NCBI GenBank assembly: GCA_045863235.1
Contig: BTUM01000037.1
Span: forward strand, 9,697 to 73,696
Length of the DNA: 64,000 bases
Origin: Candidatus Xenobia bacterium
GTDB taxonomy: Bacteria > Vulcanimicrobiota > Xenobia > Xenobiales > QWHO01
Reading direction: 5' to 3'
Shown here: positions 1 to 64,000 of the stretch, piece after piece
How the letters are laid out: every line of letters begins with the position of its first letter
How positions within the stretch are numbered: position 1 is the stretch's first letter
The notes under the pieces: generated by a model
What the model saw: the letters and a program-made list of their open reading frames with translations, nothing else
What the model was told of the DNA's origin: nothing
The model's database searches: none
Made by a program: the position numbers and the translations under genes

Positions 1-1380
1 CTGCGCAAACATCTCGAAGGCAGGCGTCTTGGGCGCATTGGCCAGGTGGGGCTCGAGCGCACCGTCGAGCTCGACTTTCCGGCCTACCAGGAGAAGCCCG
101 CCCTGAAGCTGGTGCTGCACATCCCCGGGCGCGACAACACCATGCTCTTGCTCAACGAGTCGGGCAAGGTGTTGGGAGCCCACCGCAAGCACGCCCGACC
201 GGAAATCTCCGAGCTGCCTTCGGCCGACAGTCTGAGCGGGCAACAGGTCGCCCTGCTCGTGGACCGCTCTGAGCCGCTCCAACGGGCCCTCCCCCGGGCC
301 GTGTTCGGGCTTCCCCCTTCCTACGCCCGGCAGCTGGCCCTGGAGGCGGGCCAGGACCCTGCCCGACCGCTCGCCGACCCCCATGCCCTGGCCACGGCCT
401 GGGACGCCTTCTGGGCCGACTTTCGGGCCGGGCGCTTCCAGCCCGCGGTCACGACCGGGGGCGAGTTGAGCTTTCGTGGGCAGGGCCTCCCCTACCCCAG
501 CATGCAGCAAGCCGCCGAAGCCGCCTGGTCGCTTGCGAGCCGGGCCCCGGGCCTGGAGCAGCTGCGCTCGGAGGCCCTGCGCAAGGTGCAGAAGGCCCTG
601 ACCCGGGTGGAGAAGCGCCTCGGCGAGCTGGGTCGCGACCTGGCTCAGACCGAGAGAGCCGAGCAGTATCAGCACTGGGGACAGCTGTTGCTCTCTCGGC
701 TCGACCAGGTGCCGCTTCGAGCCACCAGCGTCAGCCTGGCCGATTTCGACGAGGCCTCCCGGGTGGAGATCGCCCTGGACGCGCGCCTCACGCCCAGCGA
801 GAACGCCCAGAAGCTCTTTCGTCGCTCGCGCAAGCTGAAGCGGGCCGGGCCTCTGATCGCGGCCCAGGTCGAGAAGGCCCGGGCCGAGCACGACTACCTG
901 GTCGAGCTGCGCCTGGCCATCGAGCAGGCCGGCTCGGCCGGCGAGCTGAGCGAGCTCGAGCCCAGGCCGGTGGAGCGTCGGTCCCGTCCCGAGAAGCCCC
1001 GCAGCGGCCCTCGTCGCTACCAGACCGACGGTTTCGAGCTCTGGGTAGGGCGCAACCCGGCGCAAAACGACCGCTTGACCCACAGGCTGGCGGCTCGAGA
1101 CGACCTCTGGTTTCATGCCCGCAACCTGCCCGGGGCCCACGTCATCCTGCGCACCGCCGGGCGCGCGCCCAGTCAGGAGGCTGTGCTGGCCGCTGCCGTG
1201 CTGGCCGCCCGCCACTCGCAGGCCTCCGAATCGAGCAAGGTGGAGGTGGACTTCACCCTGGTCCGCTACGTCAAGAAACCTGCTGGTAGCCCGCCGGGGA
1301 AAGTGATCTACCGGCACGAGACCAGCCTGGTGGTCGACCCCTGCCAGCCGCTGGGCGATCTTCATGAGCTCCAGTCGTAA
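1..1380 (+). CDS. rqcH: NFACT/FbpA family ribosome quality-control protein RqcH (5' truncated by window)
   Basis: Frame open from base 1 (LRKHLEGRRLGRIGQVGLER); NAQKLF coiled coil; C-terminal NFACT-R VGRNPAQNDRLT, DLWFHARNLPGAHV, VKKP..SPPGKVIY. Confidence 0.9.
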   Translation: MRKHLEGRRLGRIGQVGLERTVELDFPAYQEKPALKLVLHIPGRDNTMLLLNESGKVLGAHRKHARPEISELPSADSLSGQQVALLVDRSEPLQRALPRAVFGLPPSYARQLALEAGQDPARPLADPHALATAWDAFWADFRAGRFQPAVTTGGELSFRGQGLPYPSMQQAAEAAWSLASRAPGLEQLRSEALRKVQKALTRVEKRLGELGRDLAQTERAEQYQHWGQLLLSRLDQVPLRATSVSLADFDEASRVEIALDARLTPSENAQKLFRRSRKLKRAGPLIAAQVEKARAEHDYLVELRLAIEQAGSAGELSELEPRPVERRSRPEKPRSGPRRYQTDGFELWVGRNPAQNDRLTHRLAARDDLWFHARNLPGAHVILRTAGRAPSQEAVLAAAVLAARHSQASESSKVEVDFTLVRYVKKPAGSPPGKVIYRHETSLVVDPCQPLGDLHELQS

Positions 1381-1643
1381 CTCACTCAGGTCAGGCGAAG
1401 GGTGCCCTTTCCGGGTGCAGATATTTTCGAAGCGGAGCGGTCAGACTCGTTTCGCACTCTGCCTGACTTCATGCATACCACCTTTGAAGGCTGAACACGA
1501 ACACTATCGAACCTGGTGTGGCCCGGCCGTCTCAGGGGGGTGATTGTCTTCGTTGTGCTTGAGTCAGGGCGCAGGTCGTCACCCGGACGAACCATGGGCC
1601 TGTATCAATTCGAGTCGCCGGGCCTCGTGACCGAGGAGTTCCG

Positions 1644-2654
1644 ATGATCCTTCATGCTAGCTTGCGCGACGCGGGTGAGCTGAAGTCGGCGCTGGGACAG
1701 GGCTTCGAGATCGATGTCGTCCAGTTACAGCGAGGGGATTTCGCCAGCCGACTGCTGCGGCTTGAGCTGCCCGGCGTGGCTCTGACGTGGGGAAGCCTGA
1801 CCCGCACCATCGAGATCGCGGGGGTCGCCCGGCAGCAACTGAACATGCTGGCCACCCGCTCTTGCCCGCGCCCGCTCGTCTTGAACGGCCGGACGCTCGA
1901 GCCTGAGAATCTCGTTGCTGCTTCCCACGGACGCGAGCACCGTTTCGTCGTGCCAGCCGCATTCGAGGGCCTGGTGATGGAGTTCTCGGACCCCATCATC
2001 GGGAAAGCCAGCTTGCCGGCTGATCTGGTTCTTGGTCAGGCCCGTCCCCTGGTGACCTTTGCCGGCACCGCCCTGAGGCAGGCTGCCTTCTATCGCTCGG
2101 AGGCCAGCCGTCGCGGTCTGGCCGCGCGCTCGATCGAGCTTCTGCTCCGCAGCCTGCCTGTGTCCGAGCCCGACCGTTCCCGGTCGGAATGGAGCGGCGC
2201 ACGCCGGCGCGCCGCTCTCCGGGCAGCCGATCTGATCCATCAAAACCCGCGCGAGCCGCTCACCCTCGGTTTGCTCTGCCAGCACGCCCACGTGAGCGAG
2301 CGCACTCTGCGCTCCGGGTTTGCCGACCTGTTTGGAATGGGTCCTAACGAGTACGTGCGGGTCGTTCGCCTGAACCGCGTCCGGCGCCGGTTGCAGGAGG
2401 CGAGCCCCTGTACGACCACGGTGACCGAAGTGGCCATGGAATGGGGTTTCTGGCAAATGGCCCATTTTGCCAGCTATTATCGAGGCTTCTTCGGAGAGCT
2501 CCCGTCGGAGACGTTGCGCGGTCCCGCGTCCACGCTCACTTTTCGGGGATGGTCTTCACCGTCACCCGCAGGACTTTGCCGGCGCCTCGGGTCGAGCTAT
2601 CCGGACGTCTATCCAGAATCGGCAGGATCGGAGCGGGTCAAAGCAGCGCCTTGA
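1644..2654 (+). CDS. AraC/XylS family regulator (EutR-like)
   Basis: C-terminal double HTH: VSERTLRSGF..GMGP..Y..RL, VTEVAMEWGFWQMAHFASYYRGFFGELPSETLR; GAGGAG RBS. Confidence 0.9.
   Translation: MILHASLRDAGELKSALGQGFEIDVVQLQRGDFASRLLRLELPGVALTWGSLTRTIEIAGVARQQLNMLATRSCPRPLVLNGRTLEPENLVAASHGREHRFVVPAAFEGLVMEFSDPIIGKASLPADLVLGQARPLVTFAGTALRQAAFYRSEASRRGLAARSIELLLRSLPVSEPDRSRSEWSGARRRAALRAADLIHQNPREPLTLGLLCQHAHVSERTLRSGFADLFGMGPNEYVRVVRLNRVRRRLQEASPCTTTVTEVAMEWGFWQMAHFASYYRGFFGELPSETLRGPASTLTFRGWSSPSPAGLCRRLGSSYPDVYPESAGSERVKAAP
2603..2626 (-). promoter_or_regulatory. XylS-like operator copy 2 (TGCC-N6-GGATA)
   Basis: 22/24 identical to 4227-4250. Confidence 0.55.
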
Positions 2655-3819
2655 TGATCTCCAGGAACATCTCTTTGAGTGGAATCCTGGTCCCTATCAC
2701 GACGAGCATGGGGAGAGCCGCGGCCACGGCCAGCGGCAGAATGGACAGCCTGCTCAGGGGAACGATTCGGATGCGTTCGACCGCCTCAAACAAGGAGACG
2801 ACGTCGGCCACCGGACCAAGCTCTTGGGCTTGCAGTAGCCTTTCCTCTTGAGGGGAAATCTCTTCGGCGTGGAGCCACCGCCGTTGCACCAAACGGCCGT
2901 GTCGGGCGGCCAGGGCGCCATAGTGGAGCAGGCCATGTCGCTTGAGGAGCACCAGGGGTGGCACAAAGGCGACCATCGGGATCAGTGCGCCCAGCACCAG
3001 CAATCCGACCAGCAGGCCCATGGTGAAGTACAGTGAATCCAGGGCCAGGCCGTGGTAAAGGATCTCGTGCGTCCAGCGAGCTGCAATCACAGCCGAAAGC
3101 CCGAACAGCACCGGAGCCAGGGTTACGGTGGCCATCTCCAGAAATCCAAGCCCCCCGGACCGGTCCGGATGCGTGGGAACCAGCTTGAGCGGAAGTCTCG
3201 ACAGACGAAGAAAGAGCACGCAAGACAACACCCAGCGGAAGGCCCAGACTGCGGCAAACGAGACGAACAGGAATCGGGTCACGATCAGATAGTACCAGCC
3301 CGAGAAGCTCAGAAAAGGTCCGCCGTCACGGGTCCAGGATATCTCGTCCAGCTCCTGGGGCTGAAACCCCACCAACAGTAAGCAGATCAGGCTCGCAGCC
3401 AGCACACAACACAAAGAGAGCTTGGAGTTGCGCCAGGCCAGCGTGCGCCGCAGGACCTCCTCGTAGGCCTCTTGCTGCGGCTCGGCGATGATCCCGGTGG
3501 CTTTGAACTCAGGCAACAGGAGGCGGGTCCGCTGGTCCATGAGCATTTCCGCCAGGAGAAAGCACGGGATCGCCACGAGACAGCGGACGTGGACCCCAAA
3601 GTGTGCCAGAAGCGGCTCGTGCAGGCTTCCCTCCTGCATGAAGAGCCGACCGGACAACGCCGCCGCGATCACGACGGGCAGCCAGCCCACCAGCAGGTAG
3701 AACAGCGCGCGACGTCTGATTCCCAGGCGACCGTCGCCAGGTATCAGTCCGAGCCGTTGCTGATAGCGGTAGAAGGGTCCCCGCACGAAGGAAAATTCTG
3801 GTTCGGTGCTATTCTTCAT
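2638..3819 (-). CDS. Polytopic membrane protein of unknown function
   Basis: About 7 hydrophobic segments; LVPTHPDRSGGLGFL motif. Confidence 0.8.
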   Translation of the reverse strand: MKNSTEPEFSFVRGPFYRYQQRLGLIPGDGRLGIRRRALFYLLVGWLPVVIAAALSGRLFMQEGSLHEPLLAHFGVHVRCLVAIPCFLLAEMLMDQRTRLLLPEFKATGIIAEPQQEAYEEVLRRTLAWRNSKLSLCCVLAASLICLLLVGFQPQELDEISWTRDGGPFLSFSGWYYLIVTRFLFVSFAAVWAFRWVLSCVLFLRLSRLPLKLVPTHPDRSGGLGFLEMATVTLAPVLFGLSAVIAARWTHEILYHGLALDSLYFTMGLLVGLLVLGALIPMVAFVPPLVLLKRHGLLHYGALAARHGRLVQRRWLHAEEISPQEERLLQAQELGPVADVVSLFEAVERIRIVPLSRLSILPLAVAAALPMLVVIGTRIPLKEMFLEIIKALL

Positions 3820-3828
3820 AGGTCAACT

Positions 3829-4173
3829 TCAGGGCACGAACGCTGCCGGGGCAGGCTGAGGAGGCGGTGCAGGCAGTTCCATCTCGATCGGCACCGAGAG
3901 GGTCAGTGTCACCAGCCAGACCAGAATATTGTTAGCCGCGAAGACGCTGGCGTTCAAGCTGAGATTGGCGGGGATGCGTCCATTGAGCAGCGTTCGGCTC
4001 AGGTCGACGGAGCCGTCGTAATGGACCAGGTTCTCGGCGAAGTACACACCTGGAAAGGGCGGCAGATTGGTCAAGGCCTTGAGGGGCAGAGCCCCGGGCT
4101 GGTAGTGCCCCTGACCCAGGGCCGGCAAAGTCAACGCCCACAGGATCGCGAGTAGTCCCATCCAGCGTTTCAT
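3829..4173 (-). pseudogene. SphA/MetA-pathway outer-membrane barrel remnant with in-frame internal deletion (114 aa)
   Basis: AGGAG RBS, signal peptide, GHYQPG...PPFPGVYF N-terminal motif joined directly to a terminal beta-strand LTLSVP; far shorter than the ~300-aa family. Confidence 0.6.
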
Positions 4174-4226
4174 GAACACAGAGCTCCTGACTAAAAACTC
4201 ACGACAAGGTAGGTCTGCCATCAAGA

Positions 4227-4250
4227 GGATGTCTATCCAGAATCGGCAAG
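4227..4250 (-). promoter_or_regulatory. XylS-like operator copy 1
   Basis: TTGCCGATTCTGGATAG about 55 bp upstream of ATG 4173; resembles XylS/BenR TGCA-N6-GGNTA. Confidence 0.6.
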
Positions 4251-4507
4251 TTCGGGGTGGGAGTGTGGAGTGTGTTCCTATTGGCAATAATATCGCAAGC
4301 AGCGAAGAGTGGCGTGGGAAGCGGTTCTTGACTTGGCAAGCAGGTTTGCCATGCCGGTGGCCCAGCACTGGTTTCGAAAGGACCAGGCTTTCACTGCGGA
4401 GCACTGCGACTGGTGACCGTCTAACTCGGGTCCTCAACGCTCGTTCGTCTCGCTTCCCTGCTGGGCTGCTCATTCTCAAGGCTTCGGGAAAAAAGTACCC
4501 CCGAGCG

Positions 4508-4533
4508 GGAACTAACCTGCCTTCCTCCCGGTT
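4508..4533 (+). promoter_or_regulatory. ECF sigma promoter (SigR/SigH-like)
   Basis: GGAAC-N18-GTT upstream of the anti-sigma gene. Confidence 0.55.
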
Positions 4534-4580
4534 GTGACCCCCAAGAGCAAGAAATAAAGAAGAGGTTGGCGAGGGGACGT

Positions 4581-5411
4581 ATGAGCGAGCAGATAGACTG
4601 CAAAAGCTATCGCCCGCTGCTGGAGGACTTCGTGGACGGCGAGGTCGAGCCGGGGCAGTTGGGCAACCTGCAAGAGCACCTGAGGGATTGCCCCGAGTGC
4701 TTCGCCCGGGTGGAGTTCATGCGCCGGCTGCAAGGCGTGGTGCGTCAGGCGGTGCCCCCCGAGACCACGCCCGAGCTCTTACGTCGGCGCATCGAGAAGA
4801 GCTTCAAGGTCAATCCCTGGCAACGCCGCATGAGCCAGCCCTGGGTGCGGCCCGCCCTGGCAGCGGCCTGCCTGCTGATCCTGCTGGCAGGGCTCTTCGC
4901 CCTCTTCCCTCGCGAATCCAGGCCCAGCCCCTGGGCTGTGGCCATGGTGAACGACCACACCATGTGCTGGATGATGGGCTGCGGTCAAGCCGACCCGAGC
5001 GGCTTTGAGAAGAAGATCGCGGGATTCCTGGGTACCAAACCGGATGTTCCCACGCTGCAGCAGTCCCAGCGCCTGGACGTAAAACCCTGCCCGGTCAAGG
5101 GCTCGGTGGCCAGTGCCCACGTCTTTTATCTCAGACGGGGCAAGGTGCAGCTCTCGATGTACTTCGCCAAACAGGACGAGTGGACCGGCCAGTTGCCCGA
5201 CTCGCCCCAGCAAGCTCGCCTCGACGCCGTCGAGTTCGACGGTAAGACCTATCAGGTGGCCAGCTGGCGGCGTAAGGGGATGGTGACAGGCCTGGTGGCG
5301 GATATCTCGCGAGAGGACATGAAAGCACTGTCGGGAGCGACGAAGTACGACGCCAAAGGCCAGGCTGTGATTCCGGGAGCCGTGCTGGTGGCTTCGGTCA
5401 GCTCGCCTTAG
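4581..5411 (+). CDS. Zinc-binding (ZAS, zf-HC2) transmembrane anti-sigma factor
   Basis: C...FVDGE...HLRDCPEC, one TM helix, extracytoplasmic domain. Confidence 0.85.
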   Translation: MSEQIDCKSYRPLLEDFVDGEVEPGQLGNLQEHLRDCPECFARVEFMRRLQGVVRQAVPPETTPELLRRRIEKSFKVNPWQRRMSQPWVRPALAAACLLILLAGLFALFPRESRPSPWAVAMVNDHTMCWMMGCGQADPSGFEKKIAGFLGTKPDVPTLQQSQRLDVKPCPVKGSVASAHVFYLRRGKVQLSMYFAKQDEWTGQLPDSPQQARLDAVEFDGKTYQVASWRRKGMVTGLVADISREDMKALSGATKYDAKGQAVIPGAVLVASVSSP

Positions 5412-8400
5412 TCTGCTGCTCGCGGGCCTCGATCAGCATCTGCCTGAAAATCTCGCTGCTGGCCTCATACTGCACGGCCTGGAGCAGGCCTTGATACATG
5501 TCGAAGGCCCGGTGCTGATACTGGATCCAGGGGTCTTTCTGGGCGTAGGCTTCCATCCCGATGCCGTGACGGAGGGCTTCCATGTTCTCCAGGTGGTTCA
5601 TCCAGCCCTCATCAGCCACGTCCAGCAAGACTTTGCGCTGGTAGAAGGCCAGGTCTTCCGCCGGCATCCTGGCGGCGGCCGCCTGATAGTGAGCCTCGAC
5701 CTGGGGTCGCAACAGCTCCTCGAGCTCTTCTTCAGTCACTTTCTTCTTCTTGCCCAGGTCCACGTCGAAAGGCACGCCAAACTTCTGGCTCAGCTCGGTC
5801 AGCGCTTGCTTGACCGCGTCGGCCTTCATGCTCCCCGGCACCTCGACCACCTCGTCCTCCTGCGAGCCCTTCGCGACCCACTCGCGCTCGGCGTGGCTGT
5901 AGAAGGCCTGGTGGGCCAGCGAGCGCGGCAACCAGTCCAGCACCAGGTCTCCCACGTTGGCTTCACGATTGACGAGCTTGTCGCGGCTCGCGCTAAAGGC
6001 CTCGCGCTGCTTGTTGAGGACTTCTCCATACTTGGTGGTGTCCTTGCGAACCTCGTACCACTTGCCTTCCACCGCCCGCTGCGCTTCGCGCACCATCTCG
6101 TCAAGTCGCTCGTCGCTGACGCCCTTGCCCGGGGGAATGCCCATGGCATCGAAGAACTCGGCCAGCTTCGGTCCTCCGAAGTACTGCAGCAGCTCGTCCT
6201 CGAGCGAGAGCAAGGCCCGACCATAACCTGGCTGGCCCTGGCGAGCGGGGCGCCCTATGAGCTGCAGGTCGATGCGCTCGGACTCGTGGCGCTCGGTCAT
6301 GATCAGGTGCAGGCCGCCGGTCTCGAATTCCTCGGTGCGCCCGTCGAAGTGGGCGGACCCTTCGGGGGGTGGGTCGGTCGGCTTGATCCGAATCACGATC
6401 CCGGTCGCGCCGTCCTGGATCGCCTCCCCTTCAGCCAGGATCTGGGTGGGCAGGCTGTCACTGGCCAGCCAGTCTCGGACCTGCTCGGCATCCCGGGGCT
6501 TCTCCACGTCCACCACCACGAACTCGCCCCGCTTGCAGGCAACTTCCGCCTTCATGGCCAGCAGCTTGTAGTTCACCAGGTCGGGCTTGATGTCCACGCC
6601 CCGGCCAGCCATGTTGGTCGCCAGGGTCACCATGCCCGAGCGCCCGGCGTCAGCCAGGATGCGCGCTTCCTCATCGGTGTTGTCCTGCACTCGCTCGGCG
6701 TTGAGCACCTGGTGGTAGATGCCGCGCTTGGCCAGGAGGTGGGACAGGTACTTGTTGGCTGGAATCGAACGTGTGCCCACCAGCACCGGCTTGCCTTCCT
6801 TGTAAAGCTCCTCGATCAGGTCGGCCACGAACTCGAACTTCTCCTGCATGGTGCGGAAGATGACGTCGTGGTCGGTCTTGAGGTCCTTGGGCTTGTTGGT
6901 AGGAATGGCCACCACGTCCAGCTTGTAGGCCTCGTGGAACTCGGAGGCGGCCGACATGGCGGTGCCGCTCATGCCGGCCAAGTGAGGGTAGCGCCGGAAC
7001 AGATCGGGGTAAGTGATGGAGGCCTGGGTGCGCTGGTAGGGCTGGATGGTGACGCCTTCCTTGGCCTCCAGAGCCTGATGGAGGCCATTGGTGAAGCGCC
7101 GCCCATCCATGGTGCGACCCTTGAAGACGTCCACGATCTGGACCTGGTCGTTGGCGGCCAGGTAGTCCTGGTCCTTTTCGTAGAGGGCGTTGGCCATCAG
7201 GGCGTTCTGCAGAAAGAAGACCCGGCGCACGTTGTCCAGGCTGTAGAGACTGTAGCTTGGAGCCGCTCCCCGCAGAGAGTCGATCTCGGCCTGAGCCTGC
7301 TGCTTCTCCTCCTCGGTGGTGGCCGTGCGCAGTAGGTTCTGGGCCTGGACGAGCTTCTGAGCCGCCTGAGAGGCCTTGTGGGCCTGATCGAAGGCGCGGC
7401 TGGCAGCCTGCACCTCCTCCATCGGCGTCCCCGGGGGCAACGACCTGAGCTTGAGAGCGGCCTGACCCTTCTTCTCGTCCGCATCCACGGCAGCCAGCAT
7501 GCACTCCACCCGGTCCAGGCCCTCATCGGTGACGTAGGCGTAATGGTCCTTCTGGTTGGTCTTGAAGTCGCGGCCCGGCTCGAGCGACTTGACAAGGATG
7601 TCGAAGATGCGGTGCTCGTCCCCCGCCGCCTCCGACAGCGAGGAGAGGATCAGCGGGGTGCGGGCCTCGTCGATGAGGATCTCGTCCACCTCGTCCACCA
7701 GGGCGAAGTGGGGGGCGCGCTGCACCCTCAGTTCCGGCTCGCGAGCCGATTGGTCACGCAGAAAGTCGAAGCCCAGCGAGTGGTTGGTGATGTAAGTCAC
7801 GTCGCAGGCGTAGGCCTTCTTTTTGTCCGGGTTCTCTACCCCTTCGTGCACGCAACCCACCGTCAGGCCCAGGAACTCGAAGGCCGGCTTCATCTGCTCG
7901 AAGTCGCGCTTGACCAGGTAGTCATTGACGGTCACCAGGTGGGCGCCCTTTCCGGTGAGGCCATAAAGGTAGAGTGGCATGATGGCGGTGAGGGTCTTGC
8001 CTTCCCCGGTCTTCATCTCGGAGATGCGGCCCTCGGTCATGGCCAGTCCGCCCTGCACCTGCACGTCGTAGGGGCGCATCTTCAACACGACCTGGGCCGC
8101 TTTGCGGGCCACCGCAAAAGCCTCGACCTTCATCGAGTCGAGGCTCTCGCCATCGGCCAATCGTCTGCGGAACTCCACCGTCTTGCCTTGCACGATTTGA
8201 CGGGCGGCCTCCAGGTCGACATCGCCGGTCTGGCCAGCCGCCCGGAGCTCGCTTGCGCGAGCTGCGATCGCAGCGTCGAGCCCAGGCTCGAGATCGTTGA
8301 CCTTCTTCTGCTCGGCCTGAACCTGCTTGAGCGGGTCGGTTCCGACCACGCTGAGCAAGCCCAGACCAATGCGCTTGGAGGCTCGAATGGCTCCGGAGAG

Positions 8401-8784
8401 AATCTGGAGGAGCTTGGGACCCTTGGGCAGCTCGACCACGCGCGAGGCCGATGGAGCCTTTTCGGGGACGAGCTCCGTTGGAGGCTGCCTCGGGGTCGCG
8501 GGAGGAGGGGCGGCCGGGCCATCTTCCTCAACAGGCGCCACTGGCTCGTCGAGTTGAGCGAGGGCCGTCGGGACGGACGTCGTCGCCGGGACCGGGGCCA
8601 CTTCGGCCAGGTCGGCTGGAAGCTGTTTCTTGTCAGCCTTGCGTTCGTTCCGGGGTCTGGCGGTCTGGGTGAACTGATCGCTGGGAGCGACCGCCTCGGG
8701 CTCTCCCGTGCCCTGCTGCTGACCGGAAGCAGGCTGAGGCAGGCCCGAAACCATCGGGTCGAGCGCGCGCAGCCTCATATCCAT
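5398..8784 (-). CDS. secA: Divergent SecA paralogue with long disordered N-terminus
   Basis: MKTGEGKT, VTVNDYL, DEVDEILIDEARTPL, GLHQALEAKE, TNMAGRGVDI, YAQKDP; no SEC-C tail; start could be 8796, 8784 or 8778. Confidence 0.9.
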   Translation of the reverse strand: MDMRLRALDPMVSGLPQPASGQQQGTGEPEAVAPSDQFTQTARPRNERKADKKQLPADLAEVAPVPATTSVPTALAQLDEPVAPVEEDGPAAPPPATPRQPPTELVPEKAPSASRVVELPKGPKLLQILSGAIRASKRIGLGLLSVVGTDPLKQVQAEQKKVNDLEPGLDAAIAARASELRAAGQTGDVDLEAARQIVQGKTVEFRRRLADGESLDSMKVEAFAVARKAAQVVLKMRPYDVQVQGGLAMTEGRISEMKTGEGKTLTAIMPLYLYGLTGKGAHLVTVNDYLVKRDFEQMKPAFEFLGLTVGCVHEGVENPDKKKAYACDVTYITNHSLGFDFLRDQSAREPELRVQRAPHFALVDEVDEILIDEARTPLILSSLSEAAGDEHRIFDILVKSLEPGRDFKTNQKDHYAYVTDEGLDRVECMLAAVDADEKKGQAALKLRSLPPGTPMEEVQAASRAFDQAHKASQAAQKLVQAQNLLRTATTEEEKQQAQAEIDSLRGAAPSYSLYSLDNVRRVFFLQNALMANALYEKDQDYLAANDQVQIVDVFKGRTMDGRRFTNGLHQALEAKEGVTIQPYQRTQASITYPDLFRRYPHLAGMSGTAMSAASEFHEAYKLDVVAIPTNKPKDLKTDHDVIFRTMQEKFEFVADLIEELYKEGKPVLVGTRSIPANKYLSHLLAKRGIYHQVLNAERVQDNTDEEARILADAGRSGMVTLATNMAGRGVDIKPDLVNYKLLAMKAEVACKRGEFVVVDVEKPRDAEQVRDWLASDSLPTQILAEGEAIQDGATGIVIRIKPTDPPPEGSAHFDGRTEEFETGGLHLIMTERHESERIDLQLIGRPARQGQPGYGRALLSLEDELLQYFGGPKLAEFFDAMGIPPGKGVSDERLDEMVREAQRAVEGKWYEVRKDTTKYGEVLNKQREAFSASRDKLVNREANVGDLVLDWLPRSLAHQAFYSHAEREWVAKGSQEDEVVEVPGSMKADAVKQALTELSQKFGVPFDVDLGKKKKVTEEELEELLRPQVEAHYQAAAARMPAEDLAFYQRKVLLDVADEGWMNHLENMEALRHGIGMEAYAQKDPWIQYQHRAFDMYQGLLQAVQYEASSEIFRQMLIEAREQQTKAS

Positions 8785-8816
8785 CGCGAAAGGCAAGACT
8801 TTCCCAAGATGCTGCT

Positions 8817-8861
8817 ATCCTAGCATGACAATCCACTCGGATTTGTAAACAGGATGTTAAC
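8817..8861 (-). promoter_or_regulatory. TAACA direct-repeat box plus extended -10
   Basis: GTTAACA-N4-GTTTACA-N21-TAGGAT, -10 preceded by TGC. Confidence 0.6.
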
Positions 8862-8886
8862 GGCCAGACAAGGAAGGGCACGGCCC

Positions 8887-10182
8887 ATGAGTTTGCAGCG
8901 GGGCTCGGCTCTGATGATGGAGGGCCGCTACGACGAGGCTTTGAGCGCCTTCGAGGCGGCTGCCCACAGCCAGCCGAAGGCGGCCGGGCCGCTCATCCAA
9001 CAAGCTCTGTGCCAAATGGCGCTGGGCCAGCCCGGGCCGGCCAACGACCTGTTGACCCGGGCCCTGGAGCTCGAGCCGGACAACCCGGCTCCTCACCTCT
9101 TCGCTGGCCTCTGTCGCTCGGACCTCGGCGACCATGAAGCTGCCGAGCTCTGTCTGCAGACCGTCAAGAAGCTCTCTCCCGACCACCAGGCGGTGGACAC
9201 CGTGCGGGCCATCCTCAACCTGCGCCGGGGCAACCTGGAGAAGGCTGTGGCCTACCTGGGCGGCCATCCCGACCTCTCCCTCTCCTCCCCCATCATCAGC
9301 CGCCTGGTACTGGAGGTCGAGCGCCGCCTGCTACCGGCCGAGATCCCTCTGTTGCGCCGGGCTAAAGCTCGCATCCTGTCCCCGGATGAGGAGAAGGCGC
9401 CTCCCTCTCCCGGCCTGTTCGGATTGGCCCGCTCCATGGGCGCCTGGCGCGCCCAGTCGTCGGGCCGCAAGCTGGTCGAGAAAGCCATGCGCACTCCCCC
9501 CGGCTCCGAGCGCCGCAGGGGGCTGCTCGATCGGGCCGTGACCCGGTTGCGCGAGGCGCGCGATGCCGACCCCTCCCAGTTTCGGGCCGACTTCTACCTG
9601 GCCGAGGCGCTCCTTTACGCCAGTCGACCAGGCGAAGGAGCGGAGGCGCTGCGCGAGAGCCGCGAGGGATTCCTGATCTCCTGGCAGCACGAAGGCGAGA
9701 ATCCCTACCTGCTCTACTACCTGGGTCGGGTCACCCTGCTCCTGGGGGAGGTGGAGGCCTCCATCGAATACTTCGAGCGCGGGCTCTCCAAGTTCGCCAA
9801 GTTTCCCGAGGCGCACTACGGCCTGGGTCAGTGCTGGCTGCTCAAGGGCGACGCCAACCGGGCTCGGGATTACTTCGCCCTGGCGCTGCGCTCGGATACT
9901 TTCATCATGCGTGACCGCCTGTTCGAGTTGATCAGCCGGTACGAAGGTGACCGGGGCTCACTCGACCGGTCCATGCCCGAGTGGGAGCCGGAGCCAGAGC
10001 TCGCTCTGACCGACAGCGAGCCTGCCTCGGAGGACCCGCCCGGGCCGGGGCCGCGGGCCCCCCAGCCGGAGCCCGGCACCCATTCGGAGCCGGACACAGA
10101 GAGCCAGCCTGAGCCAGGGCCCGAGGCCCACCCCGTTGAGAGGGCTTCAACCTCCGAGGCACCCTCGGAGAAGCCCCTGTAA
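8887..10182 (+). CDS. TPR repeat protein with acidic/Pro-rich tail
   Basis: Multiple TPR-like units (ALELEPDNP, YYLGRV, EAHYGLGQC). Confidence 0.8.
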   Translation: MSLQRGSALMMEGRYDEALSAFEAAAHSQPKAAGPLIQQALCQMALGQPGPANDLLTRALELEPDNPAPHLFAGLCRSDLGDHEAAELCLQTVKKLSPDHQAVDTVRAILNLRRGNLEKAVAYLGGHPDLSLSSPIISRLVLEVERRLLPAEIPLLRRAKARILSPDEEKAPPSPGLFGLARSMGAWRAQSSGRKLVEKAMRTPPGSERRRGLLDRAVTRLREARDADPSQFRADFYLAEALLYASRPGEGAEALRESREGFLISWQHEGENPYLLYYLGRVTLLLGEVEASIEYFERGLSKFAKFPEAHYGLGQCWLLKGDANRARDYFALALRSDTFIMRDRLFELISRYEGDRGSLDRSMPEWEPEPELALTDSEPASEDPPGPGPRAPQPEPGTHSEPDTESQPEPGPEAHPVERASTSEAPSEKPL

Positions 10183-10222
10183 CATCGAGGTAACAAGATT
10201 CGACCCCGCCCCGTGCTAGGAT
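10178..10222 (+). promoter_or_regulatory. TAACA direct-repeat box plus extended -10
   Basis: TGTAACA-N4-GGTAACA-N21-TAGGAT, -10 preceded by TGC; same geometry as the secA promoter. Confidence 0.6.
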
Positions 10223-10263
10223 GGCCCCCGGGGAAATCTGCGGGTGAAAGGATCCAGGGGCTC

Positions 10264-11886
10264 GTGCAGCTTTCGGCTTACAATTCCAGTCTGGCGTTCC
10301 GGCTCCCCAGCCCGGCCGCCCGCGAGGAATCCAGTGCTGCCCAGATGGATCTGCCTTTCCTGGCCCTCTCCGGTGGAGACAGCTACAACGGCGTGGTGGA
10401 GGGTACCAACGAGCGTCAGAACCCCTTCATCGTCGTCCCCAAGGACCTGCTCACCCGGGCCAAGACGCCCAACCAGGTGGTGCAGGACCTCTCCCGCCTC
10501 AATGTCCCGGTCAATGCAGAAATTCCCCTGATCAACGGCTATACGGTGGTGATGAACGAGGACGAGCGCCGGCGCGTCGAGCAGGCCGGCTATCAGGTCA
10601 TGCCCGACCTGTCGGACAAGTTCCTCTTGCCCAGCCCCTGGGAGCGCAAGCCCGAAGAGAACGTCGAGACCATCGCCACCGAGCCGGCCACCCCTACCAC
10701 CCCCCGGGCAACCCTGACCGAGCCGCGCTACGCCTCTCCCCTGACCCAGCAGTTCACCGGTCGCGGCGTTGGGATCGCCATCATCGACACGGGCATCTAT
10801 CCCCACCCCGACTTCAACTTCCCCCACAGCCGGATCGTGGCTTTCCAGGACTTCGTCAATGGCAGCACGCTCGCCTACGACGACAACGGCCACGGTACCC
10901 ACACGGCCGGCGATGCGGCTGGCAACGGCTTTCTGTCGGAAGGCCTCTATCGGGGGGCCGCTCCCGAGGCCAACCTGGTGGGCATCAAGGTGCTGGACAA
11001 GAATGGCAACGGCACCACCTCCAACATCCTTAAGGGGATCAACTGGGCGGTCGAGAACAAGGAGCAGTACAACATCCGGGTCATCAACCTCTCGCTCGGC
11101 TCGAGCCAGCGTTGGGCGCATCGCCGTCAGGACCCCATCCAGCAGGCGGTGGAGAAGGCGGTGGACGCGGGCATCGTGGTGGTGGTCTCGGCTGGCAACG
11201 AAGGCCCCTATCCCGGCACGATCAGCGCGCCGGGCGACAACCCCCGCGTGATCACGGTGGGCGCCCTGGACGACCGCAACACCCCCGACCCCTCCGACGA
11301 CCGCATTCCGTCCTTCTCCAGCCGGGGCAAGTCGGACACCATGAAGCCCGACCTGGTGGCTCCCGGCGAGGGGATCATCGGGCCCAACGCTCCCGGCACC
11401 ATCAGCGAAGCCACCGCCCGCAAGTACGGGGCCGTCCAGAAGACCCTGTCCTGGCTCGACAGGATGCGCGACGAGGAGCTGGTGCACGTGCCCGAGGATA
11501 CGCTGCGGCTGATCGGCCTGAATCCGAGCTCGATCCAGCGTTTCAAGAACTCCCCCCAGACCGCCCGCTCGGAGATCAACCGGCTGATCGAGACCACCAA
11601 CCGCCTGCCCATGGTGTCGAGCAACTACCTGGGCATGCCGGGCACCTCCATGGCCGCTCCCATCGTGGCCGGGGTGGTGGCCCAGGTGCTGGAGGCAAAC
11701 CCGCACCTTTCCCCTGACGAGGTCAAGCAGGTGCTGCGCCAGAGCGCCACCCAGCTTCCCGGCTACGGTCGCGAGGCCCAGGGCTCGGGCGCGGTCAACC
11801 CGGACCGAGCCATCGAGCTCGCTCTGCAGAAGCTGGATGAGGGCGACCGGAACGGCCAGTTGCACCTGCCCCTGGAGCAACTCTGA
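10264..11886 (+). CDS. S8 subtilase (AprX-like), no signal peptide
   Basis: IDTG, GHGTH, SAGNEG, GTSMAAP; GTG 10264 chosen because it lies downstream of the promoter. Confidence 0.9.
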   Translation: MQLSAYNSSLAFRLPSPAAREESSAAQMDLPFLALSGGDSYNGVVEGTNERQNPFIVVPKDLLTRAKTPNQVVQDLSRLNVPVNAEIPLINGYTVVMNEDERRRVEQAGYQVMPDLSDKFLLPSPWERKPEENVETIATEPATPTTPRATLTEPRYASPLTQQFTGRGVGIAIIDTGIYPHPDFNFPHSRIVAFQDFVNGSTLAYDDNGHGTHTAGDAAGNGFLSEGLYRGAAPEANLVGIKVLDKNGNGTTSNILKGINWAVENKEQYNIRVINLSLGSSQRWAHRRQDPIQQAVEKAVDAGIVVVVSAGNEGPYPGTISAPGDNPRVITVGALDDRNTPDPSDDRIPSFSSRGKSDTMKPDLVAPGEGIIGPNAPGTISEATARKYGAVQKTLSWLDRMRDEELVHVPEDTLRLIGLNPSSIQRFKNSPQTARSEINRLIETTNRLPMVSSNYLGMPGTSMAAPIVAGVVAQVLEANPHLSPDEVKQVLRQSATQLPGYGREAQGSGAVNPDRAIELALQKLDEGDRNGQLHLPLEQL

Positions 11887-12848
11887 TGAAGGTGGCCGCC
11901 GCTCCCGCTCCGTTACCCCGCCTGGCCGAGCACCGGCCCCAGCGCGCCGCCAGCCTGGGACTGCCGGAGGATACCCTCTTTCTGAGCAAGCTCCCGCCCA
12001 TCGAGGGCGACTTCCCCCCACCCCCACCCGACCTCAAGCGCCCGGTCTTGATCGTGCACGGCTTCAACGGCGCCGCCCTGGACTTTTTCAACATGCGCAA
12101 CTACCTGGCGTCCAACCCCAGAAACAAGCTCGGCGCCACTTTTCACCCCGGTAAGGAGGACGAGTTCCGGGCTTCCCTGCGCGAGAAGCCGGACGGTCGC
12201 ATCCATACCATCAGCTTCTCCAAGCCTTACCTGAGCTATCGCGAGCTGCAGGCCGAGCTGACCGCCTGTCTGAAGGTTCTCAACGAGGAGACAGGCGGCG
12301 AGGTGGACGTGATCACCCACTCGATGGGAGGGCTGGCCACCCGGGCCCACCTCGACCAGGGACATGACGGCATCGATAAGCTGATCATGATCGCGCCTCC
12401 CAACCGGGGTAGCCTGGAAGCAGACCTGGCCCTGGCCGCCGACCGGCTCAACCTTTACAGCCACTACATTCCCGAGGCCAAAGATGCGCTGCGCGACCTG
12501 ACCCTGGACGAAGAGTTTCTGGGCAAGCAGAACAATCCGTATCTGAACGGATTGAACCAGCGCTGGGCCGAGCAGAGCGCCAAAGTGCAGGCCACCATCA
12601 TCGCCGGGTTGGGGATTCCCACTCCCGACTGGAACTGGAAGCTTTTTTCGCAGGGCGACGGCATGGTGACGGCCAGCAGCACCTACATGCCAGGAGCCCG
12701 GTTCGCCGTCACCGACGTGGAGCATCCAGCCGGAATCGAGCGTGAGGGCGACAGCGGCAACCGGCTGTTTACCTTCAAGTACAACCACGGCAGCCTGGTC
12801 AGCGACCCGACGATCCAGCAGTTCGTGGGGCAGATCCTGGGAAGCTAA
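11886..12848 (+). CDS. Alpha/beta hydrolase (lipase/esterase)
   Basis: VHGF, HSMGG nucleophile elbow, PNRGS, GDGMV, C-terminal His; TGATG coupling to the subtilase. Confidence 0.85.
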   Translation: MKVAAAPAPLPRLAEHRPQRAASLGLPEDTLFLSKLPPIEGDFPPPPPDLKRPVLIVHGFNGAALDFFNMRNYLASNPRNKLGATFHPGKEDEFRASLREKPDGRIHTISFSKPYLSYRELQAELTACLKVLNEETGGEVDVITHSMGGLATRAHLDQGHDGIDKLIMIAPPNRGSLEADLALAADRLNLYSHYIPEAKDALRDLTLDEEFLGKQNNPYLNGLNQRWAEQSAKVQATIIAGLGIPTPDWNWKLFSQGDGMVTASSTYMPGARFAVTDVEHPAGIEREGDSGNRLFTFKYNHGSLVSDPTIQQFVGQILGS

Positions 12849-12875
12849 TGTGCTCGCACTCTGGTTTTGCGATGT

Positions 12876-13979
12876 TCAGAGTTTCTCCAGGGTCGCCCCC
12901 CGGTAGTAGTGGCGCAAGATGGCCTGGTAGCCCATGTGCTTCTCCCCCATCACCAGCGCCCCCCACTGGCATAAGCCCACCCCGTGGCCCCAGCCCCCGC
13001 CCTGAAAGTGCAGGCTGACCGGCCTGCCGTTTTGCTCCTTGACACTCATCTTGCAGCGGGTGCTGCGCAGCTCGCGGTAGCCCAGGATGCGTCGAAAATC
13101 CTGGCTCTTCTCGCGATACTCATGCCCCTGATCGTCCTTGACGGTGATGAAGTTCATCCGGCCTGACGGATCGTGGCCGCTGACCACCACCGAGGTGATG
13201 GTCCCCAGAGGCTTGCCATCGGCGGCAAAGCGCTTGCGCACCGTCTCGATGGGGAACGAGCGGCTCCAGTGCGAGCCGGCCGTTCCGGCGCAGTAAGGGT
13301 CGGGAACGCCCTTGATGAAGGGCACCTTGGGACCGAAGACGGGCTCGGAGTCGGAGGTGTGCCCGCCGCAGTTGGAGCTGTAGTAGGCTTTCAGGACGCG
13401 GCCGTCAGCCCCCTTGAGCACCTGACCCCGGGTGTCGTCGAGCGCGCCGCGCGAGGAGAACGACTCGCCGTCCAGGCCTGCGTAGACCTGGTCCTGGTCG
13501 GTGGCCACCAGGTCGTACTCGCTGTCGCGCGGGTCGCCGAGCAGGTAGACGGCGTAGGTGCGGGCCGCCACCGCCAGGGCGCGCTGGGTGGGTCCGGGCC
13601 AGTCAGCGGGGATCTCGCCCCCCACCACCCCGGCCAGGTAATCCTCGAGGTTGAGGACGTTGACCGCCACCAGCTTGCCCTCGCGCTCGAAGACGCGCAG
13701 GTAGCCTCGATAGCCGCGCCCGTTCCAGTAGAAGACGCCCGAGGCGGGCACGAACATGACGTCCTTTTCCGGAAAGCCCGGACGGAAGGTCACCTGTCCC
13801 TGGCCTTTGCGCAGCACCTGGGCGCCGGCGGTGGACTTGAGGGTGTAAGCATCCGACTCGACCGTGCAACTCGAGCCCTTCTCCTGCAGAGCGATCCGCA
13901 CCCGAGTCTGGGCCAGCGTGAGCTGACTGAGCAAAAGGAACAGCACCAACGTCAAAGGGCAACAATTCTTTAAAGCCAA
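12876..13979 (-). CDS. SpoIID/LytB domain lytic transglycosylase-like protein
   Basis: LEDYLAGVVGGE, AVAARTYA, DQVYAG, GWGHGVGLCQWGA, ILRHYY; signal peptide; TTG start uncertain. Confidence 0.88.
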   Translation of the reverse strand: MALKNCCPLTLVLFLLLSQLTLAQTRVRIALQEKGSSCTVESDAYTLKSTAGAQVLRKGQGQVTFRPGFPEKDVMFVPASGVFYWNGRGYRGYLRVFEREGKLVAVNVLNLEDYLAGVVGGEIPADWPGPTQRALAVAARTYAVYLLGDPRDSEYDLVATDQDQVYAGLDGESFSSRGALDDTRGQVLKGADGRVLKAYYSSNCGGHTSDSEPVFGPKVPFIKGVPDPYCAGTAGSHWSRSFPIETVRKRFAADGKPLGTITSVVVSGHDPSGRMNFITVKDDQGHEYREKSQDFRRILGYRELRSTRCKMSVKEQNGRPVSLHFQGGGWGHGVGLCQWGALVMGEKHMGYQAILRHYYRGATLEKL

Positions 13980-14001
13980 TTTCAGGGCTCCGAGGTAGAT
14001 T
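13968..14001 (+). promoter_or_regulatory. YTTMAG direct-repeat promoter
   Basis: CTTTAAA-GCCA-ATTTCAG-N10-TAGATT. Confidence 0.6.
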
Positions 14002-14013
14002 AAGGTCGATACC

Positions 14014-15930
14014 ATGCAAAATCTGACCGGCGGCATTACGGGAAAGTTCCTCGGTTCTCCTACCTTCGAGGAGGCCAGGCGCAAGCTGCGCGAGGCTGGG
14101 CAGCGCGAGGAAGCGCGCGGCCACGAGCTCGATGCGCGCGGCCGCGACCGCGTCGAGCAGGGCTCTCAGGATGCCGAGCAGGCCGCCGAGGACAGGCAGC
14201 AGGCGCTGAACGACCGGGCCGCCGCCCAGAAGCAGTGGAAGAAGGCCGAAAAACTCCAGGCCAGCTCGCTCAAGAAGATTGCCGATGGGATGGGCCTCAT
14301 CGGTCTGGCCGCAACCCTGCAGGCAGCCGCCCAGGCCCGCATCAATGAAGGGTTGAGCCAGCAGCAGCAGGCAGGCCAGCTCAAGGATAAAGGTCTCAAG
14401 GACGTCTCCAACGGACTCGCTCGCCAGGAGAAGGCCGAGCAGGGCCAGCAAGCCCAGGTCGAGCGACTGCAGCAGGCCTTTGCCGGCGAGGCTCAGGCCG
14501 AGGCTCTGAAAGACGAGGGGCGCGCCGGCGTGGGCCAGGGGCTGCGCCAGGAGGCTCAGGCCGAGCGTTTGCAGCAGAGCGGAGTCGAGACTCTCGCCTC
14601 TGGTCTGGCCGAGCAGCAGGCGGCCGAGCAGATCAAGGACGCCGGCCGGGAGAAGATCGGACGGGGCATCGACCAGCGTAACCTGGGCGGGGTCTACCTC
14701 GAGCAGGCCGCCCTGGGCCACCAGCAGGCCAGCCAGTTGCAGGGAGAAGCCGGTGCCAAGCGCACCCGGGCTCAAGCTCTGGAGATCCTGGCTCAGGCCG
14801 CCCAGCAGCGGGCCCAGCAGGCTTTGCAGCAAGTGCAGGCCCTGGTGCAGCAGGTAGCGCGCTTGACTCAGGAATCGACGCAGGCCAGCGGAGCCGCCGC
14901 CACGCTCGAGTCGGAGGGCCAGCACTTGAGCAGCCAGTCGCGCTGCTGGGGCCAGCGGGGCCAGCAGAACATCGCTCACGGGCGCTATCTGCAGCAGTGC
15001 CCCTTCCAGTATTGCGCCGGCCTGGAGCTCGAGCGCCAGGGCTTCGCCGAACTCAACTACGCCAACCAGCTGTGGGCCCAGGCCCAGGCCAAGCAGGGCC
15101 AGGCCAGCCAGCAGCGCCAGCTGTCCGAGGCCAGGCACGCCGAGGCTGAGCAGACTCGCTTTCGGGCGGCAGCCCTGGCCGGTCAGGCCTCGGGCGACTT
15201 TGCCCGGGCCAACCAGCAGCGCCAGGAAGCCGGGGGCCTGGTGCAGGCGGCCGCGGCCCAGGAGTTGCGGGCCGGCGAGATCTCCCTGCAAGCTCACCAG
15301 CTTCAGCAGCAGGGGCTGGGGCTGCGCGAGCAGGGCCAGCAGCTGATCGATGCCGGGCGCACCGAGGTGGCCACCGGTCAGGCCCGCGAAACAGCCGCTC
15401 AGGGCCAGATGACCCGGGGGCTGGGTCAGTTCGACCAGGGCCGGGCCGACGAGCAGCAGGCCCGCAATACCGAGTTGGACGGGCTGGGCAAGATCCAGCA
15501 GGGCTTCACCCAGGAAGCTCCCTTCCGGGCCGAGGAGCGGGACGCCCTCAAGGAGTTCCGCGCCTGGCGAGCCAAAGAGAAGACGGCCCACAGTCGCCAA
15601 CAGATGGGCCTGGGCAAGCTCGAGCAGGGCCTGGAGCAGTCCCAAGCTGGTCGCCAGGAGGGCGACGCCGGAGTGGCCGATTTCCGCGAGGGACAGAAAG
15701 TCGAGCGGCGAGGCGCCTCCAAGGTGGAGGCCGGTCAGGAGAAGCTCACTCAGGCCCGCTCTGCCCTGGATCAGGCCCGCGCCCGGGCCGCTGCGGCCCA
15801 GGATGAGTTGCGCCGGGCCGAAGAGCTCGAGCGCCAGGCCCAGCGCGAGATCGAGCTGGGGCAGTCCGAGCAGGCTGCCGGCCAGGTCATCGCCGGCAAG
15901 GGGCGAGCCTACCAGCAAGCCGCCGGATAA
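14014..15930 (+). CDS. Gln/Ala/Gly-rich coiled-coil hairpin protein A (638 aa)
   Basis: Gly-heptad periodicity, 3 Pro, central QCPFQYC turn; paralogue of 17191-19059. Confidence 0.8.
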   Translation: MQNLTGGITGKFLGSPTFEEARRKLREAGQREEARGHELDARGRDRVEQGSQDAEQAAEDRQQALNDRAAAQKQWKKAEKLQASSLKKIADGMGLIGLAATLQAAAQARINEGLSQQQQAGQLKDKGLKDVSNGLARQEKAEQGQQAQVERLQQAFAGEAQAEALKDEGRAGVGQGLRQEAQAERLQQSGVETLASGLAEQQAAEQIKDAGREKIGRGIDQRNLGGVYLEQAALGHQQASQLQGEAGAKRTRAQALEILAQAAQQRAQQALQQVQALVQQVARLTQESTQASGAAATLESEGQHLSSQSRCWGQRGQQNIAHGRYLQQCPFQYCAGLELERQGFAELNYANQLWAQAQAKQGQASQQRQLSEARHAEAEQTRFRAAALAGQASGDFARANQQRQEAGGLVQAAAAQELRAGEISLQAHQLQQQGLGLREQGQQLIDAGRTEVATGQARETAAQGQMTRGLGQFDQGRADEQQARNTELDGLGKIQQGFTQEAPFRAEERDALKEFRAWRAKEKTAHSRQQMGLGKLEQGLEQSQAGRQEGDAGVADFREGQKVERRGASKVEAGQEKLTQARSALDQARARAAAAQDELRRAEELERQAQREIELGQSEQAAGQVIAGKGRAYQQAAG

Positions 15931-16005
15931 CTTCGCACGCCGTTGCAACTGACTTAAGGCGCCGCGCGTCAGAGGATCCCGCTCGGGGTTCTGGAAAGCC
16001 CGCCC

Positions 16006-17145
16006 ATGCGGCTCTTTGAGGGCATCCGCTTCGATCGCAACGAACTGGCCGGGGCTTTTGGCGACCTGGGCACCGTGCTGCCCCTCATCGTGGGGATGAT
16101 CCTGGCCGCCCGGCTCGACTGCGCCAGCGTGCTGATCATGTTCGGGCTGATGCAGATTTTCACCGGACTGCGCTACCGGATCCCCATGCCGGTTCAGCCC
16201 CTGAAAGCCATGGCCACACTGGTGATCGCCCAGAAGCTGACCGGCTCCATCCTTTACGGTGCCGGGCTGGCCATCGGCATGGTCATGCTCTTCTTGACCA
16301 TGTCAGGCCTGTTGGCCCGGCTGGGGCGCGCCATCCCCACCACGGTGGTGCGCGGTCTGCAATTTGGCCTCGCCCTGCAACTCGGCATCCTGGCGCTGCG
16401 CGAGTACGTGCCTTCGGCCGGTCCCTCGGGGATGGCCCTGGCCCTGGTCGCCTTCCTGGTCGGCCTGGCCTTCCTGGGCAATCGGCGCATCCCGGCGGCG
16501 CTCCTCCTGGTCGGGCTGGGGGCGGCCTTCGCCGCCTTGAAGCTCCAGCCAGGCCAGGTGACCGGCGCCTTCGCTTTGCACCTGCCGCAGTTTCACGTGC
16601 CCGGCTGGTCCGACATCGCCCAGGGCTTCCTGCTGCTGGCCATCCCGCAGCTGCCGCTTTCGCTGGGCAACTCCATCCTGGCCACCCGCCAGGTTTCCCA
16701 CGATCTTTTTCCCGAGCGCGCGGTGGACCTGAAGACCATCGGGCTGACCTACTCATTGATGAACCTGGTCAATCCTTTCCTGGGCGGCATCCCGACCTGC
16801 CACGGGGCGGGTGGCATGGCCGGGCACCACGCCTTCGGCGGGCGCACCGGGGGCTCGGTGGTGATCTGCGGGCTGGCCTTCATCGCCGTGGGGCTCTTCC
16901 TGAGCCAGGGCTTCGCAGCCATGGTGGCGGCCTTTCCTCTGCCCGTGCTGGGGGTCTTGCTCTTGTTCGAGGCCCTCAGCCTGATCGGGCTGACCCGGCT
17001 GGCCACCTCCTCGCGGGGCGACTTCCTGGTGGTGGCTCTGGTGGGGCTGCTGGCGGTTGGCCTCCCTTACGGATTTCTGATCGGCATGCTGGTGGGCACC
17101 CTGGTGGTGGCCCTCTCGCCCCATCTGAGCTACTTCCGTACATGA
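16006..17145 (+). CDS. MOT1-family molybdate/sulfate transporter
   Basis: GAFGDLGT, PMPVQPLKA, CHGAGGMAGH..FGGRTG. Confidence 0.88.
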   Translation: MRLFEGIRFDRNELAGAFGDLGTVLPLIVGMILAARLDCASVLIMFGLMQIFTGLRYRIPMPVQPLKAMATLVIAQKLTGSILYGAGLAIGMVMLFLTMSGLLARLGRAIPTTVVRGLQFGLALQLGILALREYVPSAGPSGMALALVAFLVGLAFLGNRRIPAALLLVGLGAAFAALKLQPGQVTGAFALHLPQFHVPGWSDIAQGFLLLAIPQLPLSLGNSILATRQVSHDLFPERAVDLKTIGLTYSLMNLVNPFLGGIPTCHGAGGMAGHHAFGGRTGGSVVICGLAFIAVGLFLSQGFAAMVAAFPLPVLGVLLLFEALSLIGLTRLATSSRGDFLVVALVGLLAVGLPYGFLIGMLVGTLVVALSPHLSYFRT

Positions 17146-17177
17146 AAAAGCCCACCGCTCGGGGCGGTGGGCTTTTT
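17145..17177. terminator. Bidirectional intrinsic terminator
   Basis: AAAAAGCCCACCGC-TCGGG-GCGGTGGGCTTTTT between convergent genes. Confidence 0.9.
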
Positions 17178-17190
17178 CCGAGGTCTACCC

Positions 17191-19059
17191 TCAGCTCTTC
17201 TGGCCGGCGATGTAGCCCGGAATCGCGTTGGAGAGCTCCACGTACTGGTTGCCCTTCTCTTCGATCACGCGGCCAGCCGCCTCGCGGTTGGTGCCTTCCT
17301 GGATGTCGCGCTCGCCGGTGCGAACCGACTCGGTGCCCCGCTTGACCTGGGAGTTGCCCTCGTCCACTTTCTGTTTGCCAGCGTGCTCGGCGGCGTCGCC
17401 CGCGTTGACCTCGGTGAGACCACCAGCCTGGTCGGCCCGACCGGCGGCTTCCTCGACCTGACCGGCCACGATCTTGTCCAGAGCGGCGGTGCGGACGGCC
17501 TGGGAGGCTTCCTGGTCCTGACGGGCCTGACCCACCAGGTCGAGACCCTGCTGCTGGACATCCAGCACCTGGGCCATCAGGTTGACACCCGCGGTCAGCT
17601 GCTGCAGAGCCACCAGGCGCTCCTGGCGGGCGGTGCCCACCTGGGCCTGACCCTGACCGATGGTACCCAATCCGGCTTCCTGCTCGGCGGCGCCGGCCAC
17701 TTCCTGATCCAGACCCTGGCGGATCTTGTCCAGGCTGGCTGCCATCTGCGACTTACCGGCGTTGCGGCGAGCCACGCCGTCGGCGACCTCCTGGTTACCC
17801 TGGGTTTCCAGAGCGGCGCTCTGGGCCAGGTGCTGCTGGGAGGCCTGAGCGGCCTCGGCGGCGGCGGTGCGGTCGGCGGCGGCCGACTGGAGCAGCGCGG
17901 CGGCTTCACCTTCGAGGCGGGTGGCAAGAGCGGTCAGGTAAGCGGCGTTCTCGGTGTGGTGCGAGGCCTCAGCGGTGAGCTTCTCGGACCGGTGCGCCTG
18001 CACCTGAGACTCGTGGTGACGCACGGTGGCCACGTCGCGGGTCAAGAGGCCCTCGGTGACGGTGGCGGCGCCCTCGTCCACGTAGCCCGGGATGTCCAGC
18101 AAGGTCGTGCCCGCGCTGGCGTCGATGGCGGCCTTGCGGGCCAACAGGTCGGACAGCTTCTGGGAAGTCTGGCTCTTGGCGTTCTCTACGATCGACTCGG
18201 CCTGGCGCTGGGCCCCTTCCTGGGCGCAGTGAGTGGCGTGAGTGCGAGACTCGGCAGCCTCGGCCTGCTTGGCGGCGGCCTCGGCCTCGGAGTCGGTGGC
18301 GCGGGCGGTCAGTGCCTCGGAGCGGGCCTGGGCGTCCAGGCCTTTGCGCTTCTCGGAGTGGGACTGGCGCAGGTGGCCGCGGCCGTCGCGGATCAGGGCG
18401 CGACCGGCGTCGGTCTCGGCCATGGCCTGGCGGAACTCGCCCACGCCCTGGTCGACCGTGGTGGCCCCGGCCTGCTCGGTGTTGAATCCGGCCGTCAGAG
18501 CGGTCAGACCGCTCTCGACCAGCGCCTGACCCTGTTTGGCCTGCTGCAACTGGGCACCGAAGTCAGCCGACTTCTGGTCCACGAACTGGCCCACGCTCTC
18601 TTCCAGCACCAGCGCCGTGGCCAGCACCTGGGCTCCGCCCTGGGCAACCTGCTGAGCCTCTCCGGCCGAGTTCAGTCCGCCCTGGAACTCCTGAATGCCC
18701 TGCTGCTCGTTGGCCCCGCCAGCGCTCTCGCGATTCAGACCGTTGACGATCTGCTGCTGACCGGCCAGCTGGCGCTCCAGGCCGGTCTGAATCTGGGCCT
18801 GGCCTTCGGCCGCTTTCTGGTTGCCATCGGCGATGGCCTGGTTGCCAGCCTGGCGTCCTGCCTCGCCGCGCTGCTTCTGGTCCGCGCCGCTGGTCTGCAT
18901 GTCGCGGCCGCGGGCGGCCTCTTGCTCACCTTTCTCGCGGAGCTGGCGGGCTGCTTCGGCCGGATCCTGCTCGTCGATGATGGCTCTCTTCTGTTTGCCG
19001 GCAGCGCTCTGCGACGCGGTGTAGACGCTGGCGGTAAAGTTGGTACTCAGGCTGACCAT
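17191..19059 (-). CDS. Coiled-coil hairpin protein B
   Basis: GGGGAGG RBS 10 nt before ATG 19059; Gly heptads; only 3 Pro, evenly spaced. Confidence 0.8.
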   Translation of the reverse strand: MVSLSTNFTASVYTASQSAAGKQKRAIIDEQDPAEAARQLREKGEQEAARGRDMQTSGADQKQRGEAGRQAGNQAIADGNQKAAEGQAQIQTGLERQLAGQQQIVNGLNRESAGGANEQQGIQEFQGGLNSAGEAQQVAQGGAQVLATALVLEESVGQFVDQKSADFGAQLQQAKQGQALVESGLTALTAGFNTEQAGATTVDQGVGEFRQAMAETDAGRALIRDGRGHLRQSHSEKRKGLDAQARSEALTARATDSEAEAAAKQAEAAESRTHATHCAQEGAQRQAESIVENAKSQTSQKLSDLLARKAAIDASAGTTLLDIPGYVDEGAATVTEGLLTRDVATVRHHESQVQAHRSEKLTAEASHHTENAAYLTALATRLEGEAAALLQSAAADRTAAAEAAQASQQHLAQSAALETQGNQEVADGVARRNAGKSQMAASLDKIRQGLDQEVAGAAEQEAGLGTIGQGQAQVGTARQERLVALQQLTAGVNLMAQVLDVQQQGLDLVGQARQDQEASQAVRTAALDKIVAGQVEEAAGRADQAGGLTEVNAGDAAEHAGKQKVDEGNSQVKRGTESVRTGERDIQEGTNREAAGRVIEEKGNQYVELSNAIPGYIAGQKS

Positions 19060-19113
19060 TTGTTTCATGCCTCCCCAAAATTTGGACAATACTTGTCTCT
19101 CTCGTTCCGCGTC

Positions 19114-19169
19114 AGTATGGCATCACGAACTGAAACCATGCTTAAACGGGCTGTTGACAGGCTGTTAAC
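19114..19169 (-). promoter_or_regulatory. Four 11-bp-phased boxes plus -10
   Basis: GTTAACA-N4-GTCAACA-N4-GTTTAAG-N4-GTTTCAG-N10-CATACT. Confidence 0.7.
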
Positions 19170-19214
19170 TTGGCGCCAGAAGGGTCCTCAACGAGCCCGA
19201 GGAAGAGGGGGGCC

Positions 19215-20372
19215 ATGCCGTTCTACCATCGACTCGGGCAGCTGCCCGCCAAGCGTCATACCCAGTTTCGTAAGCCCGATGGCTCGCTTTTCCGCGAAGA
19301 GCTGATGGGCCAGGAAGGCTTTTCGGGCATCCAGAGCATCCTCTATCACCACTTCATGCCTACCGAGGTGCTCAAAGTGGACTGGCTCGGACAGGCTAAA
19401 CCCAAGCTGGTGGACTTCGGGGGATTGCGGGCCCGCCAGTTCCGCACTCGCCAGTTCCCGGCCGGAGGGGACGCGCTGGAGAGCCGGCGGGCCATCCTGG
19501 GCAATGCCGACGTCATCTTGTACCTGTCGCGCCCAACCCGCTCGATGGAGCACTTCTACCGCAATGGCCAGGCCTATGAGTGCTGGTTCTGCCACGAGGG
19601 TCAGGGCGTGTTTCGCAGCCAGTTCGGCCAGTTGCCCTTCAGCGCAGGAGACTACGTGGTGCTGCCTTTCGGGGTCACCTGGCAATTGCGCCTGGAGAGC
19701 AGCGAGGCTCGCTTCCTGGTGATGGAGGCGCCTTCCCAATTTGCCCCTCCCAGGCGCTACCTCAATCACTACGGCCAGTTGCTCGAGCACGCTCCCTACT
19801 GCGAACGCGACATCAAGGTCCCCATCGAGCTCGAGACCTACACCGATGAAGGCGAGTTCGAGGTCCACGTGAAGGCCCGCGACGAGCTGCACCGTCACAT
19901 CATGCGCCACCATCCCTTTGGCGTGGTCGGCTGGGACGGCTTCCTCTACCCCTGGTCGTTCAATATCGCCAACTTCGAGCCCATCACCGGGCGTGTGCAC
20001 CAGCCCCCGCCCGTGCACCAGACCTTCGAGGCTCACAACTTCGTGGTGTGCAGCTTCGTGCCGCGCCTGTTCGACTACCATCCCGAGGCCATTCCAGCGC
20101 CCTACGTTCACAGCAACGTCAATTCCGACGAGGTTCTCTATTATGTGGACGGAGATTTCATGAGCCGGCGCGGGGTCGATAAGTACGACTTTACCCTCCA
20201 TCCCGGCGGGCTTCCCCACGGGCCCCAGCCCGGGGCCACCGAGGCTTCCATCGGCCAGGCGAAAACCGAGGAGCTGGCCGTGATGGTGGATACCTTCCGT
20301 CCCCTGCAGGTGGCCGAGGAGGGACTGGCCTTCGAGCTGCCCGAGTATGCCTATAGCTGGGTCGAAAAGTAG
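19215..20372 (+). CDS. hmgA: Homogentisate 1,2-dioxygenase
   Basis: KRHTQFR, HPFGVVGWDG, GRVHQPPPVH, HSNVNSDE, LHPGGLPHGP, ELAVMVDTF. Confidence 0.93.
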   Translation: MPFYHRLGQLPAKRHTQFRKPDGSLFREELMGQEGFSGIQSILYHHFMPTEVLKVDWLGQAKPKLVDFGGLRARQFRTRQFPAGGDALESRRAILGNADVILYLSRPTRSMEHFYRNGQAYECWFCHEGQGVFRSQFGQLPFSAGDYVVLPFGVTWQLRLESSEARFLVMEAPSQFAPPRRYLNHYGQLLEHAPYCERDIKVPIELETYTDEGEFEVHVKARDELHRHIMRHHPFGVVGWDGFLYPWSFNIANFEPITGRVHQPPPVHQTFEAHNFVVCSFVPRLFDYHPEAIPAPYVHSNVNSDEVLYYVDGDFMSRRGVDKYDFTLHPGGLPHGPQPGATEASIGQAKTEELAVMVDTFRPLQVAEEGLAFELPEYAYSWVEK

Positions 20373-20375
20373 TTC

Positions 20376-20609
20376 TCAGCGGAACAGATCGATGTACCAG
20401 TCGAGCAGCTGCGCCACCTGCCTCACATTCATGTAAAGCCATTCCAGGGGCGCATAGAAGAATTCCATGAACTTCTCCAGGCCCGGGGGGTGGCCGGACT
20501 GCTTGAGCAGACCGACTGCCGGCCCGACGCTCAGAACGTAGAGGACCGGCAAGACCCAAGCCAGCCAGAGAAAACGTGACCCGCGTGACTCGGTCGCCTG
20601 ATCGTCCAG
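20376..20609 (-). CDS. Small membrane protein (77 aa), absent from the ORF track
   Basis: Manual translation LDDQ...VLYVLSVGPA...FYAPLEWL...LLDWYIDLFR; CTG start; fills the gap between genes. Confidence 0.7.
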   Translation of the reverse strand: MDDQATESRGSRFLWLAWVLPVLYVLSVGPAVGLLKQSGHPPGLEKFMEFFYAPLEWLYMNVRQVAQLLDWYIDLFR

Positions 20610-20612
20610 GGC

Positions 20613-23600
20613 TTAGGTGCGCTCCATCACGCGCAGGAAAGCGTCGATCAACACCGGGTCGAACTGGGTCCCCGAGCCGTCGCGCAGCGTCTGCAGTGCA
20701 TTCTCGACACTGAACGGCTCCCCATCGGGGCCTCCGGCCAGGAGATCCTCGAAGTGGTCGGCCACGGCGATGATGCGCGAGGCCAGCGGGATGTCGCGCC
20801 CGGCCAGCCCATCGGGATAGCCGTCGCCGTCCCAGCGCTCATGGTGGCTGCGGATGATCGGTCCCAGGTGTTTCAGCGAGCCGATCTGGTTCATGATCTC
20901 CTCGCCGTAGATGGGGTGCTTCTTGAGCTCCTCCAACTCGGCGCTGGTCAGCTCGTCGGGCGGCTTGGCCAGGATCTCCTCGGGCACCTGAATCTTGCCC
21001 ACGTCGCGCAGGATGGTGGAAGCGTGCAGAGCGCGCAGGTTGAGCGGACCCTGCTCTTTGAGGAAGTCGGCCATCTCCTCGATCTTCTCGTCGGAGGCAC
21101 CTCCCAGAGCGATGCCCACCTGACCGATGTCGATCAGCATGGCGCCGTCTCGGATCTGCTTGCGGGTGCGGAAGTCGTTGATGCCCAGCTCGTCGGCCAT
21201 GGCCATGGCGTGCTGCATCACCTTCTCGGAGCGCTCGGTGGATTGCCCGCCCATCTTGAGCATCACGCCCAGGCTGTGCAGAGCAGCATCTTCGTCCAGG
21301 TCCTGGAGGTCGCCGAGCTCTTTCTCTTTGTTGGCCTTCTTCAGCAGGCTGGTGACGGCCGAGGCGGCGTGGCGGTTGGCGACCGACTCGAGCTGCACGG
21401 AATCCATCTCCGACGCTCCCAAGGTGGCTGCGCGATGGGTTTCCTGAGCCTCGGCCTCCTCGGCGCCCTCGGGCTGCATGGCCGCCATGATGGCTGCCAG
21501 TGCCGTATTGGTCGAATTCTGGGTCTGAGCCGGACCCCGACCCAGACCGTGGGCCGAGTGACGGTCGGCGCCGCGGTCATCGCCGCCCTGCCCCTGATCG
21601 CCCGAGCCAAAGCCAGACTCTTGTTGCTGGGACTGCTGGTTCGCCTGGGCGCCCTGAGCCGAAGCTTGCCGGACGGTGCCGGCCAGAGTCGGCGCGAGAC
21701 GATTGGCGGCCCCGGTGGTGGGCTCGGAGTGTTTGTCAAAGCGAGCGTCCTCGGATCCGAATGCCTGGCGCTCGTTTCGCTCGGCGGCCCGCCACTGGGT
21801 CAGGGTCTCCTGACGCAGATCCTGGGTGGGCTCGCGTCGACGCTCGATGGGCGAGATGGGCAGGATCCCGTCCTGCTGCGAGTCCAAAGCCATATCCTCG
21901 GAGGAGGCTGCAGCCGCCTCGCGCACATCGGAAGAGGTGCTGCTGGCTTGAGTGGTCACGCGCTGCGGGGTGGGTCGCAACCCCAGTTGGATGGCCGAGG
22001 TGCCGGCCTCGGCGGGCGCCTGGGTTCGCTCGCTGGCCAGCTCGCGCTCCACCGCTGCGGCCGCCGGCTGAGAGGCAGCTTGGATCGCCTGCGGGGCCAG
22101 CGGGCCGGCCAGGTTGGGACGCACGGGCGCAGGGGGCAGAGTGGGCGTGGCGGGAGCCTCGGCCAACGGCTCTCGGGCTGTCGGGGCCGTGGAAGCCCGC
22201 GCGGTCTCCGGCTCGGGAGCCGAAGGCGCCGGAGGGGCAGTGGGAAGCGTGGTCGAGCGCCGCTGGGCGGCGGCCACCGCCGGCGGACCCTCGGGCGGCC
22301 CCACCGGCGCGGTCATGGCCGGGCGCACCTCGGCGGCCGCCGGGCGATAGGCCTCGCTGGCCGGTCCAGCCGGGGCGCCCAACGGGAGCGAAGTGCCGGG
22401 CGCCGTTCGGGGCCGCTCGCCGGCGAAGGCAGCACTGGTTCCAGATGGACTCACGGAACGACCGGGCCCTTCGGAACGAGGAGAGCCCTCGCTGCCCCGA
22501 GGGGCGCCCGGGGCCGCGCTCTCGCCCGTGCGGGCGGTCTCGACCGCTGAGACCCGCTGGGGGTCGGTGCGACTGGTCTCGCTGGTGGCCTGCACGGCCA
22601 CCGAGGTGCTCCGGCCGGCGTCCTCGCCGCGCCGGGCAGGCTCGGCCGCGCTGCCCTCGTTACGGGGAGCTGTGTTGGCGCGGGCCGGCTCACCGGTTAC
22701 GCTGGCCCGTCTTTCGGTTTCTTGACCGCTCGGAGGAGGGGCGGCAGCGCGGGCAGGCTCTTCGGCGGTCGCTCCGCGACGGCCTTCGGTCGGTCTGGAG
22801 GGCTCACCGGACTGCTCGGACCGGTTCTCGGCACGTGCTTCCGCGCGTGCTTCGCTGCGCGGCGCATCGACCCGGGACGGTTCGGAGGCGTGCGATTCCC
22901 CACGAGTCTCGGAGCGAGCCTCGCGGTTCTCGCCTCGCACCTCGACTCGGGCTTCACCTCTGGCTTCGGAGCGTGCCTCAGCTCGTGCCTCGGCCCGGGC
23001 TGGCTCGACCTCACGGGCGTCGCTGCGCTGTGCGTCCGCCGCGCGGCTGGCCTCTTCCACTCGGCGAGGTTCACCACTGTTCTCTCGACGAGTCTCGGCG
23101 GCAGGCGCCGGGGGCTCATTGCGCGGGGCCTCCGCCTGGCGGACCTGCTCGCTGCGCTGAGGCTGTCCCTCGCTTCGTGGCCCTTCGGACGCTCGGACCG
23201 GCTCTGCCTCGGAGCGGGCGGGCTCGTTGCGCGGAGCCTCGGCCTGCCGGGCGACCTCGTTACGCTGCCCCTCGGAGCGGGCCGGCTCGTTGCGCTGGCC
23301 CTCGGTCGGACGGGCCGGCTCACCCTCGGCGCGGGCTGGCTCGTTGCGTGGAGCCTCGGCCGGGCGGGCGGGCTCATTGCGTTGGCCTTCGGCGGGACGG
23401 GCCGGCTCGGTGGCACGGGTCTGCTCCCCACGTGGTGCCTCAGCTTCAGACCGGGCCGCCCGGGTCTCGGGCTGGTTGTTGCTGGCTGGCGCCTCAGTTG
23501 GGCGCGGTCGCTCATCACCACGGTTAGCGGGCGGCTGGGCCGGGGCCGGACGCTCCTCGCCCGTGCGTCCGGTCGTTTCCACCGTGGTCGTCATGCGCTC

Positions 23601-25916
23601 CCCGGTGGGGCTCTGGACGGTCGTGGTGGTGCGCTCGGTTCCGCCTCCCTCGGAGGTCTCCGACACGATGCGCTCGCCGGTCGGCAATTCAGTGGTCTCG
23701 CGCCGGGTCACATTCCGGTTCTCCCCCGAGCGCGGCTCGGGCGTGCCGGGTCGATTCTCGTTCTGATTTTGATTCGGGTTGCGATTGGGCGGCGCGGGCG
23801 CGGCCGCGCGCGGCTCGGTTTCGCCGGGCTTGCCTTCTACGGTCGTGGTGATGCGCTCGCCGGTGGCCGTGGTCACGGTCGTGGTGGTGCGCTCGTTGCC
23901 TCCCTCGACTCGGGCCGTCTCGCTGGTGATGGTCTCGCCGGTAGGCAGCTCGGTGGTCTCGCGGCGGGTGACGTTTTCGGCCCGGGGCGCTTCGGTGCGA
24001 GCAGGCTCGGGCGCGGGAGGCCGATTCTGGTTGTTTTGATTGGGGTTGGGCAAGGTGGCCCGAGGCTCGGTCTCGCCGGGCTTTCCTTCCACGGTGGTGG
24101 TGATGCGCTCGCCAGTGGCCGTGGTGATGGTGGTGGTGGTGCGCTCGTTGCCCCCTTCGACCCGGGCCGTCTCGCTGGTGATGGTTTCGCCGGTAGGCAG
24201 CTCGGTGGTCTCGCGGCGGGTGACGTTCTCGGCCCGGGGCGCTTCGGTGCGGGCAGGCTCGGGCGCGGGAGGCCGATTCTGGTTGTTTTGATTGGGGTTG
24301 GGCAAGGTGGCCCGAGGCTCGGTCTCGCCGGGCTTTCCTTCCACGGTGGTGGTGATGCGCTCGCCGGTGGCCGTGGTGATGGTGGTGGTGGTGCGCTCGT
24401 TGCCCCCCTCGCCCCGGGAGGTCTCGCTGGTGATGGTCTCGCCCGTGGGCAGCTCGGTCGTCTCACGGCGGGTGACGTTGCGGTTCTCCTCGACCCGCGC
24501 AGCCGGCTGCGGCTCGGGGGTCCGGGCAGTCTGCTGCTGTTGCGGCAGTGGAGCCGGGCGGGCCTCTTCCGAAGGCTTGCCGACGGTCTGGGTGGTGGTG
24601 ACGATCTTCTCGCCGGTCGGCAGGGTGATCGTCTCGGTGCGCGTGTTGCCTTTGGCTTCTTCCGCTTTGGGGGGCGGCGCAGGAGCTTCGACCTTCTCGA
24701 CCCGGGTGGTGGTCGTCGTCGTGCGCGTCTCGCCGGTGGGCGACTCGACCGTGGTGGTGGTCCTGGTCTCCTCGGGCTTTTTCTCGTCGGCCCGGGGAGC
24801 GAGCAAGGCTGGCCTCGGACTCTCGGGCGGCTTGCTCTCGGTTGTGGTGGTGACCTTCTCACCGGTGGCCAGAGTGACCGACTCGGTGCGGTTGGCCGGC
24901 TTCTTCTCGCCTTCTGCTTTAGGCTGCTCGGGTTTCTGCTCGTCCTTGCGCTCGACCCGGGTCTCGGTCCTGGTGCTCGTTTCCCCGTTGGCGTCCGTAA
25001 CCGTCTCGGTGGTCTCGGTCACGACACGCTCTTCCTCCGGCGCGGCCGCCTCGCGACGGTTCTCAGCCGTCTTGGCACGAGCGGTCTTCTCCTCGCTGGA
25101 GCTGCTGGTGGCCGAGGCCGCCTTCTCCGTCTGCGGCTTCGTCGGGGCCACCCCGGGTCGGACCGTTTCCGTGGAGCTGGCCTCCGACCGGATCACCCTG
25201 CCCTTCTTGTCCTTCTCGGCCGTGGTGACTTCCACGCTGGGCAATTGGCCCGGTTTCTCAACGATGGCCACGGTGACCTCGGAAGTCTTGCCATCGGGAC
25301 CCTTGACCTCGACCTTGGTGGCCGTCTGGGTGGTGGTGGTGCCATCGGCTTCCACGACCTGCGTCTTGCTCTGGGTCGTGGCCGCCCCTCCGGGCGCGTC
25401 GGTGGAGCCGGTCTTCACTTCCTCCTTGACCATCTGGCGTCCATCGTCGGTGGTGACTTCCGTGCGCGAGCTGGAGGAACCGTCACTGTTCTTGGTGGTT
25501 TCCGAGCGGGCGCTCTGGACCGTGGTCTGGCCGGTCATCAGAGACTTCGTGCTCTCGATCCTGACCGAAGCCGGTGGCAGCTTGTCCTTGTCCTTCTCCT
25601 TGGGCGCCTTCGTGGGATCGATCCCGAACATGCGAAGGACCGTATCCTCTTTCTTCTTGGCCTCTTTCTGCTCTTTCTTGGACAGCGGCTTTTCGGTTTT
25701 GCTGCCCGGGAAGGCTCCCTCGAGCGAGGTGATGGAGGTCTTGATGACGTCCTGCAGCTCGTTGAGCGACTTCTCGACGCTACCCCCCTTGCTCGACGTC
25801 GACGAGGTCGTCGTCGAGGTCACGGTGGTGGTCGTGTTCTTGATGTCCTTCGAAGGCTGCGCCAAAGGGGAATCCTCCCAAAACGTCGTTCCGATAGCGT
25901 ACCACTCGATTGCCAA
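20613..25916 (-). CDS. Giant repeat/low-complexity protein with degenerate C-terminal HD-GYP domain (1767 aa)
   Basis: KHPIYG, HHERWDGDGYPDGL, RIIAVAD; HD dyad replaced; start uncertain. Confidence 0.85.
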   Translation of the reverse strand: MAIEWYAIGTTFWEDSPLAQPSKDIKNTTTTVTSTTTSSTSSKGGSVEKSLNELQDVIKTSITSLEGAFPGSKTEKPLSKKEQKEAKKKEDTVLRMFGIDPTKAPKEKDKDKLPPASVRIESTKSLMTGQTTVQSARSETTKNSDGSSSSRTEVTTDDGRQMVKEEVKTGSTDAPGGAATTQSKTQVVEADGTTTTQTATKVEVKGPDGKTSEVTVAIVEKPGQLPSVEVTTAEKDKKGRVIRSEASSTETVRPGVAPTKPQTEKAASATSSSSEEKTARAKTAENRREAAAPEEERVVTETTETVTDANGETSTRTETRVERKDEQKPEQPKAEGEKKPANRTESVTLATGEKVTTTTESKPPESPRPALLAPRADEKKPEETRTTTTVESPTGETRTTTTTTRVEKVEAPAPPPKAEEAKGNTRTETITLPTGEKIVTTTQTVGKPSEEARPAPLPQQQQTARTPEPQPAARVEENRNVTRRETTELPTGETITSETSRGEGGNERTTTTITTATGERITTTVEGKPGETEPRATLPNPNQNNQNRPPAPEPARTEAPRAENVTRRETTELPTGETITSETARVEGGNERTTTTITTATGERITTTVEGKPGETEPRATLPNPNQNNQNRPPAPEPARTEAPRAENVTRRETTELPTGETITSETARVEGGNERTTTTVTTATGERITTTVEGKPGETEPRAAAPAPPNRNPNQNQNENRPGTPEPRSGENRNVTRRETTELPTGERIVSETSEGGGTERTTTTVQSPTGERMTTTVETTGRTGEERPAPAQPPANRGDERPRPTEAPASNNQPETRAARSEAEAPRGEQTRATEPARPAEGQRNEPARPAEAPRNEPARAEGEPARPTEGQRNEPARSEGQRNEVARQAEAPRNEPARSEAEPVRASEGPRSEGQPQRSEQVRQAEAPRNEPPAPAAETRRENSGEPRRVEEASRAADAQRSDAREVEPARAEARAEARSEARGEARVEVRGENREARSETRGESHASEPSRVDAPRSEARAEARAENRSEQSGEPSRPTEGRRGATAEEPARAAAPPPSGQETERRASVTGEPARANTAPRNEGSAAEPARRGEDAGRSTSVAVQATSETSRTDPQRVSAVETARTGESAAPGAPRGSEGSPRSEGPGRSVSPSGTSAAFAGERPRTAPGTSLPLGAPAGPASEAYRPAAAEVRPAMTAPVGPPEGPPAVAAAQRRSTTLPTAPPAPSAPEPETARASTAPTAREPLAEAPATPTLPPAPVRPNLAGPLAPQAIQAASQPAAAAVERELASERTQAPAEAGTSAIQLGLRPTPQRVTTQASSTSSDVREAAAASSEDMALDSQQDGILPISPIERRREPTQDLRQETLTQWRAAERNERQAFGSEDARFDKHSEPTTGAANRLAPTLAGTVRQASAQGAQANQQSQQQESGFGSGDQGQGGDDRGADRHSAHGLGRGPAQTQNSTNTALAAIMAAMQPEGAEEAEAQETHRAATLGASEMDSVQLESVANRHAASAVTSLLKKANKEKELGDLQDLDEDAALHSLGVMLKMGGQSTERSEKVMQHAMAMADELGINDFRTRKQIRDGAMLIDIGQVGIALGGASDEKIEEMADFLKEQGPLNLRALHASTILRDVGKIQVPEEILAKPPDELTSAELEELKKHPIYGEEIMNQIGSLKHLGPIIRSHHERWDGDGYPDGLAGRDIPLASRIIAVADHFEDLLAGGPDGEPFSVENALQTLRDGSGTQFDPVLIDAFLRVMERT
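23540..24480 (-). repeat. Intragenic tandem repeat, 252-bp (84-aa) unit, about 4 copies
   Basis: NVTRRETTELPTGE anchors at about 24472, 24220, 23968 and 23707. Confidence 0.9.
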
Positions 25917-25933
25917 GCGAGCGTGAAGAGGGT

Positions 25934-25971
25934 GGTAAACTTTGTTAAAAGTTTGCTGCCAGGTTGTTAAA
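25934..25971 (-). promoter_or_regulatory. TAACA-type 11-bp-phased boxes
   Basis: TTTAACA-N4-GGCAGCA-N4-TTTAACA upstream of the HD-GYP gene. Confidence 0.5.
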
Positions 25972-26000
25972 TTCTCTGGACGGGGCGTAGAAGCCTTTCG

Positions 26001-27743
26001 CTACATGCGTTCGAGAGCGGGGATGTTTAAAAGGGAAAGACCGATCTCGAAAGCCCGGGCCACGCCGGCGCTGAGGGTCAGGCGCCGACGGCGCACCGAG
26101 TCAGGGATTTCGGCCTTCAGGATGGGGCAACGATCCCAGAAGACGTTGTAGCAGCGGCCCAGACCGAACAGGTACTCGCACAGCACATGGGGCGTGAGGT
26201 GCTCGGCCACCCGGTCGAGCACGTCTCCGAGACGCAAAAGCTCGACCGCCAGGGCCTTCTCCTCGGGCTCCTCCAGCTTCAGGTCGCCGGCTTCCGGCAC
26301 GAACTCGGTGCCAAAGCGCACCAGGTGCTCGCGCAAGAGCGAGCGGGTGCGCACCAGGGAATATTGAAGGTAGGGCCCGGTGTTCCCCTCGAAGGCCAGA
26401 AGCTTCTCCCAGTCAAAACGATAGTCGGTGGTGCGGTGCTGGCAAAGGTCGGCGTACTTGACCGCTCCGATGCCCACCTGCTCAGCCAGCCGGTGCAGCT
26501 CATCGTGGTTGGCCTCGGGATAGCGCTCGGCCACCTTGGGATAGACCCGCTCGGCGGCCTCGTCGAGCAGCGCCGCCAGGGTCACCGTCCCACCCTCACG
26601 GGTCTTGAAGGGCCGACCATCCTGCCCCAGCATCATGCCGAAACCCACGTGCTCGAGCCGGGGCCGGCCGTTCTGGAGCATGCCCAGCAGGCTGGCGGCC
26701 TCGAAGAGTTGCACGAAGTGGAGTGACTGGCGCACGTCCACCACATAGATGATGCGGTCCGGATCGTACTGCTCGAGCCGTTCCTCCAGGGTGGCCAGGT
26801 CGGTGGTGGCGTAGAGGAAAGCCCCGTCCTTCTTGCGCACCAGGAAGGGCTTGTCTCCCAGCTCGGGATGGTCTCCGTAGAAGATGGCAATGGCGCCCTG
26901 GTCTTCCCGGGCCAGCCCTTGAGCCACCATCCGGTCCACCAGCGCGGGAAGCACATGGTTGTAGTGGCTCTCCCCCTTCCAGGAGTCAAAGCTCACGTTC
27001 AGCCGGTCATAAAGCGACTCGGCATCGCGCCGCGACAGCCCCACGAAGCGCTCCCAGAGGGCCTTGTTCTCGGGATCGCCGGCCTGGAGGCGCGACAGCT
27101 CCTGGCGTGCCTCCTCGGCCACCTCGGCGCTCTCCCGGGCGCGTTCGCTTCCGTGCTTGTAGAGTCGCTCCAACTCGCCCAGCGGGTCTTGCTCGAGCAG
27201 GATGGCGTCGTGACCTTGCTTGAAGGACCAGATCAGCGTGCCGAACTGGGTGCCCCAGTCGCCCACGTGGTTGTCTCCCACCACCCGGTGGCCCAGAAAG
27301 CGCAGCGTGCGCACCAGGCTGTCGCCCAGAATGGTGGAGCGCAGGTGGCCCACGTGCATCCGCTTGGCCACGTTCGGGCTGGAGAAGTCCACCACGATGC
27401 TCTGAGCGGGTTGCTGCTCCTCTACCCCCAGCCGCTCGTCCACCGCGATCCGACCCACCTGCCGCCCCACCCAGGCCGGATCGAGGCGCAGGTTGATGAA
27501 ACCAGGCCCGGCGATCTCGGGGGGCAGGCAGGCTCCTTCGAAGTCCAGCGTCGCCACCAGCTTCTCGGCCAGCTGGCGAGGATTGCCTTTGAGCTGCTTG
27601 GCCAGCGGCAACACGCCGTTGATCTGATAGTCGCCGAACTTGGGGTCGGTGGCCACCCGCAGATCGGGCTCAGGGTTCTCCAGGCCGAAGGCTTCTTGCA
27701 TGGCTTTGCGGGCTACTCGGGTCAGGTGCTGGTTCAGTCGCAT
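26001..27743 (-). CDS. argS: Arginine--tRNA ligase
   Basis: GDYQ, AGPGFIN, DFSSPNVAK.MHVGH, GDWGTQFG, FEGNTGPYLQY, terminal ERM. Confidence 0.96.
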   Translation of the reverse strand: MRLNQHLTRVARKAMQEAFGLENPEPDLRVATDPKFGDYQINGVLPLAKQLKGNPRQLAEKLVATLDFEGACLPPEIAGPGFINLRLDPAWVGRQVGRIAVDERLGVEEQQPAQSIVVDFSSPNVAKRMHVGHLRSTILGDSLVRTLRFLGHRVVGDNHVGDWGTQFGTLIWSFKQGHDAILLEQDPLGELERLYKHGSERARESAEVAEEARQELSRLQAGDPENKALWERFVGLSRRDAESLYDRLNVSFDSWKGESHYNHVLPALVDRMVAQGLAREDQGAIAIFYGDHPELGDKPFLVRKKDGAFLYATTDLATLEERLEQYDPDRIIYVVDVRQSLHFVQLFEAASLLGMLQNGRPRLEHVGFGMMLGQDGRPFKTREGGTVTLAALLDEAAERVYPKVAERYPEANHDELHRLAEQVGIGAVKYADLCQHRTTDYRFDWEKLLAFEGNTGPYLQYSLVRTRSLLREHLVRFGTEFVPEAGDLKLEEPEEKALAVELLRLGDVLDRVAEHLTPHVLCEYLFGLGRCYNVFWDRCPILKAEIPDSVRRRRLTLSAGVARAFEIGLSLLNIPALERM

Positions 27744-27842
27744 AGGTGCGATCAGGTTTTCCGAGTCCCTGGCTGACACCTGCCTTCAGGGCCGGGTTGC
27801 TCGCCGGGGACGACGGTGGAGAATCTCCGCGGCGTTGCGCGC

Positions 27843-29117
27843 TTACGGGCCTGGTTGAGCAGGCTGCGGCCGGCGCTTGGGCACCCGGACGCCACCCACG
27901 ATGATCCGGCCCTCGGTGTCAAAGACCTGGGGGGTGCGGGGAGGTCCCTGAGCCAGCTTCTGGGACCACTCGGCCGGCGTCTGCAAGCCATAGACATAGC
28001 GACCGTAGGAGCTGGTGTAGATCAGGCCGTCTTCCCCGAAGATCGGCTTGGCGAAGGTGTTGCGATCCTGGAAGGTCCACTCATGGATTCCCTGATCGCT
28101 CAGGCACATCAAAGCTCCGCCACGGATTCCCATGATCACGCCGCCGTCCGGCCGGGCAGTCAGGTGCAAGGTGGGCCCCAACTGCTGGCTCCACAGCGGA
28201 CGGCCCTCGCGGTTGAAGGCCATGACGGTATCGCGGTCCTCTCCCCCACTCGCATAGACGTTGCCCTGGCGGTCGATGGCGGGGGTATCGTAATGCTCGA
28301 AGCCCCGCTTGTTGCCCAGGCTCTGGCTCCAGCGAACCTGCCCGGTGACTCCGTCCAGGACGTACAGCTTGTCGGCTCCAAAACTGACGGTCCCGTCCGG
28401 ACCGACCGCCACGTCCGTCTTGATGGGAGAGAACCCGTTCCCGCCGCCTTTCAGCTCCGAGAAGCGCCACTTTTCCTTGCCATCGGGCGCGAAGGCATAG
28501 ACTTCGCCGTCCTTGGTGGCCATGTGCACGGTCCCGTCCGGGCCCACCACCGGCGGACGGCTCCAGGCCGATTCCAGCGGCTTCTTCCAGAGCTCCTCTC
28601 CCTCCGGCGAAACCGCGTAGAGCGTATCGTGATCGCAGATGTAACAGTTGCCCTCGGGGCCTGAAGCGGTGCCGGTGGAGAGCGATTCGGCCGGCGAGAC
28701 CTTCTTGCTCCAGAGCAGCTCCCCGCTCGAACTGAAGGCCTGGAGCTCGCTGGTGCGAGAGACATAGACCCCGCCGTCCAGGCGGGGGGAAGGGTCGCCG
28801 CCGTAACTGACCCCCTCCTCGCCCCGAGCGGCCATCTCGCCCGACGTGTTGAGGCGCTGGAAGAACGGAGACCCACCCACCAGGGTGAGGCCGGCTCTGG
28901 TCCACACCATTTCGGTGCCGTGGCTGCCTGCATCGTGCTTCCAGATGGAAGGATTGTCCACCGTAGGCACACGACCAGACGCCAGTGCGCGGACTGCGCC
29001 CGTCAGGTCCAGCCCCGCGGAGGTGGGCTCGAAACGGTCCTGTGGCTCTTCTGACCCCGAGGCAGCCAGAGGCCGGGTCAGGGGGGGCAAGCCGATCCTG
29101 GAGCTGGAGACGAGCAT
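27843..29117 (-). CDS. PQQ-like beta-propeller protein
   Basis: Repeated P.VGPDGT.. / YA..PDG.E.W blades; disordered N-terminus; IIVGGVRVPKR tail. Confidence 0.85.
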   Translation of the reverse strand: MLVSSSRIGLPPLTRPLAASGSEEPQDRFEPTSAGLDLTGAVRALASGRVPTVDNPSIWKHDAGSHGTEMVWTRAGLTLVGGSPFFQRLNTSGEMAARGEEGVSYGGDPSPRLDGGVYVSRTSELQAFSSSGELLWSKKVSPAESLSTGTASGPEGNCYICDHDTLYAVSPEGEELWKKPLESAWSRPPVVGPDGTVHMATKDGEVYAFAPDGKEKWRFSELKGGGNGFSPIKTDVAVGPDGTVSFGADKLYVLDGVTGQVRWSQSLGNKRGFEHYDTPAIDRQGNVYASGGEDRDTVMAFNREGRPLWSQQLGPTLHLTARPDGGVIMGIRGGALMCLSDQGIHEWTFQDRNTFAKPIFGEDGLIYTSSYGRYVYGLQTPAEWSQKLAQGPPRTPQVFDTEGRIIVGGVRVPKRRPQPAQPGP

Positions 29118-29158
29118 CAACTCTCCCACCCTTTCTTCTGAATCATCATGCTCCCGAC

Positions 29159-29192
29159 AGTCTAAGAGGGTGACTTGAAAAAGGTCTGAAGT
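29159..29192 (-). promoter_or_regulatory. YTTMAG direct-repeat promoter
   Basis: ACTTCAG-ACCT-TTTTCAA-N10-TAGACT. Confidence 0.6.
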
Positions 29193-29213
29193 CCTGGAAG
29201 TCGGGCCCAGATG

Positions 29214-31448
29214 TCAAAGCTCGATGTCGTGGGCCGAGTTGCCCCGCTCGCCAAGCTGCACTTCGGTCCGGAAGCGGTGCTGCAAGACCAGGCGCAGGTA
29301 CTCGCGAACCCGGCCCGTGCGTGCGCCGGAGGGCAGGATCCTCAAGGCAAGCCCCAGGTCGGCCGGCGTCATCGAGCCCAGGGGCCGGTTCAGGAGGGGC
29401 GTGAGCTGGGCCAGCTCGAGCTTGAACTGGTAGCCCTCCAACCTGCGCCAGCAGACGATCAGCCGGCCATCAGGCACAAACCAGCAATCGAGAACCTGTC
29501 GGTTGGCCTGGCGGTTTGCCACGGTGCCCACCAGCTCGAACGTACGGGCGTTTCTCAGCTGCGATTCCCCCCAACCCACCGTGGCCAGCAGCGAGCCATC
29601 GCCGGAGAAGCAGAAGGCGCTGGCTGCCAGCTCGGCCAGCAGGCGGCCGGTGGCGAGCTCGAGGACCGTCAGTGCCCTCTCTCCCTGACAGAGCAAGCTG
29701 GCCCCATCGGGGCTGAAGGACACAGAGGAGAGCTCCCCGGTTTCAGGGTCGCACACGTGCCACTTTGCCCCGGACCAGCAGATCAATCGCCGGAGCCCGG
29801 CGCGATTGGCCTGGCCGACCGCCAGCTGGTTGCCCTCGGCCGAGATGGCCAGCGCCTCCACGAAAGGCTCGGGGAACGGGCAATCCAGGGCCAGGGTGGA
29901 GCGCTCCAGCGAGGGCAGTCTGACGACCTCCACCCGGTCGGGACATCCCAGAGCGACCCGATCCCCCGCCTCAGAGATGGCCAGGCATCCCTCCACCTCG
30001 CGAAAGATCTCCCGGTCCGATCCGGTGGCCAGATCGAGCAATCGGACCGTGTTGCCGGCAGACCAGATGACCAGCCAGCCTGACCCGAATGCCAGCTGGC
30101 GGAACTTGCGCCCGGAACCGGATCGCTCGGCGCACTGCAGTTGGTAGAGCTGCTCCTTCTTGTCCAGATCCCAGACGATGACTGCGCCGTCTGCGCCCCC
30201 GCTGGCCAGGAGCCGACCTGCGGGATGGAAGGCGAGAGCGTCCAGACGTTCTATCGCCTCGGTCCAGAAGTCCCCGGTGCGGCCGACGCACTGCAACTCC
30301 CCGGCCAGGTGGCCGAACAGGGTGCTCTGCGAGCTGTGGGCGAGATCGGTCAGGGTCAGCGCGCAAGCAGGTCCCCGGTAGACCACCTGGCCGCTGGCCG
30401 GGTGCAGCTGCAAACGGTCGGTCGCTACCGAGAGCAAGATCTGCTCGCACTGCACCACCTCTTCGAGCAGAGCCGGATCGGGACACTGCAGGCGCAGAGC
30501 TCGGTAGAGATCGGCTTCGGCCGGCTGAGAGCGCAGCGAGTCCAGTTGGCGCAAAGCCCGGGCCGACCACAGCACGGGAGCCTCCAGCACCAGTTTCCAG
30601 AGCTCGTCGGGACGATCCCTGACCAGCTCGAGCAGGGTCTCCCAGCCAGCCCCGCCTGGCAACTTCATCGGCTGCAGCACGGCCCGGGCTAGCTCGCCCG
30701 AGCCCTGACGGCGCACCTGGGCACGGATGCGCCCGGCCAGGCCAACGGGAGCCCGGGAATAGGCCAGCGCCAGCAGGCGGTGATCGGGATCGAGCTCGCG
30801 CCACCGCTCCACCTGTCCGGTCACGAACAAGAAGACGGCGCGCTCCTCGGGCTCCTCGGGAAGGGCTCCGCTCTCCACCAAGAGTCCCAGGGCTGCTTCG
30901 GGGCAGTCGTCGCGCAGGCAGACCCTGGCCAGGCGCCCGCTCCACGCCGAGCCGGTGAGGATTCTCCTGGCCCGTTCTCCCTCGGGAGCCGGTCGGTCCA
31001 GGGACCCGGCCAGGAGCAGGCAGACGGCCACGAAATCCTCTTTCTCCAGGAAGTGCTCGCCTGAAGGGATGAAAAGGCAGGAGACCACCCGCACCTCCAG
31101 CCTGCGACCGCCAGGTCGGTCGCAGCCGGCCAGGAGCGCGACCAGGTCCTGGTCGCGAGTCTGAACGAAGAGCTCCCAGTAGTCGTTGAGAATCTCCTGG
31201 CTCAGGTAGCTGGAATCGAGTATCCGGGCTACGGCTCTGGCCCGGACGGCCCGACGAGCGGGATGGTTCTCGTCCACCAGACCCATGGCCACCTCTCGGG
31301 CCGCCCCAGCGTCGCCAAAGCAAGCCCGGATGAGGACATTCTGGTCGTGCAGCCAGCCGCGCAGTCGTTCGATCAGGGTGAGCGCATGCTTCCCCCCGGC
31401 ATAAGGGGGACCCTGCGCGGACGGCGAAGGCCCCCCGATGCACCCCAA
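29214..31448 (-). CDS. WD40 repeat protein with helical N-terminal region (start uncertain)
   Basis: LAFHPAGRLLASGGADGAVIVWD, VSFSPDG, FSGDGSLLAT. Confidence 0.8.
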   Translation of the reverse strand: MGCIGGPSPSAQGPPYAGGKHALTLIERLRGWLHDQNVLIRACFGDAGAAREVAMGLVDENHPARRAVRARAVARILDSSYLSQEILNDYWELFVQTRDQDLVALLAGCDRPGGRRLEVRVVSCLFIPSGEHFLEKEDFVAVCLLLAGSLDRPAPEGERARRILTGSAWSGRLARVCLRDDCPEAALGLLVESGALPEEPEERAVFLFVTGQVERWRELDPDHRLLALAYSRAPVGLAGRIRAQVRRQGSGELARAVLQPMKLPGGAGWETLLELVRDRPDELWKLVLEAPVLWSARALRQLDSLRSQPAEADLYRALRLQCPDPALLEEVVQCEQILLSVATDRLQLHPASGQVVYRGPACALTLTDLAHSSQSTLFGHLAGELQCVGRTGDFWTEAIERLDALAFHPAGRLLASGGADGAVIVWDLDKKEQLYQLQCAERSGSGRKFRQLAFGSGWLVIWSAGNTVRLLDLATGSDREIFREVEGCLAISEAGDRVALGCPDRVEVVRLPSLERSTLALDCPFPEPFVEALAISAEGNQLAVGQANRAGLRRLICWSGAKWHVCDPETGELSSVSFSPDGASLLCQGERALTVLELATGRLLAELAASAFCFSGDGSLLATVGWGESQLRNARTFELVGTVANRQANRQVLDCWFVPDGRLIVCWRRLEGYQFKLELAQLTPLLNRPLGSMTPADLGLALRILPSGARTGRVREYLRLVLQHRFRTEVQLGERGNSAHDIEL

Positions 31449-31899
31449 TGAGGAGCTGATCCACCGTTTCTACCAGTCCTTTCGGCAGCGGGACGCCGAG
31501 GGCATGGTCGCCTGCTACCACCGTGATGTCGTCTTCTCCGACCCCGTCTTCCCCGAGTTGCGGGGGCCCTCGGCCGCCAACATGTGGCGCATGCTGTGCC
31601 AGCGCGGCAAGGACCTGGAGATCGCCTACCGCGACGTTCAGGCCGACGACCAGCAAGGGCGGGCCCACTGGGACGCCGACTACACTTTCTCGGGCACCGG
31701 TCGCAAGGTGCACAACCAGATCGATGCCACTTTCGTCTTTCAGGACGGGCTGATCCGCGAGCACCGTGATCACTTCGACCTTCATCGCTGGATGAGCATG
31801 GCACTGGGCCTGAAAGGTCGCCTGCTGGGCTGGCTTCCCCCGGTTCAGAACGCGGTGCGCAAGCAGGCTGCTACCGCTCTGCGCAAATTCAAACCATGA
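31438..31899 (+). CDS. SnoaL/NTF2-like protein
   Basis: MVACYH.DVVFSDPVF, MWRML, YTFS.TGRKVHN, HRDHFD. Confidence 0.88.
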   Translation: MHPNEELIHRFYQSFRQRDAEGMVACYHRDVVFSDPVFPELRGPSAANMWRMLCQRGKDLEIAYRDVQADDQQGRAHWDADYTFSGTGRKVHNQIDATFVFQDGLIREHRDHFDLHRWMSMALGLKGRLLGWLPPVQNAVRKQAATALRKFKP

Positions 31900-33305
31900 G
31901 TCCTCGCTGGGACGCCATCGTGGTGGGTTCGGGCCCCAATGGCCTGGCGGCGGCCATCGAGCTGGCCCGCCACCAGCGCTCGGTGCTGGTGCTGGAGGCG
32001 GCCGCCGAGCCGGGCGGCGGCATGCGCACCGCCGAACTGACCCTGCCCGGCTTCAAGCACGACGTGTGCGCCTCCATCCACCCCACCGGATTGGCCTCGC
32101 CCTTCTTCAAGCGGTTACCCCTGGACGTGGAGTGGGTGCATCCCGATGTTCCCCTGGCCCATCCCCTGGATGGCGGGCGGGCGGTGATCATGGAGCGCTC
32201 GGTCAGCCGCACGGCCGAGCGCCTGGGCCGGGACGGCCGCGCCTACCAGAGCCTGATGGCCCCCTTCGTGGCTGGCTGGGACCGCATCGACCGAGAAGCC
32301 CTGGGTCCGGTTAGCATCTTCCCCCGCGCCCCTTTTCTGATGCTGCGGCTGGCTTTTTACGGTTTGCGCTCGGCCCGGAGCCTGGTGGGTCGTTTTCAGG
32401 GCCAGGAGGCGCCCGCTTTGCTGGCCGGTCTGGCCGGCCACTCAGTGCTGCCCATGGAGTGGATGCCAAGCGCCGCCGCGGCTCTGGCCCTGGGAACCCT
32501 GGCCCACCGGGTGGGTTGGCCCATGGTGCGAGGAGGCACGGGGGCGCTGGCCCGGGCCCTGCTGGGCGTGCTGCACCAGTTGGGGGGTGAGGTGCGCTGC
32601 AACCATCCGGTGAGGAGCCTGCGCGAGCTGCCCGAGGCCCGCATCAAGTTGCTTGACCTCACCCCGCGGCAGTTCGTGGCCATGGCCGGGGATGATCTGC
32701 CCTCCAGTTGGAAGGATCGGCTGCTGAGCTTCCGCTACGGTCCGGGCGTGGTCAAGGTGGACTATGCCCTGTCGGCCCCGGTGCCCTGGACCAACCCCGA
32801 GGTAGCCCGGGCGGCCACCGTGCACCTGGGGGGCACCTTCGAGGAGATCGCCCGCTCCGAGCGGGCCTGCTGGGAGGGGCGCCACGCCGAGCGGCCCTAC
32901 GTGCTGTGCGTGCAGAACAGCCTGTTTGACGCCACCCGCTCTCCGCAGGGCAAGCATACCCTGTGGGCTTACTGCCACGTACCCAACGGCTCGCCACTGG
33001 ACGCAAGCCCCTGGATCGACGATCAGATCGAGCGCTTTGCTCCCGGCTTTCGCGAGCTGGTGCTGGCTCGCTCGGTGCTCACTCCGGATCGGCTCCAAAG
33101 CTACAACGCCAACTACGTGGGCGGTGACATCACGGGGGGGGCGCTGACCTTGCGCCAGCTCTTCACCCGTCCGGTGGTGCAGCTCGATCCCTACCGCACG
33201 CCCCTGCCGGGCGTCTTTCTCTGCTCCTCCTCCACTCCGCCGGGAGGGGGCGTGCACGGGATGTGCGGCTATCACGCCGCTCGCTCGGCCCTGGCCGGCT
33301 GGTGA
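31896..33305 (+). CDS. Phytoene dehydrogenase-like FAD oxidoreductase
   Basis: VVGSGPNGLAAA, HDVCASIHP, CSSSTPPGGGVHGMCG. Confidence 0.9.
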   Translation: MSPRWDAIVVGSGPNGLAAAIELARHQRSVLVLEAAAEPGGGMRTAELTLPGFKHDVCASIHPTGLASPFFKRLPLDVEWVHPDVPLAHPLDGGRAVIMERSVSRTAERLGRDGRAYQSLMAPFVAGWDRIDREALGPVSIFPRAPFLMLRLAFYGLRSARSLVGRFQGQEAPALLAGLAGHSVLPMEWMPSAAAALALGTLAHRVGWPMVRGGTGALARALLGVLHQLGGEVRCNHPVRSLRELPEARIKLLDLTPRQFVAMAGDDLPSSWKDRLLSFRYGPGVVKVDYALSAPVPWTNPEVARAATVHLGGTFEEIARSERACWEGRHAERPYVLCVQNSLFDATRSPQGKHTLWAYCHVPNGSPLDASPWIDDQIERFAPGFRELVLARSVLTPDRLQSYNANYVGGDITGGALTLRQLFTRPVVQLDPYRTPLPGVFLCSSSTPPGGGVHGMCGYHAARSALAGW

Positions 33306-33646
33306 TCTACCACCTGACTTCCGACCCGGCCTGCCTGGAGCCGGAGAGCCTCAAGAGCGAGGGCTTCGTGCACTGCTCGACGGCCGAGCAACTCCTGGCC
33401 ACGGCCGAGCGTTACTTCAGCCACCTCGAGGAGGTGCACGTGCTCGAGCTCGACCCGGCCAAACTTGGCGCAGAGCTGCGCTATGAGCAACCTGCCGGAC
33501 CGCTCTCGCCCAACGAGCTCTTTCCCCACCTCTACGGGCCGATCGAGGCGCGGGCCGTGGTGAGAGTCTGCCGTCTGATCCGACAGGACGGCTGCTTTAC
33601 CTGGGCGGACGGGGGTGTCCCTCGGGAGGAGGGGGCCGCCAGCTGA
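33302..33646 (+). CDS. DUF952 family protein
   Basis: IYH, EGFVHCS, FPHLYGPI; GTGA overlap. Confidence 0.88.
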   Translation: MIYHLTSDPACLEPESLKSEGFVHCSTAEQLLATAERYFSHLEEVHVLELDPAKLGAELRYEQPAGPLSPNELFPHLYGPIEARAVVRVCRLIRQDGCFTWADGGVPREEGAAS

Positions 33647-35339
33647 TGCTTTCGAATAGCATGCTGGCCTCGGGCTTCAAGGTCTCGGGCGATACATCCG
33701 GTCCAACCTGAGCGATCACCACGGCGTAGATCACCGGTGGGCCGGATGGCTCCACGCCTGGAAAGATCATCAGAGCGCCGATGGCGTCCGGGCTCTCGAG
33801 CTGATAGGTGTGCTGCTCGGGTGATACGGCGCGGACTGTCTGCCAGTTTTCGGCAAGGTCCTTCAAGATGGCGGCCGCGAAGTCGGGCATGTTCGCGTTG
33901 CGCTCGGCCAGAATGAGGATTCGTCGCTCCACACCGTCCTTCTCAACGCGAAGAAGCAGGTCGAGGTGGCTCTCATCCCGTCGCTCGTGGTCCACCTCGT
34001 AGTCGCGGGGAACGACCAGCTTGAGGGCAAAGCCTCGAAAATCGAGGCTCCGCACCGAGCCGGACAGAGCGGGAAAGCGGGGAGGCTCGGGCGGTGCACT
34101 CACCGCGGCGGGCTCGGGCGCGGCAAGCAGGCGGGGGCGAGCGCGTGGGTAGGTCACGGGAGCGGGCGTGGCCCGCAGAATCGGCCGCGGCCTGGGTCGA
34201 GGACGGGCCACCGGCTGAAGCGGCGGAGGGGGCGGCGGGGCTGCCGGGGGCGGCGGAGCGGGAGGCACTGGCAGGTCGACCGGCTCCACCTCGGGCTGGG
34301 CCGGTGGGAGCATTGCCACGGTGGAGGGTGTGCTGCTCGATACGGGAGCGACCATGGCGCTGGGAGCCACCGCCGGCGCCGTGGTCATTCCCCGCCCGAT
34401 CCACAGGCCAACCAGCAGGGTGCCCAGCAAGGCCATGGCCACCAGAGCCGGCTGCGCGCGCGAGGGGGTCGGCGCCGGGTCGGTCCGGACCACCGGGGCA
34501 CCCGCAGTGGTGACGGAGAACGAGCGACGCCCGGCCAGCCAGTCCGCCAACGCCTGGCGCATCTCGCGGGCGCTGGCAAAGCGTTCGTGAGGAAGAATGG
34601 CGCTGGCCCGGTCGACGATGGCTACCAGGGCGGGATCCTGTCCGGGGTCGGTGACCCCCAGTGAGGTCACCTCCAGTGGCACCGGCTCGCGGTTGGTCAG
34701 GAGGTGGTGCATGGTCACCCCCAGAGCGTAGAGGTCCGAGCGCGGCTCGGAGCGCCCCTGAATCTGCTCCAGGGGCGAATAGCCCAGCGTGCCAACGGCC
34801 GTCTGGGTGCGCGTCCCGCCCACGACGCGGGCCAGCCCGAAATCTACCAGCATGATCTTGCCCGTCTTGAACTCGCGGATCAGATTGGCCGGCTTGATGT
34901 CGCGGTGGACCACGGGAGGATCGAGCTCGTGCAGGTAGATCAGGGCGTCGAGCACTTGCAGGATGTCTCTCACCAGCACTTCGGGAGCAAAGGGTTGGCC
35001 GGTGAGTTGCATGGAGTCCTCGAGTTGCTGCTGCAAGTTGGCCCCGTGGATGTAATCCATCACGATGTAGCAGAGCCTGTTCTCGCGGAAAAAGTCGCGC
35101 ACAGCCGGGATAGCCGGGTGCTTGAGGCGGGCGAGCAAGGCCTTCTCTTCCTCGAACTTGCGTTGGATCAGCTCGGCGTCGTCGGTGCCGAGCAACTCCT
35201 CGAGCATCTCCTTGACGGCGCAGGCAGCGCCGTCAAGATGGCCGTCGCGGGCCTCATAAACCGCGCCCATCCCGCCGCTGGTGAGCACCCGGACGATGGT
35301 ATAGCGATCACGGAGGAGCTGACCGGGTACCAGCGGCAT
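33597..35339 (-). CDS. Membrane Ser/Thr kinase with Pro-rich linker and extracytoplasmic domain
   Basis: GGMGAVY, HRDIKPAN, DFG, GTLGYSPLEQ, one TM. Confidence 0.92.
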   Translation of the reverse strand: MPLVPGQLLRDRYTIVRVLTSGGMGAVYEARDGHLDGAACAVKEMLEELLGTDDAELIQRKFEEEKALLARLKHPAIPAVRDFFRENRLCYIVMDYIHGANLQQQLEDSMQLTGQPFAPEVLVRDILQVLDALIYLHELDPPVVHRDIKPANLIREFKTGKIMLVDFGLARVVGGTRTQTAVGTLGYSPLEQIQGRSEPRSDLYALGVTMHHLLTNREPVPLEVTSLGVTDPGQDPALVAIVDRASAILPHERFASAREMRQALADWLAGRRSFSVTTAGAPVVRTDPAPTPSRAQPALVAMALLGTLLVGLWIGRGMTTAPAVAPSAMVAPVSSSTPSTVAMLPPAQPEVEPVDLPVPPAPPPPAAPPPPPPLQPVARPRPRPRPILRATPAPVTYPRARPRLLAAPEPAAVSAPPEPPRFPALSGSVRSLDFRGFALKLVVPRDYEVDHERRDESHLDLLLRVEKDGVERRILILAERNANMPDFAAAILKDLAENWQTVRAVSPEQHTYQLESPDAIGALMIFPGVEPSGPPVIYAVVIAQVGPDVSPETLKPEASMLFESISWRPPPPEGHPRPPR

Positions 35340-35413
35340 GGGGGGATCTTCGAGTCTGCGGGCGACTCCCCCTCGGCCCGAAGGTTTTGCCCTACACGGC
35401 GCGTGCCGAGACT

Positions 35414-35444
35414 TCTATACTCCCGCGCGTTGCGGGAGTATAGA
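35414..35444. repeat. Perfect 13-bp inverted repeat carrying two TATACT hexamers
   Basis: TCTATACTCCCGC-N5-GCGGGAGTATAGA. Confidence 0.85.
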
Positions 35445-35508
35445 CAATCTGTTGAACGGCGCCCCGCCAACTCCTGAAGTGTTCAACGCGCGGCGCCTTA
35501 TCAGCGGA

Positions 35509-36075
35509 TCAGCGCTCTTCCCAGAGGCGAAGCCGCGCCTCCAGGTCGCGAATTCGAGCCTGGGCATTCAAGCGCGACTCGGTTTCATTCTCGGCCCTGA
35601 GCTCGGCGTCGTCGAGGCGCTTTTGCAGGTCGGCCTCGCGCTCGCGGGACTCCTTGAGCAGGCGCCGGGTCATCTCCAACTGCCCTTCGGTCCAGCCCAG
35701 GCGCAGGATGATCTCCTCATGGCGCGAGAGGGGCACCACCCCCAACCCGATAGCCTCGCGCTTGACGCGGTCCTGGGTGACCGGGTCGAAGGTCTCCTCC
35801 GAGCGGGTGCGCTGAGGCTCAAGCGAGCTGACCACCGACAGCTTTCCCCCTTCCACCGAGCGCAACCCTCCCGTGGCCACGATCTCGGCCACCCTCGCCC
35901 GCTTGCGACGGGCGAAGTTCTTCACCTCGGCCTGGGGGATCAAGATGGCTCCGTTGGGCGACTTTCGATGGCCCACCCGGCCCTGGCTCACGTAGCGTTG
36001 CACCGAGCGGGGGCTCTTGCCGATGGCTCGGGCAAACTCGACAATAGAAAGATACTCGATGGTCTCAGGAAGCAT
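35509..36075 (-). CDS. MerR/excisionase-like HTH plus coiled-coil protein
   Basis: YLSIVEFARAIGKSPRSVQRYV..G; C-terminal coiled coil; the longer track ORF overlaps the redoxin gene. Confidence 0.75.
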   Translation of the reverse strand: MLPETIEYLSIVEFARAIGKSPRSVQRYVSQGRVGHRKSPNGAILIPQAEVKNFARRKRARVAEIVATGGLRSVEGGKLSVVSSLEPQRTRSEETFDPVTQDRVKREAIGLGVVPLSRHEEIILRLGWTEGQLEMTRRLLKESREREADLQKRLDDAELRAENETESRLNAQARIRDLEARLRLWEER

Positions 36076-36110
36076 CGAATGAATGTTCCTCAAACCGGGA
36101 TGAAAATCCT

Positions 36111-36647
36111 TCAGCGGATGACCTTGCAGCCCTGCCACTCGGAATGGTTGGGGGTGACCTCCTGGCCAGCCAGCAGTTGCTGCAAAGCCTTGCGGGCCAG
36201 CCCCTCCTCCTTGTCGCCGAAGCGGCCCAGGTAGCGCAGGCGACCCTGGGCGTCCACGATCAGAGTGGTCGTTGTGGTGTTGATCTTGTAGTTCTCGACG
36301 ACTTTGCCGTGCTTGTCCAGGAAGACCGGAAACTTGAGCGAGTTGCGGTCCAGGGTGCGCTGGATGGACTCGGCGGTGTCCGGCCTGTTGGCATCCAGAG
36401 CCAGCACCACGGCCTTGCCGCGCATCTCCTCGGCCAGGCGGTCGATCTCGGCTTCCACCTCGCGGCAGCTGGGGCAGGTGGCGCACCAGACCACCATCAC
36501 CAGCGGCTTACCGGGAGAGAGCTGGCGCAGGGTGCGGGCTTCGCCCTGCGGAGTGTAGAGGGTGAAGTTGGGCACCGGCTGGCCCACGGGCGAGGCGGCC
36601 CAGGCCAGGCCGCAGAGCAATCCAAGCATCGTCAATGTTCTTCGCAT
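36111..36647 (-). CDS. Exported redoxin/TlpA-like thioredoxin
   Basis: Signal peptide, VGQPVPNFTL, CPSC, G.LRY.G, terminal GC. Confidence 0.85.
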   Translation of the reverse strand: MRRTLTMLGLLCGLAWAASPVGQPVPNFTLYTPQGEARTLRQLSPGKPLVMVVWCATCPSCREVEAEIDRLAEEMRGKAVVLALDANRPDTAESIQRTLDRNSLKFPVFLDKHGKVVENYKINTTTTTLIVDAQGRLRYLGRFGDKEEGLARKALQQLLAGQEVTPNHSEWQGCKVIR

Positions 36648-36702
36648 GGGGGCCGCAGGTTCTGCGCAGGGGAAGCCCGTCCCTGCACGAATCGAGCCGC
36701 TC

Positions 36703-38082
36703 ATGAAAGTGAGAGAACTCGAGAATCTAGGCGTTCACGGCAAGAAGGCCATCAAGGCAGCTCTGGATCTGCTTCCCAAAGCTCGCCTCAAGCACTCCGA
36801 GCTGCGCGACAAGATCGGCTCACTGGTGCACGATCCCTCGGCCTATCTCGACGACCCGGTGTTCGGCGAGCTGGCCAGAGCCGTGCTGGCTGGCGACGAG
36901 GGCTTCCAGGAGCGGGCTCAGCGAGCTCCCTGGAAGCAGTGGGGCAAGGATCTCGATCCGGCGTCGATCGAGCAGATGGTGCAGGCAACGCGCCTGCCCG
37001 TGGCCGTGGCCGGAGCCCTGATGCCCGACGCCCACGTGGGCTACGGCCTGCCCATCGGCGGGGTGCTGGCCACGGACCGATCCGTCATCCCCTATGCCGT
37101 GGGCGTCGACATCGCCTGTCGCATGCGCTTGTCGGTGCTCGATCTGCCCGTGGAGGCGCTGGAGAAGGACCGCAGCCGCCTCATTCGGGCCCTCGAGAAC
37201 GAGACCCGCTTCGGGGTGGGCGCCGAGTTCAAGAAGCCGCGCGAGCATCCCGTGATGCAGGAAGATTGGACGGTCACGCCCCTGACCCACAAGCTCAAGC
37301 GCAAGGCTCACAACCAGCTGGGCACCAGCGGCTCGGGCAACCACTTCGTCGAGTACGGCATCCTGACGCTGGATCATCCCGATCTGGGCCTGACGCCGGG
37401 CAAGTACCTGGCGCTCTTGTCTCACAGCGGCAGCCGCGGCTCGGGAGCCGAGGTGGCCGCCTTCTACTCCAAGCTGGCCAAAGATTTGCATCCCGAGCTG
37501 CCGCCCGAGCTGGCCCGCCTGGCATGGCTTGATCTCGACGACGAGTCGGGCCAGGAGTACTGGGCTGCCATGGAGCTCATGGGCAAATACGCCGCCGCCA
37601 ACCACGAGGTGATCCACCGCGAGATCGCCCGGGCTCTGGGCGTGCGGGCTCTGGCCAGCATCGAGAACCACCACAATTTCGCCTGGAAAGAAGAGCACCA
37701 CGGCAAGCTCGTGGTCGTGCACCGCAAGGGAGCCACCCCGGCCGGCAAAGGCGTGCTGGGCGTGATCCCCGGCTCGATGGCATCCCCCGCTTTCGTGGTG
37801 CGCGGCAAGGGCAACAAAGAGTCGCTCTTGTCGGCCTCGCACGGTGCCGGGCGGGTGATGTCGCGCACCCAGGCCCTCAAGACCTTCAACTGGAAGGACG
37901 TGCAGCGTTACCTGGACGAGAAGGGCGTCACGCTGATCTCGGCCGGGCTCGACGAGGTGCCCATGGTCTACAAGGACATCCACGAGGTGATGGCCAGCCA
38001 GGAAGACCTGGTGGAGCGGGTCGCTCGCTTTCAGCCCAAGCTGGTCAAGATGGCCCCCGCCGGCGAGCGACCTGAGGATTAG
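36703..38082 (+). CDS. rtcB: RNA ligase RtcB
   Basis: MPDAH.GYGLPIGG, VGVDIAC, GSGNHFVE, HSGSRG, HRKGAT, PGSM, SHGAGR. Confidence 0.94.
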   Translation: MKVRELENLGVHGKKAIKAALDLLPKARLKHSELRDKIGSLVHDPSAYLDDPVFGELARAVLAGDEGFQERAQRAPWKQWGKDLDPASIEQMVQATRLPVAVAGALMPDAHVGYGLPIGGVLATDRSVIPYAVGVDIACRMRLSVLDLPVEALEKDRSRLIRALENETRFGVGAEFKKPREHPVMQEDWTVTPLTHKLKRKAHNQLGTSGSGNHFVEYGILTLDHPDLGLTPGKYLALLSHSGSRGSGAEVAAFYSKLAKDLHPELPPELARLAWLDLDDESGQEYWAAMELMGKYAAANHEVIHREIARALGVRALASIENHHNFAWKEEHHGKLVVVHRKGATPAGKGVLGVIPGSMASPAFVVRGKGNKESLLSASHGAGRVMSRTQALKTFNWKDVQRYLDEKGVTLISAGLDEVPMVYKDIHEVMASQEDLVERVARFQPKLVKMAPAGERPED

Positions 38083-38083
38083 G

Positions 38084-41000
38084 TCAGAACCTGGGTAAGG
38101 TCACGCGCACACGCACCGGGGTATCCGGCACCCCTACCTCCACGTGCGGAGGCGGAGGCGGCGGAGGATAGTAGACGGGCGGCGGCGGGTTGTAAGGCGC
38201 TGGAGCCGGCGGCACGTAGCGCGGCGGCGCCGGCGCCGGCCGATAGCCCGAGCTAGGCCGGCTCGGCGGGTAGTAGGGCTCCGGCTCATAGTACTGTCTC
38301 GGAGGCGGAGGAGGGGGTGGAGGCGGGGGGAGCTTGGCGAGCGTGAAGCTCAGATTGCTGGTCTTCCCGGCCACCACGTCCAGGGTTCCTCTGTAATCCT
38401 TGTAGCCCTTCTTGACCATTTTGAGCGAGAGCTTCTTGGGCGGCAGGCCCTTCAGCTCGAGCGGCGTCACTCCGCGCTCTTTCCCTTCCACGAACACCTT
38501 GGCGCCCTTGGGATTGCTGCCCAGCACAACCGCTCCCGAGGCGGGCTCGAGCTTTGCCACCAGCTTGAAGGTCTGGCCGGCCTTCAACTGTACTGTTTCC
38601 TCGTGGGCCTTGAACCCTTGCTGGTGCACTTTGACCTTGTAGTCGCCAGGCTTGAGCTCGAGCGAGCAGGGCGCCACGTGGCGGGCCTTGCCGATCAGCA
38701 CCGTGGCCCCGGGAGGATCGGAGGCGACCTCGATCATGCCCAGGCGGGGCCGCATGAGGTAGATGCCCAGCACCACCAGAGCCGCCAGCACAGTCGCGGC
38801 GCCAATCCAGGGCAGAACCTTGCGAGCTCCGGTCGTGATCACCGTGGTGACCGCCGAGCCCGAAAGCGAGCCGGCCAGATTGGGCATCGGACGGGTAGCG
38901 GCCGGAGCCGCTGCAGGCTTCTCGCGCTCGCGCAGCCCACGCGCGATGGTGCGGAAGCGATCGGCCTCGGCCTGGCTCAAACCGGGATACTCGGCTCTTG
39001 CGCCCAGCTCATGCAGGCGGGCGAAGGCTTCCAGCATGCGGGCCTGCAGCACCCGGTGGTTGGAAGGCACCAGCCCGCGTGCCTCCTGCAGTGCCTCCTG
39101 GGCGCTCTTCCAGCGCTGCTTGTCCACGCTGACCTCGCCCAGTGCCACCAGGGCCAGCCCCAGCGCCTCCAGCGAGCCGGCCCGACGGGCTTCCTGGACA
39201 GCCCGCTCGGCCGCCTCCAGACTATCCTCCCCTGCTCCACCCTGCCGGTGGGCCGAGGATAGCTCGGCCAGCGTCTCGGCCAGCAATTGGCGGCTGGCCG
39301 AAGATTCGGCCAGCCGCGCGGCCTCTTTGAGCGAGTCCACGGCCGGGCCGGACTTGCCACCCTCGAGCTGGAATCGCCCCAGACTGAGCCGTGCCCGCGC
39401 CTGGGCCTCGGCCTCAGCGGTCACGTCGCTGACTTGCACGCTCTCGATGAAGAGTTTCTCGGCCTCGCGAGGCTGGCCCTGAGCCTGGCGCACCCGCCCG
39501 AGCTGGTCCAGGGCTTCCGCCAGGGCGGCGCTCTCACCGCCCGGACGCAAGAGCGCGGTGGCCTGCTCGCAGGCAGCGGCCGCGCCGGTCAGGTCCCCCT
39601 CGGTCTGCAGTTGGGCGGCCAGCCGCAAACGCACCCGGGCCTCGCGCTCCGCGTGGCCCGACTCGGCAGCCAGGGCGGCGGCGTCCTGCAGCCGCTCGCG
39701 GGCCGCCTGACCGCGCCCCTGGGCTTGCAGCGCCTCGGCCTGCAGCTCCAGGGCCTCCACCCGCAGCTCGGCTCGCTCCAGCAAGGGCGCCACCGTGGTG
39801 CTGGCCCGGGCGCCATCGCCCTGGGCCAGGTAGAGCCGACCCAGTTTGAGCCGTTCCTCCAGGGCGACACCGGGGAGGGCCTGCTCGAAGGCCGCGATGG
39901 CCTCGGCCCGGTTCCCCTGGTGGGCCAGCACCGTGGCCAGGCGCAGGTCGAAGCCCGCCTTCTCGGCCGTGCCGGCCTGTTTGCACAGGGTGAAGGCATC
40001 CTCCCATTGCTGGCGGGCGATGCGCAGGTCGACCAGGGCCAGCTGGGCGGCCGGCGAGCTCTCTGATTGCAACTGGCGCTCGGCATCCTCCAGCCGCCCC
40101 ATGGCCATCAGGGTCCGAGAGCGTTCCACCCCAACCGGCTGACCACATGTGGCGGCCGCCTCCCACAGCTCCAGGGCCTCAGCATACAACCCCTGCTCGT
40201 GGGCTGCCCGGGCGCCTTCCAGCAGGAGCGGGGCCGCCTCGTCGTTCTGGCCGGCCAGGGCCAGCTGGCGCCCCCGCTGGCCCGAGTTGCCTCCCAGCTC
40301 TTGCAGGGCCTCGGCTGCGCGGGCGTGCATGCGACGGCGGATGCGATCGGAAAGACTGGCGGCCAGACGCTGGCGCACGCCCTGCGGGCCCACCCGGAAG
40401 CGCTCCTTGCGCCCCTCCTCGAGCAGGCCGCTGTCTTGCAGCAGTTGGGCCGCCTGGTCGCACTTCTCCTCGCTCAGTCCGCTGGCTCGGGCCAGCAGCT
40501 CGAACGCGAAAGGCTCTTCCAGCAGACAGGCGGTGCGCATCAGGGTGCGCGGATCTTCCGGCAGGGACTCGATGGCGGTGAGCAGCGCCTCGTTGAGGTT
40601 GGCCGGCAAACGTGCCGGGTCGACGGCCTCGACGCGCCCGTCGCGGCGCTCGATCAGGTCGCCCGAACGGAGCGTGAAGAGCAGCAGCTTGAGCAGGCGG
40701 GGCGAGCCGCCGGTACGGGGGACGAGCCACTCCTCCAGCGTTCGCCCTGGCTCGGCCTTCAGCTCGAGCCGCGCCAGGGCGGCCAGGTCGGCGTTCGCCA
40801 GGGCCATCATCTCCACCCGGGCGCAACCAGGGCCGTGAGGGAAACCGTAAGCCTGAGCCTGGGTGGCCGAGAGGATCCACCCCGAGCCGGCTGGCGGAGT
40901 GAGCCGTGCCAGGCGCTCGAGGGTATCCTGGGTGAGCGAGTCGAGCCGCTCGAAGTCGTCGGCCAGCAACACGGTTTTGGGGCCCAGGCCGCGCCGCAGG

Positions 41001-42109
41001 GCAGCGGCCAGGCTGGCCGGCTCGGTGGGACGCTCGGCCCGCTGGCCCAGCGAGGTCAGAAGATGGGCGATCGTGTCGCCCGGCCCCAACTCGTGCACGG
41101 TCATCCCCTGGGCGCGCAGATGCACCCCCAGCTCGCGCAAGAGCCGGCTTCGACCCACCTCGGAAGGCGCCAGGAGGAGCACTCCGATGGGCTTGCCCTC
41201 GAGACAGAGGCCAGACAGGCGCTCGAGGTCCTCACCTCGGCCTTGCAGCGAGTGAGCGGCTCCCCCGCCTTTCATGGAGAGCTCGCTCAGGCAGGCCTGC
41301 AGCTCGGCCCGCACCTTGGCGGCCGTGGCGGGACGAAGGTCGGGATTCTTCTCGAGCAAGCGAGCCAGCAGTGAATCCAGCCCGCGTGGCAGGCCGGGCC
41401 GCAGGGAGCTGGCCGGGACGGGCTTTTCCTGCAGGTGGGCCCGCATCATGGCCATCTGGTTGTCGGCAGTGAAGGGATGCCGGCCGGTCACCGCCTCGAA
41501 CAGGGCCACCCCCAGCGCGTAAAGGTCTGCCCGGGGGCCCACCTCGACCGACATCAGCTGTTCGGGCGCAAGATAGGAGCAGGTGCCTACGATGGCGCCG
41601 TTCTGGGTGATCTGGCTGCGTCCCTCGAGTCGCTTGGCCAAACCCAGGTCGGCCAGCTTGGGCACCCCCTCGGGCGAGATCAAAACGTTGGCCGGCTTGA
41701 TGTCACGGTGCACGAGGCCGCGGTTGTGGATATGCTCGAGCCCGTCGCAGACGCCCAGGAACATGGTCAAAATCTCGGTCAGCGGCTTGTTGGCGCGCAA
41801 GAAGTCGGCCAGGCTGCCGCCTCCCACGAACTCCATCTCGATGTACTCTCGGCCTTCGAATTCGCCCAACGAGTAAAAATCGACGATGTTGGGATGGAAA
41901 ACCGCCGCCAGGTCGGAGGCCTCACGGCGGAAGCGCTTGAGGGCGTTCTCGTCGTCGGTGGGAGGCAGGAACTTGATGGCCACCGCCCGCTTGGCGCTGG
42001 TGTCGAAGGCGTGGTACACAACGGCCATGCCGCCCCGGCCCAGCTCGCCCAGGACCTGGTAACGAGGAGGAAGACCCGGAGCTTTATTGTCGTAGATCTC
42101 TGTCAGCAT
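38084..42109 (-). CDS. Ser/Thr kinase + degenerate STAND NTPase + TPR + TM + 2 PEGA + Pro-rich tail
   Basis: HRDIKPAN, DLG, APE; APSEVGRS and LLADDFE; SDPPGA.V and SNPKGAKV. Confidence 0.88.
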   Translation of the reverse strand: MLTEIYDNKAPGLPPRYQVLGELGRGGMAVVYHAFDTSAKRAVAIKFLPPTDDENALKRFRREASDLAAVFHPNIVDFYSLGEFEGREYIEMEFVGGGSLADFLRANKPLTEILTMFLGVCDGLEHIHNRGLVHRDIKPANVLISPEGVPKLADLGLAKRLEGRSQITQNGAIVGTCSYLAPEQLMSVEVGPRADLYALGVALFEAVTGRHPFTADNQMAMMRAHLQEKPVPASSLRPGLPRGLDSLLARLLEKNPDLRPATAAKVRAELQACLSELSMKGGGAAHSLQGRGEDLERLSGLCLEGKPIGVLLLAPSEVGRSRLLRELGVHLRAQGMTVHELGPGDTIAHLLTSLGQRAERPTEPASLAAALRRGLGPKTVLLADDFERLDSLTQDTLERLARLTPPAGSGWILSATQAQAYGFPHGPGCARVEMMALANADLAALARLELKAEPGRTLEEWLVPRTGGSPRLLKLLLFTLRSGDLIERRDGRVEAVDPARLPANLNEALLTAIESLPEDPRTLMRTACLLEEPFAFELLARASGLSEEKCDQAAQLLQDSGLLEEGRKERFRVGPQGVRQRLAASLSDRIRRRMHARAAEALQELGGNSGQRGRQLALAGQNDEAAPLLLEGARAAHEQGLYAEALELWEAAATCGQPVGVERSRTLMAMGRLEDAERQLQSESSPAAQLALVDLRIARQQWEDAFTLCKQAGTAEKAGFDLRLATVLAHQGNRAEAIAAFEQALPGVALEERLKLGRLYLAQGDGARASTTVAPLLERAELRVEALELQAEALQAQGRGQAARERLQDAAALAAESGHAEREARVRLRLAAQLQTEGDLTGAAAACEQATALLRPGGESAALAEALDQLGRVRQAQGQPREAEKLFIESVQVSDVTAEAEAQARARLSLGRFQLEGGKSGPAVDSLKEAARLAESSASRQLLAETLAELSSAHRQGGAGEDSLEAAERAVQEARRAGSLEALGLALVALGEVSVDKQRWKSAQEALQEARGLVPSNHRVLQARMLEAFARLHELGARAEYPGLSQAEADRFRTIARGLREREKPAAAPAATRPMPNLAGSLSGSAVTTVITTGARKVLPWIGAATVLAALVVLGIYLMRPRLGMIEVASDPPGATVLIGKARHVAPCSLELKPGDYKVKVHQQGFKAHEETVQLKAGQTFKLVAKLEPASGAVVLGSNPKGAKVFVEGKERGVTPLELKGLPPKKLSLKMVKKGYKDYRGTLDVVAGKTSNLSFTLAKLPPPPPPPPPPRQYYEPEPYYPPSRPSSGYRPAPAPPRYVPPAPAPYNPPPPVYYPPPPPPPHVEVGVPDTPVRVRVTLPRF

Positions 42110-42170
42110 CCCCGGTCAGACTTCTGTACCCGGGAAGGCATCCCTACGCCTGGAGGGGAAGTGTTTTCCT

Positions 42171-42509
42171 ATGAATCGATGCCCCAAATGTCAGGAGCCT
42201 GTTCTGGACGTAGCGACCACCTGTCGCAAGTGCGGTGAGCCGATCGACGAGAAGACCTTCTTTTTGAGCGAAGACAGCCTGCTTCAGGAGGTACGCGAAG
42301 CCGCCAAGGAGGCCGAGCAGAAAATCGCCCGCCAGCGCAATCGCCGCAAGGTCGCCCACATGGTGCTCGTCATCGGCCTGCTCATCATGGGGGTGGGCGT
42401 CGGGTTCCTGCTGCGCGAGGCCCTGCCGATGTGGGTAGCCCTGGGAGGACTGGCCGTGACGGGGGTCGGGGCCGTTTTGCTGGCCCTGAGCCGGCGCTCT
42501 AAAGACTGA
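42171..42509 (+). CDS. Zinc-ribbon two-TM protein
   Basis: CPKC..CRKCG; two C-terminal TM helices. Confidence 0.8.
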   Translation: MNRCPKCQEPVLDVATTCRKCGEPIDEKTFFLSEDSLLQEVREAAKEAEQKIARQRNRRKVAHMVLVIGLLIMGVGVGFLLREALPMWVALGGLAVTGVGAVLLALSRRSKD

Positions 42510-43335
42510 TTTTGCGCTCTCCCTTTTCCTCTTTGAAGGTCAACCGCAGGGTCGTGCCTCCCAGCACCAGCCGGTCGCCCTGTCGCAACACGGCGCTCTG
42601 GTCGATCAGCCAGGCTTCCCAGTCCAGACCGTCCTGAGAGCGATACACCCTGATCGGGGGCGCCTCGGGATGGCGGAACAGGCCGTATGCCTTATCGGTC
42701 TCGCGCCAGCGCAACACCACGTGGTTGGGCTTGACGCCCGGGTCGCCCAGCTCGACCAACTGGTCGAACTGGCGCGGATTGGGCTCGGCTTGGGTGGGAG
42801 GCGGCTGGACCGAGTTGCGGCCCACGCTGAGAAAGAGACCGGTCAACTCGTGGGCGGTGCCTTGCTCGGGGCCGGCCTCCACTTCGAGGCGGAAGCCGAA
42901 GCCCACCCGCAGCTGCAGAGTTTTGGGCGCGGGCTTGCTGGCCTCGACCGTCGCAGGCGGGGTCGGCACGGACGCGGCTTTGGGAGCCGGCTCGGGAGCC
43001 GTGGCCGGGTCGGCCACCTCGACTTCCAGGCGGATGGGGCCGATCTTGAGCACATCTCCCAGCTTCAAGGGTGACTCGGTGACCGGCTCGCCGTTGAGCC
43101 AGCTCAGATTGGTGCCCGAGCGGTGCAAGTAGACGTAGCACTTCCTGTCGTCGTCCCAGCGCAGATTGCCATGCTGGCGCGACACCGCCGGGTCGCGCAA
43201 GAAGACCCAGCCAGGAGAGTCCTCGTCGTCGGGTCGGGCCCGTCCGATCAGGATGATCGGTGCGCGCAGATGGTAAACGTGGCCCTCACCGGGCCCTTCC
43301 ACGACCTTGAGCTGGAAGCCGGAATGCCATGACAT
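42499..43335 (-). CDS. Tandem FHA protein
   Basis: IGR..VSRQH..GTN..NG; second, degenerate FHA. Confidence 0.85.
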   Translation of the reverse strand: MSWHSGFQLKVVEGPGEGHVYHLRAPIILIGRARPDDEDSPGWVFLRDPAVSRQHGNLRWDDDRKCYVYLHRSGTNLSWLNGEPVTESPLKLGDVLKIGPIRLEVEVADPATAPEPAPKAASVPTPPATVEASKPAPKTLQLRVGFGFRLEVEAGPEQGTAHELTGLFLSVGRNSVQPPPTQAEPNPRQFDQLVELGDPGVKPNHVVLRWRETDKAYGLFRHPEAPPIRVYRSQDGLDWEAWLIDQSAVLRQGDRLVLGGTTLRLTFKEEKGERKISL

Positions 43336-43367
43336 AGCAGGCTGCTACGCGATCGAGCACCCGGTTC

Positions 43368-44528
43368 CTATCGGAACTGGAGCGACTTCCCCTCGATCTC
43401 CTTGCCTGCGTAGCCCGACTTGAGGGTATAGCTCTTGCCGCTCGACTGGTAGACGAACTTGCCGTCTTCGGCCAGGTAGTCGCGGGCCTCACCTGGTAAA
43501 GCAGCTGGATATTTCTTGCTCCGAATGCGCTCGCGCTCGAGCCTGGCCATGACCTGAAGAGCCGACATCTCGGTCAGGGACCGGGCGAACTGGAGCTGTG
43601 CGCGGTCGAAGGCCGGATACAGGGTGGCCACCAGGAAGGCGTGCTCGTTCACGCCCAGGGCCTGCACCTCTCCCCCACCCGCCTCAAAGCTCTTCATCTT
43701 TTCGATCGACTCACGGTCGCGCAGGTAGAGACGCTGGTAGATTCTCCGTTCGCGGGCCACGAAGCCCGGGGTCATGATCAGCAGCTGCTGCACCGAGCTC
43801 GAGGACGAAGGGCCTACCTTGCCGCTGGCGGTAAAGTCGAGAAAGCCGACGTACTCTTCGTCGGCCCGAGCCAACCATACCGCGGGAGTGAGCTTCATCG
43901 CCAGCACGCGCCGCTCGATCTCCTGACACTCCTCATCTTTCAGCTTGCCGCTGCGGAGCAGCTCGAAGAGCGGCTCGGCGGCCGTGCGCTCGAGCCCTAC
44001 CCCGACCATCACGGTCACCACCGAGCCCTGTTGCATCACTTTGCTGGCCAGCTCGAGGTTGAGCAGCGACAGCTTGACCGCCTGCGAGGTCTTCCCCTGG
44101 CTTGCCAGGTGCCTGGCATACTCGGCCAGCGAGCCGACCAGACCGCGCAACATGACAGGATCGGGGCCCGAGTCGAGCCGGTCTCGCTCGACCTTGAAGA
44201 CAAAGTCCGGCTTGGCCAACTCCTTCTCTAGCTCCGGCAGCCCGGCCTCGAAGGCTTTGAAGTCGGCTGGCTTGCGCTTCTTGACGTCGGCCAGGGCGGT
44301 GCAGCGCGCCACCACCTTGGGGTCCTTCAGGTAGAGCGCGCCGTTGGTCGCCGCTTGATCCACCCGCTGGTTGCGCTCGTCGATGGAGGCTGCCGAGCGC
44401 TCGAAGATCTGCTGGGCCAGAGCCGGATCGGCCACTTTGTAGCTCAGGAACCAGAGCTGCAACCCGGCCAAGAGCAACAAGACCAGCACCAGCGGAATGA
44501 ACAGCAAAATCAGGATTCGCTTGGACAC
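43368..44528 (-). CDS. Membrane-anchored hypothetical protein with pseudopilin-like C-terminus
   Basis: GGAGG RBS plus GTG; N-terminal TM; YPAAL..D....FVY....YTL.S.G. Confidence 0.7.
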   Translation of the reverse strand: MSKRILILLFIPLVLVLLLLAGLQLWFLSYKVADPALAQQIFERSAASIDERNQRVDQAATNGALYLKDPKVVARCTALADVKKRKPADFKAFEAGLPELEKELAKPDFVFKVERDRLDSGPDPVMLRGLVGSLAEYARHLASQGKTSQAVKLSLLNLELASKVMQQGSVVTVMVGVGLERTAAEPLFELLRSGKLKDEECQEIERRVLAMKLTPAVWLARADEEYVGFLDFTASGKVGPSSSSSVQQLLIMTPGFVARERRIYQRLYLRDRESIEKMKSFEAGGGEVQALGVNEHAFLVATLYPAFDRAQLQFARSLTEMSALQVMARLERERIRSKKYPAALPGEARDYLAEDGKFVYQSSGKSYTLKSGYAGKEIEGKSLQFR

Positions 44529-44578
44529 GGCAGCACCTCCCGGGTGCTGAAGGATTCTCAAGGGAGGCCGAATTCCCT

Positions 44579-46417
44579 TCAGGCCCCCTGCTCGTAGTCG
44601 GTGGGTCTGGCGGGGGGCAGGGCGGTCCGCAAGGCGTTCAGGACGGCGGCCAGATCGATGACCTCCTGAGTCAGCGCGCCGGCCACCGGAGGCAGATATC
44701 CCAGCGAGGCGGCCAGCATACCCAGGATCGAGAGAGCCATACCTCCGACTGCGCTCTGCAGCGCAACCGCGCGGAGATTGCTGCTGATGTGAAGAAATTC
44801 GTCCACTTTGACCAGGGAGCCATCTAGAATGACGGCGCCGGCTGCCTCCTCGGTGATGTCGGAGGCTTGCCCGATGGCGATTCCCACGGTTGCGGCCATC
44901 AAGGCCGGACCATCATTGATCCCGTCACCCAGGTACACCGTGCGTGCCTTGCTGGTTTCTTCCCGAACGATGGCCAGCTTCTGCTCCGGGCTCTGCCCGG
45001 CGTAGACTTCCGCCACGCCGACTTGCTCGGCCAGGTAGCGCACCTCCTCCTCGCGGTCACCGCTCACAATGAGGCTGCGCTTGATGTGGTGACGCGGACC
45101 CAGATGCTGGACGAACAGCCTGCTCTCATCTCGAGGTTTGTCACGAAAGCGGTAGTGGGCAGCCAGCTTGTCGTCCACCATCACCACGCACTCCAGGCCC
45201 GCTCCCGGGGGTAACTCGGCCTGGAACCTGGCCGCCACCTTCCGGTTGGTCACCTGCAGTTTGTGCCCCTCGATCTCGCCGATCAGACCCTGACCGGGTG
45301 GCTCACTGATCAAGCTGGCCTCGGACAGGGGAAGATTCTCAGCCCTGGCCTGGCCGACGATCGCCCCCGCCAGGGGGTGACGCGAGTACCGCTCGAGGCA
45401 GGCAACCAGGCGCAACACCTCACGAGCCTCGAAACCGTTGAACATCGTCTGATCGGTCAGAGCGGGTTGCCCATAGGTCAGAGTACCGGTCTTGTCCATG
45501 ATCATCGTCTCAACCAGATCGAGTTGCTCCATGACGGCTGGATTGCGCACGATGATCCCGCGCCGGGCCGCTCGCGAGATGGAGCCGATGATGGCGACTG
45601 GAATCGCAATCAAGAGAGGGCAGGGGGTCGCCACTACCAGCACGGCCAGAAACCGGACGGGCTCACCCGACAGGCCCCAACTGGCCAGAGCGATGGCAAC
45701 TGCCAGCGGAGTGTAATAGGCGCCCAGCTGATCGCCCAGGCGCCGAAGCCGGGGACGGCGTTGCTCCGACTCCTTCATCACCTCCATGATGCGGGCGTAG
45801 CGTGAATCCACCGCCCGGTGGGTGGCCTGGATGATCAGCATGAAATCCCCGTTGACGGCGCCCGACAGCACTTTTGAGCCCGGGGTCTTCGGATTGAGGA
45901 ACGGCTCGCCGGTCAGGTAGGCCTCGTCCATCTGGCCGCGGCCCTCAATGACCTCACCGTCTACCGGGCAGATCTCGTGGGGATGCACAGCCAGCAGGTC
46001 GCCGACCTGGATGTCGGCGACCTGGATGTCGCGCAACTCGGTTCCTTCCCGCCGATGGGCGATGGTCGGCATGCGACGAGCCAGCGCGTCGAGTACGGCT
46101 GAAGCGCGTGCCACGGCAAAGCTCTCCAGGGCCTCCCCGCCGCTGAGCATCAAGACCACGATGCTCCCGGCCAGGTATTCCCCCAGGACGACCGAGGTGA
46201 GAATGGAGATCCCGGCCAGGAGGTCGCTGCCGAACTCCCTCCTCATCGCCTTCCCGAGGAGTTCCCAGACCAGGGGAGTCCCTCCCAGCGTCAGGACCAG
46301 CCACAGGGGCACGTTCAGCCAGGGAACAGGGACTTTGGACAACCACATAATGGTGTAGCTGGTCAGGCCCGTCAGGGCCAGACCGGCGATCAGAAGTCCC
46401 GGGTCGATGCGTCTCAA
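44579..46417 (-). CDS. Heavy-metal P1B-type ATPase, probably P1B-5 without hemerythrin
   Basis: LTGE, TPCP, DKTGT, HP, GDGIND, QEVID; TGGTAAGCT 7 nt before TTG. Confidence 0.9.
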   Translation of the reverse strand: MRRIDPGLLIAGLALTGLTSYTIMWLSKVPVPWLNVPLWLVLTLGGTPLVWELLGKAMRREFGSDLLAGISILTSVVLGEYLAGSIVVLMLSGGEALESFAVARASAVLDALARRMPTIAHRREGTELRDIQVADIQVGDLLAVHPHEICPVDGEVIEGRGQMDEAYLTGEPFLNPKTPGSKVLSGAVNGDFMLIIQATHRAVDSRYARIMEVMKESEQRRPRLRRLGDQLGAYYTPLAVAIALASWGLSGEPVRFLAVLVVATPCPLLIAIPVAIIGSISRAARRGIIVRNPAVMEQLDLVETMIMDKTGTLTYGQPALTDQTMFNGFEAREVLRLVACLERYSRHPLAGAIVGQARAENLPLSEASLISEPPGQGLIGEIEGHKLQVTNRKVAARFQAELPPGAGLECVVMVDDKLAAHYRFRDKPRDESRLFVQHLGPRHHIKRSLIVSGDREEEVRYLAEQVGVAEVYAGQSPEQKLAIVREETSKARTVYLGDGINDGPALMAATVGIAIGQASDITEEAAGAVILDGSLVKVDEFLHISSNLRAVALQSAVGGMALSILGMLAASLGYLPPVAGALTQEVIDLAAVLNALRTALPPARPTDYEQGA

Positions 46418-46471
46418 GCGCCTGAGCTTACCACGCCTCAGAAGGGCTCGGAACTGATCCCGGTCAGCCGC

Positions 46472-47620
46472 TTACTGTTTCTTTTTGGACTCGGCCAGAG
46501 CCCGGCCCCAATCTTCCACGATACGCCCGCGAATTTTGGGGGCGCTCTCGTCATAGGGAATCCCGCTGAGTGTCGCGGTTTCCTGGCCGATACGCCTGTG
46601 CAGTTCCTCAGTCAGGGCGGTCACCCCCGCCTTCTGCTCCATAGCCCGGTAGGGGGCGACCTCGATGGGATCGCCGATACGCAGCTGGGCCAGGTCGCGG
46701 TGCATCCAGGCCTGGCCCAGGGCCCAGGTGGAGACGGCACCGCTCAGGCCGGCAAGTCCCGCGATCAGAGCCTGAGAGTCATCCAGAAGCGCGGCCGCAC
46801 CTCCGGCTGCGATGGCTCCCGCCAGGGCCCCTCCGGCTCCGCCCTTGAGGGTGGCAAAGTAGTTGGGGAAGGGATCGTTGGCATTCTCGATGGGCACCAG
46901 TTTGTTCCCGAGCTGGCCTCCGGCCACGGCTCCGGTGAGAGCTCCGCCCAGGGCGGCCACGGCCACCCGGGCTCCCGGTCCGCCCACCGCTCCGGCCACC
47001 AGGCCGGCCACGGCCACGCTGGCGGTGGCCAGGGCGGTGGCCAGCTTCTCGCCCGGATACTCCCGGTCGTTCTTCTTGTAGAAAACCGCGATGGGCACGA
47101 TGTTCTCAGCTCCGCCCTTGATGGCGAAATAGGCCGCGCCCTTCTTGATGGGCAACAGGGTGCCCAGTTCCTCGGTGATGGCCCCCTCGGGGAAGATGCA
47201 GACGCCCTTGCCCTCCTTGAGCAGGTCAATGGCGTGATTCACGGTCGTGGGGCTGGGGTTCTCGCGGTGCACCGGAAAGGCTCCCCCCCAGGTCATCACG
47301 CGTCCCCGCAAGCCGTCAAAGACGTAGACGTTGGCAACATACCGCATGTCTCGATCGCTCAAGAGCGCCACCAGAGGCGGATCAAAAAAGCTGGGGTGGC
47401 CGGAGGCGTAGACCTGGGGCCCGGAGTGGAGCATCTTCTCCTTGTTCTGCACTTCGAGCCGGTAGCGCCCGTTGGACAAAATCACGTTGAGAGGCTTGGT
47501 GAGCCAGTTGTGCTTGCGCGTTGACAGCCCGTCCTCGGGGCCGGTGTAGTCGGGGACGTAGTGTCCGAAACTCCTGGGCTTCTCGGGCACGGCAGCGGCA
47601 TGGGTAGGCAGAATACGCAT
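46472..47620 (-). CDS. PlsC-like acyltransferase with glycine-zipper insertion
   Basis: HPSFFD, FPVHR, FPEG, KKGA, IVP; ATG 47620 is 7 nt after the -10. Confidence 0.85.
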   Translation of the reverse strand: MRILPTHAAAVPEKPRSFGHYVPDYTGPEDGLSTRKHNWLTKPLNVILSNGRYRLEVQNKEKMLHSGPQVYASGHPSFFDPPLVALLSDRDMRYVANVYVFDGLRGRVMTWGGAFPVHRENPSPTTVNHAIDLLKEGKGVCIFPEGAITEELGTLLPIKKGAAYFAIKGGAENIVPIAVFYKKNDREYPGEKLATALATASVAVAGLVAGAVGGPGARVAVAALGGALTGAVAGGQLGNKLVPIENANDPFPNYFATLKGGAGGALAGAIAAGGAAALLDDSQALIAGLAGLSGAVSTWALGQAWMHRDLAQLRIGDPIEVAPYRAMEQKAGVTALTEELHRRIGQETATLSGIPYDESAPKIRGRIVEDWGRALAESKKKQ

Positions 47621-47627
47621 CAGGCCC

Positions 47628-47661
47628 ATGATGGTCGGCGAGCCTTAAGGAATTCTGAAAC
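47628..47661 (-). promoter_or_regulatory. YTTMAG direct-repeat promoter
   Basis: GTTTCAG-AATT-CCTTAAG-N10-CATCAT. Confidence 0.6.
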
Positions 47662-47684
47662 GAAACCCTGGCCTGGCCCGGACC

Positions 47685-47718
47685 GCTTCAGCTTCCTTTC
47701 AGCCTCTCCCTGCACACT
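47685..47718 (+). promoter_or_regulatory. YTTMAG direct-repeat promoter
   Basis: GCTTCAG-CTTC-CTTTCAG-N10-CACACT. Confidence 0.65.
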
Positions 47719-47749
47719 CTGTGAGACAAAAAGAGGGGATACCACCACC

Positions 47750-48199
47750 ATGAGCTTACCAATTCCCAACTGGGCCCAGGGCCCCATCGAATCGTTTCGA
47801 ACCTCCCAGACCCTGCCCGGAGCCATCCGCCAGGAGATTCCCACCGGTCAGGTCTCGGATGTCGACCGGAGCATCCGCACCAACGTGGACGAGGTCATTT
47901 CGGGCGATGAGACGGACATGGATTCGTTCAAGAACCAACCCGGCAAGTTCGGCATGGGTGACTTCCTGACGGCTGAATGGACCGGCGACACCAGCAAGGG
48001 CACCTTCGTGGAGGTCGTCAAGGGCGATCGGGGCAACCAGGCCTTCGTTTACGCCGAGTTCACTCCCACCAGCTCCAGTATGGTCATGCTCTCCAAGGAG
48101 AGAGGCAAGGTGACCGGCACTGCCCGCTTCGCCGACACAGCTCAGCCCGAGCGTAGCTTCGAGCTTGTCAGCGATGAGGACTACAAGCTGGCTCGCTGA
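47750..48199 (+). CDS. Hypothetical beta-rich protein (149 aa)
   Basis: GAGGGG RBS, coding-like codon usage, no recognised motif. Confidence 0.7.
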   Translation: MSLPIPNWAQGPIESFRTSQTLPGAIRQEIPTGQVSDVDRSIRTNVDEVISGDETDMDSFKNQPGKFGMGDFLTAEWTGDTSKGTFVEVVKGDRGNQAFVYAEFTPTSSSMVMLSKERGKVTGTARFADTAQPERSFELVSDEDYKLAR

Positions 48200-48225
48200 G
48201 GCCCAAAGAGCGTAGCGTTTTCGAT

Positions 48226-50055
48226 CTAGACCAGCAGGCGGTCGAGCTCCAGCTCGAAGACTGAGACCGGCTGGGAGAGTTTGAAGCCCTCCAGAACCTG
48301 CGGATGGATCTCGCCCATCATGCCCACCTCGTGGCGGGTCTGACCGCGGGTGGCAACCACCCGCGCTCCCCGGCCGGGAATGAAGTAAGGCTGCTCGGCC
48401 GGCTCCACCTCGAGCTTCCAGCCCAGCTCGTGCAACAGGGCCTGGCAGGTAGAGCGCATCTCTGAGTAGTCGACCCGCGGGCCTGTCGCTCCGGCGATCA
48501 CGCGGCCATGCTCGCGCGCTCCTGTGTCGGCCTCGACGCACAATCTGGAGACGCGGCCCACCTCGAAGAGGTGCTGGGGCATCTCGTGGTCGGTGTTGGC
48601 GCTGAATGTGTCCAGCAGGCCCGGCAAGAGCGAGGTGCGCACCAGGGTCTGCTCCACGCTGATGGGGTTCTCGATGACAACGTGGTCCTCGCGCCGCTCC
48701 AGGCCCAGCGCATCATACTGGGCCTCCTCGCTGCTCAAGATGAGGGTCAGGATCTCCAGGTAGCCCAGCCCCGCCAGGGCTCGCCGGCAGAGGGTGGCAC
48801 CTTTCTCGAAGGTTTGCTCCTCTCCCACCGTCAGGGTGGGCACCAGCGAGGGCACCAGGTTGTGGTAGCCGTAGGCGATGGCCACGTCCTCGATCAGGTC
48901 GATGGGATGCATGATATCGTTTCGGTAGGCCGGGACAGCCACCAGTAGCTTGCCGCCCTCTTTGGGCATGATCGAATGACCCATCCGGATCAGCAGGCGA
49001 GCGACCTCTTCCACGGCCAGCTCCACCCCGATGGTGCGGGCCGCCTCGGCCGAGTCCAGCTCGACCATCTGAGGCGAGAGGTCCGGGGTCGCCACCGAGC
49101 GATCGGGGTACAGGATGCTCACCTTCTCGAGCTGGGCGGCGCCATCGAGCTCGAGCAGGCTGGTTACCAGGATGTTGAGGGTCTTGTTGACGACCCGCTC
49201 CTCGGTGCCGGTCACGTCGATGAAGAAGTTGCGCGTCTGCACCGTGACCTTGGTGCCTTCGCTGTTGATGATGGGAGGCAGGCTGAGCACCTGGCCTTGC
49301 GAGTCGCACAAGAGCGGGTAGCGCTGGTGGTCCTTGAGAAGGTGGGCGTAGGCCCGACCCTTGGGATGCTCCTCGAGCACCTGGCGGGCGGTGATGGCCC
49401 GGTCTTGATAGCCCAGGGGCACAAACTTCTTTTCGTCGGGGCCGATGGGCCCATAGGTGAAGGCGGCCCCCTGCACCAGTCGATCCAGGTCGTAGACCCC
49501 GATGGAGGCGCGTTTGCGATCACGACCCAGAGCCCAGTGCAGGTTCTCCTGCAGCTTCATGATGACCTTGATGATGTCGTCGGACAGGGTGATGTCACGC
49601 ATCACGGCGCAAGCGATGCAGGGGCGGAAGCTTTCGGGCGAGCTCATGGCCGGATCGACGCTGACCTGGCAAGTGGGCGGACCCACCTCGTAGTTGAGGG
49701 TGCTGTCGCCCTCGCTCAGGTAGGCCCGCAGCACCCGGGCCAGGCCGCCAGGCTCGAACATATCCGGCCGCACGGCCAGGAGCTCCATGCGGATCACCTC
49801 GCTGGTGCCGGCTTCCTGGCGCGCCTCGGCGTTGGCCCGGAAATCGGCCCCGCAGCGATCGCACTCCACCGGGGGGTTCTCGGTCTCGGTGATCTCCATC
49901 AGGTTGCCGCACCGCTCGCAGCGAAAGCGGCGCAGGGTGGCGTAACCCTCCACATCGCAGCCCAGGTGCTGCAGGTGCTCCACCAGCTCGTCGCGGCTGA
50001 GCTGGGTGGAGATGCGCTCGAGCAGCATCTCCACCGGAATCCCGATTACCGGCAT
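48226..50055 (-). CDS. pheT: Phenylalanine--tRNA ligase beta, archaeal/eukaryal type
   Basis: RPDM, QENLH..LGRDRKRASIGVYD, LSLPPIINS, VPAYRNDIMHPIDLIED; no OB or anticodon domains. Confidence 0.93.
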   Translation of the reverse strand: MPVIGIPVEMLLERISTQLSRDELVEHLQHLGCDVEGYATLRRFRCERCGNLMEITETENPPVECDRCGADFRANAEARQEAGTSEVIRMELLAVRPDMFEPGGLARVLRAYLSEGDSTLNYEVGPPTCQVSVDPAMSSPESFRPCIACAVMRDITLSDDIIKVIMKLQENLHWALGRDRKRASIGVYDLDRLVQGAAFTYGPIGPDEKKFVPLGYQDRAITARQVLEEHPKGRAYAHLLKDHQRYPLLCDSQGQVLSLPPIINSEGTKVTVQTRNFFIDVTGTEERVVNKTLNILVTSLLELDGAAQLEKVSILYPDRSVATPDLSPQMVELDSAEAARTIGVELAVEEVARLLIRMGHSIMPKEGGKLLVAVPAYRNDIMHPIDLIEDVAIAYGYHNLVPSLVPTLTVGEEQTFEKGATLCRRALAGLGYLEILTLILSSEEAQYDALGLERREDHVVIENPISVEQTLVRTSLLPGLLDTFSANTDHEMPQHLFEVGRVSRLCVEADTGAREHGRVIAGATGPRVDYSEMRSTCQALLHELGWKLEVEPAEQPYFIPGRGARVVATRGQTRHEVGMMGEIHPQVLEGFKLSQPVSVFELELDRLLV

Positions 50056-51575
50056 AGCGGTTCCTCCTTGAGCCAGGCCAGGCGGGCGCGGTACAGCTCA
50101 CCGATGCTGCCCACCTCGTAGCGGAACATGGCCAGCCGCTCGAGCCCCAGGCCCCAGGCCAGCACGGGCGCTGTGCAACCGAGCGGGCGGGTCACCTCGG
50201 GGCGGAACATGCCGGCTCCCCCCATCTCGACCCAGTCCGACTTGCGCTCGCTCCAGACGAACACCTCCACACTGGGCTCGGTGTAGGGGAAGAAGGCCGG
50301 GCGGAACTGGAAGCGCTCGAAACCCATCTTCTGGTAGAAGGCCTGCAGCGTGCCCAACAGGTTCGAGAAGGAGGCCTTCTCGTCGATGATGATGCCGTCC
50401 ACCTGGTGGAAAACCGGCAGGTGCTTATAGTCCACCGTTTCGCGGCGGAACACCGGGCCCACGCAAAACACCTTGCGAGGCGAGGTGGGATTCTGGGCCA
50501 GGGCCCGGATGGTGCTGGCAGTGGTGTGGGTGCGCAAGACGGCCTTTTGAGCCAGGTCCTTGCTCCACACGTAGCGCCAACCGACCGAGCCGGTGTCGCC
50601 GCCGTCCTCGTGGGTCTTTCTCACCCGCTCCACCATCTCGGCGTCGGGCAGGTGGCAACTGCCCGGGCGAGCCACGTAGAAGGTGTCCTGCATATCGCGG
50701 GCGGGATGGTCCTGCGGCTGGAACAGGGCGTCGAAATCCCAGAAGCCAGACTCGACGTAGGAGCTGACCGTCTCACTGAAGCCCATCTCGAGAAAGACGC
50801 GGCGGGTCTGCTCGAAGACCCGCACCAGCGGGTGGGCCTTGCCGGGGCTGACCCGGGCTGCCTCCAGGCGCACGTCATAGGGGCGCAGCTCCACCGAACG
50901 CCATTCTCCCGTGCGCAGCATCTCGGGGGTCAGCTGGTTGACCTGCTTTCTGGCTTCGATCCCCTCCTCCACCAGCTTGCGACCGGCCGCCGTCAACTGG
51001 GCATAGCGGATCTTGCGTGGCTTCTCCTCCACGATGCCGGTGCGCCCCTCCAGCAAGGCCAGGGCGGCGGGCACATCCACCTCCTTCTTGGCCAGCTCGC
51101 GGTCGGAGGCTGCTTCGAGGTCGAACAGGGCCATCACCAGGATCTCATCCGGCCCCGGCTTGTCGCCGTTCTTAGGAGCCTTGGAGGCCAGCTTGAGCTG
51201 CTTACCGTCCTGCTCGGCCCAGCCTTTCTGCTTGAGCCAGCGCAGGGACTGGCCGACCTCGGTCTTGTCCAGACCGCTCAGCTCGGCGAGCTCGGGCAGC
51301 TCAGCCGGCTCACCTTTGGCGATCAGGGCCTGCAGGATGTGGCGCTCGGGCAACAAGCCCTCCCTGAGAGCTTTGCCCTTCTTGCCAAGCTTGAGGTCGA
51401 GGTAGACCTCCTCGGTCACCTCGATGAGGCCCTCCTCTGAGCGCTTGAGGCAGGTGGCCGTCACCTGGCTCTGGTCCAGGCCCAGCTCGGCGGCCAGGTC
51501 GAGCACCGACACGGGCTTGCTCCTGGCGGCCAGGCCGGTCAGCACGTGGTAGTCGACTTCCGGTAGGCTATGCAT
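50046..51575 (-). CDS. pheS: Phenylalanine--tRNA ligase alpha, archaeal/eukaryal type
   Basis: Long N-terminal wHTH region, FDALFQPQDHPARDMQDTF, LRTHTT, FPYTEPS, AWGLGLER. Confidence 0.95.
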   Translation of the reverse strand: MHSLPEVDYHVLTGLAARSKPVSVLDLAAELGLDQSQVTATCLKRSEEGLIEVTEEVYLDLKLGKKGKALREGLLPERHILQALIAKGEPAELPELAELSGLDKTEVGQSLRWLKQKGWAEQDGKQLKLASKAPKNGDKPGPDEILVMALFDLEAASDRELAKKEVDVPAALALLEGRTGIVEEKPRKIRYAQLTAAGRKLVEEGIEARKQVNQLTPEMLRTGEWRSVELRPYDVRLEAARVSPGKAHPLVRVFEQTRRVFLEMGFSETVSSYVESGFWDFDALFQPQDHPARDMQDTFYVARPGSCHLPDAEMVERVRKTHEDGGDTGSVGWRYVWSKDLAQKAVLRTHTTASTIRALAQNPTSPRKVFCVGPVFRRETVDYKHLPVFHQVDGIIIDEKASFSNLLGTLQAFYQKMGFERFQFRPAFFPYTEPSVEVFVWSERKSDWVEMGGAGMFRPEVTRPLGCTAPVLAWGLGLERLAMFRYEVGSIGELYRARLAWLKEEPLCR

Positions 51576-51609
51576 GGCACGAATGCTTCGCGAGGGAACG
51601 GCTTTTCCT

Positions 51610-53355
51610 TCAAGATTGCAGGCGTTGAGTCAGCTCCGTTTTCCGCTGGGGGCTCTCCATCTCGAGGTAGGCCAGAAAGGCTTTGCGAACGGCTGGAGCG
51701 TAGCACCACCGCCCCTCGCGCGAGGAGGCGAAGGTCAGCTTGAGCAACCGCTCGAAAGCGCGGCGCGGTTCGGGGTGGTCGGGGTGGAGCTTGTGCACCA
51801 GATCCAGGTTGAACTCCTCGGGCAGGGCCATGTCCAGAACCAGGTCCCGGTAGGAGGGCTCCACCTCTTCCAGCAGCCGCTCCACCAGGGTTCGCACCGC
51901 CAGTTCGCGATCGGGCGAGCCGGCCACCAGCGACAGGAAGAGAGGCGAGCCCCCGGTCAGCTCGAGCAACTCGGGGTTCGGCTCGCTGCCCAGCAGCTCG
52001 AGGTAACGGGCCGTCTCCTGGGGGTCAAAGGGGTCCAGGCGGATGCGCTCCACCGCCCCCTGGAACTCGGACCAGCGAGAGTTGATGCGCAGCAGGTCGT
52101 GGCGACTGGCCAGCACCACCAGGGGTTGCAGGGCCACGAAGGCGGGGTCGGCCAGAAGCACCGTGCGAAGCCAGGTGTCGGCCAGTAAGGCCAGCAGCTC
52201 GTAGGTGTCCAGCACCAGCACCGGGCGCCTCCAGAGATAGTAGTCCTTGCGTTGCCGCTGGACGAAGGCGGACAGGTCCTCGACCAGGGCGGCCGTCAGG
52301 CGGCGCACCCAGGAGTTGGTCGCCAGCGCGTCGGCTTCGGCCTGCAACTCTTCCGAGACGGCCTCGGCCGCCTGCCAGCCGGCATCGGCCAGGGTCAGCA
52401 GGGGATTCTTGCCGCTGCCGATCTCCATCGCTTTGCGCACGTAATGCTTGACGCCGCCCGATTCGCTCTCGGTCTGGCGGTTACGGCGCGTGTAGATGCG
52501 GTCGAACTTGGAGGTCTTGCAGCCCTGCTTCTGCAGCCCCAGGGCCAGGCTTTGCAGCAGGCTGACCAACCCCTGCTCCAGGCTCTGGTCGCACCCTTCG
52601 CAACTCTGGTGGTCCACCACGGCCAGCGACACCCGACCCTCCAGGCGGTGCTGTAGATGGCGCAGGAAGTAGCTCTTTCCAGCCCCGCCCAGGCCAGTGA
52701 CGGAGACGATCCAGGGGGCTTCTCGGGGCGGGTTGGGGGTCAGCGCCAGCTCGATCAGGCGGCTCGTCTGGGCTTCTCTGCCCACGTAGAGGCGCGGGCC
52801 GGGGGCAGCGGGCTTGCGGCGGGGAGCCAGCTCGAGGTGCTCAAAGCGGAACCCCAGAATGTCGGCCAACCACATGGAGACGTAGTCGGAAGCGGCCCCG
52901 CGTGGCCCGAGCTGGACACCGTCGTTCCAGACGAACAGGCTGACGTCGGATTCGAGCTCGCAGCGCTCGGCAGGCCACTCCAGGGCCACGTGAATGGCCT
53001 CGCGATCCAGCGCGCCCTCGGCCCGGGGCAGAAAGACGAAGCGATAGGTCTGCCCGAGCATGCCGGGCTCGCTCAGGCGCACCTCGCGCCGGGCGGCATC
53101 CGCGTCGACCAGCTCGATGGTGCCCCGTTGCACCTGAGTCTCGCCCTTCTGACGGCGCTCCAGAAAGCCAGCCAGATCACCCGCTAGCTCGGATGGAGTG
53201 CGCCGAGGAATTTCGCGGCCGCCGGCCCTGGAGACAAAGTTGAGAATGGCCCGCTGGCCGGTGGTAGCGGCGGTATGAGTGGCCGTGGTGAGGATTTTGC
53301 CAGCTACCTGGAAGAGCCTGCCCGTGATCGATTCGGGCTTCTTCTTGTCGGCCAT
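51610..53355 (-). CDS. STAND/AAA-type P-loop NTPase with unknown N-terminal domain
   Basis: YVGRE, GLGGAGKS, LVLDTYE, LASR, TGGSPL; TGCTAAAGT 8 nt before ATG. Confidence 0.8.
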   Translation of the reverse strand: MADKKKPESITGRLFQVAGKILTTATHTAATTGQRAILNFVSRAGGREIPRRTPSELAGDLAGFLERRQKGETQVQRGTIELVDADAARREVRLSEPGMLGQTYRFVFLPRAEGALDREAIHVALEWPAERCELESDVSLFVWNDGVQLGPRGAASDYVSMWLADILGFRFEHLELAPRRKPAAPGPRLYVGREAQTSRLIELALTPNPPREAPWIVSVTGLGGAGKSYFLRHLQHRLEGRVSLAVVDHQSCEGCDQSLEQGLVSLLQSLALGLQKQGCKTSKFDRIYTRRNRQTESESGGVKHYVRKAMEIGSGKNPLLTLADAGWQAAEAVSEELQAEADALATNSWVRRLTAALVEDLSAFVQRQRKDYYLWRRPVLVLDTYELLALLADTWLRTVLLADPAFVALQPLVVLASRHDLLRINSRWSEFQGAVERIRLDPFDPQETARYLELLGSEPNPELLELTGGSPLFLSLVAGSPDRELAVRTLVERLLEEVEPSYRDLVLDMALPEEFNLDLVHKLHPDHPEPRRAFERLLKLTFASSREGRWCYAPAVRKAFLAYLEMESPQRKTELTQRLQS

Positions 53356-53464
53356 GGCCCGGGACTTTAGCACAGTGATGCAAAAGTCCTCGGAGTGTCG
53401 ATCCCTCATCGACAAGAAACCGGGCGTTCGGCCGCAACCCCGGACTGTGCGAGTGGACCTGACT

Positions 53465-53881
53465 TCAGCCGAGCACCCAGGGCAGGTCGAACTGACGACC
53501 CACGCGGTTCTCGCAGAAGGCCCAGAAGGGACGCCCTTCGTCTCTCCACATCTCGGCGACATCGCGCAGAACATCCAGGAAGCGCTCGAGGACATCCGTT
53601 TCCAGGTCGTCGGTCTCGTTGATCCAGACGGCGTAGCCATCGGCCTCGTCGAGGTCGAAGAGGCAGTCGCGCAGAGCATCCCAGTTGCGACCGAAATGCT
53701 CGGGGAACTTGAAGGTCTTGTAGCAGGTCTTGAGCAGCTCCTTGCGGGTCGCAGCTCCATCCAGGCGCAGGTCGAACACTTTGAAACCCGCTGATTCACA
53801 GGCTTCCAGTAAGGAGATCGGATCGCCGTTGACGGCACAAACTCCGGCTTGGTCCGGTTTGAGCAACTGTTCAGTGGTCAT
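53465..53881 (-). CDS. Barstar family protein
   Basis: FKFPEHFGRNWDALRDCL.DL. Confidence 0.88.
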   Translation of the reverse strand: MTTEQLLKPDQAGVCAVNGDPISLLEACESAGFKVFDLRLDGAATRKELLKTCYKTFKFPEHFGRNWDALRDCLFDLDEADGYAVWINETDDLETDVLERFLDVLRDVAEMWRDEGRPFWAFCENRVGRQFDLPWVLG

Positions 53882-53882
53882 T

Positions 53883-55238
53883 TCAGGGAGTCTTGGGTGC
53901 CTCCGGGAGGGGTTTTCGGCCCAGGGCCTGGTCGACCAGGGCATACCTGTATGTCTTCCCCCGCTTGAGCTTGAGCATGAAGCGCGAGCGCTTGTCCAAT
54001 TCCGGCAAGAGCCGCTTGAAATCCTCCACCGACCGGATGGGTGTCTGATCCACCCCCACGATCACGTCGCCCACCTCGATGCCGCCGTCATCCCCCGGGC
54101 TGCCTCGGGTAACGTAGGAGACCAGCGCCCCCAGGCGGTCGTTGAGGCGGTACTCCAGCATGTGCGAGGTGGTGATGGCCTGCACGCTGATGCCGAAATC
54201 GGTGTAGGTCTCCTCGGAGTCTACCGCTGGCTGGGTGCCGATGGTGGCGGTCAGAACCTGGCGTTTCCCGTCGCGGTAGATCTCAATGGGAACACTGGTA
54301 CCCGGCTTGAGCTTGGTGACCTCCTGGGTGAAGCGGTTGATCTCCTCATCCTGCTCGGCTTCCACCGGCTCGCCCGCAAAACGCAGCAGCACGTCGCCTG
54401 ACTTGAGGCCGGCCCGCTCGGCGGGAGAATCGGGCATGACGTCGGCCACCAGAATGCCACGAGTGCCGTTGAGCTTCATGTACTCGGCCATCTCCCGGCT
54501 GAAGGGCTGCATGAAAAGGCCCAGCCAGCCGCGCTCGATGCGCCCCTCCACCTCGCTGCGGGTGATGACCTCGCGGACGACCTTGGCCGGAATGGTGAAG
54601 CCTTGTCCGCGTCCAATGCCAACCGAGTTGATGCCGATCACCTCGCCGCGCAAGTTGAGCAGAGGGCCGCCCGAGTTGCCCGGGTCGATCAGGGCGTCGG
54701 TCTGGATGAAGTCGTTGAGGAGCGGCACCTCGCTGTCCAGGTCGGGGATGAAACGCCCCTTGCCGCTGACGATCCCGAACGAGACGGTGCGGTCAAAGCC
54801 GTAGGGGTTGCCGATGGCCAGCACCCATTCGCCGACCTGCACCCGGTCCGAGTCGCCCAGTTTGGCGAAGGGTAGCTGACGTCCGGCCTGAATCTGCAGC
54901 AGAGCGAGGTCGGTCTGCTGGTCCTTGCGCAGCACCCGGGCCTCGAACTTGCTCTTATCATCGAGGATCACGGTGATGACGGCAGCCCGGTCGATGACGT
55001 GGTAGTTGGTAATGATCTGTCCGTCCGCACTCAGGATCAGGCCCGAGCCCAGTCCTTTGCGACGTTGCTCGCCTCGCTTGGCCAGCACTTCGATATGCAC
55101 CACTGCAGGCTTGATTTGATCGGAGACACGAATGATCAGCTTTTGCAGCTCATCGAACATCTCCAGACTGTGAGGCTCGGTCGATTGGGCCGCGGCCGGC
55201 AGCCAGAGACAGAGCAAGAAAACCAGCACGATGCGCAT
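53883..55238 (-). CDS. HtrA/DegP-family serine protease with two PDZ domains
   Basis: Signal peptide, GSG, TNYHV, DLAL, PGNSGGPL, two PDZ domains. Confidence 0.93.
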   Translation of the reverse strand: MRIVLVFLLCLWLPAAAQSTEPHSLEMFDELQKLIIRVSDQIKPAVVHIEVLAKRGEQRRKGLGSGLILSADGQIITNYHVIDRAAVITVILDDKSKFEARVLRKDQQTDLALLQIQAGRQLPFAKLGDSDRVQVGEWVLAIGNPYGFDRTVSFGIVSGKGRFIPDLDSEVPLLNDFIQTDALIDPGNSGGPLLNLRGEVIGINSVGIGRGQGFTIPAKVVREVITRSEVEGRIERGWLGLFMQPFSREMAEYMKLNGTRGILVADVMPDSPAERAGLKSGDVLLRFAGEPVEAEQDEEINRFTQEVTKLKPGTSVPIEIYRDGKRQVLTATIGTQPAVDSEETYTDFGISVQAITTSHMLEYRLNDRLGALVSYVTRGSPGDDGGIEVGDVIVGVDQTPIRSVEDFKRLLPELDKRSRFMLKLKRGKTYRYALVDQALGRKPLPEAPKTP

Positions 55239-55320
55239 GGCCGCCACGGTTCGACCCCGCCATTCCGGTTCCCCTGTCAAAGTGCAGGTTCTGAAGACCA
55301 TTCCCCGAACTGTAACGGTC

Positions 55321-56916
55321 ATGCTGGCTACCGGGGTGATTTTGGCCAAGCGTTACAGCATCGAGTCGGTGCTGGGCAAGGGCGGCATGGGGGCGGTCTA
55401 CCTGGCCCGCATGGAAGCGCTGGGCGGCAAGCGCGTGGCCATCAAGGAGATGACCCTGTCGGTGCCCGACGGCATGAAGGACAAGGCTTTGGCCCAGTTC
55501 CAGACCGAAGCTCGTCTGCTGGCCAATCTCGATCACCCTAACCTGGTCCAGGTGACCGACTTCTTTGAAGAGGGCGGGCACCACTACCTGGTGATGGCCT
55601 ACGTCGATGGTGAAACGCTCTCGGACCGCCTCAAGCAGAGCGAGGGGCCACTGCGCGTGCCCGAGGTGCTCGAGTGGGCTCGCCAGCTTTGCTCGGTGCT
55701 CGACTACCTGCACAACCAGAACCCGCCCATCATCTTCCGCGATCTGAAGCCCTCCAACATCATGCTCGATGCTGGAAACCGGATCAAACTCATCGATTTC
55801 GGCATCGCCCGCAGCTTCAATCCCGAATCGGTCACCTGCACCTTCATCCAGGGAATGGGCACCCAGGGATACTCCCCGCTCGAGCAGTACGGGGGTGCCG
55901 GCTCGACCGACCCGCGCTCGGATCAGTACGCGCTCGGCGCGACGCTGTATCACTTGCTGACCGGCGAGGTCCCCACCAGTCCGGTGGAGATCCTCTCGAT
56001 GGACAAGAAATTGCCCAGCCCTCGCACGCTCAATCCGAACATTCCTCTCGCGCTGGACAAGATTTTGATGCGTAGCCTGGGCGTGCGCAAGGAAGAGCGC
56101 TATCCCACCGTGGCCGACATGGCCAGAGCCCTGGCTCGGCTTGACGAAAGCGACGAAGAGGAGACCGCCAATCTCGGCACCGGCCGACTGGTGGCGCCTG
56201 TCCGAACTGTCGACCTGGAACCCACCGCTCCTCTCTCCTCGGCGCCCGCTCCGGCTTCGGTGAGCGCCCAGACCGAGGTGATGAGCGCTCCCAGTTCGGG
56301 AGTGCAGCCATTCTGGATGGCCACCGCGGTGGGGCTGCTTCTGATCGCCTCGATGGCGGTGTGGCGCATCACCACCCCCTCGGCTACGGCTTCCACGCCC
56401 ACCCCGACGGCGACGGCTGCCGTGCTTCCCACGGCTACGGCAACCCCCACGAAGGCCCCGGCGTCCACCAAGTCGCCGGCCTCCACGCCGACCCCCCGGC
56501 CGGCCTCCAGACCCACGCTCAGACCAGCGGCGGTTCAGCCCAAGCCCAAGCCCAAACCCGCCCCGGTCAAGCCAAAGCCCGAGCCGCAGATCATCGAAGT
56601 TACGAACAACAACTACCCGCGACGACCCACCAGGAAACCGAAAGCTGAGCCCACGCCGGAAACCATCATCGTGCCGGTGCCGGTGCCGACGGTCACCATG
56701 ACCGTCACGCCCACACCCCAACCGATGGCCACCTCCGCGCCCCCTCCCGGAATGCCGGAGGGGCCCGTCAACGGTGACTGGGGGCCTCGCCCGGCCCACA
56801 TCCCCCCCGATGCCCCCTGGCCGCCGCCCTACCCGGGCTGGAAGCCGGGCGATCCGATGACACCACCCGGTTCAGGCCAGGGCGGTGACTCGGGAGGACG
56901 TCCGCCGGGGTACTAG
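55321..56916 (+). CDS. Membrane Ser/Thr kinase with Pro/Thr-rich extracytoplasmic tail
   Basis: GKGGMGAVY, FRDLKPSN, DFG, one TM. Confidence 0.92.
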   Translation: MLATGVILAKRYSIESVLGKGGMGAVYLARMEALGGKRVAIKEMTLSVPDGMKDKALAQFQTEARLLANLDHPNLVQVTDFFEEGGHHYLVMAYVDGETLSDRLKQSEGPLRVPEVLEWARQLCSVLDYLHNQNPPIIFRDLKPSNIMLDAGNRIKLIDFGIARSFNPESVTCTFIQGMGTQGYSPLEQYGGAGSTDPRSDQYALGATLYHLLTGEVPTSPVEILSMDKKLPSPRTLNPNIPLALDKILMRSLGVRKEERYPTVADMARALARLDESDEEETANLGTGRLVAPVRTVDLEPTAPLSSAPAPASVSAQTEVMSAPSSGVQPFWMATAVGLLLIASMAVWRITTPSATASTPTPTATAAVLPTATATPTKAPASTKSPASTPTPRPASRPTLRPAAVQPKPKPKPAPVKPKPEPQIIEVTNNNYPRRPTRKPKAEPTPETIIVPVPVPTVTMTVTPTPQPMATSAPPPGMPEGPVNGDWGPRPAHIPPDAPWPPPYPGWKPGDPMTPPGSGQGGDSGGRPPGY

Positions 56917-56971
56917 GAGGAGCGCAGCCGGAACCCCCTTGCTTCTAGCAGGCTGATGCAGCCCCTGAGCC

Positions 56972-57955
56972 TCAGTCGCGCTTGTGAGCTTTGTGGATCA
57001 TCACCATGATGTCCTGGGCGGCCGAGCAGTAGGGCATCACGCGTCGCTCGGTCAATTGGGCGATCTCTTCTTGCAGGGCGGTGTCGGTGGGATCCATGAA
57101 GGCCACCTGGATGCGCTCCTTGTCCTCTGCGAAAGGCACGGCCTGATGCTTCAGGGCCCACTCTTTGTCGAGCCGGCGGGCCGCCTTCTTGTCGAGATCC
57201 ACGGCCTCGACGTCGACGTACTCGGCCCCCAGGTAGCGCGCCAGGGCGCTGGCCGCGGCCTTGCGCGGGAAGACGTAGTCGGTGAGCACCGCCTGGAGCA
57301 CGTCTTCAGACTCCTTGACGCGCTCGAGCTGGGCTGCAGTGAGCAACTGGTCTTCCAGCAAAATCTCGGTGAAAGGCTTTTCGCGCGGGCTGCGGCGCAG
57401 GAGATCGAGCATGTCGATCACGTTCTTGCGGCTCAGCGAGGTGGCTGGCTTGAGCCGATTGACCAGGCGGATGTTCTCTTTGCGGCGCGCATGGATCTCT
57501 TCGTCGTTGAGGACGCCTTCCTCGAAGAAGTTGACGACCATGCGGTCGCCAAAGTCGGATAGCGAACGGAAGTTCTCGATCCGCCACCGCTTGCCGCCCG
57601 AAGGGAAAGCACCGTCACGGCAGGTGTCCAGGCTGGCCAACAGCTCCTGGTGACCGGCCAGGGGCTGGCGGGCCAACTCGGCGATGCGCTCGTCGAAAAA
57701 GGCAAAGATACGCGTTTCCTCGTCCTCGGGGTCGACCAGCAACCCCCGAGCCCCGTTGGCGATGGCCTCATCCAGCTTGTCAGCGGCCTCGGCACCGATG
57801 CGCCCCTTGAAGTCGACCTCGCGTGAGACCAGCTTCTCCTTCGGGTCAATCATCTCCGAGGGGATGGGCGGGGGCATCTGGGCCGCCAGCCGGGTGCGGG
57901 TAGAAGGAACTTTAGTCTTCTCGTCCTTGGCTTTGCCTTTGAACAGTGAACCCAT
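56972..57955 (-). CDS. Protein with C-terminal GspE/PilB N-terminal (MshEN/T2SSE_N-like) domain, no ATPase
   Basis: EILLEDQLLTAAQL, LARYLGAEYVD, AVPF...IQVAFMDPTD. Confidence 0.72.
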   Translation of the reverse strand: MGSLFKGKAKDEKTKVPSTRTRLAAQMPPPIPSEMIDPKEKLVSREVDFKGRIGAEAADKLDEAIANGARGLLVDPEDEETRIFAFFDERIAELARQPLAGHQELLASLDTCRDGAFPSGGKRWRIENFRSLSDFGDRMVVNFFEEGVLNDEEIHARRKENIRLVNRLKPATSLSRKNVIDMLDLLRRSPREKPFTEILLEDQLLTAAQLERVKESEDVLQAVLTDYVFPRKAAASALARYLGAEYVDVEAVDLDKKAARRLDKEWALKHQAVPFAEDKERIQVAFMDPTDTALQEEIAQLTERRVMPYCSAAQDIMVMIHKAHKRD

Positions 57956-57969
57956 GCGGGCAGTTCCCC

Positions 57970-58236
57970 TCAGTCGAGGCTCATTACCGGGCGCTGGACG
58001 AGCAACGAAATGACCTCCCGCGCTGGAAGGGCCTTCACGACTTTGGAGATCTTTCCCTCCAGGCCCAGTTCCTGGACTTCCTCGGCCAGACAGTAGACTT
58101 CGCGGCCTTCCAACACCGTGGACTCCACCAGCAACCCGCGGGCCAGCAGCACCAGACCTGCCTCCTTATCGGCTGCCAGCAGGTCCAGGATGTCCTTGCG
58201 GGGATAGTCGCTCAGCACGTAAAGCGAAGAAGACAT
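57970..58236 (-). CDS. DsrH/TusB-like protein
   Basis: 88 aa; VLLARGL, VYCLAEEVQELGL; position in operon. Confidence 0.65.
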   Translation of the reverse strand: MSSSLYVLSDYPRKDILDLLAADKEAGLVLLARGLLVESTVLEGREVYCLAEEVQELGLEGKISKVVKALPAREVISLLVQRPVMSLD

Positions 58237-58239
58237 GGG

Positions 58240-58584
58240 TTAAAGATTCAGCTGCAGCTCGGCACGTCGCCCGAGCTCCAGCAACTCCTCTTGAGATGAC
58301 AGCTTGACCTCGATGGCCAGGTCCTCGGGCTTGAGGCCCAGGCGCTCGAGGCTCTCCTTCTGGACATAGATTGGCACCGGATAGGCCCGGGCGGCCCGGT
58401 AGTAGCGCATCCAGCCGTCCTTGTTGGGCTTGACGGCGGTCAGCACTCCCTCCCCCAGGAGGGCCACTTCGACCTCGTGGCCGCGATAGCCCGAGGCCAG
58501 GGCCACGGCCGTGCGCAACAGCTCGTTGAGAGCCTGGGCACCCGACCAGCGACAGACGGAGATTAGGATCTTCTTGCCTCTCAC
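58240..58584 (-). CDS. DsrF/TusC-like protein
   Basis: ELLRTAVAL, VALLGEGV, IYVQKESLERLGL; GTGA overlap. Confidence 0.72.
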   Translation of the reverse strand: MRGKKILISVCRWSGAQALNELLRTAVALASGYRGHEVEVALLGEGVLTAVKPNKDGWMRYYRAARAYPVPIYVQKESLERLGLKPEDLAIEVKLSSQEELLELGRRAELQLNL

Positions 58585-58937
58585 AGGCTGATCACCCGAT
58601 CGGATCGGTTCAAAAGATCCGAGAGCTCCATGGCGCCTCCAAAGCGCACCCCATCCAGGAACTGAGCTTTGGAGACCAGTCCGCGGGCGCGCGCACAATT
58701 CTCATGAGCGATGACTTGCACTCCTCGGGCCAGCAAGGCAGCCCACCAGCTCGACGCAGAGCCCTGAGCCCCCTCGGTGGGCTGCTGCTCGCGCAAGGGT
58801 TGGTAGACTCCGTCCTGGCGACAAAAGACGCTGACCTCGCAGCCCTGCTCCAGAGCCCCCAGGGCCAGGTGATACAGCGTGCGCGCTCCAGGCAGGGCCC
58901 GGGGCGGACGACTCAGGATAAAGGTGATGCGCGACAA
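58581..58937 (-). CDS. DsrE/TusD-like sulfurtransferase
   Basis: VF.RQDGVY, CARARGL with the conserved Cys, SDRVISL. Confidence 0.78.
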   Translation of the reverse strand: MSRITFILSRPPRALPGARTLYHLALGALEQGCEVSVFCRQDGVYQPLREQQPTEGAQGSASSWWAALLARGVQVIAHENCARARGLVSKAQFLDGVRFGGAMELSDLLNRSDRVISL

Positions 58938-58940
58938 GCT

Positions 58941-59285
58941 TCAGACCTCCCAGCACCGCTCCTGATCGCGGCCAACCACCAGATAATGCCAGCCCCCGTG
59001 GGCCTGCTGACGGTCGACTGCGGACAGGTTTGGCGGGCCTTCGGGGTGAGAGTGGTACACTCCTAGAATCTCCAGGTCCAAATTGCGAGCCCGGCGGAGG
59101 GCTGAAAGGCTCTCCTCGGGGGTGATCAGATACCCTCGAATCGGGTCGGGATGGGCATTGCGAGCGGCGTAAAGCTGCTCGACCCGACCCGCTCGCCCCA
59201 GCATGAATCCGCAGATCTCCCGAGGCGAGGCTGCCAGCGCGCGCTGGCGCAACTCGCTCATCTGCTCCTCAGAGACAGTCAGCAA
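58941..59285 (-). CDS. JAB/MPN+ (M67) metallopeptidase
   Basis: PREICG and JAMM motif [15 protein letters not shown]. Confidence 0.88.
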
Positions 59286-60511
59286 GGTGCGGTTGCCCCG
59301 GGCGCATAGTGGCTCTGGACATACTCTTCCACCATCTCCAGAAAGCGTTCGGCGATATCATCGCCTTTCAGGGTGGCAACCTTCTGACCATCGGCATAGA
59401 CCGGGGCGGAAGGGGTTTCCCCCGTGCCGGGCAGAGAGAGGCCGATGTGGGCCCCCTTGGCTTCGCCCGGGCCATTGACCACGCACCCCATGACGGCCAC
59501 CTTCATCTGCTCCACGCCCTCGTAGCCGGCCGCTTTCCACTCGGCCATGCGGCGCTTGAGATGGCCTTCCACCTCCAGGGCCAGCTCCTGAAAGAGGGTA
59601 CTGGTGGTGCGACCGCACCCAGGGCAGGCGGTGACGCGCGGGGTGAAGTCGCGCAGACCGATATTTTGCAAAATCTCGCGACAGATCTCGACCTCGCGAG
59701 TGCGCGTTTCGCCTGGAGCGGGAGTGAGCGAGACGCGGATGGTGTCGCCGATGCCATCCTGCAGCAGCAGGCCCAGGGCAAGGCTTGAAGAGACGATCCC
59801 CTTGAGTCCCATGCCAGCCTCGGTGAGGCCCACATGCAGGGCGTAGCGGCAGCGTTTGCTGAGCTCGCGGTAGACGTGGACCACCTCTTGCACCTCGCTG
59901 ACTTTGGCCGACAAGACGATCTTGTTGGCCGGCAGCCCATACTCCTCAGCCATCGCCGCCGAGCGCAGCGCGCTCTCGAGCATGGCCTCGAGAAAAACTT
60001 GCTTGGCCCCCTTGGGCGACCCGGCGGCCAGATCGGCCTCGATCAGCTCTTGCAGGAGAGCCTGATCCAGCGACCCGCCGTTGACTCCGATCCGCACGGC
60101 CTTACCGTGCTCTACGGCAGCTTCGACCATCGTTTTGAAGTTGGTGTCGTGCTGCTGGCCAACCCCCACGTTGCCAGGATTGATGCGATACTTGTCCAGC
60201 GAGCGTGCGCATTCGGGGTGGCGCACCAGCAGACGATGCCCGTTGTAGTGAAAGTCTCCAATCAGAGGCACCTGGCAGCCTGCGGCGCGTACCCGCTTCA
60301 CGATCTCAGGGGTCGCCTCGGCATTCTCGCTGTCCTTGACCGTGAAGCGCACCAGCTCGGAGCCGGCCTCGGCCAGCTCGAGCACCTGTTTGACAGTAGA
60401 CTCGACGTCGGAGGTGTCGGTGTTGGTCATGCTCTGGACGCGCACGGGATTGGCGCCTCCCATGGTCAGCTCACCGATCTTGACCTCATGCGATTTTCGC
60501 AGCTTTATCAC
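59279..60511 (-). CDS. ispG: HMBPP synthase IspG
   Basis: [57 protein letters not shown]. Confidence 0.96.
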
Positions 60512-60566
60512 GAATGATTCACCCGGCTATCCTTGAGTTTTCTTCCGCATCCAGACGGCCGGACTG

Positions 60567-61493
60567 TCAGTTCTCTGCGGGTTCAGGCGCTCCTGCCTGC
60601 AGTTGACCCTGGACGACGCGGTAGATCTGGCGGGTTCCGTCGCTCGAGCGCCAGGCCAGCATATCAAAGCTCTGGCCGTCCTCACAGCGGACCACCTCAG
60701 CTCGCTCCAGGTCGAGTGGTCGACCGGCCTCGAGTCGGGGCCATTCGGTCAGGCTGACGAAGTGGGCGGCTCCCTCCCCCACCACCCTGGCCTGCAGTTC
60801 CCCGTCGACCAGCACGGCAGTGGCCTCATCCACCCCCAGGCCGCGCGAGCCCGGCTCGCGGCTGAGAAAGACCAGCAGCCGTCCCAGTCGCTCGCGTTCG
60901 GAGAAATGGCTGTCGGTGATGACCTGATCCAGCGCCTCGGCCTCCAAAAAGCGGGGGGCCAGGGTCACCTTGGGGCCGAGCGGGTCGGCCAGAGCCTCTT
61001 GCGAGGTGACGGTATCCCGAGCGGCCGAGAAGAACGGGTCGCCCAGCAGAGCCAGCCCGGCGCTGGTTCCCCCTACAGGAACTCCGCGGTCGAAGGCTTG
61101 CTGCACCGCATCTTGCAGCGGAGTGCCCTCAAAAAGCTGAAGATACTGGTATTGATCGCCGCCGGCGAAGAAGATCGCTTCCGCGTTCCGGACACGCTCC
61201 ACCACGAAGGGGTCGAACGAGCCCTCGCGCTCCTTCATGCAGAAGGTCTCCACCGAATCGACCTTGCGTCCGTCACTGAGGGGCAGATTGGCCAGGTAGT
61301 CGTTGTAGCCGTCCGCTCCCGAGGCGCGGATCACGACGATGTCGCCCGCGTCGCTCCGGTCGAGCAGCCAGGTCATGGCCTGGCCCTGGTCGGCTCCCCC
61401 GCCTGCCAGCACCAGCCCCGGACGGGGTCGGGCGGCGGTGTTGGCGGCGTTCCCGGTCAGATAGTAGTCATAGGCTGGCTGGGAGATGTGCAC
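60567..61493 (-). CDS. Cyanophycinase-like S51 peptidase
   Basis: AGGDQ..Y, GGTSAG, DSHF.ER.RLGRL, GVDEATA; GTG 6 nt after the -10. Confidence 0.85.
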   Translation of the reverse strand: MHISQPAYDYYLTGNAANTAARPRPGLVLAGGGADQGQAMTWLLDRSDAGDIVVIRASGADGYNDYLANLPLSDGRKVDSVETFCMKEREGSFDPFVVERVRNAEAIFFAGGDQYQYLQLFEGTPLQDAVQQAFDRGVPVGGTSAGLALLGDPFFSAARDTVTSQEALADPLGPKVTLAPRFLEAEALDQVITDSHFSERERLGRLLVFLSREPGSRGLGVDEATAVLVDGELQARVVGEGAAHFVSLTEWPRLEAGRPLDLERAEVVRCEDGQSFDMLAWRSSDGTRQIYRVVQGQLQAGAPEPAEN

Positions 61494-61499
61494 CTGTCC

Positions 61500-61533
61500 A
61501 GGGTACCCGGCCACCCCGAAAGAACCCTGAAGG
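61500..61533 (-). promoter_or_regulatory. YTTMAG direct-repeat promoter (leaderless)
   Basis: CCTTCAG-GGTT-CTTTCGG-N10-TACCCT-N6-GTG. Confidence 0.62.
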
Positions 61534-61535
61534 CT

Positions 61536-62828
61536 GTGGACGTGACTGCGCTCAGGGGTGTGGAGCTGGAGGGCCGCTATCGGCTGGGGGCCTGCCGGGG
61601 CTCGGGCAGCTTCGGCACCGTCTATGAAGCCGAAGAGATCCTGCGCGGTAAGCGCATCGCTCGCTGCTGCGTCAAGCTGCTCCTGCCCGGGAGCGACGAC
61701 GAGCCCGAGCTGCTGCGCGAGATCGGCCACATGGCCCGGTTGAGCCATCCACGCATCATCGCTTACCGGGGCTGCGGCGAGGTGCGCCAGGGGAGGCTGG
61801 CTGGCAGCCTGTACCTGGCCATGGAGCGAGCCGAGCGCTCTCTTCGAACCGATCTCGAGCGCTCCGCCCTGCCTCCCGGCGAGTTGCTGGAGGTGGTGCA
61901 GGCCCTGGCTGAGGGGCTTTGTTTTCTGCACGAGCGCGGTGTCGTGCATCGGGACGTCAAGCCCGATAACTTGCTGCTGGTCGATGGGGTCTGGAAGCTG
62001 AGCGACTTCGGCCTCACCCGCACCCTCAAGAGCCTGGCCCGCCTGGGTCCGCTGCCGGGAGGCACGTCCGAGTACATGGCTCCGGAGATCTTCTCCGGCC
62101 GCATCGGGCCCGAGGTGGACTTGTGGGCGCTGGGAGTGATCGTGCAAGAGTCCCTGACCGATCAGTTTCCCTACCCTGACAGCGAGGAGGTGGATCTCAA
62201 GCAGTATGTGCTGTGGCACGACCCGGTGGTGGAAGCGGCGCTGCTCGACCCCTTCGGCTGGCTGGCCCGGGGATGCTTGCAGCCCGACCCCTCGCTTCGC
62301 TTGACTGCCTCCGAAGTGCTCGAGACGCTGGGCCACTTCCGGGCCAGCCGCCTGCTCTCGTCGGGCTGGCTGGACGAGTGCGACCGGCTGGTCTTTCGGG
62401 GGGCCTACCAGGCGGCGCTGGGACGCCTGCGCAAGCTGGTGGTCCTGGACTCATCCAGCAGCGAGAACGTGGCCGGACGCTACGACCAGCTGCTGCATCT
62501 GGGACTCCCGGGCGAGCTGATGGGGCAACTGCATCTGGACCTGGGCCGGATGTGGCTGGCCGGCGGACATTACGACCGGGCCCGCGAGATCTTGGAGGAC
62601 GGAAGGCGGCTTTATCCCGACACGCCCGGGCTGCTCCTGGCCCTGGGCGAGTGCTATCGGCGGGTTCTGCCGCCGAGCGCCGAGGTGCTGGAGCTGGTGG
62701 CCGGCCTGTACGAGCAGAACGGGCAGCCGCGCCAGGCTGCTGGCGCCTATCGCGAGCTGCTGGGAATGCTCTCAGGCGGGCCGCGTGCTCGCATCCTGGC
62801 GCGACTGAGTCAGCTGGGCATGGTATAA
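61536..62828 (+). CDS. Cytoplasmic Ser/Thr kinase with C-terminal TPR-like helices
   Basis: GSGSFG, HRDVKPDN, DFG, MAPE; start approximate. Confidence 0.85.
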   Translation: MDVTALRGVELEGRYRLGACRGSGSFGTVYEAEEILRGKRIARCCVKLLLPGSDDEPELLREIGHMARLSHPRIIAYRGCGEVRQGRLAGSLYLAMERAERSLRTDLERSALPPGELLEVVQALAEGLCFLHERGVVHRDVKPDNLLLVDGVWKLSDFGLTRTLKSLARLGPLPGGTSEYMAPEIFSGRIGPEVDLWALGVIVQESLTDQFPYPDSEEVDLKQYVLWHDPVVEAALLDPFGWLARGCLQPDPSLRLTASEVLETLGHFRASRLLSSGWLDECDRLVFRGAYQAALGRLRKLVVLDSSSSENVAGRYDQLLHLGLPGELMGQLHLDLGRMWLAGGHYDRAREILEDGRRLYPDTPGLLLALGECYRRVLPPSAEVLELVAGLYEQNGQPRQAAGAYRELLGMLSGGPRARILARLSQLGMV

Positions 62829-62829
62829 T
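62821..62829 (+). promoter_or_regulatory. Extended -10 of a leaderless promoter
   Basis: TGGTATAAT 6 nt before GTG 62836. Confidence 0.7.
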
Positions 62830-62835
62830 CTTTGG

Positions 62836-64000
62836 GTGAGCCGCAAGGTCGAAGGGGGCGGGTCGAGTCCGCCCGCACGAAAGCCCGAGAAAGCTAAGGA
62901 GAGCAAGGAGAGTAAGGCTCCCGCCAGAGCTCAGGAATCGAAACCCGCGAGCCGCACGCAGATGAGCCCTACCGGTCTGGCCACGGCCAGCCGCTCCCAG
63001 GAGGCCAACGGCAAGCTTGGTGAGACCTGGGAAGGGGTGCGCGGGGGGACTTCATCCAATGGAGCCGACCAGCTGCTCTCGGCCTGGAGCAGCGACCAGA
63101 AGTATCGCCCCGACCAGGCCGGCGCAGGTCGGGGGGCGGCCAACGACCCTGAGAAGAAGTCGGCCCTGAGCAATCCTGGCAAGCCGGCAACCTTTGAAGC
63201 GACGAAAAATCCCGAGTTCGGCAAACAGAAACCGGCTGACAACCTGCTGGGCGTGGAGTCGTGGAAGGCCGATGCTCGGCGTGAGCTGGCCGGGGGCAAT
63301 GGCAATGGCAATGGCAAGGCCCAGGCTCCCGGTCAGGTCAAGAAGGGTTCGGGGGGAGAGACCGCAGGCGGGAATGGAAAAGCCGAGGCTCCGGGGCAGC
63401 TGAAGAAGAGCTCAGGAGGCGATCGGGGCACGGCCTCGGCCGCCGCCCCGGTCAAGAAGGGCGGCTCCGGGCGAGACCGCACGGTGGGAGGCAAAGCCCC
63501 GGCTGAGGAGGCCCGTCAGGGCGGAGCCGCCAGACAAGCCGCCGAGCCGACCAGGAAAGGTGGCTCCGGCGGAGATCGCACCCGTCAGGGCGGGGAGGCC
63601 AGCCCTGGCAAGCCTCCCGAGACATCCCGGAGAGCGGATGGGCCGGGTCGCTCGGAAGACGCGCCGGGACAGGCGAAGAAGGGCTCGGGTGGCGACAAGG
63701 GCCAGGCCAAGAAGGCTGGCTCGGGCGGAGACAAGGTTCCCCCTGGCCAGGCCAGGAAGATGGGCTCTGGCGGAGACAAAGCCCCGAGCAAGACGTCCAC
63801 TGAAGCCACCAGGCAAGGCAACAACGACCAGGGCAGGCCGGAGGCACCTCGACCCTCCGAAGCCACCAGGGCCGAAGCTAACAGGGCTGCCGAAGCTGCC
63901 CGGCCAGGCACGGAGCCGAGCAAAGCTCCCGAGCCGGCTGCCAAGGCTCCCACTGACGGGCCAGGTCGCTCGGAAGACGCGCCGGGACAGGTGAAGAAGG
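62836..64000 (+). CDS. Low-complexity protein with PGQxKK/GSGGD repeats (3' truncated, absent from the ORF track)
   Basis: Manual translation is stop-free from GTG 62836 to the window end. Confidence 0.8.
   Translation, partial: MSRKVEGGGSSPPARKPEKAKESKESKAPARAQESKPASRTQMSPTGLATASRSQEANGKLGETWEGVRGGTSSNGADQLLSAWSSDQKYRPDQAGAGRGAANDPEKKSALSNPGKPATFEATKNPEFGKQKPADNLLGVESWKADARRELAGGNGNGNGKAQAPGQVKKGSGGETAGGNGKAEAPGQLKKSSGGDRGTASAAAPVKKGGSGRDRTVGGKAPAEEARQGGAARQAAEPTRKGGSGGDRTRQGGEASPGKPPETSRRADGPGRSEDAPGQAKKGSGGDKGQAKKAGSGGDKVPPGQARKMGSGGDKAPSKTSTEATRQGNNDQGRPEAPRPSEATRAEANRAAEAARPGTEPSKAPEPAAKAPTDGPGRSEDAPGQVKK

Follow-up and report, generated by a model that had tools for sequence, protein, structure and literature searches.

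Xenobia are widespread, uncultured bacteria. In the 64-kb stretch of their DNA analysed here (the window), a fixed-spacing promoter signature had been noted before six genes, raising the questions of what it switches on and which protein reads it. Given first as nYTTMAG-N4-nYTTMAG, equivalent to YTTMAG-N5-YTTMAG and so to an 11-bp period, the signature has the consensus TTTCAG-N5-TTTCAG-N10-TAnnnT, which we call box A. All six sites were recovered where the preliminary description had put them, on the same strands and with 0-1 mismatch each (Table 1). At ≤2 mismatches the window contains seven matches versus 0.55 expected, a number reached in 0 of 100 shuffles; the seventh (29253-29285, 2 mismatches, <9 bits) was left uncounted. 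The two promoters thought to give leaderless mRNAs hold up in this respect, and, again as described, no site of at least 9 bits precedes argS, pheS, ispG or the 459-aa gene at 36703 (the name rtcB is that of the preliminary description and does not come from a family scan).

Table 1. Promoter boxes and associated genes in the window (offsets are counted from the end of the -10).
Feature	Position	Strand	Remarks
Box A, rod A promoter (hexamer pair + N10 + -10)	13969..14001	+	23.6 bits; partial box B overlaps upstream
Box A, rod B promoter	19114..19146	-	22.3 bits
Box A, PQQ propeller promoter	29159..29191	-	26.3 bits
Box A, PlsC promoter	47628..47660	-	25.0 bits; back to back with the 47686..47718 site
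Box A, 149-aa gene promoter	47686..47718	+	29.5 bits
Box A, S51 peptidase promoter	61500..61532	-	26.9 bits
Box B repeat pair GTTAAC/GTCAAC	19153..19169	-	directly upstream of rod B box A; 27.1 bits at gap 33
Box B promoter (repeat pair, N22, -10)	10178..10222	+	23.5 bits; absent from the preliminary description
Box B promoter	8817..8861	-	29.7 bits
Rod A, 638 aa, coiled-coil-like	14014..15930	+	no Pfam/NCBIfam family, no membrane segment; box A target
Rod B, 622 aa, Ser/Thr/Ala-rich N-terminus	17191..19059	-	no family; target of boxes A and B
PQQ-type beta-propeller, 424 aa	27843..29117	-	corrected start gives tagged N-terminus, D-x-F-x-P at residue 27
PlsC-type acyltransferase, 382 aa	46472..47620	-	leaderless (+7); one of six regulon paralogues
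Hypothetical protein, 149 aa	47750..48199	+	leadered (+31); four paralogues, all in regulon
Peptidase S51 (cyanophycinase-like), 308 aa	60567..61493	-	leaderless (+6), no Sec-type hydrophobic start
Subtilase S8 gene and coupled alpha/beta-hydrolase gene	10264..12848	+	behind box B; tagged N-termini, scores 0.83, 0.85
SecA-family protein	5398..8784	-	~190-residue Pro/Ala/Ser-rich N-terminal extension; behind box B

Across the genome (8.36 Mb, 166 contigs), exact hexamer pairs numbered 97 at a gap of 5, and any other gap between 0 and 29 yielded 1-13; YAnnnT, a sigma-70-type -10, lay exactly 10 bp downstream of 60 of the 97, against 0-6 at other distances. The proposed check against shuffled controls bore out the enrichment: with a refined matrix and a cut-off of 14 bits we obtained 422 sites, compared with 7-37 for five column-shuffled matrices. 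Intergenic, sense sites <200 nt from a gene accounted for 353 of the 422 (controls 0-5), and a start codon followed the -10 by 4-10 nt at 260 of all 422. In-frame starts, assessed for 371 sites, were commonest at +6 (124) and +7 (63), followed by +9 (38) and +8 (21), with 1-10 at most other offsets; 72 of 86 leadered promoters had a purine at base +6. Four RNA-library runs gave contigs only, at flat low depth and with no readable start site; one contig has its first base within the 47686 box, upstream of both predicted starts, pointing to DNA in the library. The absence of box A from housekeeping genes was borne out by the tRNA promoters, which use TTGAC-N18-TAnnnT and thereby rule out a housekeeping promoter. 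A sigma-28 promoter was ruled out by the TAnnnT -10 and the lack of a detectable FlgM, and a repeat or mobile element by flanks that differ from site to site. No paper on the motif, regulon or export machine described below was found in a literature search mostly outside subscription journals, and the available parts of ProFinder (10.64898/2026.09.23.753901) and PMC11484240 mention neither the motif nor this secretion system.

The six genes had been called unrelated; this does not stand, since the targets have an N-terminal tag in common and are without Sec signals. Judged by a hydropathy proxy rather than a signal-peptide predictor, a Sec-type hydrophobic start occurs in 13/353 box A targets, against 85/343 other leaderless-type genes and 1520/6754 other genes. 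The tag, a Ser/Pro/Thr/Ala-rich N-terminus, is similar to type III export signals; the exported proteins that the signature likely activates would thus form a very large set. These four residues make up at least half of positions 4-25 in 116/353 targets versus 31/343 leaderless-type controls, and an N-terminal extension of at least 20 aa over an untagged paralogue is present in 24/35 targets versus 34/311. Type III signals of P. syringae are described by a Ser-rich start, an aliphatic residue or Pro at position 3 or 4 and no acidic residue in positions 1-12 (PMC3338616, in part); each rule is enriched among the targets, and at least two hold for 208/353 of them versus 101/343.

A cross-validated classifier had an N-terminal AUC of 0.80-0.90, compared with 0.56-0.66 at residue 100. 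Trained with no flagellar label, it placed FlgM (0.90), FlgD (0.91) and FlgL (0.85) of a relative, G013, and the FlgJ-like protein (0.91) of the genome studied, G000, in its top 2-3.5%. In five relatives, 15 of 25 targets scored above 0.8 and 0/25 had a hydrophobic start. Scores were low (0.05-0.5) for FliC, FliD, FlgE, FliK and rod proteins and reached 0.84-0.88 for some shadow ORFs, so the classifier partly reads low-complexity composition. Several counts go against a secretome: only 59% of targets score above 0.8, all three P. syringae rules hold for only 46/353, and a D-x-V-x-L-S motif occurs in 10-20%, depending on its definition. No Pfam family was assigned to 91 of 136 targets scanned (two thirds); cargo seen so far includes proteases, endonucleases, lipid enzymes and cell-wall hydrolases, as well as cytoplasmic enzymes present in tagged copies.

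The genome has a flagellum-derived export cluster, with FlhA/B, FliP/Q/Q/R/O/M/N/N/G/F/H/I/J/K/E and FlgB/C/F/G/J present. No flagellin, stator protein MotB, P-ring protein FlgI, hook-cap protein FlgD or FlgM was found in G000 (97.6% complete); all these motile-flagellum parts occur in G013, which possesses a second, separate cluster. FHIPEP matches were present in 41/41 genomes and flagellin in 8/41, and those 8 have a second FlhA; the two FlhA proteins of G013 are 83% and 43% identical to that of the genome studied. Neither box A nor the second box described below occurs in the 72 kb of true flagellar loci in G013. Adjoining the export cluster is an 81-aa pilin-like protein with a weak Pfam HrpA match in 5/58 members (best E 4e-4) and an Atlas score of 0.90-0.91 to clusters with 23-24% HrpA members. 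Its predicted model is one long helix (pTM 0.41) with no PDB match, and one copy carries box A at 23.3 bits. (For rod A, the Atlas search gave no informative match.)

Known non-flagellar type III systems, including the Hrp pilus and the needle-less form of Myxococcales (PMC3459982, in part), likewise have an export core without motility parts. As in the definition of that class, the core genes are clustered, and the HrpA-like small helical subunit and N-terminal export signals recall its Hrp pilus type. The Xenobia machine differs in keeping FliF, FliG, FliM, FliE and FlgB/C/F/G/J, and its FlhA, FlhB, FliP and FliI match flagellar equivalogs rather than Sct ones. Contrary to the same definition, the scanned proteins of the C27 and C74 clusters include no secretin (C74 stops at the edge of its contig), and FlgB, FlgC, FliE, FlgF, FlgG and FlgJ are present. 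With flagellum-specific rod genes, the machine is like a non-flagellar type III system in its working at most and not a member of that class. No L/P ring was seen in the cluster either, so passage through the outer membrane is unaccounted for by it, which counts against the secretome. The retained flagellar parts, equivalog scores and missing cluster secretin, taken from gene content rather than a tree, point to a flagellum re-used separately from known non-flagellar systems.

A second 11-bp repeat box, box B, places its repeat pair upstream of the -10 at a distance of 21/22 or 32/33 bp. It stands at all four operon heads of the export machine (28.8-30.9 bits), and the rod B promoter is a composite of boxes B and A. 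Box B precedes 86/311 tagged genes outside box A versus 17/1200 untagged genes, the former count being inflated since the matrix was trained on the tagged set. The proposal of one activator is corrected accordingly: box B acts on the same class of genes.

These features are quite probably explained by a regulatory system in which two boxes control a type III secretome several hundred proteins strong, box A likely activating the cargo that passes through a flagellum-derived export machine without filament and motor. In such a system, a head-to-tail activator dimer would cover the -35 region and recruit the housekeeping sigma factor, and ~60% of box A transcripts would begin at the start codon. 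Expression of the apparatus, some pilins and ~100 cargo genes would depend on box B, and that of a single pilin copy and most of the cargo on box A; directed by their tag, proteins would pass through FlhA/FlhB/FliPQR, then the rod and an HrpA-like pilus. The cargo classes would fit a role in attacking, or living with, another cell, probably a bacterium, for which we see nearly balanced grounds. A bolder version, which we hold tentatively and with more doubt than belief, is a basal body re-used apart from known injectisomes as a pilus-tipped injector for ~500-650 tagged proteins (the 353 targets of box A together with 311 other genes of high score), built under two 11-bp-repeat activators, machine first and cargo after. 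It would kill or digest bacterial prey, as the cell-wall hydrolases, nucleases and proteases suggest.

Box A could instead mark a life-stage programme whose tag serves another machine (type IV pilus/T2SS, Tad, contractile), degradation or a disordered linker, with the type III cluster merely co-regulated. The tag is indeed mostly compositional, and several targets are ordinary-looking proteins (an MFS transporter, an HrpB helicase, a DNA-alkylation repair enzyme, a glycosyltransferase), which also counts against the secretome. The same applies to the small-genome genus g3, which keeps the export machine with little or no enrichment of either box, and to five g4 genomes that have many boxes and no match to the pilin profile. 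A search for CesT-family chaperones was blank, as were its controls. We nevertheless regard this alternative as improbable, given box B at all four machine operon heads and box A at a pilin gene, the top-ranking scores of known type III substrates with non-structural N-termini, and the dependence of T2SS cargo on Sec/Tat signals, which are depleted six-fold in the targets.

As for the reader of the secretome's box A, the suggested OmpR/PhoB-class geometry survives scrutiny: the spacing equals that of the streptococcal CiaR box, TTTAAG-N5-TTTAAG, 10 bp before the -10 at 15 promoters (PMC3091779, in part). The two share hexamers, an 11-bp period, a 10-bp gap to the -10, a TTT start and a final G. 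They differ in the dominance of TTTCAG in box A, in number (~350-420 sites versus CiaR's 15 promoters), in the ~60% of box A promoters predicted to be leaderless and in targets that are tagged, non-Sec proteins. The E. coli KdpE site, TTTATA-N5-TTTACA, with 6-bp repeats 5 bp apart (PMC3264566, in part), resembles box A in its TTT-led 6-bp repeats and T-rich 5-bp spacer. By analogy, box A is likely bound by an activator from within the OmpR/PhoB family.

The genome encodes 13 canonical OmpR proteins, and three clades are common to the box-rich genomes examined; the g3 genomes keep three clades and show no box enrichment. C4:32828, whose recognition helix (VVEVHISSLRQKL, compared with VVEVYVSKVRKKL in CiaR) is closest to that of CiaR, is a possible, still doubtful activator. 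C14:98130, a KdpE-like regulator kept with its PAS kinase in 8/8 Xenobia genomes examined, seems unlikely; unlike KdpE, which serves one operon (PMC3264566, in part), it is not beside kdp genes and is kept in g3 without box enrichment. We give C22:57818 equally little weight; the weakly enriched genome G030 has only four OmpR proteins and lacks its clade. That the activator is some protein other than these is also rather unlikely. Autoregulation singled out no clade consistently: 7/74 regulator loci from six genomes have a site of at least 14 bits, spread over several clades, and an apparent excess near the C4:32828 clade was gone in an even comparison of the 74 loci. From seven genomes of other classes, 30/63 regulator loci were retrieved.

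The reader of the same regulon might be a SARP-type winged helix, a small protein that binds repeats or an alternative sigma factor. In favour of this, sigma region-2 matches number 20 in the genome, among them FliA-like ones beside the second flg cluster, and long proteins contain 12 weak matches to Trans_reg_C; autoregulation was not found, and conservation of the DNA-binding domain reaches only 51-69% in the two candidates whose helices resemble that of CiaR. This reading is very improbable given the housekeeping TAnnnT -10, the CiaR spacing, a TGTCAC-N5-TGTCAC-N10 box before an OmpR gene in the genome studied and TTTCAT-N5-TTTCAT-N10 directly before a regulator of the CiaR-like-helix group in G045. 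That box A is instead the lineage's general promoter or a dispersed repeat, with the protein features arising from start-codon choice, is hardly credible and largely refuted, since, although it marks 343/4361 genes with an upstream gap of at least 50 nt and target starts were picked with the promoter in hand, tRNA promoters are of another type, flanks and spacers differ between sites, key bases outlast spacers and N-terminal frames stay open in orthologues, and the leaderless control lacks the tag under the same start rule.

If the secretome is real, it would be among the largest under one promoter box and represent a second route from flagellum to protein delivery; at the ~500-650 proteins of the bolder version it would exceed the >330 effectors of L. 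pneumophila. Box A would then serve as a sequence key listing ~350 candidate exported proteins per genome, and it exposes a flagellum-derived machine that would pass for an incomplete flagellum in annotation. In L. pneumophila, PmrA and CpxR have experimentally shown effector regulons of about 40 and 30 genes (PMC6989116, in part), likewise under two winged-helix regulators and scattered, with CpxR also controlling the apparatus. That system is type IV secretion, unlike the type III-like one here, for which ~350 and at least 100 genes are predicted. Predation has been proposed from genomes for one Xenobia family, with no weapon named in the available parts of the paper, whose TXSScan table lists T3SS as putative without a decision (PMC9259500).

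In congeneric orthologues of five of the six window sites (the loci compared included no orthologue of the 149-aa gene), 205/210 key bases (15 per site) and 203/252 spacer bases were kept, and N-terminal frames were open in 13/14 orthologues read. The programme had been called large and lineage-specific; it is large and kept across the order (34/41 genomes), and strict lineage-specificity does not hold, as box A recurs at low copy across the phylum (133/251 genomes). In another class it precedes ordinary Sec or lipoprotein genes (12/16), which counts against the secretome reading.

Two promoter boxes of OmpR/PhoB-type geometry, here box A and box B, mark a flagellum-derived export machine and a class of non-Sec proteins with a tagged N-terminus. 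The preliminary description had reported a spaced motif at six places in the window, and all six sites were where it put them. Written plainly, the motif is YTTMAG-N5-YTTMAG-N10-YAnnnT, with the consensus TTTCAG-N5-TTTCAG-N10-TAnnnT (box A) and a 5-bp spacer that is T-rich at its end. In the 8.36-Mb, 66% GC genome whose contig C37 carries the window (G000), exact hexamer pairs occurred 97 times at a gap of 5 and 1-13 times at each of the other gaps compared (0 to 29); the -10 lay exactly 10 bp beyond the pair in 60 of the 97. The genome-wide search against shuffled controls that had been suggested likewise gave enrichment, with 422 sites of at least 14 bits for an iterated matrix versus 7-37 for shuffled matrices. 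Relative to our own gene calls (a hexamer model, 7220 genes, so that starts are approximate), an in-frame start codon followed the -10 by 4-10 nt at 260 of the 422 sites. The commonest offsets were +6 and +7, and in 72/86 leadered cases a purine stood at base +6, as would be expected if transcription really starts there. Transcription is expected to begin 6-7 nt after the box A -10, as predicted from these offsets and the purine bias; the RNA contigs examined were uninformative on start sites. Orthologous sites kept 205/210 key bases and 203/252 spacer bases, and the tRNA gene promoters of the genome (TTGAC-N18-TAnnnT) are unlike box A. Box A is a real promoter box of known architecture. Other dyads abundant upstream of genes include AGG[AG]-N16/17-CGAA (about 100 genome-wide, ECF-sigma-like), ACAA-N2-TGTT, and the palindromes TTGAAT-N-ATTCAA and ATGA-N-TCAT.

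The target set comprised 353 genes that start no more than 70 nt from a site of at least 14 bits, which left aside 69 of the 422 sites; 343 other leaderless-type genes under the same start rule served as controls. The targets are mostly monocistronic, with a close same-strand gene downstream in 61/353 versus 2256/6867. Their proteins start M-[QINLR]-[IV], followed by about 25 residues rich in Ser, Pro, Thr and Ala, and often have D-x-V-x-L-S near residues 20-40. Hydrophobic starts were found in 13/353 targets versus 85/343 controls, and Ser/Pro/Ala/Thr made up at least half of residues 4-25 in 116/353 versus 31/343. At least two of three P. syringae type III rules, applied to the tag as they appear in PMC3338616, held for 208/353 targets versus 101/343 controls, and all three for only 46/353. 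Relative to an untagged paralogue, at least 20 extra N-terminal residues were present in 24/35 targets versus 34/311 controls; one of the clear cases is a thioredoxin reductase, 49 residues longer, while several others depend on a single paralogue whose start was probably called short. A classifier separated targets with an AUC of 0.80-0.90 at the N-terminus versus 0.56-0.66 at residue 100 and, trained on G000 only, scored above 0.8 for 15/25 box targets of five relatives. It placed FlgM, FlgD and FlgL of the true flagellum of a relative (G013) in the top 2-3.5%, gave low scores to FliC, FliD, FlgE and FliK, and gave high scores to some shadow ORFs. In part, the tag reflects composition.

A Pfam scan covered 136 of the 353 targets, chosen from the densest stretches, and assigned a family to 45. 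These include 11 PQQ-type propellers, a lytic transglycosylase, NlpC/P60, a C92 amidase, two endonuclease I proteins, peptidases C1, C11, C26, M48 and S51, acyltransferases, a glycerophosphodiesterase, a lipid desaturase and an HD domain; a few others of the 45 look ordinary (MFS, HrpB helicase, DNA repair, glycosyltransferase). Among the regulon clusters are one of 21 PQQ propellers and one of 20 long proteins (mostly 700-1500 aa), mostly without a Pfam family. One of the two targets at L250:3282-4940 (-) and L229:9826-11379 (+) has a weak ATLF-type metalloprotease match, below the cut-off, and the other a RUS1/UVB-sensitivity domain.

The export machine is encoded on contigs C27 and C74 (see table). 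Its core proteins score above flagellar cut-offs and not above Sct ones; flagellin, MotB, FlgI, FlgD and FlgM were searched for in G000 and not found, and the cluster yielded no outer-membrane channel. FHIPEP (FlhA-type) matches occur in 41/41 related genomes. Flagellin is present in 8/41, each of which also encodes a second full FlhA. Synteny of the cluster extends to G013, G006 and G007, and the cluster is distinct from the true flagellar one; proteins homologous to one of its members come from organisms named Xenobium and Bruticola, and the organism studied here falls in the class Xenobia. FHIPEP matches number 5-19 in most large genomes and 2-3 in family f3. Some are stand-alone FlhA cytoplasmic domains, which could be cargo-sorting adaptors. 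G007, a genome without flagellin whose genus has no match to the pilin profile, has a further full FlhA. Behind the cluster lie three near-identical 81-aa genes whose promoters all differ, and G000 has three further full copies at other places. This family, with a weak likeness to HrpA pilin and a model of one helix, is conserved (199 homologues; 43/121 phylum genomes), with none in f14, f18 or five g4 genomes among the 121.

Box B, G[TG]T[AC]ACA-N4-G[GT]YMAC, lies 21-22 bp ahead of the -10. This second 11-bp repeat class, GTTAAC-like, has about 250 sites genome-wide; its distance from the -10 exceeds that of box A by one or two turns of the helix. It precedes 86/311 high-tag-score non-A genes, the same 311 on which its matrix was trained, versus 17/1200 low-scoring genes and 4 on the opposite strand. 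Sites of 28.8-30.9 bits, 32-33 bp from the -10, stand before the flgB, hook-type and C74 operons and the 473-aa gene that follows the pilins; one pilin gene is behind box B and another behind box A. Box B was found in 26/41 relatives and, in G013 and G007, ahead of these same operons; neither box occurs in the 72 kb around the true flagellar genes of G013. Genus g3 has retained the machine and shows scant trace of either box; in g4, boxes are present and no pilin can be recognised. The SecA-family protein in the window may be an additional, tagged copy of a housekeeping enzyme.

Positions of the boxes, genes and candidate regulators discussed
Feature	Position	Content
Export cluster, main part	G000 C27:60720-79219	FlgB, FlgC, FliE, FliF, two FliG-type, FliH, FliI, FliJ, lytic transglycosylase, FliK, short FlgE/F/G-type protein, FliM, two FliN, FliO, FliP, two FliQ, FliR, FlhB, FlhA
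Export cluster, second part	C74:3-3983	FliK-like protein, FlhB-C protein, FlgF, FlgG, FlgJ rod-binding protein
FliA-like sigma gene	C74:3-3983	truncated by contig end
81-aa genes	C27:54348-57476 (L099)	also 473-aa protein with the same C-terminal pattern; conserved 104-aa neighbour
Stand-alone FlhA cytoplasmic domains	G000 C80:28012, C3:26973, C1:377631, C106:14866, C107:13658
Further full FlhA	G007 C21:48924-63757 (L312)	62% identical to that of G000; plus FlhA-like fusion with box B
Box B	window 8817-8861	before SecA-family gene
Box B	window 10178-10222	before subtilase pair
Box B	window 19153-19169	before rod B (long family-less protein)
SecA-family protein	window 5398-8784 (-)	Pro/Ala/Ser-rich N-terminal extension of ~190 residues; strong box B upstream
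HD-domain protein	window 20613-25916 (-)	1750 aa; Thr/Ser-rich start, internal repeats
Four loose box-B-like repeats	window 25920-25971	upstream of HD-domain gene
Regulon families, example loci	C111:5031, C22:94229, C43:10639
Regulator with CiaR-like helix	C4:32828
KdpE-like pair	C14:96565-98819
Orphan OmpR-family regulator	C4:205130-205825 (L068)
TGTCAC-N5-TGTCAC-N10-TAGACT	C6:56420-56452 (-)	directly before OmpR/kinase pair
PheRS	window 48226-51575 (-)	509-aa alpha subunit with N-terminal winged helices; 609-aa beta subunit

Several regulators are candidates for the two boxes, and a search for autoregulation did not decide among them. The orphan OmpR-family regulator is near-invariant (80-95%) and probably a core regulator of the large-genome branches of the phylum; its sequence identity is 95-97% among three families and 73-84% in other classes. 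From the specificity of PhoB/WalR-type helices, our guess would be that it is a candidate for box B. The regulator whose helix is closest to that of CiaR belongs to a clade present in 8/8 Xenobia genomes examined, with conservation of just 52-69% in the DNA-binding domain; the KdpE-like pair is better conserved (70-80%). The repeat on contig C6 we take to be Pho-box-like. The CiaR box, as described in PMC3091779, and box A have the same spacing, and the repeats to which KdpE binds are TTT-led, 6 bp long and separated by 5 bp (PMC3264566).

Exact box A matches were present in 34/41 related genomes, against 0-1 for the reversed pattern; large genomes from families f1, f2 and f4 carried 3-61 sites each, and f3 genomes carried 0-3. 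At two mismatches, genus g3 was at or near the control level (at most 26 versus 9), and g8 and g9 were weakly enriched (4-15 versus 0). Phylum-wide, at one mismatch, 133/251 genomes (three of them unpublished) had at least one site, mostly 1-3, with controls near zero. At 20 loci of another class of the phylum, 12 of the 16 proteins read have a hydrophobic Sec or lipoprotein start, and none behind the box has the Xenobia tag. The low copy number across the phylum and the untagged Sec or lipoprotein targets elsewhere argue for an old box type whose expansion is a Xenobia trait. Of the large lineage-specific programme proposed in the preliminary description, the expansion to hundreds of genes thus stands as specific to Xenobia, and the box type itself, found phylum-wide, does not. 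In the other class (L255-L273), the box lies in front of lipoprotein genes, and in genome G217 it heads a cupredoxin/SCO-like gene run with a response regulator and kinase at its end.

In the model we propose, each box would be bound by a head-to-tail activator dimer, box B building the machine and box A supplying most of the cargo; the tag would be an export signal, and the cargo may act on another cell. The approximately 350 targets suggest a type III-like secretome of very large size, apparently not described before, together with a flagellum-derived export machine; our literature searches found no description of the motif, regulon or machine. The regulatory logic, which we infer here from sequence, resembles that of L. 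pneumophila, where PmrA controls about 40 and CpxR about 30 effector genes, CpxR also controlling apparatus genes (PMC6989116), out of more than 330 effectors (PMC13555631). Under the definitions in PMC3459982, the machine qualifies neither as an NF-T3SS, since rod genes are kept and the cluster has no secretin, nor as a flagellum. Predation has been proposed for a marine family of Xenobia, and that study lists a T3SS as putative, with no decision (PMC9259500).

The PheRS encoded in the window has what we take to be an archaeal-type architecture.

Follow-up and report, generated by a model that had tools for sequence, protein, structure and literature searches.

The window analysed here, a stretch of 64,000 nucleotides, contains two convergent genes for long helical proteins, which we call A and B. 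Gene A (14014..15930, forward strand) encodes a protein of 638 aa, predicted to form a helical hairpin rod of ~46 nm (helices 16–326 and 333–637) preceded by a short N-terminal leader. Gene B (17191..19059, reverse strand) encodes a similar predicted rod of 622 aa and ~43 nm (helices 36–324 and 330–614); its leader is rich in S/T/N, its tip helix is conserved (K312, D316, E332), and it ends in an (I/V)P(F/Y) tail at the C-terminus. Residue numbers of B count from the ATG at 19068 (P0002 numbering), but the protein probably starts at the ATG at 19059 (622 aa), since a GGAGG is well spaced to this ATG alone, M4 is nearly invariant and the Atlas record begins there. A and B have separate promoters and do not form one operon; they are convergent in 14/14 genomes with both genes on one contig (one of these genomes contributing an A fragment at a contig end), at distances of 0.3–25 kb. 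Between them lie a gene for a MOT1-type molybdate transporter (16006..17145, forward strand; PF16983, E 1.2e-49), which we place outside the A/B system because other genes take its place in the neighbourhoods of relatives, and, between that gene and B, a bidirectional intrinsic terminator (17147..17180) with terminator matches on both strands. A gene for a TPR protein (8887..10182, forward strand) is syntenic with A in two families only: it adjoins A only in family f3 (4 full-length and 9 short forms), lies 4 kb away in f1, is unlinked in f2, and is kept in genomes where A was not found. We take it for a neighbour; a role as dedicated chaperone of A is not supported.

According to the preliminary description of this DNA, A and B align at the N-end, the centre and the C-end. 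Profile-profile comparison confirms this (probability 99.94%, E 4e-37) over 590 colinear columns that keep the tips and the ends in register, even though plain BLASTP detects only the C-terminal third (E 2e-7). The comparison, together with shuffling, rules out composition as the cause of the similarity: the local A/B score of 419 exceeds those of residue shuffles (162±17), heptad-block shuffles (208±17, maximum 261) and 21-residue-block shuffles (241±20, maximum 307; 300 shuffles in each set). Judged by their sequences, A and B are true paralogues. No further copies were found in the genome by tblastn with composition correction, by tip profiles or by a scan for Gly heptads.

AlphaFold (AF2) monomer models of A (pLDDT 87, pTM 0.33) and B (pLDDT 75, pTM 0.37) each show one antiparallel central hairpin of two helices of ~290–310 residues, with a modelled length of 43–46 nm. 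The models, whose structural alignments are symmetric about the turn, support the proposed reading of the proteins as antiparallel hairpins of ~45 nm. The symmetry recurs at the family level, where the Gly profile mirrors itself at i+j = 653 in B (r 0.83) and at i+j = 659/666 in A (r 0.79/0.80). Gly does return every 7 residues, as noted at the outset: for lags 7/14/21/28 the Gly-Gly z-scores are 6.9/5.3/4.9/3.3 in A and 11.8/11.4/10.0/8.4 in B (500 shuffles). In both families a small residue occupies each seventh position without phase slip, forming a stripe that spans the whole protein in a single phase and becomes Ala near the tip. The arms comprise 266 and 287 residues in 37 and 33 of 38 rows of A, and 245 and 266 residues in 36 and 35 of 36 rows of B; A thus exceeds B by exactly three heptads per arm, and these lengths are nearly invariant although pairwise identities drop to 14–17%. 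The absence of transmembrane segments also holds, with a best 19-residue hydropathy of 1.09 for A and for B, and no value above 1.56 across 67 family sequences.

The tip of A (residues 311–343; 14944..15042, forward strand) is a hairpin turn with aromatic and Cys residues around the invariant Pro330, and its family pattern is C-P-F/W-x-Y-x-x-G (P330 in 41/41, F/W331 in 37/41, C329 in 31/41). All three Cys of A (C311, C329, C334) lie here, as originally described, and in the tip alignment the deep-branching relatives have a longer and more hydrophobic tip. The N-terminal "SPTF", taken earlier for an echo of the turn, is not conserved (P in 4/41 relatives), and A has a third proline, P503, that had been overlooked and is likewise P in only 4/41 relatives. 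B has indeed no prolines other than P36, P327 and P617 (P0002 numbering; spacings 291 and 290), and IPGY is present twice (326–329 and 616–619), the exact double being specific to this genus; across the B family the tip P occurs in 20/40 rows and the tail P in 26/40, and the C-terminal P-aromatic tail is absent from whole sub-clades. The idea that the rods have equivalent ends does not survive. Both termini share one end, the tip is conserved separately, and a natural stalk-less A retains it: in Ca. Bruticola a 281-aa A keeps the tip half behind a long S/P/N-rich leader (9/10 genomes). We therefore regard the rods as polar.

This polarity bears on a filament model, which goes back to the end-to-end polymerisation suggested in the preliminary description. 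Here A and B would be non-secreted (or surface) rods that co-polymerise, head to tail or sideways, as a cytoskeletal or sheath-like filament in which the P-aromatic tail of B mimics a tip. The resemblance of (I/V)P(F/Y) to the tip motif, the absence of a Sec signal or transmembrane segment, and the ESCRT-III, PspA and Vipp1 hairpins found among generic fold matches would all fit such a filament, as would one RNA-library contig that spans 17171–19090, i.e. B from the terminator to near its promoter; the RNA runs consist of contigs only, and because two of the four reach all 30 bins and could include DNA, we draw no expression ranking from them. Polar rods whose tail is gone in whole sub-clades, a stalk-less A that cannot make the same filament, and the type-III-like leaders and regulon described below, which this explanation leaves unaccounted for, make it quite unlikely. 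A prediction of the A+B complex (A 180–479 with B 177–476) gave scores of 0.22 and 0.00, the mark being 0.32, and counts neither for nor against A-B contact.

Fold searches matched nothing beyond long coiled coils of a generic kind (Foldseek: TM by query ≤0.34; VIA: Z ≤14.1), which does not make the fold new. The VIA scores fall within the range that the tool gives to unrelated helical hairpins, including the top match, 2ch7 (A: Z 14.1, rmsd 5.8, 309 residues aligned; B: Z 12.4), and those to KlebC (7nna, Z 10.4–10.8), a fragment of IpaB (Z 8.8–9.3), TcaA-TcaB and AhlB (Z 9.0–9.1, rmsd 38–48, the A and B models being two-helix hairpins). An Atlas search with B yielded no feature match and structure matches of TM ≤0.35 by query, and one with the short A only sub-threshold leads (0.76). 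Word-indexed protein searches with single A or B sequences found nothing among 8000 scored candidates each; since relatives exist, we attribute this to low complexity. The PDB sequences that match best, also at low complexity, come from designed antiparallel assemblies of four and six helices (E 2.4e-4 and 0.0029). Compared with the designed small-X6-small antiparallel barrels (sc-apCC-4, sc-apCC-6-SLLA), A and B are natural, soluble proteins in which this packing continues for ~40 heptads of each arm, and their flanking positions are only 12–48% hydrophobic.

No Pfam family matches the 41 rows of A at E 0.01, only an unrelated repeat matches 3 of the 40 rows of B, and NCBIfam gave no relevant match among 30 rows of each; at the level of these searches A and B belong to an undescribed family. 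It is highly improbable, and as regards membership largely refuted, that they are stalks detached from YhgE/Pip/EsaA-like or chemoreceptor-like proteins, with a type VII or signalling role. The weak tail of a library profile search is rich in xxxLxxG-repeat proteins, and A and B share with the YhgE/Pip/EsaA stalks (TIGR03057) a long helical stalk with Gly at every seventh residue and a hydrophobic residue three before it. The likeness proposed earlier thus stands as a motif and fails as family membership: TIGR03057 appears in 0/30 rows of B and 1/30 rows of A (E 0.033), which is not a passing match, the tail matches cover short stretches, TIGR03061/03062 matches and the N- and C-terminal membrane domains that would anchor such stalks are lacking, and the stripe of A and B runs in one phase through the whole protein and turns to Ala near the tip. 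In the cytoplasmic hairpins of chemoreceptors (MCPs) the two arms are equal, and their length varies from class to class in steps of whole heptads; the models of A and B resemble them as long antiparallel hairpins with equal arms (2ch7: Z 12.4–14.1, rmsd 5.8–6.8, 308–309 residues aligned, tied with SMC and PrgA coiled coils). Unlike MCPs, they are about twice as long, with 4–9% identity, no match to MCPsignal (PF00015), a tip other than the conserved MCP tip, no HAMP or sensor domain and no chemotaxis genes recognised among their neighbours.

Elsewhere in this genome, one cluster holds FlhA/FlhB/FliP/FliR/FliO/FliM/FliG/FliF/FliH/FliI/FliJ/FliE/FlgB/FlgC/FliK-like genes. It is followed by three identical genes for an 81-aa helical protein (9 matches across the genome; Pfam and PDB searches found nothing), which, judged only by its size and position, is a candidate needle-like protein. 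Flagellin, FliD and FlgH were not found in this genome (controls matched in 4/14, 3/14 and 3/14 genomes, respectively), and the gene content identifies the cluster as a flagellum-derived, flagellin-less type III system. The presence of LpxC indicates a diderm cell; as no L-ring gene was found, the machine must have a different outer part. In none of the loci examined do A and B sit within the export cluster. Profiles of SseC and YopD gave no match in this genome and were equally silent in the controls, so we make no claim of absence from them.

A and B share with this machine a promoter box. Upstream of A (13959..14001, forward strand) a direct-repeat box of TT(A/C)ACA type (13959–13975; 13.6 bits, rank 198/7039) precedes a -10-like TAGATT (13996–14001); upstream of B (19114..19168, reverse strand) TTAACA-N5-TCAACA (19152–19168; 18.8 bits, rank 29/7039), with a third repeat near 19141–19146, precedes a -10-like CATACT (19114–19119). 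The common promoter motif noticed initially is real, and corresponds to the last repeat of the box, 26–27 nt before the -10 element; a scan with the sigma-70 consensus found no promoter. With a weight matrix learnt from 34 A/B upstream regions of other genera, boxes of at least 14 bits lie upstream of 177/7039 called genes vs 6 in shuffled upstreams; reverse-complement windows also score (101 at 14 bits). The regulon is broad (~180–280 genes). An FlgG-like gene ranks 27th, flgB 196th and needle-like genes 58th, 158th and 268th, while the box is missing at two needle-like copies (ranks 771 and 4519). Of the box genes, 40 were scanned: 23 lack a Pfam family, 9 are hydrolases (four subtilases, a C11 protease, a GDSL lipase, an alpha/beta hydrolase, a peptidoglycan amidase and a zincin-like protein), one is FliK-like and one carries DUF1521; box genes also include non-secreted proteins (an H+-PPase, a PALP enzyme, a PilC-like protein and a polysaccharide enzyme). 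The 26 OmpR-type matches in the genome are candidates for the box regulator. The consensus presumably resembles the Bacillus PhoP box, a match not confirmed in a literature search; a Pho-regulon reading was rejected, as PstS was not found in this genome (control 12/14) and no PstS, PhoA or PhoD family occurs among the 40 box genes.

Type III export signals have a biased leader composition. The leaders of box genes are rich in S/T/P/N/Q (191 vs 6247 genes, p 7e-44), and DxVxLS motifs occur in 21/191 box genes vs 149/6247 others. By an in-house compositional score built on this type III signal bias, 50/67 A/B family sequences, which are not independent, lie above the 90th percentile of non-box genes; the 15-residue leader of A in this genome lies at the 73rd percentile. 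Leader composition and common box thus point to type III export of A and B in an indirect way, and the leader of A in this genome is weak. This type III link and the promoter regulon make a needle-associated role likelier than a cytoplasmic filament.

Full-length A occurs in 40/251 and B in 35/251 genomes of the Eremiobacterota/Xenobia-related clade, each in single copy. Five genomes of one family have full-length A without B, so an obligate A-B heterodimer is unlikely. No credible match to A or B was found in f15 (161 genomes; weak partials: 2 A, 1 B) or f20 (18), which also gave no needle-like match, and a nucleotide-contig scan with B alone found only 3 close relatives. The range outside the phylum rests on one library profile search, few strong matches of which carry taxon names. 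Genera g6 and g7 and families f5, f6, f7, f9, f10 and f17 carry needle-like genes but neither A nor B, and the needle-like query missed the A/B-positive g4 (0/6), f13 (0/5) and f8; with mismatches both ways, the co-distribution is loose, and kinship confounds it. Lost in lineages that keep needle-like genes, A and B do not belong to the core of the export machine. This distribution speaks against A and B as spacers or rulers fixing ~45 nm in the producer's own envelope or secretion machine (e.g. periplasm plus surface layer, or needle length), as many relatives with the machine lack them. Near-invariant arms, the box that A and B have in common with rod and needle-like genes of the machine, and the missing L-ring gene would suit a spacer, but FliK-like ruler proteins are already present and a ruler does not need a conserved aromatic tip that outlasts loss of the stalk, and we consider this role improbable.

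Our preferred reading, to which we give a probability of roughly 0.45, is that A and B are rods exported by the type III route, which form bundles and extend through the envelope of a target. It draws on the computed paralogy, hairpin geometry, fixed length, polarity, common box, leader composition and presence of an export cluster, from which we infer export, oligomerisation, A-B contact, membrane contact and predation. They would form an ancient pair of structural rods that carry no cargo and leave the cell through the flagellum-derived, flagellin-less system of this lineage, each folding into a tightly zipped small-X6-small hairpin of ~45 nm. An extra hydrophobic stripe on each helix could let the hairpins pack laterally into a bundle or narrow barrel of A alone or of A and B, a tendency to which the designed assemblies matched at low complexity in the PDB also point; with the bases aligned, the aromatic/Cys tip of A would project ~3 nm (three heptads) past that of B and may contact or insert into the target membrane. 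The assembly might serve as an accessory needle extension or translocon analogue bridging a fixed distance, most simply the envelope of a prey cell, so that the co-regulated hydrolases could act on or enter the prey. Predation has been put forward for a related family (PMC9259500).

Translocators and extension filaments of type III secretion systems combine a long coiled coil with a membrane-directed hairpin tip, and the SctE/SctB translocators have one or two hydrophobic transmembrane segments. Like SctE/SctB (IpaB/SipB/YopB; IpaC/YopD), EspA and Bsp22, A and B are a pair of related helical proteins whose export by the type III route and co-regulation with the machine are probable. Unlike SctE/SctB, they have no sequence match to them, no transmembrane hairpin and no supported dedicated TPR class II chaperone, their genes lie outside the export cluster, each chain is one unbroken ~45-nm hairpin, and they are dispensable where the machine is kept. 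We consider it rather doubtful that Xenobia and related Eremiobacterota classes made an injectisome-like machine from a flagellar basal body, independently of classical injectisomes, in which A and B form a fixed-length, ~45-nm hetero-oligomeric alpha-helical channel, zipped by Gly/Ala heptads and spanning the envelope of bacterial prey, doing the job of a translocon without homology to known translocons.

The leader and box evidence applies equally if A and B are exported but act free of the needle, as a one- or two-component lytic or pore-forming rod akin to multi-component alpha-helical pore formers or to the long colicin/klebicin hairpins that thread outer-membrane channels. In AhlABC, MakABE, Nhe/HBL and the TcA channel, long helical hairpins that are paralogues of each other line up laterally, their tips toward the membrane; toxins of the Ahl/Mak/Nhe/Yax group have a ClyA-like bundle with a hydrophobic tongue, and one operon encodes their components. 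A and B are likewise paralogous long hairpins, with KlebC, AhlB and TcaA-TcaB as generic fold matches only, and their distance from the export cluster, their loss in several lineages keeping it, and an aromatic tip enriched in hydrophobic residues in deep relatives would also agree. They differ from these pore formers in that they show no sequence similarity to them, are not encoded in an operon, have far longer arms, lack shell and cargo domains, and display no hydrophobic tongue in the models. We regard a free lytic rod as unlikely, given fold scores in the range of unrelated hairpins, no hydrophobic hairpin of membrane-spanning length, no catalytic domain, no conserved immunity-like neighbour among genes with a homologue in this genome, and a strict length conservation that better suits a spacer. 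Flagellar export of the MakA toxin is described in PMC6123715.

At minimum, A and B represent an undescribed ancient family with two unbroken ~40-heptad helices, whose length is held to the residue at 14–17% identity; the small-residue stripe that zips them is otherwise typically seen in short membrane helices. Independently of its function, this architecture is of interest to structural biologists and to designers of coiled coils. If type III export is true, the family offers a handle on the conversion of a flagellar basal body into an injection device and on the way in which a type III system might gain access to walled bacterial prey. Two natural contrasts make it possible to test what tip, stalk and partner each do: the 281-aa tip-only form in gut-dwelling Ca. 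Bruticola against the ~630-aa proteins of environmental lineages, and the lineages that have A alone.

Gene A (14014-15930 on the forward strand of the window, 638 aa) and gene B (17191-19059 on the reverse strand, 622 aa; residue numbers are counted from the ATG at 19068) are separated by a gene for a molybdate transporter and a terminator that acts in both directions, and wherever both lie on one contig they are convergent (14/14 genomes). The preliminary description had reported Gly at heptad spacing and a mutual similarity of the two proteins, and both hold: the lags of 7, 14, 21 and 28 residues far exceed 500 shuffles (z 3.3-11.8), and the local A/B score is 419 vs at most 307 in 300 shuffles of 21-residue blocks, i.e. 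more than composition yields. Its Pro, Cys and IPGY positions were also correct, except that the unconserved P503 of A had been missed. In an hhalign comparison 590 columns align at a probability of 99.94%, tips matching tips and ends matching ends; judged from these alignments, the two proteins are true homologues. A quick tree (81 sequences) places A and B in one group each (SH-aLRT 100 each), with similar branching inside the two, and over 27 paired genomes the pairwise identities among A proteins correlate with those among B proteins (r 0.96), as kinship alone could bring about. One contig from a sludge RNA library (n=1) spans 17171-19090, from the B terminator to just below the B promoter, a weak hint that the B transcript is monocistronic.

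AF2 models built with 30-sequence alignments predict two continuous helices in each protein: 16-326 and 333-637 in A (pLDDT 87.4, pTM 0.33), 36-324 and 330-614 in B (pLDDT 74.9, pTM 0.37). At 1.485 Å per residue these helices correspond to a rod of 42-46 nm. The low pTM values are to be expected for long rods, and the overall shape of the models is uncertain. The models are antiparallel hairpins, because the turn lies midway in the ranges that fold searches align (in the top rows, sums of 652-655 for B and of 658-660 for A). Independent support for the hairpin comes from the sequences (43 of A, 44 of B), in which one heptad position is Gly, Ala or Ser at 74-98% in every segment with zero phase slip. 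Gly prevails in the base half of this stripe and Ala in the tip third; the Gly profile is mirror-symmetric about i+j = 653 in B (r 0.83) and 659/666 in A (r 0.79/0.80). Heptad positions +1, +3 and +4 are 12-48% hydrophobic. According to PMC12541321, small-X6-small with apolar +3/+4 is a tight antiparallel motif of membrane helices, seldom found in soluble folds. The extra +1 stripe suggests a second interface. The top PDB sequence matches, weak and of low complexity, come from designed antiparallel assemblies of 4 and 6 helices (PMC11288890).

Fold searches returned generic coiled coils only, namely the chemoreceptor 2ch7 (Z 14.1, rmsd 5.8, 309 residues aligned), SMC and PrgA. Searching 1.84 billion representatives with the B profile identified 15 proteins at 1e-30, all members or fragments of the A/B family; below that level further A members occur amid short partial matches, many of them to YhgE/Pip and other xxxLxxG repeats (scanned: 50 of the 150 hits). 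A derivative of YhgE or of chemoreceptors (MCP) would account for such matches, but it is very improbable, as membership tests place A and B outside YhgE/Pip and the chemoreceptors, and likewise outside the translocators and alpha-pore toxins. In their working they may resemble translocators or needle extensions. No family in Pfam or NCBIfam fits either protein, and the literature covered, mostly without subscription papers, describes neither this family nor the flagellin-less system of the lineage. We regard the A/B family as new in kind, with a putative function.

Between conserved anchors the arms of A measure 266 residues in 37/38 rows and 287 in 33/38, and those of B 245 in 36/36 and 266 in 35/36 (rows gapped at an anchor, 3/41 for A and 4/40 for B, are excluded), so that A is exactly 21 residues longer per arm. 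Length varies only at the leader, the tail and the tip of A. This tip comprises 41 residues in 32/38 rows and up to 72 in deep lineages, where Pro, aromatic, Met and Cys residues are added; P330 is invariant (41/41) and followed by F/W in 37. In 9/10 Ca. Bruticola genomes, none of which has a credible B, a short A of about 280 aa lies downstream of the TPR gene that precedes full A in sister genera. A long S/P/N-rich leader and the tip half make up this protein, which aligns to A 244-437 with 52 bits (300 heptad shuffles reach 12 bits at best, the reversed sequence 13). These findings make the rod polar and the A tip its most persistent element. The preliminary description had proposed equivalent ends and a filament or needle; the polarity and the persistence of the A tip in a stalk-less protein speak against such ends, and a filament is unlikely. 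Another Ca. Bruticola protein (L105:4037-5089, forward strand, 352 aa) contains a short helical hairpin and a CPF turn and is weakly similar to the A tip (30 bits). In genome G019, A occupies two frames that overlap (328 and 349 aa; L019:632-2553), a broken gene or an assembly error.

Going by the titles of records and the names of proteins, the family belongs to Eremiobacterota/Vulcanimicrobiota. Among 251 genomes of the phylum, which include three marked as unpublished (G212, G230 and G247) that carry no claim by themselves, profile matches at E 0.001 occur in 54 for A and 48 for B. Counting strong matches only, A is present in 40 (E <= 2e-82; one of these genes runs over two frames and some are truncated where a contig ends), B in 35 (E <= 5e-97) and both in 32, after removal of A-B cross-matches, contig-end fragments, short A and weak repeat matches. 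Five genomes of family f14, 89-99% complete, have A without B, and three have B without full A (one 78% complete, one with contig-end A fragments, one 97% complete). Profile searches found only weak partial matches in family f15 (161 genomes) and none in f20 (18 genomes). A record titled Burkholderiales (L142) encodes B at 94% identity and is probably a mislabelled bin of the host genus.

Upstream regions of A and B from other genera (34 regions) carry TT(A/C)ACA repeats with 11-bp spacing and, after them, a -10-like element; such direct repeats we take to be of OmpR/PhoB type. PstS (TIGR00975) has no match in the host genome (97.6% complete; controls positive in 12/14). There the box reaches 14 bits or more upstream of 177 of the 7039 genes that a custom script called (6 in shuffled and 101 in reverse-complemented windows), and B ranks 29, A 198, a FlgG-like gene 27 and flgB 196. 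S/T/P/N/Q-rich leaders and DxVxLS motifs mark type III substrates; the leaders of box genes are rich in these residues (p 7e-44), and DxVxLS occurs in 21/191 box genes vs 149/6247 others. Leaders of this type are found in 50/67 A/B family sequences, while that of the host's A is unremarkable. Of the 115 box genes that encode at least 230 aa, the 40 best-ranked were classified, genes of lower rank standing in for B, a SecA paralogue and the FlgG-like gene: 23 could be assigned to no family, 9 encode hydrolases, and the products of several are clearly not secreted. That the rods serve as an internal spacer we regard as quite improbable.

The host genome contains one cluster of flagellar-type export, C-ring, MS-ring and proximal rod genes (L070:12349-20000 and L071:1-19220, about 54-79 kb of contig G000:C27), without flagellin, cap or L-ring; flagellin, FliD and FlgH gave no match in the genome, with controls giving signal, and the single MotA/ExbB match is found on a different contig. 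Three identical 81-aa helical genes close the cluster, and from their size and position we call them needle-like. Three needle-like genes have box ranks 58, 158 and 268, and two further copies 771 and 4519. The 81-aa protein has 9 matches in the host genome and matches in 53/251 genomes, none of them in f15 (161 genomes), f20 or f21, and zero in Pfam or PDB. The cluster looks like an undescribed injectisome-like machine. Re-use of flagellar export systems by non-flagellated predators (PMC7688988) and a needle-less system in Myxococcus (PMC12075869) are known. FHIPEP is uninformative, because it is present in 61/61 relatives. The cluster is also followed by a 473-aa protein whose end resembles the 81-aa domain. 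Beside one full-length FlhA/SctV gene the genome has six extra matches (G000:C80:28012-29436 and five other places), of which the one inspected is a cytoplasmic domain only.

The reading we prefer, at a probability of about 45%, is that A and B are putatively exported rods. They would fold into rigid hairpins and pack side by side, and the assembly would bridge a fixed distance, with the A tip leading, and serve against prey as a translocon analogue or an accessory extension of the needle. For the related Ca. Eudoremicrobiaceae, a predatory life has been proposed (PMC9259500). Against the export link, at least eight of the genera or families sampled have the export system without A/B, the 81-aa query is negative in three A/B-positive groups, and A and B are sited outside the export cluster and contain no TM segment. 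A free lytic rod would fit their separate location, but is unlikely. The TPR gene upstream of A (8887-10182, forward strand) is not supported as a dedicated chaperone, since it is unlinked in family f2 and retained where A was not found.

The box regulon of the host, about 180-280 genes, includes many hydrolases and proteins of no family, with leaders rich in S/T/P. The SecA paralogue (5398-8784, reverse strand; long low-complexity leader, box rank 8 of 7039) may be part of the same export regulon. Two Gly/Gln/Met-rich, harpin-reminiscent proteins (L157, G000:C3:176105-177625, without a Pfam family, and G000:C65:31461-32237) have a box before each gene. Between the TPR gene and A (10213-12848, forward strand) lie a subtilase (box 12.6 bits) and, translationally coupled to it, an alpha/beta hydrolase with a Pro-rich leader. 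A protein of about 1750 aa (20613-25865, reverse strand; box 13.8 bits) combines a repeat-rich T/E/P/R leader with a C-terminal HD domain. A homogentisate-dioxygenase-like gene (19215-20372, forward strand) is divergent from B and shares its intergenic region, and this neighbour recurs at many loci of families f1 and f2.
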